DNA of 64,000 nt from Ophelia neglecta. Taxonomy: Eukaryota. The DNA is taken from positions 16,368,001-16,432,000 of the forward strand of contig OZ260667.1 in NCBI GenBank assembly GCA_965285935.1, given 5' to 3'. Positions 1 to 64,000 of this stretch are shown here, one piece after another. How positions within the stretch are numbered: position 1 is the stretch's first letter; each line of letters starts with the position of its first letter. Position numbers and translations under genes: made by a program. The notes below the pieces were generated by a model. The model saw nothing but the letters and a program-made list of their open reading frames with translations, did not search any database and had not been told where the DNA came from.

Positions 1-2239
1 TAAACTTTGAACCCAAAGTCTATTGTTCAAGCAGGTTATCAGGTACTAGGTTAAACATTTCTAGTTTTGCTACCAATGAAGCATTTTGGTAGCATTAACT
101 AAAGTGCAGCCAATTCCAAATTCTAACTTGAGTGGGTGAATAGGGTATAAATAAAACAACATACTGTTTAAGGTGTTTAAAACCCTCAACATATAAGCAC
201 TTTAAATTTTAAAAGTATCGTGTTTTTTCAGTTTATGACTACCGGTACTAAGTATAAGACCTTTTGCAGTCCAGGCACAGTTACTTGTACGTATCAGAAT
301 GGTAGCCCACATGGTCAATTCATAATAAAAGCCTTTTAACCTTTCAAATAAAGTGGTGATCATGTTTTCTGGCCTATGTGAGTTTAAATGCATCCATGCA
401 CAATGTAATTTAAACTTTTCCAAGGCCATATGAGCTACAAATATGAAACTTTGGGATATTATATACCTATTACCAGTAGTGTGCACAACCACACTGGTCC
501 CAAACAAACGAAAAGACACAGGTAAATTTCTGTGTGGAGGCAAATTAAATGAGGATGATGCCATAGTAAGAGAAGTAATAATTCCCTGAAGAGTTCCCTA
601 GTTTTTGTTCATTTGGCCCAGTGTGAACACTTAGCAAATTTAGCTGTAGGGCCAGGGCATGGGAGGGGTGGGAGGGGAAATGAACAATTTTAATTTTTCT
701 AAATGTGACCTTGCACGAAATCGGACCTATTAATTAAGAATTACTGTGTATTGAACAAATGTGGTTGCTCTTCAGTCAAAAAGGTGGTCAGGAAGGGTCA
801 AAATGTAGCATTTGGGGGTCAGGTAATGTGTTTAATCTGATTTATCCTAAACAATTCAAGATACTGACTTGCAAGTCAGCGACATTGCATACCCAGCAAC
901 ATTGCATACCCAGAGTTGCACAATGGTCAAAACATTTCCAGTGTCCAATCTCATCACATTGATCACTTCTGATTGGCTCAAAATTTGTGTTTAACCTATA
1001 TGGGCAAATACAGATGTGCAATGGTACAAAGCTTTCATGTCTGATGGGTGACAGTGCCGTAGGGGAGTAAATGACACCAGGCAATGTGAGCAGGGACGTG
1101 GCACCCCAGATGGAAAGAATTGATGAGTGTGCCCTTAACCTCCTTCTGGTTTGGGAGCCTTCAATGATAACTTGGGAATATGTGATAGCATGCCATGACT
1201 TACTCAAATAAGTTTATATTTACCCTCCCAGTACAAGTGTTATGATATTAGAAGGACACTCTTGATTCAAAACCCAAACAGGGCATAGGATCCTATGCTA
1301 AAACAAACAGGCACTTGATCTTTCCACGAATTATCAACATATTATCAATAAATCTACATATATCTATACATTAGTATCAGACTACTACTTAGTGTATCTA
1401 GCACACTAAGTATTATGATATGTACTCGATAGTGTACTACATATAGTATTCAGAGTGATACATTTAGGTACATACTGATAAATTGTGGGATCTTTATATT
1501 AGCAGATAAAAGAATGACATAATGTAGTTATTTAACATACTGCATTATTACTCATCTATGGCAGAAAATATACATCTGCAGTCCGTGCTAGGTTTACTCG
1601 CAAGTTGTTTATACATGTATCCAAAGAATTCTACTAGTCTAGAGAGATCAGGTTAGGTGTCTTACCTTGTGGGGTCGTTATGCAACTTCTATGCAATGAC
1701 TGTCATACCTAAAAAACTCTGCACTTCAGATATATACAAAGATATTGATCTGTTTGATATGCATGCGCTCCTGTTTGTGTACTTGTCCTTAGATGCAAAA
1801 ATGGTGAAACACCACGGTAACGGAAACGTGATAGCGTGAGGACCAACTTTCAAAGTCAAGTAGTACTTGCTGTTAAACTTGTGCTGATTTAATGTCGAGG
1901 TAAATGTGTCATAACGGGAGGTAAGTTATACGCTGTTATATGTAAAAGCACTTCCTATACTTCGGTTAGTACTTATGTGCCGCGGAGATGAATCCTTTTT
2001 ATACGCCTTTTGATCGCCAATTTTTGCCAATAATGAATAATGCAGATTTGTAGATTTGACCCCCTTTTTTTGAAAAATGCAGCTTTTTGACATGTAGCAT
2101 TTTTACTCCATCATGAGTTGGAATGTAGAGTTTTGACCCCTTAAATTTGGCCTTCAATATAAAGTTTGCCCCTTTTATTATATATATGTACCCATCTTTT
2201 TTAACCAGTTAATAGGGGATTCTTTACTTGGTTTTTTTT

Positions 2240-3405
2240 AAACTTAACTTTCAAGGTCGAAATTACTTAGAATAAGGAACTGGCTAATCTAAGGCTGGCC
2301 GAAGTTTGTAATTGACACTTATTAATGCCGAGTGACTCTTAGAACGTGTTTCAATGCAATAAACGCAAATTTAAGGTGATTAGGTTACTTGAATTTCACT
2401 TTGTATTTTAAGTTGAAATGAGCATCTGAACCGGAAGTTGGAGGCTGGTCCCAGAGGCTGTATAGTTCCTTATTCACTTCTTCTTTCAATTCGGTTACAG
2501 AAATTCCTCATTGAGACTCGAAATTTGAACAACTTAGCGTTGCCAACATTCGTTATTGACAATGCAATGCAAGCTTAAGGCCATTGCGTTACTTAAATTT
2601 TACTTTGAAAGACAAAATTCTAAGGTTTGCCAACATTTTTATTGACACTGTTCGATGCCAAATGACACTTTTAATAAGTTTTTATGCAATTAACGTAAAT
2701 CTAAGGCGATTGGGTAACTTAATTTTTCCTTGGAAAGTTGAAATTTGATTAAGGAAATGGCAAATCTCAGCGATGCCAACGTTTGTTATTGACACTATTC
2801 GATTGGGTTACTTGATTTTGACTCTGAAAGTCGAGGAACTGGCCATATTCTAAACGATGCCAACGTTTGTTATTGAAACTATTCGATGCCAAATAAGCCT
2901 TGAAACATGTTTCAATACAATGGACGCAAACTTAAGGCGATTGGGTCACTTAATTTATAATTTGAAAGTCGATTTTCGAATAAGGAACTGACCAGTCTAA
3001 GGGCTGCCAATGATCGCTTTTGACCTTATTCGATGCAAAATACATCTTAAAACATGTTTTGATGCAATTAACCCAAACTTAAGGCGATTGGGTTACTTTT
3101 TCTTTGAAGGTCGAATTTGAAATAAGAACTGGCCAATCTAAGCCATGCCGATGTTCGATGTTAACACTACTCCATGCAAAATGACGCTTAGAACAAATTT
3201 CAATGTTATATTAACGCCAACTTAAGGCGATTGGGTTGCCTTTATTCAACTTTGAAGGTCAAAACTTGTATAAGGAGCTGGGCAATCTTTGCGATACCAA
3301 CGTTCGCCTTAAGTTTACTTTATTAAAAGTGTTCTACGTGTTATTTAGCATCGATTAGTATAAATAACAAATGCTGGCATAGCTCAGATTGGCAAGCTCC
3401 TTAAT
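2240..3405. repeat. Diverged ~145-bp tandem satellite with an inverted terminal copy
   Basis: Variants of the motif ttaaggcgattgggttactt at ~2371, 2575, 2701, 2932, 3079 and 3222; 3303-3405 is the reverse complement of the unit. Confidence 0.85.
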
Positions 3406-5334
3406 GCCCTTTTCCCAAAGATACTTGGTGAAAAAGATTGTCTTTTTGTTTGATTGTCGAATCTTTCTTAGGGGACCCCTCTTGTGACCCGTTCTTCATA
3501 ATATAAATATATATATAACATCGTACATTTTTCACTGCTAAACATGTAACACTTTTTTGAACTATTGATCTAGGCCAAAGTAAATGATGGGATACGCAAC
3601 AGAATATATAGGTTTCCCATGAAGTATGTGCCCAGCACTCTGAAAGTCTAAATATACCGAAATAGATTATATGCGCACCAAACACAACGTGGCAGTGGAA
3701 AGAAGTGATCTTATGCTAGTAGTTATCATCGATGTATTGTGATTGTGTATTGCTAGTAGTGAGTGTTAGAAAATAGGAAGGACGGAGGCACAGACAAAAT
3801 ACTATAATTTATAGGATTTGGATTTTTTTTGGGTTTAACGACACATAATCAACACGTGTGCCATTCAGTGTCTTTAAATTGAATAAATTTCATATGTTAT
3901 TATCAGAATGTGTTTTTTTATATTAAAGTTTAGTTATAAAATCAATAGCAGGTTATTGATTCATATAGGGCCTCCCCAGAATATTTGCAAGTTTACATTT
4001 AGGTAGAGTACAGACTGTTGATATGGCGGCTTTTGACTACAAGATAAAGCTAGATAATATAGGATATGCCTTTTTCTTTGAAACGTATAGCTGGTAGATA
4101 TCGCTCTTGGTGACACGTCCAATTTACCCACACAAGTTTTTCCCCTTTACTTAAGAAATGTCCCATGCAACTTTGGCCTCGCGTGGAAAGTAAGGTTGTC
4201 TTTAACGGACATATCAGAGCACTGCGTTAAGATGACGTCATGTCTGACGTTTCCAAACTACAGCCAATAGGCAACGGTGTTCTGACGTAGTAAGTTTCCT
4301 GGATAGTCTTTTAGGTCTCAAGATTAATGGGGCTTGGCATCTGAAGCATGACTTAAGACTTGTACGTGGCATGGTCAATAAGCTTAAATGAAAAGCGTAT
4401 GACCAGAGGATCAATTATTTAAGACTTTAACCGTGCCGACTTAGGGTTATAAAGTTTGCTTGTGAGCGACATACAATTGAGTTACCAAAAGACAACGTGA
4501 ATTTCCGGGCAAGTGGACATGAAAGAGTAACTTTACACTGGCATATATTGTAAAATATGATATAATAGACAAGAGGGAAACACGAGATTCGCAGAGAAGA
4601 AAATAGTTAGCTTAGTTTGGGTTTGACACGATAAGGGGCAGCTAACAACCTAGCTGAATCACTTCCTCTCAACCGTAACCTAACCAAGACCTAATTAATT
4701 CATATATCTACATTTTAAACTTACCCACTCTCATCTGTGTCTCGATCGTATCTGCCATTTTCAGGTGTTAAAGGAAATATGCAGGCCTCTTATTCACAGG
4801 GCATTTTAACAACCAACATCTGGGTCCTTGATCAAATTGCCTGGATAACTGTTAGCCTGGTTAGTTTTAAGAGATTGGCAGGTGGTTGAGTAGGAGTTGA
4901 TTTAATCAGGCTTAAAAGTAGCCCGTTAAACTTATCAGCCGGCTTGTGCATATGATATATCACTACTCCCCCACACTCGCCCAAGGTCTTTCATTCAGCC
5001 AATTGTCTGACTTATAGACCTACCCGCCAGCACGCGCTAACTTTAAAAAAAAATAAGAATTAATACCTCAGCAATATTCATCACATTTATTAAAAAGGAT
5101 TTGACCTAAATTGGAAAGATGCAAAAACGACGAACGATCATAATTTTAAAGCGAGTGATTATTGCCAAGTTTGTTAGGGAGTTTTCAATACAGACTTATA
5201 TTAAAGGCATTAAATGCTTTTGATCCTTGTAACTTGCATTTTCAATAATTTCAGCGCTAATCTAACGCCAAAAAATGATCAATTCCAACATGTTTCCTCA
5301 CAGTCTGTCGGCACTCACTCCATCAAATCCACGA

Positions 5335-5564
5335 TCATAGAACGACAATGCCCTGTCTGTATTTACGTTGCTGAAGCAGCTTGTATTCGATGGCACTGTA
5401 GAAAGTAAGGCCCAAAACCAGCAGCCCGCCCATTATATACACCTTGGTGGAGACACACAGGAAGTAGCTGTAGCCGAAGGCGGTGGCGAGGCCTATCGCC
5501 TGGAACATACGGTAACACGCGAACGCTGCCTCCTGGTTCTCGGCAAACAGCACTCCAAACAACG
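5335..5564 (-). CDS. unc-93: UNC-93-like terminal coding exon (TLFGVLFAENQEAAF...QGIVVL*)
   Basis: Polypyrimidine cttcag acceptor; stop at 5335; AATAAA on the minus strand at 5086-5091. Confidence 0.92.
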
Positions 5565-8500
5565 CTGAAGCGAGAGAGAAAAAAACGAGTCTGAAAACCA
5601 CATAGCAAAGATTGATGGCTTTTGGCACTAAAAGTGAGCCCGCGTTTGAATGAAATTCTTGCGATAATCATCTTGCCGGCAATAAATCACTTTAATCACA
5701 TCCGGAATCTGCAATTATTTTGCCCAGGATAACAAGATGTTCTAATCTTGGCATAACAATTTAATGGCCCCATTTCGCCATTGGTTTTTATAGCCTTAGG
5801 AAAGAGGCAAGATTTATGTTTGATGTTTCACTATATAATGAGTCACGACCTTAACAAAAACTCAGTTCAAGCGATTGCAATGCATTTGATCAAGTAATCG
5901 ATGTTTTCGATAACCTTTGGGGTCCAGTATACTTACTGTTAGTCTGGGTCTGCCATATGGCATCGCAGAGGCCGAGGCAGGAGGATATGACGTAATACAT
6001 GGGAACATCATCCAGGACAGGCCGCCACCACAGTAGAACCAACAACAAACCGGTGTTAAATAATGTCCCTAAAAGACATTTCAAGAACAATTAATGCCAG
6101 GATGCGACCTTGGAATTTGATCTAATTAATATGCTGACTTTATTCTATATGACACTCGAATGTTTTTAATATTAACCCCTCCGCTGATGTTCATAATGCT
6201 AATATTGGTAGATTATACAAACCTGCCTTGTATGATCTGTTGTAACACTTACCCGACACCATGATGGGATAGCGTTTTAGATGTTTGGCAACATGACCAA
6301 TACACACGGAACTGACCGAGTTGACCGCTCCGAAACACATCAACACGTAACCTATCTTGTGGATGCCCAGCGCACAGTTCACATACGACTGAAACGAGAA
6401 AAAACAAACACATGTCATAAGTATGTGTTTAAATAATCAAGTCAGGACATGTGAATATAGTTGTTTGACAAACCTACGCCTAACCTATCTCCGCTTACTA
6501 TCAAATTGAACTTCTAGGGAGGTGACCATTTTTCATTCGAAGCAGCATATAAAGGTTTTCTTAGTGTTATCAAATCTTTGGTATCAAGAAAGTCATATTT
6601 TGATATCAATCAATTCTTTGAAGTTTCTTTTATACGTATAATGATTGTGTCCGTGTTTAACATGTAATGCCCCAATTGTCTGAGATGACGTGCCAAAGAT
6701 TTATGGTAGGGACGCGCAACCGGAAACTCAAATTGGGAGGTCATTCTTAGAGCAATGCCACTATAAATCAACCCTATCGTATAGCACTGTATTAAAAATG
6801 ATGGTCTTTATTATAGGACGTAAAATAGAAAAAACGGCCTATATTTAAAATTGTGGGGGAAAATTGATTAATTGTTTGTACAGGGAAAAATATTGAGGGC
6901 TTTCTAACAGCAACGCATAAAAGGGTAGAAATATTATAGCATCCCTTGAAAAAAGAGAAATTGTCGTACAGATTGTAAGGCCTGAAAAAGATACCTTTTC
7001 CAGCGGAGCATACGTATACTGGTTCCAGGTGACGTGCTTAACAAAATTAACTTTGAATTTGAATATACACTCCACGACAATTGGTTTTATAGACCTTTGT
7101 ACGTGGAAAATAACATCAACGTACTAAGTAAAACCTTAGGTTATGTTATTGCATGTAATCCCTTGCACGTCTACAAGTCGGAGATGATAAAGCCAGGTGC
7201 AATGAGACATATTGGATATCTACCGGGGCAATCTGTTAGGAAGGCGCAGGTGGCACTCCTTAAGAATTGATGGACTAGCTATGTAAATGACGGGTAATTA
7301 TATACCAACTCTAAATGTTAGGTACTGTTTCTGAAGATATGAATATATGATGTGATGGCAGATATCGAATGAAGCAGACGATCCCTCATCTCAAATATAC
7401 AAAGATCAAGTAGGGCTTAACCGGCCCGGAAACAAAGACTCTGATAAACACTTGATTGTTGCCTCGTATTCCAGTTTAAGTGGTATTTCTCTCTAATAAA
7501 GCTTAACAAGCCACCATACGGTAGTAGTGTCTTAAATCACCTTGGGGCTATAAATAGATATCACCAGTGAGACACGAACATCTATTTCCTTGTAACCTGT
7601 CTGCCATTTGCAGTAAGGTAGAACAGGAACGATTTAACATGAATCAAAGACAGTAAATATTCTCAAGTCTAGTATTTAGAGGTTTTTGTCCTGCATAACA
7701 GTGGGCGAAACATAAGCATTTATAATCCGATCCCAACCATTTGTATCAGAGTAAACTTGTTTTTATATTCCTTTAAGAAATACTTGGTACTGTTATAAAA
7801 GGAGAGATGTGATCTTAATTTGACAGATTACTCCGCAGAAAAAGAGGATGGAGATGGCGTCTTATAATAGATTAACCTCTTAGAGCAACATGCCCCCCCC
7901 CCTCCCCCCACGGCAAGGTGTTGCGAGATAAACACTCGAATATGTTAAAATAAACCTTTCTTTTTTTGCCAATTCTTGTTTAAAACGTGTATCTTGTCTT
8001 TGGAAAAAAACGGACTTTTTATTACTTTGTTTGGTACTTTTAAACTCATCAGAAAGATTATTACCATTGTATTTGCAGAGTAGCGTAGTCTAATACAAAA
8101 ACTAGTCAAACAGGAAGGATAAGTGAAAATAGAACTCTTCTATGAAAGGCTTAGGGTAGCGTGAATTTTGATTAAAAATATATAACTTAATGTTCACTGT
8201 GTTGTTGTATAGTTAAATATAAAGGAATATGTGCCCTTTTCAAAAGCTTGTGTTTTTTGTCTGATTTAAGTTACAGAACACGTAGTCCTGGTGTCAAAAT
8301 TACTGACCCAGGAATACGAACTTTGCAGATTAAAACGGGTATTTTCCAAATTCATGGATGAATATTCCACTACTTTATTCAAATACATGTATGCCTCAAA
8401 GCCTGGAGGACTTGTGGAATACAATAAAAGATTTCAGCAGTCTAAGTGAGAGTCACAACTCGATCAATGACTCTTTTCGACTGTCCAGTTTTACATTTCC

Positions 8501-11500
8501 TCTTTTTAAACCACAGAGACAATACCATGATGACGCATGTTGTTTTTTCCAATATTCAGATTTATGTAGCTTTACGTTGCCTGGTTTCATTCAGTGCGTT
8601 CTGTGTTAATATGTGTTATTAATGTATGTTATCAAGGGGCAATAAACATCTGCTTGTTCTGAAGTATGGCTTATTTTTTGTGGCTCGGGGACGACCCATG
8701 CGGCTGCCACACACGTAATATATGTTATTGGTGAGCTTGTGGCTCCGCGATGAAGCAATTACTGCGACTCTTTTGTTGTATTCTCCTCTAAATACCGTGT
8801 GACAATGAATGCAAGGCAGCCGTTGGCCAACACCAAGCTAGGCAATTTGGCTCTTAATCATGGGTCGGAAGAGAGAAAATTAGAAAACTGACAGCTCTTT
8901 CATATGATAATCTAGCCAAACTAAGCAACCGGAGTGAAGAATCGATCGACTCGATGTTCTCTGATTAAATTGGAAGTTGACACAAACGCGGCTAGATGAG
9001 GTGTGAAATTAAAATAGTTTTGATAGCCTGCTTTTGTATTCAGTCAAACGGCTTGCAGGAAATTATAGTGGATTTTCTGGATTGTGTATGCATATCAGTC
9101 TGCAACCATTGACTTTGCCTCTCATTAAATCTTATACCATTGAAACCAATTATTCCACTTTTTATTTATACCGTTGATTTCTCTGTTCAACAGACGCGAA
9201 TTAATATTATGGGTGAATGGCAAATGTTTCTTCTATTATGTTTTTGTATGCCTTTTTCCATTGTTAAGGACATTTTTTCCAAGTTTTAAAAGAGAACCCA
9301 TTGCGCAACTTCACGCCTGATGGGTGGAGTTCTGAAAGATTGAACAATTAAGTATTGCTAGGCTAAAGTATGTGCTTGGAAAAGATTTTGAAGTGCTATA
9401 ATAATCTTGAATTTCGCCAAGTTAAAACTAAGAGGAGAAAAAACTCAAACTTATGTCTTAAACTTAAGTCAACAAAGAAAATATAGATGCAGTTTTATGG
9501 ATGCACCAGAGCAGTGAATGCCATTTTTGCCTTCCTCTCGTCTGCTAACTGTCTACTCCAGTAACATAGATGCTGCAGAACCACGTCCCGTGGCTGGTAG
9601 TGCATACTGAAACTGACCCAGGCCACGTTTGACACTTGGTGGCAGGAAAGGAACTTAAAGCACAGATCAATATAATGTCAATTTCTGGTAGAAGGCGATT
9701 AAAAACAAAGAACTTGGAGGGTGTAGCACCAATAGTGTGAATAGGAAATTGGTTATGAATAACTTGATTGTAAATAGTGGGAACTGCCTAACCTAAGAGT
9801 CATATGATCACTTATTTTCTTAATATTAAGTAGGAAAATACTTCTATATTAGATATAGTTATGCAATTCTTAAGGAGTACCTAATGTAATTGAACCGAAC
9901 ATGCGTACCATCAACTCATACTAACATTCGTTTTAATCGTTCAAAAACTATTTGCGTAGCAAAGTTTACCTGCATGATTATTTGAAATTATGATTTCACG
10001 TTTAGGGGTTGAATTGGGGTCAATAAATCGGCATTTATGGTAAATCATCTACATATTTCAGACTGTCCGATCAGCCAACTGTGGGTGATAAAGACATATG
10101 TCTGATTTGTTCAGCAGTAAGCCTAAAAGATTCTTGTGCATTTCACCTAACCTGTGTCCCCATCTTTAAGAACTAGACATAGACTTCAGACACATTTTTA
10201 GCTTGCTCGAGAATCCGCCATATTTAAGCATTAAATAAAACAAAACTGGTTTCAGAACACCTCAGACCTATGTCTTGCCTGGAATTTGTCTTGACTTTAG
10301 GTTAAGATAAGAAGGTATGCACAACCATTGTTCTATTCAGACTTAAGTGTTAAAGTTAAGTCTGATAAACTTTTAGAACTCCACTCCGGGCGGGCGATGT
10401 CTGCGAGACTTAAAATCAAACTCATCTACCGAACACGAAAAAAATGAGTTGTAATATAGATATATAGATATTTACATATTTATATAAACACAACGTAATT
10501 ATAAAGATATTGGCAAAATAGCAAGGTGTATAGTATGAAATAGGTCGCCCCGTAAACATATCGGATATATATATAGGGTATATCACTATAACTGTATGCA
10601 GTCCCTTAATTAAAGCCTTATTCGATATAGGCCTGTGATCTGGAGTTTAGTTTGACATATTTATCGTCGAGTTCCCTTTCGAGTAATGCATTGCAAGTCA
10701 AGTCAAATACGAGCGAAGGGTTAATTGAGTTCGTGACTTGAATGGCCAATTTAATTCACGTGATTCGTGAATGTGTGTTCGCTATTTCACACCATAACAT
10801 GCAACACGAAGAATTACATTATACAACGTGAAATATATAAGAACTCGGGTATTTAGCATGATGCTTAATCAGAACCCCCACCCCCACCCCTCCCTCCCCC
10901 TTCTTCTTATACTTCCCAATACATCTTCATCTTGAAGCTAAGACTCAAGAAGTCACCCTTTGCGTTGCAGGGCAATGGATCTCAAATAAATCTAGCCGAG
11001 TAATGGGTCTGATGTTGATATATTTTGACACGGAGTCCCGGGCTTGGGAGTTATGTTTGCCCACCGACTTGAGAACGTTGACTCCTAGCACTCTCGGAGC
11101 TTCTTGCTGGCACCAGATGCTATTGATTTTGCCAGCATTCGTTAATTTTTGCTGGCTCTCTTCCTTGATAGATGTCGTATTTGTCGCTTTGACATGGGAT
11201 TTCCCTTTCATCTTGTCCCATAAAAGGAAGCAAATAAGGCAAAAATTTATTGGTAATGTAGCGGAGGTGTTTCGAGTTCTACTCAAGTCGATAGTTTTGT
11301 TCTTATGAGAAGTATTAATCATTTAAAGGGTGGAACATTTATCCTTCTCTGAAACCGATAACTGTCTCCAATTTATGCGCCAGAGCAAATTAATGCAGAT
11401 ACCCGATCTAGTCACTATATCTTGCACAGCAGACAGAATTGAAAACCAAGAATAAGATTGACAAACAAGCACGACAAAGTGTATTCTGTTTTATCATTTC

Positions 11501-14500
11501 CCCATCGATCAACTGACTAGGAATATTTATAAGCAACGATTATCTTTAACCGCCGCATCCCCAGTTAAAATGATTATCTATGATGATCAATACTCCATAC
11601 ATTTATTTACGGTTTCATTCGGTTTTATCGATGCAAGGCGCCAAGAGAGGAGGTCGGCTTTCCGCATATCCCAGCCTAGGGTGGGACACCATTCTAGAAT
11701 ATTAGAGATGCTTAACATACGTGCAAAAATGAATAGTTACCTACTATATCTGACTGTAAAGAATATGGCAGGCAGTGTATATCTCATACTTAAAGTAGTT
11801 ATCAAGATTTATTCGCTTCTCTGACATGGCAAATCCAATCATTGTACACCTTTTAAAAGGCTTAAGTATAAACTTATTGTAGGTGACGTGACGTCACGCT
11901 GGGAGATTTTTTTTATTTAAAGACAGGTTTTATAGAGGTTGTTCGCCTGACCTTTTAGGATGGATGATTCCTATGATGATAACTGTCTGTGCTGCTGACA
12001 ACCTTTGCAGCGTCGAGACTGCTCTTGTCACGCGAACTGTGTCGCCCTGTCGCCCCTAAAGACCGAGGTCAGCAGCGAGGCAATCACTCACTTCCGGTTT
12101 TTTGTCCATTCGCCAACACCTTACGAACTGTCTTACCATAACTATCTAGGGCATTTGCCACAAGAACTTTATTACGCCAGTCTTAAAGTACCAACAAATT
12201 TTGTTTTTACTAAAGCTATTTAAACGCGAAAGTATACACTTAATTATACTGCATGGCATAAGTTGCGTGCACCCTTGAAAAATACCTTTCCTCTTAGGTA
12301 TACCGTTGACACTTATGGTAGTTAAACAACCAAAACGTTTTTCACGACCCTTGCCTTTGTGGAACTATTTACGCCGTTTATAAATGGGACCAATTCGATC
12401 GTTGCGCTATGTTCCTGTCTATTTCATGGGTGTTCGCAGGAAAAGCTTATTGACTTTACCGACTATTCGAATTATACTGCAATGTGGTGTTCCAGAAACG
12501 AATGGCTCCCAATGGAATAACCGTGGTGGTGGCGAATAAGAATTTGTGCGTCTGCCTCTGAGGGGCATACAGATAGCCTTCGTACCAATTATCTAATGCA
12601 TCAAGCTAGAATAAAAGCGGGGGCAGCGCAGTAAACAGTAAAACAGTTATGTGAAGACTAAGCAATAGAGTTGCATTGCATGTACAACCTTCAGGACTGA
12701 TTGGACTGAAAATGTGATTTTTTGCGAGGATTTTAAGGCGGCTTTTGAACTTCACATTTCTCCATTGTTGACCTAGTGAAGCCGATAAATGTCACTTCAA
12801 GTTAAACATCCACGCCACATAATTAGGATGAATTTATAGATTATATTCAAACTTAAGTACAGACGAGCTTAAGATTTGCCTTGACGCCTCACCCCACGAT
12901 TTCCCGTCCTTCCAATTAAGTTCAGCGTCAGTGTGGCCTTTATCTGCATTCTCATGAAAAGGCCGAGTGCATGCTTCTAGTATCACCTGCACGTAATACT
13001 ACATGCATTAAGGACCACATTGAGTTATTGCCTTTTCGAGACGGGAGAATCACATTAGAAAGACAGCACCAGCTGCCAATATTGGTTATGTGAACACGCT
13101 TATGGAGAGAGGAATGCCATAATAAGTCAAATCAGTGCATTCACGGCATTACTCAACGTGTCTCCCTAAATGGCGACGCTGCATATTTGATATTAACGTT
13201 ACTCTCGACAGGTAAACATTTCCGATTGCTTTATTCCGTTGTTTTGATCATATAAACTACCAATGCAACATATGAGTTATTACGTCGAGATATGGCCGAG
13301 ATATATAGGTTACCATAGTGGCTACCCCGCAACTGCAGCAACTGTGGCCGGGTCTGCTCAACAGTGCAAAATGCCTTGCAGTTCTGAGCTTTATATGACG
13401 CTTTTAAACTCTCCGAGGATCGAGATGCATACTGGGATATTTATCTTTCAGTGAAGCAGCTAAACATTGGTCCAGGGATCCATTATCCGGCTCAGCAAGA
13501 CCATTCTATAGGGAAGCAATACAAGGGGGCCATTCTTGGACCCGCACATTAAAGTGGCAAGCGGCATCATAGCCTACCAAATACAAAAATTGAACTCATT
13601 TGACATTCTGAGAGCATTGCTGCCGATGCTGTGATCTCTTGCTGGCCTCAAAAGACTTTGACGATCACATTGCTCAGGGGGAAATAGATTTCTGAAATAA
13701 GAGCTACGCCCTTATTCTGAAAGTGGTAATCTGTCCCTCTAAGTGGATGTCTTCTTGTGTCCTTTGATGGCTGTAATACGAGGGCTTTCGGTCGGCTCGA
13801 AATCTGCCCTGAGTTCTACTCGATGACCCAGAAATTACTTTTTCACCAGAATGGGAATTTCAGGCTTCGATCCAACGGACAAACTAGTTTCGAAAGGTCG
13901 TAGTTGACAGAAAAGAAATAGCTAGGCTGCCCGACGCCATAAAAGTGTAAACATTCCCAATCACAGTAATATGAAATGTGGACAGTATTTCCCCTTCAAG
14001 TCCGGCTTCAAGCGGGTTCGTAGTAGGGGAAAAATTGTTCCGTGTAAAGCTTGCAAAATTATTATCTTTGCTCATACCGAGAAAGATAAGCCTATGTCTA
14101 AGACGAGTCTGGGTGTGAGTGTTTATGAGTATGAAGAGAATATTTCAAATTTACTGTATCGATTATGATCAAATTTGGTTAGCATGTAACCTAGGACCAG
14201 GCTTCCAATCCTGTTAATTTACTGGACCTACCTCGAATGCATCGGTCAAGGCACAATTTTTTAAAATCCAAGTGGTCATATCTCAGCGGTTTATGGTCCG
14301 ATTTGAAAAAAGACTAAACCTATAGATATGTTTCTATTTTATTTAAATGGGTTGGCCTACTATTATTATATACTTCATAGTGTTTCCTTTAAAGTTTCAA
14401 ATGCTGGTAATCACAGTAGGCAGATGTATATGTTATTCTCGTAGGCTGAGCATAGATCAGCGTATCCAGTTGGGTAGAACTTCTATTCTATTTTTGGTGG

Positions 14501-17500
14501 TATTCATATGATGCCAGGATGGAAAGGTCAGAAATAATAAGTCAGCTATAGGATTTACATAAACGTGGCTTTCGTGTGTCACAGAACCGATGAAGACTAT
14601 GTAGGTTGACGTCTATAAGTCACAAAACAAGCCACATAAGTACATTCATGTAGGTTATAAGTTCGTTAGCGGCATTGCGTGATCATGTTCTATTGTTAAT
14701 TCGAGCTTTTGTTCTCGTCGTCAGGAAAAGGTACTCCGAAGAAACCAGCGAGATACGTTTTTGTCTGCGGATATTCGAGTTTCCATTAAGACAGATAATC
14801 GCATTTGTTTCCAATCATCTGCTGTGTATGATGGCTAAATAAAAATCAATAGCAATAACCCCTCCCATTGAGCCGCCTAAACTGGATTAAGAAAGCACCC
14901 CCGGGATCTCTTCACATGGTCTACTAACTTGCTTTTCTTCTTACAATCTGTATTTATACATCTATATCCATGGGATAGATTTGAGCAAGAATAGATCGTT
15001 ACATTCCTTGTAAGAAATTATTGGTGCTGAAATATTTGAAGAAAGAAAGAATTGAAAATATTGCCATCTTATGAGAGAAATGTTTTGATAACGGACTTTA
15101 AATGTTGCCCAAGAAAAATATGCTTTGCTGTGGTCTGTTTTATTGGCCACACGAGTTAACCAGTAAAACATTTTAAAAGATCGAGTAATGATGATATCAA
15201 TAAATTATTCTTTACGTGCTGAAAAATGTTTACAGTGTAGGAGCTGCACTTTCTTCTCGTTTTAAACATTTGTAGTAATGTAATATGACAAGCTGCTCAT
15301 CGTCTGTTTTGCCGTTTATTGTGCAGCAATCTCCCGTATATAATTTATCTGCACACAAACAATTAAAATTGTTTGTTTCCTTAAAGTATTATTTTCCAAC
15401 ATTTTTGAAGAAACAATGGGCTGATTATTTAGTAGGTTTGCTCGGCTTAGAGAGATCACTACTGTACCCACAGTGGCACAGTAACTGTGCCCTATACATT
15501 ATCACTGACATATGACAGGGCAGAATTTAGAATTGTACAAAGTCACGGTGTAAACAGAACAGACTAATGCCCCTCCCCTCTTCCTCCCCACCGCGTCTCA
15601 CATCTTTTCCTTACTGTTCTACTGAACTAATTCCAATTCAATATCATGCACCCTTTACTAACAAATACTGAAAGATGTAGTAGCCGATTGTGCAGCGGTT
15701 AGTCCAGGCGGCGTAATACCGACGTGAGCAGGGTTTAACAAATCACACATTAGGGTATATCATATCACACATCAGGTTATAACATATCACACATCAGGGT
15801 TTATCTTATCACACATCAGGGTATTACATATCACACATCAGGGTAAATCATTTCACACTTCAGGGTATAACATATCACACACAAGGGTTTATCATATCAC
15901 ACATCAAAGTATAACATATCACACATAAGGGTTTATCATGTCACACATCTGGGTTAAAACATAGCACACATCAGGGTATATTTCACACATTAGGGTATAA
16001 CGTATCACAAATTAAAATGCTTCTGTTGCACGCCCGAAGTAGTGTAGGTATAACACCCGAGCCGTATGTCAGGGACTTATACCCTTTTAGTCGCTTTTTA
16101 ATTTTACGACCATTACATATGAAAATACTGACATAAGTAAGGACTAAAGGTAAAGATTATATGTTGGACTCCACTAGAGTAGGTATGCAGTTTGCACATT
16201 ACTAAGTGCCTTATATAGATCATGATATCGACCTATTATAAGTCCATATTCTGCTGGTCATTCGTGCCTGTGGTTCGATCCCACATCCATTGCGATAACA
16301 CTTCATTCGCGTCCTTTCTTGGGCGGTGCATTTCTACACGGCTTGTTCTAAATGGCAATATTTTCCGAAATTGGCTACTAATACATGAGTGGGCACTATA
16401 GGCCACTATTTTTGTCAACTTGGCGCCAGTGATCTGCCCAGCCATGTTTACATTGGTTTGACACATAACCCCACCAATATATCTCTCCAAACGCCATTCC
16501 TTGCTATAAAGCGATTTGAGCATGGTGACCGTAAAACGCGATTTTCCGTTCAATATCAATCAGAAACTGACAATTAAATCTGGCTGCCATCCTTATTGGA
16601 CCTCAATCACAGTCAGACAACGTCACCTCAAGGGATTATGGATCCGAGGACTATTTGGCGGGGTGGTGTTGTCAAGCGGTATTTGAATATTATAGAATAT
16701 AGACACGATTTTTTTAAATATGCTCTGCAGTGTTAGTCGATTTAAAATAAACAGCTGCTTAAAAGTATGCAAAGCAAAAACAAAAATAAGTGGCAGTTAT
16801 GACTATGACATAAAAGAACACCTTTTGACGTCATGAAAAGGAATCGATGCAATTAGTAAGGCTGCTTAATAGCCCTCTTTCTGACGTGTTATTACTGAAG
16901 ACATGGAGCTGTAAGCCCCCTAACCCGGCTTAGTTTAGACTAGATGGCCAGTGGATTAATCTAAAGCCACGTTAGAAATGTCGATCCTTTCATTTCCGTT
17001 CGGCCCCCATTAACCCCTTTCAGTGATGTCTATGGCGGCATAAAGATGCTTCCGCCTTAAGTATTGATCACCTTCTCCGCTGTCTTCTCTCATGTCGGTC
17101 TATCCACCTGGAGATGTCCCTCAAATGTAAAGCAGACGGACTGGGAAGAAACTTATCTAAGGGTAAGTCCTCGATAACGGGCTATAATACATGTGAGTCA
17201 ATCCCTCGCTGGTCTCCAGCTGCCTTTCGCCCTCTCTTATTTTCTGTTTCCTACTGCCTTATTGCCTTCGCTAATCCATCGCCACTTGTTCATCAGACAA
17301 CCTTTCACCCTCCGTGTTCTGGGTTATCAATTAATGCCTCTGTTTTGGCTAATGATTGATTACTATGGCAACCGGTGGTTACATGTACCAGGCTCAACGT
17401 AACTGGTCTATTAGGTATCTGAACAAGGTGCTCAATTAAGCCTAGAATGGTGGTAATAGAACTCAATGAGGGTCAACCTACGTACATCACATGTAAAATT

Positions 17501-20500
17501 ACTTCTAATCAAAGTGTATAGGAATGGCCCACTAAAGGTGAAAAATGGACTTTTCCTTATTAGTGGTAGCATTATTTGCTTTAATATCACGATGAAGCAG
17601 AAGCCACGGTCGATGGACAACTTATCAAACCTCAGTGTTATTATTTTCCCAAAACCAATAATTAAATTTAGTGGGGCCATTGATAATTTATTTTACCCTA
17701 TGACGGCAACACAAACTGAACTGGTTAAATGTATATAACCAAGTATTAGGCTACCGAGCGCTGGTAGGAGTGTACCAGGGTAGCCGAAGGCCCGTTAAGT
17801 GGGATAGCGCTGAGAAGGATCAATATCCATAGCTACAGATTCCCGGCCGAGTCAAGGTCAAAAGCCATGTTTGGTGGAAATGAAAATGTGAGCAAACAAC
17901 AAGCTGGTATCGACCAGTTATTGGGGGAAACCAAAGAAAATATTGTTTTATACACGGCAGTGATCACTTTTACCAAAATGATTTCAAACTGGCCGGCATG
18001 TTTTCATTTTAAACAGTCTTTCCCTGAAAGAAACATATTTGATTACCCTACAATAAGGTGGTTAATAGTTGTTTGAGGAGGCTACTAGTGATGAACTTCC
18101 CAAAAGCCCACTGTCTAAAACTAAAAAAAAATCCATGATAAAAGAATATGTGCCAGAATTGTGTTAACTGTTATGTTTGTTTATTAGGTCACAGTCACTG
18201 CAAGCTTTTCCCCTCTGTGTTAAAGCTGGCCTTGGGTATAATTTCACCACTTTAGAAATTCATTGCATGTTCTCTAGTGTAAGCGAAGCCATTTTTAAAG
18301 ACTTTAGATCATTTTATGTACTATGAAAAACTTGTTTTCTCCGGTAACAAAAAAAAGGTGTATTACATATCCAGCAGAAAAATAGTAATGAATTGGCATT
18401 TGCCATTCATTAGCTTGATTTACAACTTCAATTGTAAATGGATATTCTTTTTTAGGTTTGATCTGGACATTCAAAAACACGTTTGATACCATCAATTATT
18501 TTAGGTCTTATTGAATAAAACGTACAAGTATGATATACATGACGTGGCGGGTAAATGGGTGGAAAGTTATCTACCAAATTAATTGGTTACAGAACAGTTA
18601 GTTTTCTTCATGGCGCCAGGTCTTTTGAAAAGAATATTTCTTCATAGGGCTCACCTGTTTGGAACATTATATTTTTTTTGCTTCATGGGATTGACTTGTC
18701 AACAGTTTCAAAGGTGTTATACCCAATTTTTTCCGAATGCTTCTAACTTGATTATGGTAAATATACATCCGTTAACGGTTAATATACTATACCAAGAGTT
18801 CCAGCTATCCCAAAAGTTCTAATCAGAGGAATTGTCTCTTAACATTAAAACATCCATTTTCCTTAATTATGATTCTAAGAAATACTCTATTAGCTTTTTG
18901 GTATACATTAAAATGGACTGTTCACCTATTGAACACGTTGATAGCTTATCGTTATTGGGAGTTATATCAGGTTATAGATTGTCACTAAATGGACATAAAC
19001 GACGAGCCAAGAAGCGAGAGGAATCGGTATAGTTATTAAATCTAGCCGGGTGTGAAAAACATCCGCATAATTAACTTTATAGTAGTCTCATGTATCCCTG
19101 TTTAGTTAGTTTGTCAATGTGTGGGGCTCAACTTAAAGCTGCTACAAGGTATTGTTTTACTGATAAAAGAGAGCAGGGTCTTCACGCTGTCAACCTAATG
19201 GAGCAAACATGTTCATTGGTTTCAAGGTTAAAGCAGCTGATTATGGACACTATACATAAATATAAAGATATTCTATTTGTGTTCAAGATAAAGACCATTT
19301 TTAATACTGTCTGTAGTTCGATATGTTCTGTCTTATTAGTGCAGTGCATGCTAATCAATTTACACTACGTCATATGTGTGTACCGGTTGATGGACCTGTT
19401 CCAAGAAGTCAACTAATCACCAAGGGATAAAACTACGGAATTGTTTTCGAGATAAGGTTGGACATAATGTTAGTACAGTCACATTTACTACAAATAATCA
19501 TCTAACAGAATTAGGCAGGCATTTTAGACTGATACGTATCACCTTCCCCATTTCTTTCTTCGTGTATGACTATTTTTTCCATTTCCTTTTTATACCTTTG
19601 ACGTAATGGTACAGGATATCATAATGATACTTTACATAACCCAATAGGTGTCTCCAGCTGCCTTTGCACTGGTAATAGTGTTTTTAAACACACAAAATGG
19701 TAATTTTGTTTTTTGATAGTAAAATGAATAGTTGTTAAAGCTGAATAAATTCTATTTATAAGAGACAATCAAAGTACTCAACACACATTTGGATTCACCA
19801 GAATAAAGTGCCATCAGAATAATGTCCATACACAAGTATCAGAATTATGTTCCCCAGGAGTAACGCTTACTTACAACTCACTGATGGAAATTCCGTGATG
19901 ACTATTTGTTTATCCCTCGCGTCAAATACGCGGCTGTATGTTACCCCTTACGTTGATTAAAATTGGCCCATTATCTTACCAAACCCATAATTGAAAATCT
20001 GCAGGGGCAGTTTGCTTTTGGGTATCGAGCACATTTGCACACAATTGCAGCCGGCCGCAGACAAATCATTCTATCAGAGGTATTTGCGTGATAACCGGCT
20101 CCGAGGCGAGATTGGATAATTGCCTTGGGTCGACGATGGAAAGATTTCAATTGGACTTCAGCAGGAGCCCGTGATAGCCTGTGATGGGGAGATCATTATC
20201 ATTGTAGACACGGAACTACAATTATAGCGCAGACAATCGAGGCAAGTCGTTGAGCATGTGATGAAAGTTGCTGACTCACTTATTCTAGTCTTATTTTCTG
20301 ATTTCTATAACAGTCACTCGTTGACGTCAGTTCTCAGCATCACGTACCAAATAATTACTCCCTTAACCACGTACATAATTTACCAAAAAAAGCTTCTGTG
20401 AGCATGTCGAACTTCCTGTTTTATATTAAATAGATTATGACACTATGTGTATTAAATTTGATTCCTGAGGCCGTTACTGATATTGCTTCAGCAAAAGAAC

Positions 20501-23500
20501 TTATTTATGGACTACTTTACATGAAAGTACTAGCTATGGTTCTCGAATTTGCTAATGTGTTTTAGATAAATTGCAATTATTTAAGAATGCCAACGTATTT
20601 TTACGCCTTCCATTAGTCGCCTCGATCGCTACTCGGAACACATTTAGGAGAGACGAAGTCACTCTCATCGGAATGGATGTGCATAAAAAAAGATCCCATC
20701 GATGTTTTTTCAATGCTGCTTAATAACATCTATATGGATCATCAATATGAGTAAAGAAAAAAATTGTTTATTTTTCTTCGCTCACGCTAGTATTCAATTT
20801 ATCTATTTATCGTTATGTAGAGATTTGAGTTCCTGATTTGTACACATGCTATGATAACTGAATGTTGATACATGCTGAGCCGAAGTGCGTTTAAATGCCA
20901 AAATAATCAGAGGATTTTACGAATACTTGGAAATTACAGAGATTGTTAATATTTCAAAGTACTGCCCCCCCCCCCCCCCCCCCTTCCCGTCTTAAGTAAT
21001 ATTAATGTATTGTAATGGTTTGGCTTGTAAATAGGAATCAGTGATACGGTATAGGAGCACTCATTCATTGCTTTTATGGAGTCTGATAATTTCTTGTAAT
21101 TATCTCAAACATTTAGTGTTTCAGTATCTCTTTTCCTAGTTCATTAAACCTTATCATATGACGTCTATAATATATACAAATGGGTCTACAAGAAACATTT
21201 CATGGAAAGTAGCAAGTCATTGTCATTCAGTGTGGCGCGCGTATTGTTTTATTGCTCTTCTCCTACGTCTAGATAACGACAGGATGAACTTTGATTGGTG
21301 AAATGCCGGGATAGAAATCAGAGAGCTACTAGCAAATATCAAGGCTGCTTTTTCATCCTTAATGTCTCGAGGATCGAGATGAATATTGCATGACAGTCGA
21401 TGTGTTCCCATGGCTGTTTCTGTCTGAGGAAGTGCGCAATTTCCGGTCGTAAAAAAAGTTTCTTGGCGATAGAATTTAATTACCATTTCGAGAGTGATAG
21501 AGCTGGTTACATTTAAGTCCTGGGTGGATTTCTTGAAAGCCTCGAGTATCATTTGCAATCAAAGATCCAATTGCATGCATGATCTACGCTTTGGTAACAA
21601 GTGTTCATGACTTAAGAGTCATGGGAGAAACCCCCATTTCCTTGGGGCACTGTTAGTCCCGAAACGGAGGCCGCGATTAACATGAAAACTACAGGTTATA
21701 GACCAAACATCGTACCAATGGTAGCTTTTTGATATATGGATTAAGATTATTTCTAGTTTAACGCGAAAAACGCTAGTACTATTCTCCGGGTAAAAAAAAA
21801 ACAATTTTTCGAACCTCATTGTCCATATGGGTTAGATAAGGAAATTGGAAAAAAGGGCTACGTGCGCGAAATAATTTACTAGGTTGTAATTCAAGGTCTC
21901 CTTTATGTCCAACAATTTGCCTACACTTTACCCGGCGTGTCATAATAACATAGCTCAAGGTCTCCATGCACTTTACAGGAAGGGCACGTAGAGTCCGCTC
22001 CAAGAATGTTGTCATGCTCCTAAACGGATGCGATGCCCATCCCTTTTGTATATCATTATACATCTTATATGAGACGTGAGTCATGATTTGCTATAACCTT
22101 TGGGTATATGCTCTAAATGCCATATTCCTTCGGCCTTAAGGCTTCGGGACATGGAAGCTGGAGCAAACTGCCCCCAAATATTTGGCAAGAACCACTATAT
22201 GCTTATTGTAGAGAAGTATATTACTTTACCCGGCAGACGACTTCTCGGGTCCCTACAATTCTCCCGGACGATGTATGAAAGCATGTCAACTGACCTCAAA
22301 TCAGGGAACAGTCCACCCAGCTTCATCGTTCAATAATTCATAATGTACAAAACTCGACATGATGTTCCAATTTGTCCAATCGAGTAAATCGATTATCAGA
22401 GAAAACCGGCATAGGCATGTAGACCCTGGGTAATCTAATGGTCTATCTGGATCAATCGTTTGGGTATACAAATATTTGTTAGTATTCAAAGAATATTGGC
22501 ATTCGTGGTTAACGCAAAAATAGATAGAATATCTCAGCATTCCCAGTCAGGACTATTATAGATCAAGTCTTGATATCTGAACTATTTTGACTCGTGTATG
22601 GTTCTCCCGTTAACCAGCGTTGTCTATTTTTCACATAAGCTGCCTCTGATGTTTCCTTCTGTGAATCTAATCACAATAAACCTTTGGTACCATTGCCGTT
22701 AACTCTTCTGTCAGCTATTGAGGTAGATCACATGTATGTGATTTCACTAGGCTGCTGTAGGGCTGGGCTAGACCCAATTTGTGCTTGTCATCGACTGAGT
22801 AAAAGTGGTTCCCTTTTTGTGTCTCATGGCGCTTTGAACGAAGAAATGCTTTGTTTGTTTCACTACAGGTCGTCCGTTAATGCTATTTTTTGCTTAGGTA
22901 TAAATTAATGCGATCGTTTTCGAGATTAGAGAATAGGAAATGTAAACCAGGCACATTATAGGAGGAAAAGTATGTGTTTTTGATTAGGAAGTCTATTTCA
23001 TGCCTTAGTATACATCTAGAAACCCTCCAACCATCATCCTCATCAGATTAAGTAAACCCGGAAGTAACCAGACGAGATTACCCCGTTTGTCGTTCCATCC
23101 AAATCACCACATTCACTCCCTTGTTGGTATTCTAGTTTCGTATTTGGGTCGAAGCTGCGAGGTTTGTCCGGAATAACGACCAAATTATGCGTACAAAACA
23201 TTCCCAACCAAATTACAGTACTTAAAATAATTAGAGAACGCAATAAAGGAAGCTGCTCTAACGGACGGGACAGACATGCATACAACTGGTTTAGATACAC
23301 CCTTTACTGCTAAAAGGGTGTAAGGTTGAACATCAGGAAACCATTCGGAAAGACATGCTTTGTGCCTTTATGAAATTTGTCATTGGCCTTCTTTGTTAAC
23401 ACTCTGACATGGTGTATGGCTGCTAAACCGGCGGTTTACAACAATCTCAAGAAGGAAAATGAATATCAGTTAGTTTGCATAAGCCGTCCTTGGCTGTAAA

Positions 23501-25236
23501 TTCTTCATATTCCTTGTGATTTTTAAGAATCAAATATGGAAGAGAACGTTATATAGACAATATCATACGCATGTTGACATGTAACCAGTGTAACTTCTCA
23601 AATAGTACTAAACCCTTGGAGCTAATTATCTCGAGCAGACGATGAAGGTTTTTATTCTGCCTGTGAGTATACTTCTAGCAAACTTAAACTATCAGCCAAA
23701 TGTGATCTAAACATACATATCTGACCCTTTGGTCCTTTGATAAAGAAGCTTTTTATAACCATTCACTTTGTTTCTCTGATCAATACTCGTCAAATATTGA
23801 CCATCGTCATTAATGTGCTGCCCTGTGTTGCCTGTGTAGCGATTGGCCAATGGCAGTTGACATTCTCAACAGGTTTGCGATCAATGGGAAGTGAGTTTAG
23901 TGAATTAACCAGCCGCACTGCAAATTACAGTTAATTACGTTTCGGACTATTTATTTTGTTCAGTATATAGCTGACTGCGATTTGATGATTTCCTTTCTAT
24001 TACCAGTATACTTTGGCGAGAAAATGATATGAATAGAAACCACTGATGAAAGTTGTTTCCAGAGTTACCCACCTTTGTGAAATCTCCCAGGACAAAGCCT
24101 TGCTCAACACCAGTGAAAATCACTAGCGGCACCAGCATTTGTAGCCGAGGGTCCTGCATGATTCTGACAGTGGCAAAGAAAAGTTGTTGCGATGAAAGGG
24201 ACATAGACTTATCATTGTCTGTGGTGTTGCTCTGGTTGGAATCAAGAAGGGCGAGAGTTAAGACAATGGCCATCACAGCACAGCCCGCGTGTATACAGAG
24301 AAGTAGGGTTCGAGCCTCCCATGTAACATGGCCAACGAAATGGGGTAGATAGTCATCAGGGAACTCGTTCTTTAGGCCGCAATCTCGAGCCCCACATACC
24401 AGCCTAGTTCGGGATGCGTTCATTCTGTTTTGATGGACGGTGCCATTGTCTGCGGAAAGAATGGTGGCTGAGAGTAAATTGCCCCACACTTGGCTGGTTT
24501 GAAGGATCCCACAGAAGACCCCGTTGAATTTGTTGATCATGGCCTCGTGGAGCTGTCCAGAGCTTTGAGCGTGTCGTATTGCCAACGTGGTCAAATAAGT
24601 GCTTTGGGCGCTCCACAAAGGACCAGTCAGCGTCCCTAACAGTACACTGGCCGGCAGCATGACGAAGGGCCGCGGGTAGAAGTTGGTGAGGATGTACACC
24701 AGGAACAGAACGTAACTGGCCAATATGGTGCCTTTAGTTTTGAGTCGGCCGATAACAGCAGGAGCAAAGAAGCACGAACACACGGTGGCGCCATAGGCAC
24801 AAGCCAGAGATACCACCCCGACCCCTCTGTGAGCATTCAACGTACTCTGTAAACTTTGTAGGGAAACGAAAGCTGTAAACATAAACATAAACGCACATCC
24901 CAGCACCAACAGGTTCTTTATTGCTCTCTTGCTTGGACTTGTTTCTTGTTGTTTAATATTTTTTACTGGTGATGGGTCCTGTATTTGGAAATAAGAACTT
25001 TCCTTATTGCCCTCAGTTGAACATTGGCCTAGACCGCTGTGGCTGCCCTGACCCTCGGACAGGGGTCGCAGTTTGTCGGCAGAGTGGGTATCAACTTTCA
25101 TTGTATAGTAGCCTAGGGACTCCACCGACTGAGGCTTTATCAGCTGCTCCTGGGATGTCATCTCCTCTATTATGTCAGCATGACGAGAATTTGTACCTAT
25201 TATCCAGCTCCCTTTGGTGCTTTTAAAAACCGGCAT
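5335..25236 (-). CDS. unc-93: UNC-93-like (UNC93A family) multi-pass membrane protein, ~553 aa; join complement(24073-25236, 6253-6388, 5937-6068, 5335-5564)
   Basis: Family motifs KNLLVLGCAFMFMFTAFVSLQSLQSTLN, PLWSAQSTYLT, FNGVFCGILQTSQVWGNLLS, GVEQGFVLGDFTK|SYVNCALG, DAIWQTQTN and LFGVLFAENQEAAFACYRMFQAIG. All three introns are GT-AG and keep the frame (phases 0, 1, 1). Confidence 0.92.
5937..6068 (-). CDS. unc-93: UNC-93-like coding exon 3 (...WRP...DAIWQTQTN)
   Basis: ttttag acceptor, A|GTAAGT donor. Confidence 0.92.
6253..6388 (-). CDS. unc-93: UNC-93-like coding exon 2 (SYVNCALGIHKIGYVLMCFG...)
   Basis: tttcag acceptor, G|GTAAGT donor. Confidence 0.92.
9322..10387. mobile_element. Putative MITE or non-autonomous DNA transposon
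   Basis: Imperfect terminal inverted repeats gggtggagttctgaaagatt / aaacttttagaactccactc plus sub-terminal cttatgtcttaaacttaagtcaa / ttgactttaggttaagataag; no clear TSD. Confidence 0.4.
15729..16009. repeat. 22-bp minisatellite (atcacacatcagggtataacat), ~12.5 copies
   Basis: Read directly from the sequence. Confidence 0.95.
18130..19290 (+). mobile_element. Decayed non-LTR retrotransposon (CR1/L2/Crack group), reverse-transcriptase remnant
   Basis: Frameshifted motifs in canonical order: FPSVLKLA, FDTINY..LLNKTYKYDIHDVAGKWVESYL, LSLNIKT, IEHVDSLSLLGVI, LYSSLMYP..VWGST, EQTCSLVSRLKQLIMDTIHKYKDILFVFK. Confidence 0.75.
24073..25236 (-). CDS. unc-93: UNC-93-like coding exon 1 (388 codons)
   Basis: ORF 23947-25236; donor AAG|GTGGGT at 24073/24072; in-frame stop shortly upstream of the ATG. 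Confidence 0.9.
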
Positions 25237-26951
25237 CTTGTATATATAAAGGTAGTTCCAAAGCTAATAAATAAGAATCATCAAACTATCCAAAACACAC
25301 ATAGGTTTTTAGGTCTAGAAATTCTAATTTCTTCTCTTCCAGTGGGCTTAGGACAGACAGGATTACTGTGGTATGGTAGTCATGGATTTATTAACCTTAA
25401 AGCCATTCTCACCGACCAGGTATCAATCACTCCACAGCCTTTCCACATATGGATTTGCGTAACCGTGGATCTCTTAAGCCAGATATTTCTACTCTGCGAA
25501 GGCATCACATGGCTAATATTTACTCTAGGTAAACTCATTCCATTTCTGTCTGGAGTGCTGAGCACGTTAGGTAAATTAAAAGAAACCACAGAGCTCAATA
25601 TGGATGTCAATAGGAACCCAATAAATTACACTGCCTGTTTAACTGTTTGCCCGACGGGAAGCCTCTGTCTTTGTTAACCGTGCGTGCTCCACCGTCAAGG
25701 TTTCTTTGCAGCCGCTTAATACCTTTTATGTCCCTCTTTCTGCCGCAGATTTCGCCATCCGTGCATGCTGCATTAACTGCAAGCTTTAATAGGCCAATCA
25801 AAGGGCGCACTGCGTAGATCTCCGTGGCAATCTTGCAGGTAGTTTGCTCCGGGGATGCCCTATTTCAGTCAGATAATCACACCGACTACCACCTATATCC
25901 AACCACAAACCATCGTTTAACATCACTCTCAGGTAATATTCATTGAACACTAAAGCTATTTTCTCCTGATTGAATAGAAAGTGCTCATAATGTGCAGTAT
26001 TAGCCACCCCTAGCCGTGGTATGGCCGAGGTATGGCCGAGGACATCATTTTGCCTGGTTCGTCAGAATTATCCACCAGTTAATGAGATCCACTTTTCTTC
26101 AAACCTCCGATTTCCAAATCGATAGAGCAGTAGTTAATAAAGCTCCGTGTTCTTGCTGATGTTAACCATGCTTGCTACCCCCAGATCAATGACAAAAGTA
26201 CAAGACCAGACTTGCCAATGCTTTCCTCGTGGGGATTCACGCAGCCGGTGCAAATAGCTCTAATGGTCCTTTGCCTTCCTCAGGTTTTCATATACCGTCC
26301 TGCTATGTCATGCAACTGTTGCTGCGAGACTCTCCATCATGTGCCTTGCAGCGCAATTTCTGCTTGTACCCCTGTTCTGCTTTGCAAAGGTTTCTTGCTT
26401 CTTGTGGCGGAGCTGCTCTTGTTGTCCTGTAAAATTATAGATGCCAGAGGGTAAGGTTGACCCAGTGTATGTGACAAGAATGTCATTTCTCCGGTATATG
26501 ACCTGCCCACTGTTCTCGAACACTAACACTGTCCGGTGATGGAGGTACGAGGCTAATCTCAATCGACAGCGCAATGCCATACAGGAATCACGTCTCGCTA
26601 TGCCCCTAATGAACAAATCAAGCTTATCAACGGCTTCATTGCATATTGGGTTAGCCTAGGGAAGCAATGTCAAACGATATAGGATACACCCGGAGTGCTT
26701 TATGGAAAAGTCACACCCAATGTCGTCAGGCATTTATGCAATTGGAGAAAAAACCGAAGTCTGCAAAATATACTTCTCATTCTGTCACGATGAGTTAAGA
26801 ATGAGCACACACTTGTAGGTGCGTCTGGTAAAAGAAGGAGATCCTAGAAATGAAAGTTCATTTTGATTATTTCCAGTAATGGCGTCATCGTGCAAATAGT
26901 ATGCTATTACAGTCTGGAAGGTCCAATGTTTCCTTGAATCACAGCTCACAC

Positions 26952-27274
26952 CTATTTCATGTGTCTTTCCTTTGCATTTTACTTATGGCTGGTCCGATGC
27001 AATGCGTCCCTCGGTCGCCACACTGATCCCAAGGGTGGTTCTTGGTGATGTCATGCGCGAAGGGTTGTCCGACGCCATGTCATGTTTCCTTGTCTAACAT
27101 TTGGAGTATTTGGCGGCGGACTCCAGCCACACGTGTTAAATGCGCTAGCTGGGCGCGCAGTTTCGTTGCAGCTTGCTGCTGAGGTTGGTGTCGTGCCCGA
27201 CGTTTACCAGCTAACGTTCATCCTCGATGTAGATCTATTGATATTAAACGTCCAATCTCTACCACTAGCTGGAC
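26952..27274 (-). other. Putative 5'-UTR exon of the UNC-93-like gene
   Basis: Acceptor tctttgttttggtggcag| and donor ATAG|GTGAGC bracket a GC-richer block with only short uORFs; a further acceptor tataattttacag| at ~26427. Confidence 0.45.
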
Positions 27275-30200
27275 CTGCCACCAAAACAAAGATAAATGAA
27301 TGATGTGGGTTGCTAGCCTGGGTTAAGTTATACGTTAAAATAGGGGCCATCTGCAGAAAGTAGGGTTGTGATGTTATTTGCAGTTAACAGGTATTAACAA
27401 CATTTGACAGCTTTTAAAGTCGAAGTTTTTAATGTATTTTAAGTTGAAAATCCGCCAAGTTTTTAACAAAAATAGGCATTGTTCGCTTTTATATAGAGAT
27501 AAAAACACTAAATGTATGAATGTGATGAGCTGTATAAATCCAGCCCACGTCGTGAGTTATTCAGTCGATTTTTCTTTTCTACACAAGTTGTATCCAATAG
27601 TCCTGGGTATAAAAGAATGATATAACAGCACTCTTAACTTTCCATTTATATATATAGGCCTAACATGACATGTTCTTCATATCCAGGAAAAGTCGACTTA
27701 TGAGACATGTTTGCAGCGATTAGCAAGATCAACAAAAATCGGTAACCGAGACTGTTGTTATTGGTCTTGTTGTCCCCATGGACAGTCGGAGATTATTGTT
27801 CTGAATAAAATTCCTTCGTTCGACTCGAATCCCGAGTGATTTTCTTGGCCATGAATTGCTCGTCGAGAATAAGTAGGCTTTATTGTTACTTAAGCGGGTC
27901 TTATTGATATTAATGGTAGCCTATTTCCTAAATTTGATCGTCATAGGAATTAGTCTTTAAATTTAATGCCAGTCGCAAGAATATAATTACCAATCACATT
28001 CTTTAAATTTTATATTTTACTTTTAACCACATCTTGTAAACTGTTAGTAAGAGTCAAAGGTTTGTTTCTAAACCCTCCGCATTCCCATGGCTCAGTTCCT
28101 CGAGAACGAATGTTTCATAACCAGGCCTACGGATACATGGATACATGTATGCATGCATAGTGCCGACTGCAATACAATATATCATGTATATATACATTAG
28201 ACTGGTCTTTTTTATATTAATGTTGTATTAAGCAAAATGGCAAAGCACGTCGCACAAGACTTTGTCATTGAGGACTCAGGGTGAACATCGCAGTCACTAA
28301 TAATTCATGAAAGCCTTTTTGAAGCCCGAGTGCGACTGGAACAGGCGCGGCCTTGTTTTTATTGTAAAACCATATTTTACATCATAATTTCCTTCCCATG
28401 CACACATACAACTCACTTTCATTTTTATAACTGTTCACAATTCAAATTATACAAATTAGAATAGGCATTTCCACTTTTTACAAGAAACAAAAATGAGTAC
28501 AATTTACGATAGGGAAACATCCATACTCTTAACGAAATTGGACAAAAATACTGATTTCTTCTTTAAATGTCAGATATTCTCAGTTTAAATGAAGCATTCA
28601 ATGCTAGAAGCTGAAGAATTGAGCAAGTAAACCATCCGAGGGCGAGGAAATGGGGTTGTTGCAGCATGTTAGGTTACTTAATCTGGCAAATATTTCCAAC
28701 ATTTGGAAGCTGATCATTCCCTTCCAATGAATAAAGATTTAGAGCTAGTGTCGGATCAATATAACGAGCAGTACACGGCTCAGTAACTGCCTGTTACTGG
28801 CAGTATATATACAAGGCTATGCAGTTTATTGAGCATGCGAGACTTATCGTTACCGAAAGACGTACGACCCTCTATAGCTCTGCGGATGGCGATAAATGTA
28901 CAAAACCTGTATTATACTTCCCTGATGTTGAGGTGCGTTTTTGATGGGCCATAACAAAAGGAGGGGTAGAAAACGTAAACATCATTTGTAATAATGCGTT
29001 TTATAATCTGTTTTGTCCATTATTAGAAAATAACATTATTTAATATGGTATGCACACGTTTGTTATATTTATCGTAAGAACTGTGTTCGATCATCAGTGC
29101 ATCGGGCCTTATGTATATATGATATAACAGTCACCATCTCTTTAAGATTGGGCTAATTTTCGCCATCTGCCCGGCGGTAAATAAACAACAGTTTTGTGAT
29201 AATCCTCATTAGGCCGGCTGACTTGCAGCATTATTCCACAGGCTGTTGCTGGCATAATATCTGACCCATACCAAGGTCTTTTTTTCTCATTAACAACAGT
29301 ATTGCGACTATAAATCATTTATCTTTTCCTGACAAAATTAGCCCCATTTCCGCAATACTTTATCCACTGCAGCAGATCTTGTGGCACTCGGTGAGTGTAT
29401 AGGGGCAGTGATTGCTTGAAGAAAAGCGCATCTTTGAATTGCATATATGGGTTGAATGTAGCATAAGGAAATATTATATGCTTCGATATGATCAATCAAA
29501 GCTCGACCAGGAGAAATCTATTTAATGATTATATTGCATTTCGTATCATTTGATATCAGGCCATTGTTTTGATTAACATGACACATTTTAGCGACCAAAT
29601 TTATGTCAATTGATGGTTGTGTTGCACGCCTATTCAACCCATGACTGTGATTATCAAATCTTGACTGGGATACCACAGACGCTAAGTCCAAAGTGTGACG
29701 TCACCTCCCTGCCCTGTACTGTAAACTTTAACGAAAATTTCGCTCCTTTTCAAAAATCTTCATTGAAATATATGCCGATCTATATCTATGCTCTATGTTA
29801 ATTTGGCCCTTATTTAATAGATATGAAATTACTTTAACAAACCATTGAACTGACCTGATAATAGCGGTTCAAAGTGAGCTGATAGATGTATATATATGAA
29901 TGTATCCTTTTCACACGAAATTGGACATATTTTGAATTTTTCCTCTGCATGGATGATATTTATAAAAGGCCCATGCTTACGGCGGTATCATTATTTTCTA
30001 CCCACAGAGATCTGCTGAATTCAGCATATGAGCAAGTGTGGCATCACTGTTCAAGGACATATAGGCCTACGATATTTTGTTACAAGCTGACCTTTAAAAG
30101 AATTTATTTACCTCTTGATATAATATTGCTTTTATGCCGAGTATCCACTCCAGTTAAAACAAATTGCCACTGCATCTGAATATCACCATTAACTCAAATG

Positions 30201-30437
30201 TTGATCGATTGCCAATACAAAGGGTTATAACGCATACCTTAGATAGAAACAATATCACCAGTAACCTCAGATACATGAAGATACTATAAGTTATCAAATT
30301 ATGTCATGTTGTAATGTGATTTTGATACCCGTTCTAAGGCGGCACGCTGCTTTAAAGCACTGCAAGCTTTAGTTTTCTAATTACGCGGATCACATTCTAA
30401 AGGTAGAATGATTAAATAGCCTCGTTCTATTGCAATC

Positions 30438-30622
30438 AGGTGAGTCATGAAGTTATCAATGCTAATATATCATGCTAGTCGGAAGTCGGAAACAAGATGT
30501 CGGGTGAATTTGGCCATGTTTGATTGGCTTTTTTATAACCAAAACACAAATGGCTGGATACTAAATCGGCGATGACATCTTCTTTGTCGGGCGGAATTGA
30601 ATATCAAGCCGCCATATTGCAA
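30438..30622. promoter_or_regulatory. Promoter-like motif cluster between the divergent genes
   Basis: TGAGTCA (AP-1), CGGAAGT and CGGAAA (ETS), ATTGG (CCAAT), GGGCGG, GCCGCCATATTG (YY1-like) within 180 bp. Confidence 0.35.
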
Positions 30623-33600
30623 CACTGAGACATTTACTTATATGACTGCCCTAAGCTCGATGCAAGCGAATTAATATGAATCTTTACGTACTGCATTATA
30701 AGCTGTTGTCAGGTGGCTTTTTGCAAATAAGGACATACCTGAGATGATGCACCTGAGAAAAGCCAGGGATTGCACCATTTCTGGGATGGCACAAGTGGGT
30801 TCGTGTAAGAGTGCATCTTATGCAGCCAGTTAGTGTGCTGTTCAGATATATAAGTGGGTGAAACACAAAGCTAGTCATTATCACTGTGTGAGATGGTATT
30901 TTCTTCTTTTTTTATTTGCATCACAAGTACATTTTCTGTTTGGGAGCTGGGAAATGAGGTATGTTGGCCTGTGGCTGGTGGTTCCTGTCGGTTTCGGACA
31001 GATTTTATTCTTGAGTAATGATTTAGCTTTTTCTGCCCGGTATCCACTACCATTTCAAAAAAAGCAGGTTTTGTATTTCACAATACATGTGTACCCCCCC
31101 CCCCCCCCACCTCATATATATATATGTAGCAAGACAAAACGCAAACCCTGCGTACCTTTGGTTCTATGTAACCAGTGAACGTGTGGAGGCTATTTGGCAA
31201 AAATAGTAAAAAGTCCATCCTTGGGGTTTATGAAAATGTTACGGAATTATTTCTATTATTTTACTTTTGACAGCAGATTCATAGACGCATTGTAAGATAT
31301 TCTTCAAATGTTTTACTCTTCATCTTGTTACGAGCATATCAATTTAATCATATTATTGAACGTTTAGCCTTCGATAATGACTGCACCTTTTTACTATATT
31401 AGGGACTCCAAAAGAGTACGATACACGTTTATCACACAGAGTATGATATACGTTCCGTATGATGAATTGAGAATCACCTTTAATTGAAAAGTTGCCATAG
31501 TTTAAATCTATAATACTCTAACCCAGCTTTTTTCTCGTTTCGTGCTTTGATATCGTGCCGGGCGAGGATCAGTGACCGGGAACCCGCGGAGGATGAGAAT
31601 AAAGCTACTATTGACTAGGGGGGCAAAAAGGCAGTTGCCAGTAAAATAATACTTGTTTCAGGTGAGGGAACTGAAGTATAAGCGAAACCTGCATTTCCAA
31701 TTTCAGTGACAGAGATCAGAAGGAAAATGGATTAGGCTAATTTTCCATGATTCAATGTTCCATGATTCTCATGTTTACGAGCGTTATACAGGAAAGCTAT
31801 ATATACATAAAAACACAAATGATAACACTTCAGTAACTTGTTGCCGACATTAGAAATAAGCCAGGCATACATGTATGTATACATTACATCAAAGTTATCT
31901 CCAATAACTGCCTCGTAGATTTTAGTGAGCGTGTAGGACATATGACCAGCATATTTACGAGAAGGCATTAGGGCATTTATTGATAAATAACTGCGATCAA
32001 ATATTTTAAATAAAATGTTCATGTTGAAGCAAAAGGCCGTTAACATAACTTCTGAAAGTTGGAAAAACCAGCCCAAGTCCATTGATGAATCTAGATCGGT
32101 TGAGATATGCGACAATGGAGGGGATTCTGATTAAGAAATTAACTATGTTCAAAAACCAATTCCAGGATAGGAAAAATTAAAGAACAGTAGACAGGAAGAG
32201 ATGAAGACTTCTAAAATGTTCTCATACTTCTTGCAAGCAAAAGTATAATCCGATCAACTCTTTGCATGAATTAAAGCACCTGCAGTATTTAGGTGAACAA
32301 ACATGAATAGGCCTTTTGGAGCGTAGAGCGTCAGACTTAGGCAGATGTTACAAAAATAATACAGTTTTTATTGAAATGCGAGCTTCACCTAACACAGTAT
32401 CAACACACTACCTGGGGTGTTCGCAAACAATGCTTCCTGTAAGAACTGGTAGCTATGGCGTGTATAAGAATGTGGGGAAAAACGAATTCCTTTAACGAAG
32501 CAATATTTATTTCAAATCCATATTAAAATAATAACACCATATCAGCCATCACTGGAAAACACGCGTGACAGTGAAGTCTGTAGAGATATTCCCAAGTTGA
32601 AATGCCGACTTACAAGTAGATTAGCTTATCCGACAGTTCGACTATTGCTTCCTTAATGCTACTCTCAGGGTTGTTACTACTGCGCCTTGTCATTTTCTCT
32701 AAACAGTAGTTCCAATGGTAAGTTGTGTGTCAGTGGGAAGGTACAGACAACTGTTTGAAAATGTGATATCGCGTCAAAACTGTCTGGCCCCTGATTCAGT
32801 AAAATAAACAGTACACAGTTTTAATTAATCTGACGTCCCTGATGATTTCGGACCGCAGATTTAAAGGACTGTTATTACTTTTGCTTGTTCTCTCGTGTTT
32901 TAAAGGTACCTAGACATTTTTTTTTAATCCTGGCAACCCGCTAATGCTAGAAATAAGGAAGTGTGGGCCAATTGTTGTAGAAAAATAAGAAAGATAAGAA
33001 ATGCTAGTAAACATATACCTTATACAAACTCTCTTTTGGGAACAATTTAGTACAGCTAGACAAAAAACGGGAGTGGATATCCGGCAGACAGAGCAAAGTC
33101 ATTAGCCACAGAATACTACTTAATCAGTCCGAAATCATTAGAAACAGTGACCTGAAGGCCCGCAAATATCAATCCCGGGATTCCGAACTGTAAATAGCCA
33201 TCCATTGTAATGAATTTAACAGTTAAGAAAATAGAATTTATATCGTTTGCAATGGAATTGGCCACCAGTTTTCGACGGTGCGAGTGACAACACGAAACAA
33301 ACATAGTACACAGGAAAACTATATCATGTCTTCTGGATAGTGCAATAAAGTGTTAACTATGTAAGTGAACCAATCACCCTTTCCTGCGATTTAACCCATG
33401 CGTCTGCAACGTACGAAATAATATCAGTAGGCATAACTAGTAGATGTATATGGCCCCTAGCCCTGGGATTAGCGGATTAGACCTTTCAGGGCCATTGCAG
33501 TCTTATAATGTGCAGGTGATAAAACAATGTCAAATCTCTTTTAAGTCTAATGAAATTCTTTAAGGTTTCCACTTCAAGGCGGCTGTTATACTAAGACACA

Positions 33601-34792
33601 TTGGTTGAATATTAATCTCGGAATTTGGTTAATGCCCGTTTTACCTGCAGGAGTCATAACCCTTGAACAGTAATTTGGACATAGGGATTCTTGTGTTTTG
33701 AATTCGCACATTATCGTGCTTAGACTACAAGTCCCGAATAAGGCACCTCGATGGAATGGAAACGATAATATTGCATAATGATAAAGAACAAAACATATAT
33801 TCAAACTAGGACAACCAACAGCGCTGTCATTGGTCTCGTTAAGTACTTAATTTGGTGGCTCGTCAAGTATTTGCATTTAATGTCCTGCAAGTCCATAATC
33901 CGAGTTTTCCATTGAGATTGAGTAAACTACTTTGATCTAAGGGCCTGGGAGCTGATACCACACATTGCCCTTTTAGAAGCCTATTTCGATGCCCACCCAT
34001 CTCATCGATTTAGACAGCCAAACTCCCCACGATTTCTATCACAATGGTACTATTATGAAGGAAAAATTGTTAACATATATAATTACCATTTATCATAATA
34101 AAAATACATATACATATATAGTGTTCATTGTGCTAACAAACGTTTAATCCCCGTAACAGAACAATCATGGATCAGTAAAACAAAGCGTTTAATCTGTGAT
34201 AGATTAGACTAGCCTTAACTGAAAGATAGGAATTTGGTTAAGTCACACATTGAAAGATTTGGGAAAGAAGATTTAAAATGAAGGTTAAACGTAAGTAATG
34301 GTCTTATATATAAAACAGATTGGTTCACAATGTTGCAGAATTCAATTACAAACTACTCCATCATTTCTCCTGAGCTGAAATATACTTTTCAAATGGAAAA
34401 TAATTGATAATGAAAGTCGCCTACTATGTGGAAGACTCGCCCCATGACGTAATAATGCCATTAAACACGTTAAACATCCTGCTAAAGCACGAAATCGATT
34501 TCGCGGGCCGAGTCATGGTAGCGGGCTGCCACCTTTACACAGATGACACAAGGCCAGGTCACAATCGAACCAACTTCCACGGAAGACACGTACATTTCTA
34601 ACCGTTATGGAGAAGACTCCATATCCATTAGTGAAATTACAGTATTTATTATTTGATGTTTGACTTTTGCCTTTTGCCTTGACGGACAGTTTTGTCATTG
34701 ATTTGGAATCACATTTTGATAAAACGAATTTAGTTTTGATAAGGGTTAAGGCAGATAGACTTTGTATTTCGTACGTTGTGACTACCAAAATA

Positions 34793-34859
34793 ATGGAGTT
34801 TGGCGGTCATCGATTGATCAGTTTGGGATTCCTGTGGTGTTTCATACTCGTTTCCTTTG
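34793..34859 (+). CDS. Gene A exon 1, signal peptide [22 protein letters not shown]
   Basis: ATG in ataATGG context, hydrophobic core, phase-1 donor G|GTAAGC matching the next exon. Confidence 0.65.
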
Positions 34860-37800
34860 GTAAGCCTAAAATTGTTTAATAGTTTTCTCCATATGGAAAT
34901 AAGTTTATAACGCTAACATATATAAAATAATTTGTCATCATTACTAAATACTTTTCGAGCAAGCGATATACCGTTTGCCGTTTCTCCGGCAGTCATTTTG
35001 TACAAATGATTGAGAGGGACAACAGACACTTTGAATGTGTACCTTCTATTCACTTATCTGCCAAATAATAAACGTTTTAAAAGTATTTCTTAAGTTGTTT
35101 GCATGTAAGCCTGCGTCTTACGGGTGTAACATCGATAGGCCTACTTCATATTCGTAAAACATTATAAAAACACTACAAAAAGTCTTATATATCACACCAG
35201 TCAAATATGAACAGATTGAACTTTTTTAAAAAAAACTCCTTTTCACTTTTTACATGAAAGAACTTTATAGCTTGCCAACCCGGTCCAATGATAACTCAAG
35301 TTTGATTATTATATAAACAGATTTATTAAAAAGATAGCCCCGGCAAAACACTGGACAATATTCTAACCACAAATAATAATTATAGCGTTTTGACAAAGGA
35401 TTTGATATTTGCGTTTATATTCCAACACGGTCTACATGCAGCTATCTGCTCGCCTAACGTGCAACATTACGGGAATATTGCTTCACTAACCATGGCATCT
35501 CATCCCAAGTAAAAAAACATGTAATTAGTGCGTTTATTTTATAAGTACATATGTATTCCACTTTCTTCAAACCCAACGACTTGTTTCCGATTAATGAGGT
35601 TAAGCTGACTAAAGATATTTATCATTATTATTATCATAATTATTTTTATCTATAAGCACACAATTTTCGTTTTGTTTCCACCTCGGACAACCACAGCCAT
35701 TAAATGTATATGCCTAATTAATAACCTGTCATACTTGCGATCACACATCCATTGGATTCCCTGGGCGAAGCACATGAGGGAGCTAGTGAAATAAATTACA
35801 GTGGGATATATTTATACAAGAGCGCCAGGCACTGTCTCAGGCACGGCTTTGGTAACCTGCAGCAAAGCAGAAAACCCTTCCTTTGTTTTAAACAAACTAA
35901 AGGTGGATGTTCCACGTTTAAAGGAATTTCTAGTTGTCCTTTTCATCGCATGCGTTAGCCTGTAATCTAATGATACCTCCCCTCCCCCCCCCCCCCCCCC
36001 CCATCAACGCTTAACGACACTTTTAGTACCATTTTGTTGTTGGTTGAGGAATTCTTTAGGGAAAGGGGATAGGGGATATTTAACTATAAGTGCATCTTAA
36101 AAGGTATTGGGCACACTAAGTGGTATAATTGATTCTACATGTACGGGAAAACACTTCATAATTGATTCATGTTTTATACAGTGTTGTCGATGTTTTGGAA
36201 AATACCAAACTATACAAATGGGCAAGGCACACAAAAAACTAGATTTTTCCAGTGAAGAGCTTTCGAGAAAAGTGTTTCGATCGCCAGTGGTAGTTGACTG
36301 TATTTGATCTACCCACGTGCATACGTGTGTATTGTGTGCTGTGTACTTTTGACATAGATATACAGAAATCAGAAAGAAAGAAATTATATAGATCGATGAC
36401 TGTTGTCGTCTGCTCAAGCAAGACCATTACCATTTGATGGTACAGCGCTGTGAAACCGCCCTTTATGGATTTGTGTCGGACAAGGATTTGTTTCTTCCCG
36501 CCGTGTCCTAGTAGCAAAGTAAATAATCAAATGTATTGGCAGCAAAGAGCACATAAATAGGCTAACATTATCTAAATTGCTCAGTGTTGATACAAGATTT
36601 CAAAGTATACATATTTAACGCATAATTATATTTCGCGACAAAACAGCCTCGCGACAGACCTACCTACATGATTTTAGATTTAGAACGGACAAAAATATAG
36701 AGCATTCAATGTTTTCAATTATTGAACTTTCTAATTTCTACTCCCCCGTTCCTAAGTTAGTCCGAAGAATAAAGAGCCAGCCGATAATCTAATTTGTCTG
36801 ATCATAGGATGTTAACAGCTTATAGGAGAAACAGGACAGGATGTGACTTTTCGGCGGAGTGGAGTTGACGCTCTGTGTGCAGATCAATTTATTTATTATC
36901 TTATCAAACCCCATTCTGCTGGGTACACACCTTCAACTCAATCACAAACCCTCCATCCACAGGCTTAAAATATGAAGTATAGCAAACGTGCAATGTAAAT
37001 CAGCCGAACCCACATTTTGCTGTGACTATTAAAGGAATTGCTGTGATCGATATGATTAAATTGATGCACATAGTACACACATGCATAATTAATATGCAAC
37101 AAAGATCTATATATCTGGATCTATATATCTGGTACCTTATCACAGTCTACCTCTTCGTAACGACATTCACGCGATCATGAATATTAAACATGCTCGGTTA
37201 CAAAAAAATTAAATTTGTTCAGCGCGCTTTTGAATTATTTGTTAGTAACAGTTGTTCGCTGGCGACTCTAAGGTTCGTATTGTTTGACTACCAGTGCAAG
37301 CCTATTTCATATGTTCTCCCGCAATACGAGTCTAGTGTTTGACTCTCCTTAGGCAAATTTCATCGTGGTCTCACGTCGAACACTGATAAGTTAGTTTTGT
37401 GATCTTACAACATCAACAATTGTAGACTACTTCTCTAAGCAAGTGATATCAAATGTGATATGTTTATTGCCAATTCCGTAATAAGATAATTTTCAGTTAG
37501 GCATATTTTGCTAACATTAGCCGATGGTTCCTAGTGAAACGACCGTAGTAATTGGCAGTTTATATCAAAATTATATTAAAAGAGTATAAACATTAAAATA
37601 AGACTTAAAAGTGACATTTTTCACTAAACATAATATCGCCATTCCACTTCTGATCATTATATTTTGATTCTGTTATCGGTGATTGTCTGTACATTTATCT
37701 TTCTTTGCAACAAAATTGAATGTCTGGTGGTAGTTGCAGACTTCATTTCTTAATTTTGATAAACTGGGATTTTCCAAAAGAACCGAATGACTGTAAAACT

Positions 37801-40800
37801 GAATGCGACTGGTGTTAATGGGCCTGCAGTTGATGGTTTCCAGAGTTTAGTTTATCTTTCAACGAGTCGCCCCATCCCCCTTACTCCCTTTCCTGCGGGA
37901 ATCACATGAACAGGACTTTCTGCCGATCTATAAACTGCATTGATCTATTTTGATAATAATTAACCAAACAGATCAACACATTGTCTTCCCTTTGCACAGA
38001 ATTGTGCAACGATTTCTGGTCGTATAGATTGCAGCAGATATGAAGAGAGGGATCTTTGTTTATAGTTTGCCGACTTCCATCCAAAAAAATCTGCTTTGTG
38101 GTAATCTTTTTTCCTGATTGGTCGATTCAAGTAATTTGGCGGTAAACACTGTCAGTGGTAGATGGTCTCGGCGTTTTACAAAGATGAAGCAAGTTTCATT
38201 TAGCTGCGCATGCAAAATTGATAAAATACTAAAGTGTCACTGGTAGACGGTCTCGGTGTTTCAGAAAGTTTTAACAAATATCAATTTAGCTGCGCATGCA
38301 AAATTTGATGAACATTAAATGGAAACGTTTACAGTAATAGGTTTACCACGACATCCCTGTAACTTAACACATATCAATTATAAAACAACAAGTACAAACG
38401 AATACATTTGTTTTAAAATTAATTTTCACAGTTTAGCATTGACTAATTGCATGATTTTACCAAATGTGTATTCAATATTCTTAGATTGCAATAGAATGTT
38501 AAAACTATTATACTATTCGATTACAGTTAGTGACACATTCCAAGAAGAGTACTGAGTAATACGTATCATGATTATGCATTTTGACCATATATCTATACGT
38601 ACACGAAATGGGCATTCGTACAAAGTATTTTTACCACTTTTCCCGATAGTTTCTGGCTCGTGCGACCTGACTACAGAGTTTAACTGTACTAACACTAACT
38701 GCGTTCTCCTGGACAAGGTCGACAACTCGGTAAACGACTGTGGGGACAACAGCGACGAAGGTTAGTTAGAAACAACATCAGATACGTGTAGTAGATATCA
38801 GATACGTTAAAAACAGAGCTTCGCTGTTTTTAAAACAATAATTTTTGCAGAGCAAGAAAAATAAAGACACAAGTGTCCCTCGCTCTGTCTAAGATGTTTG
38901 TGTTAAATTATATGACATACCTTTTTCAGCCAGTCACAGGTGTCCGGTGACGACGGATTCCTTCGGTAACACGTTTGATAATTGGCATTGTCTTGACGGT
39001 ACATGTGTGCCCATCATTGTGGGGGTGTTCCCAATACTGGACGGGCAGGCGCAATGCTCAGATAAGTCGGACGAACGTGAGAACAATATCATAGATATTT
39101 ATAAAAGATAATCTAATTTTTCCATCAGTACATGTGCCCAAGCAGGTTCTTTACTATGATCTTTAAACACTGTTTATGTTACAATCGCATGTTACTCTAG
39201 GTAAGATAATCGGCTTATCATGTGCGCGAGTGAACGACGTGTTTCTGCCTAATAACCACTGTAACGACTGGGTGGTGGATTCCGAGTGTCGAGGGATAGG
39301 AGCCTCGCAGATCTGCTACTGTCTGTGGGGGTGGTACCCCAACGCCCTAGGAACCAACTGCACCCGAAGTACGGAGTTAAACTTGAAAAAGGCATTTCAG
39401 TTCAATTACTGGCATAGCAATTTAAAGATCACATTAACTGCGAAATGAGTTTCACATCTATTTAGTGAGAGATATTCTGTATTTTGAAATATTGAAAGAA
39501 AGTCAAGACTGCCGATAACCAAAGATATAATATGTTATGTTATGAAATGGTGTGATATAATTGGGGGTGATTATTGCAGGAATGCTGGGAGATTCATGCC
39601 CGGACACTGCCGAGGACAGAGACTGCTCGGGGTCGGTGCCCGACTCTGAATGTAGGGGCTCTCCATTTGAATGTCTCTGTCGCTATGGCTGGTACCAACT
39701 CAACTATACAACCTGTGTCAAACGTAAGCCCGAAGCATATGCTCATTCGATTTTAATATCCCATTGTTCTATATCAATTATGTAATATTATCTAATATTT
39801 AAAACTTCGTTTGGCTTTCTGTCATTAATTTCCTCGCCATACGATATTAATTAGGCGTAACATAAAAAAAACACGTTTATATTTCAAGGTAAGCTTCACG
39901 ACGGTTGCGCAAACGACATAGATTGTTCCGCAGCTATGGCTGGTAGTAACTGTACCGGAAGTCAGTGTGTATGCAATTCAGGATTTATGGAAGTCGGGCT
40001 TTCCACGTGTTCTCAACGTAAAAATTAACATAAAAGCATCCAACATATTCAAATTGGCATTACCTAAAGTGATGATTACTTGTCATTGTTTTTGTTTTGA
40101 TTTCCTTCAAAGGATTTGATAGATACGTAAGGATTATTTAGATTATACAGATATAAAAAGACCATCATTTTATAAAAAGAAGAATATTTCCTTTTTACTA
40201 GGCGTTATTGGGGACCCCTGTGTGTTAGAAACGGACTGTAGTCACGCCATAAACAACAGTAACTGTGGTAGTGGAGTCTGCGTCTGTGACCTTTGGTATT
40301 TCGCTACCCAAGAAAACACATCTTGTGTCCTTAAACAGATAGGTGACAGTTGTATTACGGACGAGCAGTGTGCCTTCGGGGTGGCCAACAGTACTTGTAA
40401 CAGTGGCTCGTGTGGCTGTGAATCCGGATTTCACAGTCACCCATCTACTCTCAAGGAATGCACTTTGCGGAAAATAGGTGACACCACCTGCAGCCTGGAC
40501 AACGACTGTAGTGACGCTGTTGCTCACAGCAATTGTACTTCCGGTGTATGTGTATGTGAGCCAGGCTACATGGCAACAGATAACAGTACAGTTTGTTCGT
40601 TGAGACGTATATCTGATACATGCTCATCTTTAACGGACTGTTCCCTGGCCATAAACTCCAGTGATTGCAATTCCGGTGTCTGTCAATGCATTTCCGGTTA
40701 CGCGTCATCGGCAGACCTCACGGAATGCATCAAACGCAAGATCGGCGATACCACTTGTAGTATGGCTAGCGACTGTTACGACGCAGTTTCTCATAGCAAC

Positions 40801-43800
40801 TGTACTGGAGGAGTGTGTTTATGTAACATCGGTTACCAAGTAAGCTTGGACAATTCGACATGTATCATAAGAAAGATTGGTGATGCTACCTGCTCCACTG
40901 AATTGGATTGCTCAGCTGCAGTTGCTCAGAGTAACTGCACCAATTCAGTTTGTCAGTGTGTTTTTGGTTTCTCTCAGAACTTAGACAACAGCACTTGTAG
41001 CCAGTACTCAATAGGGGGCAATATTACTTGTGTAGCGGATGTCGAATGTTCGCTGGCGATCTCGAATAGCTTCTGTAATCACACCGGAACCTGTGAGTGC
41101 CTTACTGGTTATTATGTCAGTGGTGGAGGAACAGAGTGTAAGCGATTTACAATCGGTGGTGGAACGTGTATTTCTAATCAAGAGTGCATAGCCGCAGTAC
41201 AAAACAGTTCGTGTGTGTCCGGTTCGTGTGTATGTCATTCTGGGATGTACCCAACATCAGATAACACCACATGTATCCCTCGGTCTATCGGCGATATGTG
41301 CGTAGTGGATGACGACTGCGGGGACTCAATTGCTAGTTCTCTTTGCGTTTCAGGCGTGTGCGCATGCGCATCTGGGTATCTAGAAAACAACAACGGGACA
41401 ATTTGTACAAAACGGAAAATTGGTGACCCCACATGTCTCGTCAAAGCTGATTGTAATGATGCAGTTGAAAACAGTAATTGTACAAGCGGAATTTGCACCT
41501 GCAACTCTGGATACCAAGTGTTGTCAAACAACACCATTTGCCAAATTAGGAAAATAGGAGATGATACGTGTAGGGTTGAAATTGACTGTTCCGCCGCCGT
41601 ACAAAATAGCAACTGTACTGGGGGAGTATGCACTTGTATTGATAATTATTTTGCTAATCCTGATGGTTCTGTGTGTAATAGCTTTATAATAGGAGGAAAT
41701 ATGACTTGTTCCAGCAACTCTCAATGCTCAAATTCTGTGAACAACAGTTTCTGTGATACCGCTTTTTGTCAGTGTCTAAGCGGCTATTATTCCTCTGCAG
41801 GAGGGACACAGTGTCTCAAGCACTCAATAGGCGGCGCTGGCATTTGCATCCAAAATGTCGCTTGCACATCTGTAATAAGCAACAGTCAATGTATCGGTGG
41901 AAATTGTCTGTGCCAGCCCGGTTATCTGACTAATGCAGATAACTCAACCTGCACACTGAGAATCCTGAATGACGCTTGTGTTACTAATTCAGATTGTGAG
42001 GCGGCTGTAACAAACAGTACCTGCCTAAGTGGGACATGTCAATGTAAATCTGGATATCAGAAGAACGCAGGCGGCACGATTTGCACCCTACGTAAAATAG
42101 GGGACACCACGTGTATTTCTGGTGCTGACTGTTTTACTGCCGTCGCTAACAGTCGCTGTCTGTTAGGTGTTTGTGTGTGTCACGATGGGTACAAGGCTAG
42201 CACTGACAACACACAGTGCATAAAGAGGAATATCGGTGACACATGTACAGTTACTACTGGTTGTTCTGCAGCAATTTCTAATAGCGATTGCACTAATGGC
42301 ATATGCGCATGCGTGGCAGGATACCTAGGGAACAACGACGACACGTCATGTAACCGTGTCACAATTAATGGTGCAGTGGCCTGCGCCCTTCAGTCGGATT
42401 GCTCAGATAACATAGACAACAGTATCTGTGACTCGTCTAAGTGTATTTGTCGTACAGGTTTTTACCCAACAAACAGTGCCACCAAATGTACCAAGTTTAC
42501 AATAGGAGAAGGCACATGCGCAAAAGAGATCGACTGTTTGGCAGCCATTGCTGATAGCAATTGCACGTCCGGGACCTGTCAATGCGTGCTAGGGTATCAT
42601 GCAGACGACACAGGCAAAAGGTGCAAAAAGAGAACCTTGGGTGACACCTGTTCCACGAATAATGACTGCTCAGTGGTCATTTCCGGTACATACTGCGCTG
42701 GAGGAGTTTGTACATGCCAAGCCGGATACCAGGAGGATGGCGAAGAATGCTCCAAACGTTTGGTAGGAGATAACTGTACCTTGGTTGTCGATTGCTTAGC
42801 GGCGATAGCCAATAGCAAATGCTCCGATGGAGTATGTTCATGTGCGGAGGGTTTCAGGGTGAGCGTCGACCAGAAGTTTTGTAACAGGAACACCATAGGA
42901 TCGGCGTGTACCACCAACTTAGACTGTCGAATACTGTCAAGCAGTAATTGTACTGGTGGCAACTGTATATGTTACCCAAAGTATGCGAGTAATGAACAAG
43001 GTTCGGCATGTTTAATGTACCCCCTAGGCCACCCATGTACAAGCTCAGATCAATGTGCGGCAACCGTTGCAAGTTCTTCTTGTTCAGAAGGCAGGTGCGC
43101 CTGTAGCCTTGGTTACCTTGTAAGAGGCAGCCAGTGCAACCCCTTAAAAATTGGCGAAGGTTTTTGCACCAGTACGTCTGCCTGTGAGGCGGTGATGTCC
43201 AAAAGTGAATGTCGCAATGGCACATGTCAATGTGTCACAGGTTACAAGGTTGCCGTCAACAACACCAGATGCACCGCCAACAACCTCTCGGACAAATGCA
43301 AGGCAGACAACGATTGCTCAACTGTAGCAAATTCTGTCTGCGCAGGGGGCGTCTGCCAGTGTCACTCAGGCAAGATTAACCATACTTCTAGACTCCTGTC
43401 CACATTCCATATCTCATTTGAAACATCTCTGATTAAAGGAATAGTAAAAAACGAACTATTTGTCATCTAAACAAGAATAAATAAAATCCAAAATCAACAA
43501 ACGTGGCAGAGCTCTATCCTTTAAATTTCAAAGTTAATGATGGAACGACAACAATACTTTTCTCTTGTTTTAATTGTTGAAAATAGCTTTCTCTTGTTAT
43601 GATGTTAAAAATCAAATGAGATTATTACCAAGAAGTGTATTGAAAAACTCTATATAACTTTTCTGTGGAACAATCATATTTTAACAAACTACCAAACAAC
43701 AATACTTGTATCAATACCAACTGCTGATGGCGATTCGATATTCAAATAATATATATTATTTTTGATCAGAATACAAGCAAACAACATCAAACGTCTGTAC

Positions 43801-45183
43801 CGAAATACCAAAGACAATCGGAAGTCCATGTACAAACACTTCAGACTGTATCTCAGACATCCCAGGGTCTGTTTGTGATGCCAGTGGCAAATGCGCATGT
43901 CCGGATGACACCGGTTTCAAAACAGACCAATGCGGTAAGAACTCGGTCCATAATCGTTTTATTGTGGCCATATTGATTTTAATAATGTGCTTTTAGAGCA
44001 TAACATGCAGGACTTGATGTACGATGTACGATGTACGTCTAAAATGAACCATTTTAAAATAAGGAAATGATGTTAACTTATCTGTATTAATCGAATGCTG
44101 AATTTTGTTTCGTTTAGAACAAATTCGTGCAGTACCTTCAACGAAAAGGTAAGCTTAGACTTTATCCATGGCTGTTCTTATATCGTGCTCCTTTCACATA
44201 TGTTGAACAAGTTTATTAATAGAAAAATTGCCATGTTTTTTATGCTTGTTATATGTTCTGGTCTTTCCAGTTGCCCCGATAGTGATGTGATATGCAAACA
44301 TCCGTGGATAAGTAAAAACTGTTTCAACATAAGCCAATAATGCTCGCCGCTAAATTGCGTTAATTATATATATACGTATATATATATACTGAAATAACTA
44401 ATATATACAACTGAAATATGGTTATTGTTTTCATTCGTAGTTGCAGTCATAGTATTGGGACTATTAGCTATAATCGTGGCATTTGTGTTGTTATATCACC
44501 TTTATGGAAAGAATTTTTGGATGAAAAGTCGAAAACATACGTAAGTAGATGTGTCCAAGCAATCACAAGGGACATCACCATAAAGAAGTCACATATCAAA
44601 TTGATAATCAGCGGTCTATTTTGGGAAAAACGTGAACATCGTTTGCTAATCCCTCTACTTTACGTCTAGTAGATCTATCACTCCTACGTCGACCTACTCC
44701 TACAAACATAAGAAGATGTTTGACTGGGAGAAGCGCCCGCCACACGGGCAGCTGGTCATGTATGAGAGTGCCGAACTGAAGGAACCAGACGACATGATAG
44801 GTTTGGTTTTAGGACGTTTCCCGCAGATAGGATCAAATATCTCTCTTTCACTTTGCCTGTTTTGAACATTTACCAAATAGTCACAGTGTTTTCATAATGT
44901 AAACTAAACAATTTCTCATTCCAAAGCCAATCCTCCTGGTATTATTCAAATATCTGATTTCATCGCGTGACAAGGATTAATTCGTGTACAACTAAATATT
45001 TTGTTGAAAACAATACCCATCATTATCATGGCAAATCATGCATAATAACAAATGGTATAATTATTAATGTATACATTTTCAGATAGTATAGTTTTCAAAG
45101 ACAATAGTTTCCTGACTAAACCAGAAGTTGTTCGAGGAGAATCTCCCATGATTACCAAAAGCCTTGCCGCCGTCGATTCATAG
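34793..45183 (+). CDS. Paralogue A: type-I membrane protein, SP + 2 LDLa-like + 28 six-Cys EB/EGF-like modules + TM + tail, ~1500 aa; join(34793-34859, 38650-38760, 38930-39076, 39201-39368, 39580-39723, 39889-40017, 40202-43369, 43770-43934, 44118-44148, 44271-44311, 44441-44540, 44670-44800, 45083-45183)
   Basis: Exons sum to 4503 nt, open to TAG at 45181-45183; every exon has a counterpart of matching phase in paralogue B. Confidence 0.85.
38150..38312. repeat. 85-bp tandem duplication
   Basis: tgtca(g/c)tggtaga(t/c)ggtctcgg...atttagctgcgcatgcaaaatt at 38150 and 38235. Confidence 0.85.
38650..38760 (+). CDS. Gene A exon 2, LDLa-like module 1
   Basis: [33 protein letters not shown]; same 111-nt length as B exon 2. 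Confidence 0.9.
38930..39076 (+). CDS. Gene A exon 3, LDLa-like module 2
   Basis: [46 protein letters not shown]; ttttcag acceptor, C|gtgag donor. Confidence 0.88.
39201..39368 (+). CDS. Gene A exon 4, Cys-rich module
   Basis: KIIGLSC...[10 protein letters not shown]...CYCLWGWY...NCTR; homologous to B exon 4. Confidence 0.88.
39580..39723 (+). CDS. Gene A exon 5, Cys-rich module
   Basis: MLGDSCPD...DC...[17 protein letters not shown]...CVK; 144 nt as in B. Confidence 0.88.
39889..40017 (+). CDS. Gene A exon 6, Cys-rich module
   Basis: [34 protein letters not shown]...CSQ; 129 nt as in B. Confidence 0.88.
40202..43369 (+). CDS. Gene A giant exon 7: 24 tandem six-Cys modules (IGDxCxxxxDCxxAVxNSxCxxGxCxCxxGY...C)
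   Basis: ORF 40222-43470; acceptor tttttactag| at 40201; GC donor CAG|GCAAGA at 43370, at the position of the GT donor in B. Confidence 0.93.
43770..43934 (+). CDS. Gene A exon 8, last Cys module
   Basis: [10 protein letters not shown]...[11 protein letters not shown]...[10 protein letters not shown]...QC; G|gtaaga donor. Confidence 0.85.
44118..44311 (+). CDS. Gene A micro-exons 9 (44118-44148) and 10 (44271-44311), juxtamembrane stalk
   Basis: [11 protein letters not shown]|[13 protein letters not shown]; matches B ...ICKYPWI. Confidence 0.75.
44441..44540 (+). CDS. Gene A exon 11, transmembrane helix
   Basis: [19 protein letters not shown] followed by basic residues; AC|gtaagt donor. 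Confidence 0.88.
44670..44800 (+). CDS. Gene A exon 12, cytoplasmic tail
   Basis: [43 protein letters not shown]; NAGNAG acceptor. Confidence 0.85.
45083..45183 (+). CDS. Gene A terminal exon
   Basis: [16 protein letters not shown]...AAVDS*; AATAAA at 45230, 45666 and 45676. Confidence 0.85.
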
Positions 45184-48100
45184 CAACACATCGATCTATG
45201 AACAGATGTGCTTCCGAATATTCAAGATGAATAAAATTATAAGGTATTAAGAGCACATTGTATTAAACCATGCATTAAGTGATGCACGCAGACGTCTTTC
45301 GTGATTATTATTCGTGTTTTGATGGTGATGTGTTATGCTTAATACTGGTGCTTTATGGTGAACGGCACCAATACATTCCGACAACAAGAAGCGAAAACAG
45401 ATCATGAAGATGATCAATTGTACCTACCGCATATATTAATTAGTTTTGCTAGAAGGGTTAAAACGTCGATGACTTCCATCGTATGTACACGCTGGGGGGC
45501 TTGTATGTTATTGTATTCCATTATTCATATTTTATGTATTGGAAACCCGAATTTTTAATAAGTTGAATCTTTAATAGTGTTTATATCCTGATAATTAAAA
45601 TAGGTGGTGTTAAAAATATATTTATGTATAAGCAATAGAAAGGCTTATGTTCTTTTCTTGCTCTGAATAAATGTGAATAAAGAATGCCGAGTTAAAATTA
45701 GTTGGTAATATATTCTAATGGCACTTTTTAATGGTTAGCATCTGACGTTAAACCCGACAGGACCCATTAATATCTAAGGCCAGAGGGACACCAGGACCAC
45801 ACGCTTTTGGGGAAGGCCCTAAAGAAACTGATAAGATATTGTGTGCAGTAAATATATAGTTATTATCCCATAGAGCCTTTGTCCCCCGATGGAAGTTGGC
45901 ACTATGTAAAGTTTAAGCTGTGACAGATGGGGAAGCCCTTTCTCTAAACGCATTGCAACTTGATAGCTACGTATCATATTGGTGGTTTACATAACAATAA
46001 AGTAGTGTTGCGTAACATTGTAAAAAAGGTCGGTGGAATGCTGCTAAATGTAATATTGATAAATTCCATCAGTAGTACAGCCTTCAATTTAGTTTTTTTC
46101 ATCGAACTAGGAGCAATGATTGCGAGCTTTCAACACTACAACATTGGAAATGAATAAAAAATCATTGATGTATCATTGATATACTTCTTTATAACAATAT
46201 ACCGATAAACCTTGTAAGCCATGTCCTAACCTTTATCTATCGCTGTTGTAGGCGAATACCATTTTCAGATTTGCATCTTCGAGTCCAGCTGTGTTGTGAC
46301 AATGCTGAAATGCAGTAGACTAATTCACAGAGTCATTACAATTTAGTATAATATAACTATCACCTTTTGGTTCTGGAATATTTAAGTTCCATCGACAAAA
46401 CGTAAATAATAGATGTAGATAGACATTTAAGCCACCTCATATGTGTATGCGATTGATATTGTAAAGAAGCTAATTATCTTAACGTCCAAAAGAGGGGGAG
46501 GGTGATGGGGGGGGGGGGGTTGGTAGAAAAACAACAATAGCCATGACAATCCAACACAGTTATAAACAACCAATTGGAACACCCTCATGGGTTCTAATTC
46601 CACTTTTTTAACTATCAAATGTGCACAAATTCAAAAAGGATGTTAACTGTATTCTAATACAGAGGATGGAGGTGGGTAAGTGGGTGGGTGGTATGTGGCA
46701 GGTTCAAATAATCAGCGGAATCTCTGATAGCGAAGTCACATAATTGGCGCGGCCTCTGTCAGGGGGTGGGGGTTCATTTAAAATTTCACCAACCCCGGAG
46801 CAAGGAACTCCCCCCCCCCGCCTCATCGGCAGTAAATGACCACCGCAGAAATATTAAGCAATATGCTCGGGCCTCGAACCCATAGTAAGGCTGCTGTACT
46901 TGATAATAATGTAACCGCATATTAGGTTTAAACACCGAGGTATCCGAGGCCTACCTAGTGCCTGCTCTTTAAAGTGAAGCCCCTATAATGTCTGTGGTGA
47001 TTGTACCTTCTATGTTATTACTGTATTTCTATACGTTTAATTTTTTTGTTCTTAGACAGGTTTGTAGATAGAAATTTAAACAATTGCCTATACCATATTG
47101 AACGTTGATATATAAATCATTATTTTCCGGATCTTATCGTGGTTGTACGGCGGTTATATTTAACTTGGTGCAAGCATAGTAAGAATTTTATAATAGTTTG
47201 CTGCGTAATTGTTTCTTGGCCATATGAAACTCCATCTGTACCACGAGGGGTAAAAACCATAAAAACTACGATCAGGATGTATGTGCACATGATCGGTTGT
47301 CTAATAATAGTATCAACCCATTTATAGATTTAGTCACACAAACTTATTCCTTATTTGCGTTGCTATGGAAATGGAAATTTACATTTGTCTACTGGGTGGT
47401 TATTTACACGCTGTGGTTTATGTAAATAGATCATATCCCTAATGAGACTTGTGAGTCATTGGATTATAATATTTTACTTGTCGGCAGGACTGGAGCATGT
47501 AAACTTATTAGACGAATCTATAGATAGCTGAAAATCTCATAGGCCTAGGCCTATATTGATAGGCCTAGGATTTTGTCTGTCTGTGTTAAATGTCCCAGGA
47601 TTGTAACTTTCGCAAATACCATACAAGCTTTGGAATATAAAATGCTAACATTCCCATGTCTATAAAATGCCCTTCCCTGTCAATAAATAGGCAATATAAT
47701 AGATTGCTTTCGAAGGCAAATCCGATATGAAAGGCTTGTTTATCGCTCTTTAAGCATAGCACATTCAACTTTCTCCAACAGTTATCTAATGCACATTATT
47801 GACTTAGTCAAATATCAACATAGTTTGTCACTGTGCCGACTCGACACTGCTTAGAAAGGCATTTCACTGCACGACTCTCGAGGAACAAACATTAGTAGCT
47901 CAGTCACGGGAAATGAGCGACGCTATATATTGATCTTTGTCAACTGATTTGTACTTTTCAATGGCTTGAGATTTTTTTGGCTGATGAGCACCATTCAATA
48001 TGGATTGACACGATATTGGTTCGATATATTTCAAGCCCGTTGCGCAATGTATGTACAGAATATGTTCAAATAAAAGAAAAAAAATCTTTATGATTGAGAT

Positions 48101-48614
48101 GCGTCCTACGCAAATAAGGATATTGATGAAGTTACAATTGCCGACATAATAAAACGTAGCTGATCAATATTTCTCTAAAGATATCTTAAAATTCTTCCAT
48201 CGAGTTTGCTTGTTGAGACATCCATCGGGTTTGCCAAGACTGGCCTATTGAATTTAAAGCAAAGTTTTCCGTAGTCATGGCGTGAAAGTAAAGTGATCGC
48301 AGATAGCACCTAGGCCTATGCGCAATACGGCCGAGCACATTTTGTGAAATCCAGTAAAGTAATTCATGTGTGATCAGAATAACCACTATGGCTGAACAAA
48401 TAGTGAAAGGAAAGTATCCATTTGGTAATTTTCGATTTTAGAACAATTAATATTCATCGGACCAGTCAGCTGATGTCAACGGAATCATCGTTCTCAGGCG
48501 CAAGCGTGGTTACTTTGGTTAACAGTTAGTGAAACAATTCAACCAAAGATCACCAAATTTGAGTTGATGTGAAGGATGAAACATATACTTTAAGTGGTGA
48601 ATCCAAACAGGAAA

Positions 48615-48720
48615 ATGGATTCAAACTTTAAAAGAAAGAATATGAGTTTAGTTTTAAGGGATACCTGTTTCTTTAGTCTTCCCTTTGTCTTGGTGCTATT
48701 ATTTTGTCTGATCACTAGAG
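48615..48720 (+). CDS. Gene B exon 1, signal peptide (MDSNFKRKNMSLVLRDTCFFSLPFVLVLLFCLITR)
   Basis: Hydrophobic core, G|GTAAGT phase-1 donor; the second Met may be the true start. Confidence 0.75.
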
Positions 48721-51700
48721 GTAAGTCAAATGAGCCTAATTGATAATATTTCTTATTCTATCTTCATTCTATATAACTTGATATATGCATTGGTTAACTT
48801 TATATTAAGGTTGTTCAAAGTTTAGACACTGTCGTTTATGACTAAAAATGTTTTGATTTTATTACACGAATTAGAAGTTTTTAGAGAAGTACATATTCTA
48901 TATATTATAGAAGGAAACTTTTGTTATGATTTTTCTAGTAACATCAGCCACAAGGCTATAGCTAATTTGTATGTTTTGTGTGTTTGGTTTGTAGTTGATG
49001 GTCAATGCAATCCCACAACAGAATTCAACTGTACGAACACAAACTGTATCCCGCTTTCCAAAGTAAACAACACAGTTAATGATTGCGGAGATAACTCTGA
49101 TGAAGGTAGGTTGTAAATAATTAAGCCCTTACCTTTACCGCCAACCTTCTTTAGCAATAGAATTCAAAAGATACGTCATTGTATAAAAGTGACATCAATA
49201 TTGGTTGTTTCATAACAATAATTTCACTCAATATTGACGTTAGTATTTAACTCTTTCTTACTGATACTCTTCTTTCTTAGCTCTATCAACCTGGTGCCCA
49301 AAAGATACCGACGCAAGCGGAACTGAATACTGGCAATTTCATTGCCACTACGGCTTGGACGTGTGTCATGTTATCGTTCCGGGGTTGATTCCCATTCTCG
49401 ATGGCACGCCAGTCTGTGAAGACAAAAGTGATGAAAGTAAGTAAAGATAATCACGGCACTTTGGTCACAGCTAATAGCATATTCGCGGCATTTTTGATGG
49501 TGCGCGTGGTATATATATATAGAGCCTATAACTGTAAATAATTATGACATATATGCTGCCTCTTAATATTTTTTTTTAATTTCAGGAAAAATCGTAGGCT
49601 CTATTTGTAGGCCATTGTTTGATGTGTTTTACGACATCGAGTGTCACGACTGGGTGGCGGATTCGGAATGTGTAGGGGCCCTTGCTGTTCCCCCATTTAC
49701 GCCCGGCATTTGTTACTGTTCTTTGGGATACATGACTAACGATATCTTCACTACCTGTACAAAACGTAAGCAGTTTACAATAGAACACATACTTTATACA
49801 TGTAACACAAACTAGGTGTCGGCCTACTGTTTTTTTTTAACGTTTTATTCATCTTACAAGTTGACGCTCAGAATCAGAAATATTATGTAACCTGTTACTT
49901 AGGTATGTATTTTTCTATATATGATCTTTAAAAGTTATATGAACAATCTAGACTACTGATGATTAGGTTTTCAATAAAATAGAATTGATGTGTCCGAAGT
50001 AAGGGACTCGAACTCGTGTGGTTTCAGCGGCCTCAGGATTATATATTTTTAGGGTTGCCCTGACCTGAACACAAATAAATCTGACCGTGCTTTGATTATT
50101 GTCCCGAGTCAACTAACCAGCGTTATTGCCAGTATGAAATTGTTGTCTGTTGCATGGCCAAGTCAATCAGAAGAGGTGTGATGTGAACTGCATGGGGGTG
50201 CAAGTTCAAAGTCAAATCCTGACCCCATTACCCTAACTTTCGGCGCAGGATGTGCAGCTGTTTCGTGCCTCACTCTAACCCTTCCCTATCTTTCCAAATG
50301 TCAACCTCCACCGGCTCCGCCAGCCCCGCTCATTGTTTGTAGCTCTTTTGAACAGTTAAAATCCTAATTACGTGATGCCCGATTTCAAGACGAGGTCAGA
50401 CGTTACGTATTATATAACAAGCTACGGACGTCACGTATAGCAAGCTATTCACACATAATAGGGATATTGTAAGTAATAATTTATCAGGTCTTAAAAGAGG
50501 ACGATAGGCAACATGGCCTAGGGCATAGCACAAAATGCATGTTTCTGGTGAATTTCTTTCAGAGAAGTTGATATTTCTTGTCCGAATTAGAAAGCCTACA
50601 ATATTGAATTGACAATTCACAGTTTGACCCGTTCAGAATAGTGAAATAAACCATTCGGTTTTCACGATGAGTTAACCCGGCTGTTTACTGAGAGTCCCGG
50701 CTATATATCTGTAACACACGTATCACACGCTGGTGTCATTTCCGGACTGCTATTACTATATGTAGGCCTATAAGCTTACAGGCCTATCTCAAACAAGTGG
50801 TTAAAAGTTTGATTTTCGGCAGTGGTGGCTGCAATGCAGAAAACGCTTGAAACGAACAATATCATACTTTCTCATTTTTCTCATAAACTGTTTGGCTATG
50901 TCGTACCAAGGTGTGTTGGGAGATCCGTGTCCCGACGTAAACTCTGACATCGACTGTACGGCTGCTATCGACCTGTCTGACTGCCGAGGGACCCCCTCCA
51001 CCTGTGAGTGTCAGTACGGATGGTACGCCACCAACTCAACACACTGTGTAAAGCGTGAGTATTAGTACATGTATATGTGGTAAAACTCCTCCCTTTATCC
51101 GCCAAGTAAGCCTGTCAAAGATTTGTAAAGGGACGTTACGGTATTCTATGATTTCGGACAGTTTTAATAGAACGTTTTTGATTAAAGATTTTGCATTTTC
51201 TGCCGAGTATACACTACGGCCTGTCTTGTTTCAGCGACCGGATGCGGGTGATAAAGGCATAAATAGCCGCACCGGTTTCTGATATACATTCGTCTAATTT
51301 TAAAAGTTGACCGATATTATGGGCATTATTGTTAAATAATTGTTTTCACGTGCACCGTACATCCGATTATTTGCCTGGATAGGCTAAGTCGTAACATTAT
51401 AGGCATATTTTACACGATGACTGCGTGATAAGGAAGTACATTTCTTTATATTCATATTTGTGTTTGGTCAGTGTTTAATATGGGATTATGCACTATGACG
51501 TATAATACCACTGTTTATGTTGTAATTGATATATTCAGGTGAGTTACATGACAATTGTACGATCAATCAGGACTGTTACCCGGCGGTTGCTGACAGTAAC
51601 TGCACAAACAACGAGTGTCTGTGTAACTCAGGGTGGATGGAAACCGTTATCACCGACTGCACCAAGAGTAAATAACGCTTTTTATGAGAAAATATGGTCC

Positions 51701-54700
51701 ATATCTAATGGTTTTATAGCTCAATAATATCATATTTAGCTAAAAAATAGTTTAAAGTCTATTGATTGGAACATATATTGCTGGTTTCAAAATTACGTTT
51801 CAATATACGAAATAGATTTGAACATTAGCTAAATGGCCAATGCCTTTTAGTAACGTTAGTATCTCTATATCAGTAAAAAGGTGATATTTTTAAAGTTTTG
51901 TTTTTATATAACTTTTCACAGGAAAAGTAGGAGACAACTGCTCTCTACACACTGACTGCTCTGACGCCGTTGGTGATAGTTTTTGCGACAGTGGTTCCTG
52001 TGCCTGTGTGTACATGCACTTTTCCTCGATTGACAACACCTCGTGTTCGGTAAAGGAGCTGGGAGACTCCTGTACAGCAAGCGACCAATGTACCTTCAAT
52101 GTGGTAAACAGCACGTGTCTGAATGACACGTGTGTTTGTCCGTCAGGGTATTACAACGACCCCCTCACCGCGGACGCCTGCTATATGAGAGAGATTGGGG
52201 ACAACACGTGTACGGTCGATACCGACTGCAGCGACGCGGTCGGCAACAGCAACTGTACTAACGGGACCTGTCTGTGTCTGCCTGGTTTTTACCCTACTGA
52301 TAACAATACTGTATGTACCATTAGAACTCTCAGCGACGCATGCGTGTTAGATACCGACTGTTCGGGTGCCGTCAACGGTAGCGAATGTGTTTCCGGTGTG
52401 TGCCAGTGTATGTCCGGATACGAATTGACTGGAAACGGAACCACGTGTACACGGCGGCAGATAGGAGACGCATCATGTACCATCGAAACGGATTGTAGCG
52501 ACGCAGTGGCCAACAGTAACTGTACAGGCGGCGTCTGTACCTGTAATACCGGTTACCAGGTCAGCCCTGACAACACACACTGTATATTACGAAAAATTGG
52601 AGATTCTACATGTACAACGGAGTTAGACTGTAGCGCTGCGGTAGCCAACAGTAACTGTACGGCGGGAGCGTGCGAGTGTAACCCGGGCTACCTGGCCAGC
52701 CCAGATAATACCACGTGTGACAGGTTTATCATCGGCGGAAACATTAGCTGTGTCAGCGACACTCAGTGTCAGGACTCCGTACCCAACAGTTACTGTACGC
52801 CGGACGGTGTTTGTCAGTGTATTACCGGATATTATGTCAATGATGACGCCACCATGTGTACAGAGTTTACAATAGGCAACGGAGTGTGTACCAACAACAC
52901 GGAATGTGCCACGGCGGTGGGTAACAGCACTTGTGTGAATGGTTCCTGTGAGTGTATATCCGGGTTCTACCCCAGCCCTGACAACAGCTCTTGTATCCTG
53001 AGGACGATAGGGGACGCCTGTGTCGTCGACTCGGACTGTACAGACGCTGTATTGAACGCAGTGTGCATCGCAGGAATCTGTCAATGTGAAAGCGGATATC
53101 AGGTCAATATAAACGGAACAGAGTGCACGCTTCGACAAATCGGAGACGCTTCTTGCAGCACAGAAACGGATTGCAGCGATGCAGTGGCCAATAGTAACTG
53201 TACAGGCGGAGTGTGTGTCTGTAACCCCGGTTACCAGGTCAGTCCTAACAACACCGAGTGCATTTTACGGACCATAGGAGATTCCACATGTACAACGGAG
53301 TTTGACTGTAGCGCTGCAGTAGCCAACAGTAACTGTACGGCGGGAGCGTGCGTGTGTAACCCGGGCTACCTGGTCAGCCCCGACAATACCACGTGTGACA
53401 GGTTTATCATCGGCGGAAACATCAGCTGTGTCAGCGACACTCAGTGTCAGGACTCCGTACCCAACAGCTACTGTACGCCGGACGGCGTATGTCAGTGTAT
53501 TACCGGATATTATGTAAACGATGACGCCACCATGTGTACAGAGTTTACAATAGGCAACGGAGTGTGTACCAACAACACGGAATGTGCCACGGCGGTGGGT
53601 AACAGCACTTGTGTGAACGGTTCTTGTGAGTGTATATCCGGGTTCTACCCCAGCCCTGACAACAGCTCTTGTATCCTGAGGACGATAGGGGACGCCTGTG
53701 TCGTCGACTCGGACTGTACAGACGCTGTATTGAACGCAGTGTGCATCGCAGGAATCTGTCAATGTGAAAGCGGATATCAGGTCAATATAAACGGAACAGA
53801 GTGCACGCTTCGACAAATCGGAGACGCTTCTTGCAGCACAGAAACGGATTGCAGCGATGCAGTGGCCAATAGTAACTGTACAGGCGGAGTGTGTGTCTGT
53901 AACCCCGGTTACCAGGTCAGTCCTAACAACACCGAGTGCATTTTACGGACCATAGGAGAATCCATTTGTACAACGGAGTTAGACTGTAGCGCTGCAGTAG
54001 CCAACAGTAACTGTACGGCGGGAGAGTGCGAGTGTAACCCGGGCTACCTGGTCAGCCCCGACAATACCACGTGTGACAGGTTTATCATCGGCGGAAACAT
54101 CAGCTGTGTCAGCGACACTCAGTGTCAGGACTCCGTACCCAACAGCTACTGTACGCCGGACGGCGTATGTCAGTGTATTACCGGATATTATGTAAACGAT
54201 GACGCCACCATGTGTACAGAGTTTACAATAGGCAACGGAGTGTGTATCAATAACACGGAATGTGCCACGGCGGTGGGTAACAGCACTTGTGTGAACGGTT
54301 CCTGTGAGTGTATATCCGGGTTCTACCCCAGCCCTGACAACAGCTCTTGTATCCTGAGGACGATAGGGGACGCTTGTGTCGTCGACTCGGACTGTACAGA
54401 CGCTGTATTGAACGCAGTGTGCATCGCAGGAATCTGTCAATGTGAAAGCGGATATCAGGTCAATATAAACGGAACAGAGTGCACGCTTCGACAAATCGGA
54501 GACGCTTCTTGTAGTGCCCAGATAGACTGTAGCTCCGCAGTTAACAACAGCGACTGTGTGAACGGTACTTGTGAATGTGAACCTGGGTACCAGGTCAGCC
54601 CGGATAACACCCAGTGTATCCTACGAACCATTGGAACCAGTATCTGCTCGGAGGAGCTTGACTGCTCCGCCGCCGTGGCTAACAGTAACTGTACTAACGG

Positions 54701-57700
54701 CACTTGTAGCTGTCTTGAAGGCTTTTTTGTAAACCCAGATGGCACAGAATGCAACGGATTTGTAATTGGCGGTAACATGACCTGCTTCAACGACACACAA
54801 TGTGCCAACTCTGTGGTTAACAGTTACTGTGATGACACGGGTGAATGTCAGTGCCATCTCGGTTACTACCCCAACAACGAAGGCACGGTCTGTGTCACCT
54901 TCACCGTCGGCGCTCCCGGTATGTGTATAAACGAGACGGACTGCCAGTTGTCGGTAGGTAACAGCACGTGTGTGGCGGGGACGTGCGAATGTCTGCCAGG
55001 CTATCTGGCGAGTGCCGACAACACCACGTGTACCATCCGTACGGTAGGAGATTCCTGTACGGTAGCGGCCGACTGCTCAGCGGCTGTTAACTTCAGTACA
55101 TGTGTTGCCGGTATGTGTGAATGCGAATCCGGCTACCAAACTAGTCTCGATGGCAGTTCATGTGAACTTCGCCAGATAGGAGACGCAAGTTGTGCACTTG
55201 ACACGGATTGTAGCGATGCTGTCGCCAACAGTAACTGTAATAATGGTACGTGCGAATGTAACCCAGGCTTTGTCGTCAGCCCGGACAATACTCAGTGTAT
55301 CCTACGACAGATAGGGGGCGCCATGTGTACTACGGAGCTCGACTGCTCAGCAGCTGTCACCAACAGCAACTGTACTGGTGGGGTGTGTGCTTGTCTCCCG
55401 GGCTATCAAGTGGACGCCACGAATACCATATGTAACCTAATCTCAGTCGGGGGGAACGCCACGTGCGCCAGCGACGCTGATTGTACCGCCTTCATACCAA
55501 ACAGTTACTGCGACGCCAGCGGCGACTGTCAGTGTCTTAACGGACACTACTCCACAAACGGGGGGACCGATTGCACTGCTTACACGATAGGGGGCGGTGG
55601 TGGTTGTACCTTGACCTCTCAGTGTTTGGCAGTTATAAGTAACAGTCAGTGTACAGCAGGGTCTTGTGAATGCGAGCCTGGGTACTATGCTGATCCCACT
55701 AATACCACTTGCACTCAACGTACCATTGGAGACGCGTGTACAGTTGACGCCGATTGTTACAGTGCAGTGCCACATTCGGCCTGTGTTGGGGGGACCTGTC
55801 AGTGTGACACGGGCTATGTACTTAATGGCACCGCTTGTGAACCTCGTGAATTAGGTGACGCCTGCTCCACCAACGCGGACTGTAGTGGAGTAATGACCGG
55901 AAGCGAGTGTGTTGCCGGGGTATGCCAGTGCCAAGTGGGATATACATCGAACGCAGGAAGCACCGGATGTACAATAAACACCGTTAACTCTGCTTGCACC
56001 GTTCCAAATGACTGTATAGCTGTCATCGTTAACTCTAACTGCACCTCTGGATCCTGTTCCTGTAACCCTGGCTTCGCCCCTAACATTGCAGGTACCGCCT
56101 GCTCACTATACCCACTAGGTTCCACCTGCAGTTTATCATCTCAGTGTGCCACAACGACACCTAACTCCGACTGTCCGGCGTCAGGAACCTGCACCTGTAA
56201 ACTTGGATATACCACGAGTAACGGCACGTGTACCCTGCTCACTACCGGCGGTCCGTGTACTTCCTCTGCACAGTGTGCTGCTGCCATGCCCGGAGGAGTG
56301 TGCGTGGCTGGAGTGTGCGTGTGTGGGTCTGGATACCGTCAGGTCGGGACCACTTGCACCGTCAACCAGCCAGGGGATCCATGTGTTGACAATACAGACT
56401 GCGTGGCCATTAATAACAGCATATGTGAGGGCGGGTCATGCAAATGTAAAACAGGTTGGTTTATCATTTTACACAAGATATTGATGCTCGACAACATCCT
56501 TATCAAAATCATATCCGTTGAATTATACCAAGCCATTGTCGTTATCATTTTGAAATTCGCTAAATTTGAATACTTACCCTTTAAACCTTTGTTACATTAG
56601 GTTACGATCAGACGACTTCCGGTCAGTGTACGAAAAAGACGCCTTCCAGCAAATGCGCAGACGACAATGAGTGCGCTGTATTTGGGGGTGTCTGCGGCTC
56701 AGCCGGAAGTTGTGAGTGTCCTGCTGACAAAACTTATACCAACGGAACATGTGGTAGGTTCGCATTTAAACTGTTCAATTATTAAGATTCATCGTGAACA
56801 TTTATTTGAGCGTTAACTGCACGAAGGGATTCCGTGCATTTTTTTCACGTAATCCAGTTGTTTACTCTTGTGTCCGGTTTTTTCAGGGAGTGCTGGGACG
56901 GGTAGTTCGTACGTACCATTTTGGATTCCATTTGGGGCATTTTCTTACCGAAGTTCGGGGGTCGTGCTTAACATAAAGAATCAACTTAGAACTTGATATC
57001 TTTCTCCTTAAGACGTATGTGACAAGCATTAAGAATCCAGCTACATGTATATGATATTGTTGATAACATACTCGACGCTTAATTTTTCAGGTGCGAAAGT
57101 CTGATCTGCAAATATCCATGGATAAGTAAGGATTGATCCATTATTAATCATATCAAAATACAAAAAACGCAATTCGTAACAAAAACCGAAATTTGACTAT
57201 CGTAGCCTTCCGGGGAAATGCATTTGTAAAACATTGTCTATGATTTTCCAAGTACGATATGTCAATAACCTTATGTTTGAAGTCTTTCAGAGGTAAAATG
57301 GTCGTAATTAGTAAGTTTGCGCATGTTTCGTTTTTCAGTTGCACTCATTATCCTGGGCGTGTTGCTTATCGCATTGGCTGCTTTACTCTATTGCTGCAGA
57401 AAACGCCTATGGAAGTTGTGCAAGAGAAGAAAGAAAAAAACGTAACATTTTAAAGATCTATTAAAAATACAAACATTTGATTATGACATTTATTCACTTT
57501 GACCGGTGGAAATATAATCTATCCTTACTTTACGCATATGGGCCTATTATATAGATTTATCAATTTACGTATTTCGCTTACATTCTTAAAAACGTTTTCA
57601 AATAACTTGAAAAAAGTATAAAATGAATCTATAACTTAACTTGTGGCCGTTGAACACCATTGTGTTTGCTTTGCATGTCCGAGGGAAAGCATTCCAGCGT

Positions 57701-58588
57701 CGAAAGCATTCGTTGGATTGTATAACCATTACTGGAATTTTACATTTAAAATTTCTCTGTGACAGGCGTTCGGTCAAGCCTTACTCGGACAAGGACAAAT
57801 TCAAGTTTAACTGGGATAAACAGGCGCCGGGTTCACTTCCGGTCATGTACGAGGCAGCCGAACTCAAGCCCCCGGATGACGTGGATGGTAGGCATAAACA
57901 GGCTCGATGTTCGCGCATCTTGCGACAATGAATACTTTAGGAATAATACTACTTTTAGCATTTACACCAAATGGAAACATTGTGATCCCCTTTGAAACTG
58001 TTTTCGTTGTCCGCATTTTAGCTATGGATGCGTGTACTGTCGCTCTCCGGCCTCCGGGTCTGGGGCCCCCGGTCACTCTTCGGCATGCATTTACCTAAAC
58101 AACTTATCATTATCTAGTTTGCTTGTATGCTGGCAATCTTTTGTTTGTTTTTCATTTCTTGATGTTAGTTTGTATTTGTATACATAATGTTTTTGCACTC
58201 GTAACCCATGCCAAGGAAGTCCAGTATCTACAGCGCCGGTCATTTCTGGCGTCCCGCTAGTTATAATTACCAAATAAAAGGATTCATTTATTCAAAATAA
58301 ATTTTAAGTAATAATAATATTATTACAACTAGCACAATAGACGCCAAAACTATGCTTAAATATAATAAATACTAATGAATGACTTTCGTGTTAAATATAT
58401 TAATTAGAAGTACTAACATATATGGTATACTATGATGTCCGGCCAGTTAACAGTGAAACACACTTTTCCTTTTAATTGCAGGTATTGTATTCAAAGACAG
58501 CAGCTTCTTAAATGGACCGGAAGTTTTCAATGGGACGTCGACATTTTCGCCAGGGAATACTGGAAAATTACCGAAAATTGATAACTAG
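48615..58588 (+). CDS. Paralogue B: type-I membrane protein, SP + 2 LDLa-like + 38 six-Cys EB/EGF-like modules + TM + tail, ~1966 aa; join(48615-48720, 48995-49105, 49281-49436, 49586-49765, 50911-51054, 51539-51667, 51922-56454, 56601-56753, 56887-56908, 57091-57125, 57339-57441, 57766-57887, 58482-58588)
   Basis: Exons sum to 5901 nt, open to TAG at 58586-58588; all introns GT-AG; exon-by-exon homology to gene A. Confidence 0.87.
48995..49105 (+). CDS. Gene B exon 2, LDLa-like module 1
   Basis: [33 protein letters not shown]. Confidence 0.9.
49281..49436 (+). CDS. Gene B exon 3, LDLa-like module 2
   Basis: WCPKDTDASGTEYWQFHCHYGLDVCHVIVPGLIPILDGTPVCEDKSDE. Confidence 0.88.
49586..49765 (+). 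CDS. Gene B exon 4, Cys-rich module
   Basis: KIVGSIC...CHDWVADSEC...ICYCSLGY...TCTK. Confidence 0.88.
50911..51054 (+). CDS. Gene B exon 5, Cys-rich module
   Basis: VLGDPCPD...DC...CRGTPSTCECQYGWY...CVK. Confidence 0.88.
51539..51667 (+). CDS. Gene B exon 6, Cys-rich module
   Basis: ELHDNCTINQDCYPAVADSNCTNNECLCNSGWME...CTK. Confidence 0.88.
51922..56454 (+). CDS. Gene B giant exon 7: 34 tandem six-Cys modules
   Basis: ORF 52008-56600; acceptor ttttcacag| at 51921; donor ACAG|GTTGGT at 56455. Confidence 0.94.
52600..54511 (+). repeat. Near-identical coding tandem repeat, 678-bp period (~2.8 copies), inside gene B exon 7
   Basis: Landmark caggtttatcatcggcgg recurs at 52721, 53399 and 54077. 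Confidence 0.95.
56601..56753 (+). CDS. Gene B exon 8, last Cys module
   Basis: GYDQTTSGQCTKKTPSSKCADDNECAVFGGVCGSAGSCECP...TC. Confidence 0.85.
56887..57125 (+). CDS. Gene B micro-exons 9 (56887-56908) and 10 (57091-57125)
   Basis: GSAGTGSS|CESLICKYPWI; phases 1-2 and 2-1 as in A. Confidence 0.75.
57339..57441 (+). CDS. Gene B exon 11, transmembrane helix
   Basis: IALIILGVLLIALAALLYCC followed by RKRLWKLCKRRKKK. Confidence 0.9.
57766..57887 (+). CDS. Gene B exon 12, cytoplasmic tail
   Basis: RSVKPYSDKDKFKFNWDKQAPGSLPVMYEAAELKPPDDVD. Confidence 0.87.
58482..58588 (+). CDS. Gene B terminal exon
   Basis: GIVFKDSSFLNGPEV...PKIDN*; homologous to the terminal exon of A. Confidence 0.85.
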
Positions 58589-61500
58589 AATAACCTGTGA
58601 TCTCATTTACTGCATATCATTTATGAGTAGCTACACTTTGGCGCCCATTCCTTATATATGTATCCAGTCCAAGTAGAGGTATAGGATGTTCTTTCACATC
58701 GCTTTCTTAAGTTTACTTTACTCGGAGAATCAAGGTGCTCGCTCGGACAGGGTTTGTACCAAGTACCTATGTCCTGTTGGACCCCATAAACACGTGAATG
58801 GCACTATGTCTTAAATGAGTGCTGATTACAAGGAATATTTTAGTATGATATTGTGACATTTATTTCGAACATATTGCTGTTGCTTACAGTTCAACCAATA
58901 TATAGTTAATTTAACCAAGCATATCAACATGTCATCGGAATAGAAATGGGGCTTTTTTAACTCCACGGTTTAGAGTTTTATTCACAAACATTATCTGGTA
59001 TATCCTCTTCAGACTCGTATAACCGTTAGATTGAAGCCGGCGACCAGCACGCCTATTGGACGCCAAGTACGTTTGTTATGTAAATAATAACGGACAAACC
59101 ACTCCAGCAGACTTGCAGTTTGGAATGGGAACGTAAATTTTGTTACTCCCTTTCCTCTTGTTTATATAAAAAATAGTATGAATAGCTCTATGAAACATTT
59201 CATGCACTTGGGTTGAATAAGGATGAGCGTATCATAGGTATTGCTGTGAACAATATATAATTATATACGTGTATGTATCAAATTGATTCCTATAGACGTG
59301 TCACTCCAAATGTGAGACACGTTCTTAGCAGTCTTTTTTAGAATTATTGTTTATTTGAGCCTTAGCATTACATTTTTCATGCATTTATTGTCTATACATT
59401 TGACTCTATGAATCACAAAAGTGTGTAATATAATTATTTCAACTTTGTTAATTGCAGATACAAATGTTTATAATGAATCAAGACTTGTTAAGATTAATAA
59501 CTTAGTGAGAAGGACTATTTAAGGCTGGTTTAGACAAGTGTCGTTGATGAGGGCAGTTTGAATTAGGCGTGTCCATTGGGTTAAAGTTTTGTATATATAT
59601 TTTTTCTAAATAAAAACATTTAGCAGGCAGACTCAAGACAACGGTGATGGTAACATCGATTTTTTATGATCAAACTTCATTCCAAAGCATACTTCCATCA
59701 CCTGCAATAACCATACACTTTTAATCTGGTTTGGAAATTGTTGCTCCCTGGTGCTCGAAAGCGACACCTTCAACTTATGATTAACTTATTTAGTTTGTCT
59801 CAATAAAATAATAAAATAAATAGCGTCTTAATTGTGACCTTTGTTGACAATTCTTACTTATAAGGCGTTAACGTAGATATTAATGGAGCCCTACATAAAT
59901 TAATGTCAAACACCACGGATATATGTATTGCACTATTTATTTGCGGAAAAAGCCCGCCAACTGTGCGGAATTATCTGTTTATGTTTAACTTATCTTAGCC
60001 CGTCTGTGTAATAATAAATAAATTCCAAACCCTGAATATACCTATGGCAACAATGTTAACCAATATGTCGATACCCAGTTACCTGCATGTTTTATGGTAC
60101 AATATTTTAAAAACCAATATCCTGAAGAAAAACGATTACAACTTCTATTATTGTTTATAGGCGTAGAGGCCTATCGTGGACACCAAGGAGAATTCAAAAC
60201 ATAACCTCCCCTCGGGATAAAAGGGAAGCCCCTATAAATTACCTGCGCTGACCATTGTCCGAGCCTCGTTTGTCAAGATCGCGTGACCTTGAACTTATGT
60301 ACAACTTATACACTTGAGTTCAAACTGTTTGCGTTCGGATGTTGATTTTAGGTAAATCCACAATTTCCCGGGATATTTATTAGCAGAATTTAATACCTGC
60401 CTTTCGGGATGAGTGTATTTCATAGGTGAGCTACCTCAAGGCCTTTTTTACTCTGCCATTAATAACAGTAAACGCCATAAGGAATAGCTGCTGCGAATGA
60501 CCAACTTCTGTTTACGTTTAATTCTGGACTTTGCAGATAGTCCTTCATTTAATATTGATGCAAGTAAAATTAGATGTGTCTCCAAGGTGATGGCGAGTTT
60601 TGATTATTGTGATTGATCAACTTAGATAGTACCTATCTATAGGTAGGCCCTACCTGTATAAAGAAATGAAAATGCAATTCCGGATGTGTATGTAAAAGTG
60701 TGTAATTAATCGTCTTTGGGGCGAGTCTCACAGTCTTTTTTATTAACCCCTTACCCTCTTTTTCGGTGTGTCCCTCCCCCCCCCCCCAGTCCATCGATCT
60801 TTGACATCCCACCTTTAGATACTGGCTCTACCCCGTCCCTCGAACGCCCGCCCGTCGGCTCATGTTTTCCCTCGACCTACCGGTATACTTTTCTTCGACC
60901 TATACTTTCCTTCCTCGACATCATATATATAACCTCCACATACTTCAGGCGTTGTAATTGAAGCCTGGATGTGGAAGTCAGCGGAGGGGGGTGGGGCTTT
61001 AAGAGTTCGACCTTCAAAATAAATAAACATAATTGAATGAGGCCTTGGTGAATTGGTAAAGATCGAGACGTTTATATCGCGTATGCAGGATGTAATTTGG
61101 GCAGAAATTGATTTTTCCTCGCAGAAAGTATGCAGAATACAAACAAATTCATCTTTCGTTTTTGTTCCTTTTATCTTATTTCATTTCATTTCACTTTGGC
61201 CCATTGCATTATGACATTATCTGACCATGATATGTGTAATTGTATTATTGTTGTCTGTCCAGTGCAGATATCCAGTCTGTATGGTTTTTGACCCCTGGTT
61301 TCTGCGATCCGTTGTTTCAGGTCACCGAGCCAATCTCTACCCACTCTGCTGTGTCCAGGCGTCACGGCCTATATGAAACGCAATTCACAAACATGCTGAT
61401 AGAATCAACATTATTGTTTAATTGAGACAGGACTCTCAAGTAAGTTTTTCATTTATATGATCAGACCATAAATGGTAGGAACTTTGGTTAGCGTCCCAGC

Positions 61501-62009
61501 AGTATTTAAAAACACACAAACAGAGCCCCCAAGAGCTAAACGGATATATTATTTCGTGGCTTTAAAACATTTAAGAATAAAGCTGATTTATGCATGGACT
61601 CCATCACCGAGTCCAACTTAAAAAAAACCAATTCTACGCTTGGGACTTATTACTGTATTGCAGTATTGAATCAAAACTTTAACCAGCTGGCTTCACAAGT
61701 TTATCAGCGAATTACACATGCTTTTTGGGAATTGTATCAATTGATATTTGAGAGAAAAAGTTCAATAAGTTAAGGAAAAATTGAAAGCCAAGTCAATAGG
61801 CGCGCGTGGACGCTAGTCTACTTTTCATCTCGGGACAAATAAATTGTACAAAAGGTCATTCATACAACAAAACGTCCACATCTTATTTAGACAAAAGTTG
61901 TTTTTGGGAAAAAGTTTTAATTAGAAAAAGTATTATGCGGTTTTTTTTATTGGTTATATTATTATTACGAAATTGGGTTTATTCGAAAACATGTATATAA
62001 ATATATATA

Positions 62010-62047
62010 TAGAGAGACGGAGAGTGAGGAGAGAGAGGGAGAGAGAG
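62010..62047. repeat. (GA)n-rich microsatellite preceded by (TA)n
   Basis: Read directly from the sequence. Confidence 0.8.
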
Positions 62048-62325
62048 CAGCCAGATAAATATTTCCGTCCCGGGAGCTATCAGTAGCCCATGATCTCCTG
62101 TATCTTGGCCAGGACACAGGTGTATTTTTGTTTATCCACATTTAAGTTTCTTTACTTTTTATTCTTTTTTTTTCTACCACAGTTCCCGCGAGTTCATTTT
62201 CATGTCTAGCTTTATGGTTTCAATAAGTTACTTGTTTATACTATCTGCTGAATGTATTTTTTGTTCGTATTGTTTACATTATGTTTGCAAGCTCACTTAT
62301 AATTGAAGGAATACAGTTAATAATA

Positions 62326-62480
62326 ATTATCCTGCTTTGCCCTACAGTTAAAACCATTCTGTGTGATATTATCCTACTTTACCTTACATTCAGAACCAAT
62401 TTGTGTAGTATTATCCTACTTTAACCTACTGTTAGAACCATTCTGTGTGTTTTCCTTCGTCCCCCTATTGAGAACCATTA
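62326..62480. repeat. 42-bp minisatellite, ~3.5 copies
   Basis: attatcct(a/g)cttt...a(g/a)aacca at 62326, 62368 and 62410. Confidence 0.85.
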
Positions 62481-62676
62481 ATATGCATGCTAATAAAAAT
62501 AACACAATTCTGCCACTAACAGATAAAATACACCCAATTAAGGATACTTCAGAACCATTCTCTGTGGTGCCGCCCATTCTACTGTTGTCACTTTATCACT
62601 TAGAGAGGGTTTTTCGGACCCGATAACGATTATTAGTCCCTCGTAATGGACCCTTCTTTACATGGATTGCCCCACT

Positions 62677-62830
62677 GACTATATGTGACTGGGTGTGGTA
62701 CCCTGTCTGGCGTCTACGTCAGGTACTGCAGGGGAGGGGGGAGGGGGGGGGGCTCACCACTGCCACACGTAGACACTGTGGCGATATGACCATGCCTTAA
62801 AAGCCGTTCAAAACCCTAAAAAAGAAACCT
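62677..62830 (+). mobile_element. SINE remnant (resembles the body and 3' tail of mollusc tRNA-derived Meta-type SINEs)
   Basis: atgtgactgggtg...cactgccacacgtagacactgtggcgatatgacc...aaaagccgttcaaaaccctaaaaaagaaa; family recognised from memory only. Confidence 0.45.
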
Positions 62831-64000
62831 CCCTTTTATAGTCAGAAGGGCAACCCTATGGGAGGGGGTGGGAAGGGGGAAAGGGGGGGGGGGGGTCGGT
62901 TCCTTTCGGACCACATAATTCTAAGTTGTCAGCACCAACAAGAATGGTTTTAATCCTATTTTCAATTCTTTCTATCTCCTCTTCTCACATAACAATCAAC
63001 ATCAACTTTCTTTTCTTCAGAGCATTCTTGGGGCGATTTATTCTTATTTGTCAATGTGTAGGTTTTCGGGCACGAAATCCAACAATTCACTGTTCAACAT
63101 TCAAAACGATTAACAGCATCACTGCTTTGGAACATAGACGTGGCCAAGATTCAAACTCACTTTTCTACTGAGGAATAAAACTAAGCAAAGTTTCATTTTT
63201 CAGCATCCATTTCGGAAAAAGGAGGTGTTGCCGAATAATAATTTCATCTATTCCAGGTTTCTGGTAGCAGATTTAACACCATGATTTAACTGAATCAATG
63301 GTCTCAACTGGCTAAAATGGGTTCCTAGAAGATGGATTGTGTCTCAAACTAAGTCATTTGAAAAAAAATAAGTCGTAAGCCGAATTCTGATTAAAGAAGA
63401 CATTAATTATCACAGTCTCAGTGTATCGGTTATATTTTATAACCCTTAACAAATATGCATTTTAATTATGACAAAACCAACATCAATTTTATCAATTAAT
63501 TTGCCTGCATTTGGTCTGATTCTAATATATGGCTCCCTTTTATTATTTTCAGGACGATCATTATGACCCCCCCCCCTTCTCAGTCCACGTGGAAAGGGCA
63601 TTCCGGATGGAGGGCTGGCGTCTTTCATATACCACACCAACACCCTTTAGATATATCGGACAGCCTAGAGGCGCCTTTATGAGTCCGTCAAACACTGATT
63701 ACACGCTTTAGAAGGGTGACACTCAGGACCCCTTTGAGGCGCTTTCGGGGCAACTCGCACAATGGAAATGGAAGGGGTCCTGGCCAGCGCGTCCCCCTTT
63801 CTATACCCTGTGTGGAAGGTACAACTCTACCAGTGGTCATGTCATAAACTAGAACGTTGTTGTGTTCAAGCAAGCAGTCAATTTCCTTAGAGCTCAGTCA
63901 GCCGGGACGAGTGACCATGCTTTCACAGCATACCATTCATAACAACCGCAGTCTGGAAAAAAATCCTAAACTGAAGCAATTTGTACTAATTTCTATCTGT

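What the first reader, a model, noticed from the sequence alone, without database searches (positions are those of the whole stretch)
34793..58588. Tandem pair of giant cell-surface receptors of unfamiliar architecture (SP-2xLDLa-like-[6-Cys module]28/38-TM-tail)
Seen: two head-to-tail genes share 13 exons with the same intron phases. They encode ~1500 and ~1966 aa type-I proteins with rod-like ectodomains of ~45-aa six-Cys modules, capped by two degenerate LDLa modules. Known: the module resembles the EB module (PF01683) and EGF-like repeats. The proteins lack the YWTD propellers and NPxY motifs of LDLR/LRP receptors and the Ca-EGF signature of Notch or fibrillin. Inference: an uncharacterised paired-receptor family with a ligand-binding tip on a variable-length stalk, a design seen in immune, allorecognition and gamete-recognition proteins. 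This is the best candidate for an undescribed system here.
Basis: partly seen in the sequence, partly recalled or inferred. Interest (0 to 1): 0.8.

Follow-up and report, generated by a model that had tools for sequence, protein, structure and literature searches.

The report
Tandem LDLa-capped EGF-rod membrane protein genes
Two neighbouring genes in what is probably an annelid genome encode very long, rod-shaped cell-surface proteins of an unstudied family; the closest studied design is the nematode protein MUA-3, which ties skin cells to the cuticle, so the find is real and moderately interesting but not a new kind of system.

Summary
Two head-to-tail genes (34793-45183 and 48642-58588, + strand) each read: signal peptide, two four-cysteine LDLa modules, 28 or 38 EB modules (Pfam PF01683, E 6.5e-80 and 7e-125), membrane helix, and a conserved tail of about 90 residues. 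I find 11 coding exons per gene, not 13, with identical intron phases.

No RNA data exist for this organism. Support for the models comes from intact 3.2 and 4.5 kb exons, purifying selection (dN/dS 0.13 between internal repeat units; 18 silent against 12 replacement variants in the sample's reads) and the same exon layout in Capitella teleta.

"Paired" is not supported. The genome has at least five members with the same tail, carrying 9 to 38 modules, and no activating/inhibitory split. "Unfamiliar architecture" is only partly right. C. elegans MUA-3 also has truncated four-cysteine LDLa modules, a long EGF array and a membrane helix. Mollusc relatives add SEA-like and Ca-EGF modules as MUA-3 does.

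The LDLa tip is the most conserved part, which argues against an allorecognition or immune-diversity role. My best reading is a calcium-dependent tether or adhesion receptor on a rigid glycosylated stalk; the function is inferred. The scan had not reported this family on other DNA.

The parts
34793..34859 (+). Gene A exon 1: start codon and signal peptide ([22 protein letters not shown])
   Evidence: Hydrophobic N-terminus and a phase-1 donor TTG|gtaagc. The 3.8 kb first intron has no RNA support.
38650..38760 (+). Gene A exon 2: LDLa1, the truncated four-Cys type
   Evidence: Pfam PF00057 at 27.7 bits against a cut-off of 24.1. A seven-sequence family profile matches solved LRP2, LDLR and VLDLR LDLa modules. 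Phase 1-1.
38930..39076 (+). Gene A exon 3: LDLa2, four Cys with longer loops
   Evidence: Pfam gives 19 bits, below the cut-off. A six-sequence profile matches VLDLR LDLa modules at E 6.5e-7.
39201..39368 (+). Gene A exon 4: first, divergent EB-like module (EBv1, motif C.DWV.DSEC ... GWY.N..GTNC)
   Evidence: Six Cys, phase 1-1. The same module follows the LDLa cap in the paralogs, in Capitella and in Solemya P0022.
39580..39723 (+). Gene A exon 5: second single-module exon (EBv2)
   Evidence: Six Cys, phase 1-1.
39889..40017 (+). Gene A exon 6: single EB module
   Evidence: Pfam EB at 24.3 bits. Phase 1-1.
40202..43369 (+). Gene A giant exon: 23 complete EB modules plus five-sixths of a 24th; ends at a GC donor (CAG|gcaaga)
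   Evidence: Pfam EB E 6.5e-80 in 18 stretches. 143 Cys and 28 N-x-S/T sequons. The donor was read.
43770..43934 (+). Gene A exon 8: the last Cys of module 27 plus the final EB module
   Evidence: Pfam EB at 25.3 bits. Phase 1-1.
44441..44540 (+). Gene A exon 9: membrane helix (V)[18 protein letters not shown] and a basic stop-transfer stretch
   Evidence: Read. It follows the last Cys directly.
44670..44800 (+). Gene A exon 10: conserved tail motif F.W..RPP....[13 protein letters not shown]
   Evidence: Aligned across five paralogs. The profile finds Capitella CAPTEDRAFT_191510.
45083..45183 (+). Gene A exon 11: tail motif IVFKD.SFL..PEV, C-terminus ...VDS, stop codon
   Evidence: The same motifs occur in paralogs C and D and in contig L021.
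48642..48720 (+). Gene B exon 1: start codon and signal peptide (an alternative ATG lies at 48615)
   Evidence: Donor GAG|gtaagt, phase 1.
48995..49105 (+). Gene B exon 2: LDLa1
   Evidence: Pfam PF00057 at 36 bits, E 8.4e-9. 75% identical to A's LDLa1.
49281..49436 (+). Gene B exon 3: LDLa2
   Evidence: Pfam gives 12 bits only. Supported at profile level.
49586..49765 (+). Gene B exon 4: EBv1
50911..51054 (+). Gene B exon 5: EBv2
51539..51667 (+). Gene B exon 6: single EB module
51922..56454 (+). Gene B giant exon: 33 complete EB modules plus five-sixths of a 34th. It contains a five-module, 678 bp higher-order repeat in five copies (52415-55810).
   Evidence: Pfam EB E 7e-125 in 26 stretches. 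203 Cys and 56 sequons. Repeat spacing is 678, 678, 678, 681 bp. Units 2 and 3 are 98.5% identical; units 1 and 2 give dN/dS 0.13. The AF2 model of one unit has pLDDT 93.
56601..56753 (+). Gene B exon 8: final EB module
   Evidence: Pfam EB at 24.2 bits, against a cut-off of 24.3. Splice sites were read.
57339..57441 (+). Gene B exon 9: membrane helix (V)ALIILGVLLIALAALLY and a basic cluster RKRLWKLCKRRKKK
57766..57887 (+). Gene B exon 10: conserved tail motif
58482..58588 (+). Gene B exon 11: second tail motif, C-terminus ...KIDN, stop codon

Best explanation
Shown: A and B are two intact, selectively constrained genes of a small family that I found only in annelids. This genome has at least five members, and Capitella teleta has an orthologue. 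Each encodes a type I membrane glycoprotein with these parts:
- a signal peptide;
- a tip of two truncated, four-Cys LDLa modules that keep the acidic D-x-S-D-E calcium-cage residues;
- one special first EB module;
- a straight array of EGF-like EB modules (28 in A, 38 in B) carrying 33 and 62 N-glycosylation sequons;
- a membrane helix directly after the last Cys;
- a tail of about 90 residues with conserved motifs.

Inferred: the protein is a non-enzymatic tether or adhesion receptor. The rigid glycosylated rod would hold the conserved LDLa tip about 85-115 nm from the membrane (about 3 nm per EGF-type module). There the tip would bind an extracellular partner in a calcium-dependent way. The conserved tail would couple the protein to a cytoplasmic adaptor or the cytoskeleton.

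The nearest studied design is nematode MUA-3, which links epidermis to the collagenous cuticle. Annelids also have a collagenous cuticle, so anchoring to apical matrix or cuticle is my leading specific guess. Paralogs with 9 to 38 modules would place the same tip at different depths.
For: Evidence that the genes are real:
- The open exons of 3168 and 4533 nt have no stops.
- The exon chain is consistent, mostly phase 1, identical in A and B, and sums to a multiple of three.
- Capitella locus L020 has the same exon boundaries and phases.
- Diverged repeat units give dN/dS 0.13.
- Read variants are 18 silent against 12 replacement, and all four Cys-codon changes are silent.

Domains:
- EB modules.
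- LDLa1 and LDLa2.

Rod:
- The AF2 model of five modules has pLDDT 93.2 and pTM 0.71.
- The best structural matches are EGF arrays of fibrillin, NELL, Pfs25 and EMR2.

Tip and tail:
- LDLa1 is the most conserved exon, 75% between A and B, with 12 invariant columns across seven sequences including Capitella.
- The tail is conserved across five paralogs, Capitella and a second related species.

Precedent:
- MUA-3 has 5 LDLa modules with only four of the six Cys, 52 EGF modules and a membrane helix. It localises to epidermis-cuticle attachments. Its authors estimate about 3 nm per EGF and propose a tether (PMC2150771).
- The C3-to-C5 spacing of 12 residues in LDLa1 here equals that of MUA-3 LA1 in that paper's Table I.
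- Mollusc relatives with the same LDLa cap and EBv1 module carry SEA-like and Ca-EGF modules before the membrane helix, as MUA-3 does.
Against: - There are no expression data of any kind, so tissue and subcellular location are unknown.
- The window's proteins lack the VWA and SEA modules of MUA-3 and MUP-4. Their modules are EB-type, without the calcium-binding EGF consensus (no EGF_CA hit).
- The tail is about 90 residues, has no Pfam hit, and is not the long filaggrin-like tail of MUA-3 or MUP-4.
- Sequence homology to MUA-3 itself was not tested, because I had no reference for its sequence.
- LDLa modules bind many kinds of ligand, so the tip does not point to matrix in particular.
- Tandem duplication and recent repeat expansion would also fit an immune receptor.
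Confidence: 0.4

Rival explanations
1. Scavenger or phagocytic pattern-recognition receptor of blood or coelomic cells, working like Drosophila Eater and NimC1 or mammalian SREC and MEGF10. The LDLa tip would bind polyanionic or polybasic microbial or apoptotic-cell ligands, the EGF-like stalk would present it, and the conserved Tyr-containing tail would trigger uptake or adhesion.
For: - Eater has 32 EGF-like (NIM) repeats, a membrane helix and a short tail with no recognised domain, and it acts in phagocytosis and haemocyte adhesion (PMC4359741; PMC6852320).
- The family sits in tandem clusters, and B shows a recent internal repeat expansion with units 98.5% identical.
- The tail has an invariant M-Y in an acidic context.
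Against: - The tip is the most conserved part, not the most variable.
- The stalk and the alleles are under purifying selection.
- The family is small, with five tail-bearing members.
- By reading, the modules are EB-type, not NIM-type.
- The tail shows no ITAM, ITIM, NPxY or YxxL pair.
- There are no expression data.
Confidence: 0.25
2. Endocytic cargo receptor in the manner of the LDL-receptor family. The LDLa modules would capture a lipoprotein, vitellogenin or protease-inhibitor complex, and the tail would drive internalisation.
For: Genuine LDLa modules with an intact acidic motif. A mollusc relative is auto-named LRP1B-like.
Against: - There are only two LDLa modules, both lacking the third disulfide.
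- There is no YWTD propeller for acid release.
- There is no NPxY or dileucine motif in the tail (direct reading).
- A stalk of about 100 nm is not a feature of endocytic LDLR relatives.
Confidence: 0.1
3. One reading: a recognition system (allorecognition, gamete recognition or paired immune receptors) in which the tip is the specificity determinant.
For: A tandem pair with unequal stalk lengths. About 2% sequence difference between haplotypes in part of B's giant exon.
Against: - LDLa1 is 75% identical between paralogs that are otherwise 39-53% identical, and it is nearly invariant out to Capitella.
- The read variants are mostly silent.
- Both tails are of one type, and the membrane helices have no charged residue.
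- Five members share the design.
Confidence: 0.07
4. The gene models are partly wrong or the genes are not expressed: relics, or exons of differently spliced transcripts.
For: No RNA data. Exon 1 of A lies 3.8 kb upstream. There is one GC donor.
Against: Long intact frames, purifying selection, and conserved exon order and phases in Capitella.
Confidence: 0.08

Closest known systems
C. elegans MUA-3 (and its paralog MUP-4), apical receptors of epidermal attachment complexes (PMC2150771, PMC2150763)
   Same: Type I topology. N-terminal LDLa modules of the truncated four-Cys kind, with the same C3-C5 spacing of 12 in LDLa1. A very long array of EGF-type modules that its authors interpret as a 50-150 nm tether. 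A single membrane helix. A cytoplasmic tail with no recognised domain.
   Different: MUA-3 and MUP-4 have a VWA module and two SEA modules, and their repeats are a Ca-binding EGF variant. The modules here are EB-type with no Ca-EGF consensus, and there is no VWA or SEA. The tail here is about 90 aa with its own motifs, against 223-328 aa and filaggrin-like. Direct sequence homology was not tested.
Uncharacterised mollusc proteins: Mercenaria XP_053372547.1 ('LRP1B-like', P0001), Mya 'fibrillin-3-like' (P0021), Solemya ScPMuIL_013179 (P0022), Aplysia and Physella 'MEGF6' (P0002-P0004)
   Same: Significant similarity over the EB array (E 1e-93 to 1e-146, 31-34% identity). In the bivalve proteins P0001, P0021 and P0022: the same four-Cys LDLa modules (motif NDCGDNSDE), the same special first EB module, and a membrane helix in P0001 and P0021. 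The gastropod proteins (P0002-P0004) show EB but no LDLa in Pfam, and P0003 starts directly with EB modules.
   Different: They insert a SEA-like region and a Ca-binding EGF before the membrane helix, and their tails are unrelated to the annelid tail. None has been studied.
Capitella teleta locus on KB306105.1, including hypothetical protein CAPTEDRAFT_191510 (ELU00192.1)
   Same: The same order (LDLa1, LDLa2, EBv1, EBv2, EB3, large EB exons, membrane helix, tail), the same exon boundaries and phases, and the same tail motifs and ...EVDS C-terminus.
   Different: About 20 or more modules. One extra tail exon. In GenBank it is split into four separate gene calls, so no full-length model is public.
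Drosophila Eater and NimC1 (Nimrod family)
   Same: A single-pass receptor made almost wholly of EGF-like repeats (32 in Eater), with a short tail of unknown function; the repeats are similar to one another (PMC4359741).
   Different: No LDLa cap. NIM-type repeats, not EB. No sequence relationship was shown here.
LDL receptor / LRP family
   Same: LDLa modules with the acidic calcium-binding motif. The family profile matches solved LRP2, LDLR and VLDLR modules.
   Different: Four Cys instead of six. No YWTD propeller, no EGF-precursor unit and no NPxY tail.

Membership tests
EB-module proteins (Pfam PF01683) | Match to the EB HMM above the gathering score | tested here: met
   263.5 bits in 18 stretches for A and 407.5 bits in 26 stretches for B, against a cut-off of 24.3. 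The single-module exons score 24.2-25.3 bits.
LDL receptor family (LDLR/LRP) | Class A modules with six Cys in three disulfides | tested here: not met
   Both modules have four Cys. The fourth is replaced (by Asn/Asp in LDLa1, by a hydrophobic residue in LDLa2) and the module ends at DE, before the sixth. The HMM match itself is met for LDLa1 (27.7 and 36 bits).
LDL receptor family (LDLR/LRP) | YWTD beta-propeller (Ldl_recept_b) with flanking EGF | tested here: not met
   No such hit in any exon at E up to 0.1-1. The in-phase exon chain leaves no room for one.
LDL receptor family (LDLR/LRP) | NPxY internalisation motif in the tail | tested here: not met
   Direct reading of the tail exons.
MUA-3/MUP-4 matrix receptors | Truncated four-Cys LDLa modules at the N-terminus (MUA-3) | tested here: met
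   The same Cys pattern and the same C3-C5 spacing of 12 as MUA-3 LA1 in Table I of PMC2150771.
MUA-3/MUP-4 matrix receptors | Long EGF array, single membrane helix, type I topology | tested here: met
   28 and 38 modules, a signal peptide and one hydrophobic helix. The predicted fold is an EGF-like array.
MUA-3/MUP-4 matrix receptors | VWA module and two SEA modules | tested here: not met
   No VWA or SEA hit. The last Cys abuts the membrane helix. Mollusc relatives give only weak SEA hits of 12.8-17.9 bits, below the cut-off.
MUA-3/MUP-4 matrix receptors | Ca-binding EGF variant with an 8-10 residue insert | tested here: not met
   No EGF_CA hit. The modules lack the D-x-D/N-E-C start.
MUA-3/MUP-4 matrix receptors | Detectable sequence homology to MUA-3 or MUP-4; localisation at epidermis-cuticle attachments | not tested
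   No reference for the MUA-3 sequence was available, and neither protein appeared among the hits (MUA-3 lies outside both length windows, MUP-4 outside that). Localisation needs experiments.
Nimrod family (Eater, NimC1) | NIM repeat consensus (CxPxCxxxCxNGxCxxPxxCxCxxGY, recalled from Kurucz et al. 2007, not from a tool) | tested here: inconclusive
   By reading, the modules lack the CxPxC start and share only the C-x-C-x-x-G-Y part. No NIM profile was available to score.
Paired activating/inhibitory receptors | Similar ectodomains joined to opposite signalling parts (charged membrane-helix residue against an inhibitory tail) | tested here: not met
   The tails of A and B are homologous (about 50% identical), and the membrane helices have no charged residue.

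The most novel reading that the evidence does not exclude
The five paralogs would form a set of molecular rulers. One nearly invariant calcium-binding LDLa tip would be held at fixed, genetically set distances (9, about 20, 28, 32 and 38 modules, roughly 25 to 115 nm) from the apical membrane. They would be the so far unknown annelid counterpart of nematode MUA-3/MUP-4 and fly Dumpy in tying epidermis to a layered collagenous cuticle. The conserved tail (W..RPP....MY.SAE.KEPDD / VFKD.S.L.GPEV / ...VD[SNA] at the C-terminus) would be a new type of cytoskeletal or adaptor link.
Probability: 0.2. Interest if true: 0.6.

Novelty: new variant of a known kind. Interest (0 to 1): 0.35.

Why it matters
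How soft-bodied spiralians fasten their epidermis to the cuticle, chaetae and other apical matrices is poorly known at the molecular level. The only well-studied receptors of this kind are MUA-3 and MUP-4 in nematodes and Dumpy in flies.

This family gives a concrete candidate to test, with an orthologue in the laboratory annelid Capitella. It also links a set of mis-named mollusc genes ('LRP1B-like', 'fibrillin-3-like', 'MEGF6') to one LDLa-capped EB-rod design. If these proteins turn out to be haemocyte receptors instead, they would be an annelid parallel to Eater. Either way, they show stalk length changing by duplication of a five-module unit while the sequence stays under purifying selection.

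Tried and rejected
- RNA evidence. The look-up of sequencing runs returned only three runs of one sample that hold introns as well (share 0.90-0.99), so they are DNA.
- Read laying on B's giant exon gave short unitigs that do not bridge the 678 bp repeat. The copy number of the repeat, and hence the count of 38 modules, rests on the assembly alone. The variants from that call were still useful.
- Tail profile against 1.84 billion representatives. It gave three hits: one spurious CUB-repeat protein (P0018) and two true fragments. The tail therefore looks annelid-restricted or too short to trace further.
- PDB by sequence with the stalk gave only factor Xa EGF2 at E about 0.02.
- Foldseek matches are EGF arrays with low TM-scores, as expected for rods, and name no specific family.
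- The ESM Atlas returned only generic EB, EGF and Dumpy-type clusters at 0.81-0.90.
- Literature. The EB module is called uncharacterised (PMC9679249) or merged with EGF (10.1101/2024.07.08.602367). I found no paper on LDLa plus EB proteins, on 'mua-3-like' genes in spiralians, or on CAPTEDRAFT_191510.
- Pfam on the tail exons and on P0020 gave nothing.
- dN/dS between A and B was not attempted, because at 39-75% protein identity the silent sites are saturated.
- All searches were exon by exon, and protein lengths are sums of exon lengths. This kept me from searching full-length models and from folding the LDLa1-LDLa2-EBv1 head as one piece.

Full report
**What is there**

On the + strand, two giant open exons stand out: 40202-43369 and 51922-56454. 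Around each lies the same set of small open segments.

Using splice-site consensus, reading phase and A/B similarity, I built two parallel chains of 11 coding exons.
- Gene A: 34793-34859, 38650-38760, 38930-39076, 39201-39368, 39580-39723, 39889-40017, 40202-43369, 43770-43934, 44441-44540, 44670-44800, 45083-45183.
- Gene B: 48642-48720, 48995-49105, 49281-49436, 49586-49765, 50911-51054, 51539-51667, 51922-56454, 56601-56753, 57339-57441, 57766-57887, 58482-58588.

Intron phases are 1,1,1,1,1,1,1,1,2,1 in both genes. Every donor is GT except one GC donor after A's giant exon (CAG|gcaaga). Summed exon lengths are multiples of three and give 1476 and 1938 codons.

I find 11 exons, not 13, and slightly shorter proteins. 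Small extra phase-1 exons cannot be excluded without RNA.

Every search was made exon by exon, by reference.

**Domains**

- Pfam scores the giant exons as EB modules (PF01683) at E 6.5e-80 and 7e-125, with secondary cEGF hits. There are no Ldl_recept_b or EGF_CA hits.
- Cutting after every sixth Cys gives 23 and 33 complete modules of 41-47 aa in the giant exons. One module is split by the next intron.
- Exon 2 is an LDLa module above Pfam's cut-off (27.7 and 36 bits). Exon 3 is below it (19 and 12 bits).
- Family profiles of exon 2 (seven sequences) and exon 3 (six sequences) both match solved LDLa modules of LRP2, LDLR and VLDLR. For LA1 the best single stretch scores 36 bits; for LA2 the match is E 6.5e-7.
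- Both modules have four Cys. The fourth Cys of the classical module is replaced and the module ends at D-E, before the sixth. The acidic D..D.SDE residues are kept.
- The last Cys of the ectodomain is followed at once by a hydrophobic helix, then a basic cluster, then about 90 residues of tail with no Pfam hit.
- The ectodomains carry 33 (A) and 62 (B) N-x-S/T sequons.

**Is it real without RNA?**

No RNA run of this organism is available. The three runs found hold introns too, so they are DNA. Four other lines support the models.
1. The frames run for 3.2 and 4.5 kb without stops.
2. B's giant exon holds a five-module, 678 bp higher-order repeat in five copies. Units 2 and 3 are 98.5% identical. 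Unit 1 against unit 2 gives dS 0.31, dN 0.04 and dN/dS 0.13.
3. DNA unitigs of the same sample show 30 variants in this exon. Of these, 18 are silent and 12 are replacements. All four changes in Cys codons are silent.
4. Capitella teleta has a locus with the same order of exons, the same boundaries and the same phase-1 introns.

**The family**

A search of the window's own genome with the tail exon and with LDLa1 found three more members in tandem on another contig (C1, 62.49-62.58 Mb). Each has both LDLa modules, the three single-module exons, a central EB exon, a last EB exon, a membrane helix and the tail-1 motif; the second tail exon was found in C and D but not in E.
- Module numbers are 9, 32 and about 20, against 28 and 38 here.
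- A more distant relative has about six LDLa modules, an EB array and a membrane helix.
- A and B are old duplicates. Best-matching modules are 43-67% identical and the small exons 39-53%. LDLa1 is the exception at 75%.
- Across seven sequences including Capitella, LDLa1 has 12 invariant columns.
- The tail motifs F.W..RPP....VMY.SAE.KEPDD, VFKD.S.L.GPEV and a C-terminal [IV]-D-[SNA] are shared.
- A profile of the first tail exon, run against 1.84 billion representative proteins, found only Capitella CAPTEDRAFT_191510 and a genomic contig of a second related species. The Capitella hit is an unstudied 144-aa fragment holding the membrane helix and the tail.

**Wider relatives**

The EB arrays match mollusc proteins at 31-34% identity (E 1e-93 to 1e-146). 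Their automatic names disagree with one another: LRP1B-like, fibrillin-3-like, MEGF6 and CED-1.
- The bivalve ones (Mercenaria, Mya, Solemya) start with two or three LDLa modules of the same four-Cys kind (motif NDCGDNSDE) and the same special first EB module.
- They then insert a SEA-like region and a Ca-binding EGF before the membrane helix, and their tails are unrelated.
- The LDLa-capped EB rod is therefore an old spiralian design, and the window holds an annelid branch of it.

**Structure**

A five-module unit of B, folded with 17 aligned units, gives pLDDT 93.2 and pTM 0.71. The best PDB matches are EGF arrays (fibrillin, NELL, Pfs25, EMR2, uromodulin) with low TM-scores, as expected for rods. 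By sequence, no solved structure is close. A recent survey of nematode ectodomains likewise treats EB modules as a form of EGF (10.1101/2024.07.08.602367).

**What is known**

- I found no paper on this family.
- The closest characterised design is C. elegans MUA-3. [quoted passage not shown] It sits at epidermis-cuticle attachments and is interpreted as a 50-150 nm tether (PMC2150771). MUP-4 is its paralog (PMC2150763).
- The truncated LDLa type, the head-rod-anchor plan and, in the molluscs, the SEA plus EGF before the membrane helix are shared.
- VWA, SEA, the Ca-EGF repeat type and the long filaggrin-like tail are not found here.
- Homology to MUA-3 itself could not be tested.
- Eater (32 NIM/EGF repeats, membrane helix, short tail; phagocytosis and haemocyte adhesion; PMC4359741) is the other functional analogue.

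**Reading**

Shown: these are real, constrained genes for type I glycoproteins with a conserved LDLa tip, an EGF-like rod of variable length and a conserved tail.

Inferred: the protein is a tether or adhesion receptor. It would hold a calcium-dependent binding tip roughly 85-115 nm from the membrane, at about 3 nm per module, and connect through its tail to a cytoplasmic partner. Matrix or cuticle anchoring is the leading specific guess.

A scavenger or phagocytic role is the main rival. An LDLR-like endocytic role and a recognition-system role are less likely, because the tip is the most conserved part and selection is purifying.

The word 'paired' is not supported: there are five members, one tail type, and no charged residue in the membrane helix.

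**Verdict**

The find is genuine and carefully observed: a new annelid variant of a known kind of protein. The interest is moderate.

Noticed in passing
window 5338-5667 and 23950-25263, minus strand: Exons of an UNC-93-like gene (Pfam PF05978, E 5.8e-18 for the 438-aa open segment at 23950-25263) lie upstream of gene A on the opposite strand.
   Followed up: partly
window 43369/43370: The intron after gene A's giant exon uses a GC donor (CAG|gcaaga). The matching intron in gene B uses GT and is much shorter (146 bp against 400 bp).
   Followed up: partly
G000 C1:62493500-62581499 (L016, L017, L018): Three more family members lie in tandem on the minus strand, with 9, 32 and about 20 EB modules. 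In the third, the large EB exon is split in two by a short gap (intron or frameshift, not resolved).
   Followed up: partly
G000 C1:112582000-112601999 (L019, L022): A more distant relative has about six LDLa modules, the same special first EB module, a long EB array and a membrane helix in the same exon as the last EB modules. No SEA module is present.
   Followed up: partly
G000 C1:112562000-112571999 (L024, minus strand, about 4812-9999 in reverse-complement coordinates): A Kunitz-like open segment is followed by a 1378-aa open frame with 246 Cys in short, regular, antistasin-like repeats. It is a separate, very Cys-rich gene next to the LDLa/EB relative.
   Followed up: no
G000 C5:14.47-15.50 Mb: The LDLa1 query hit more than 40 near-identical LDLa-bearing open frames spaced about 15-35 kb apart, which indicates a large tandem gene array. 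It may be the GRL101-like receptor family noted by other agents.
   Followed up: no
window 55397-56393: Alternative unitigs of the same sample differ from the assembly at about 2% of positions in this part of B's giant exon, which suggests two well-diverged haplotypes.
   Followed up: partly
L020 (Capitella teleta KB306105.1, 289883-311877): In GenBank the Capitella orthologue is split into four separate gene calls (76, 90, 416 and 144 aa), so the public annotation hides the full-length protein.
   Followed up: yes
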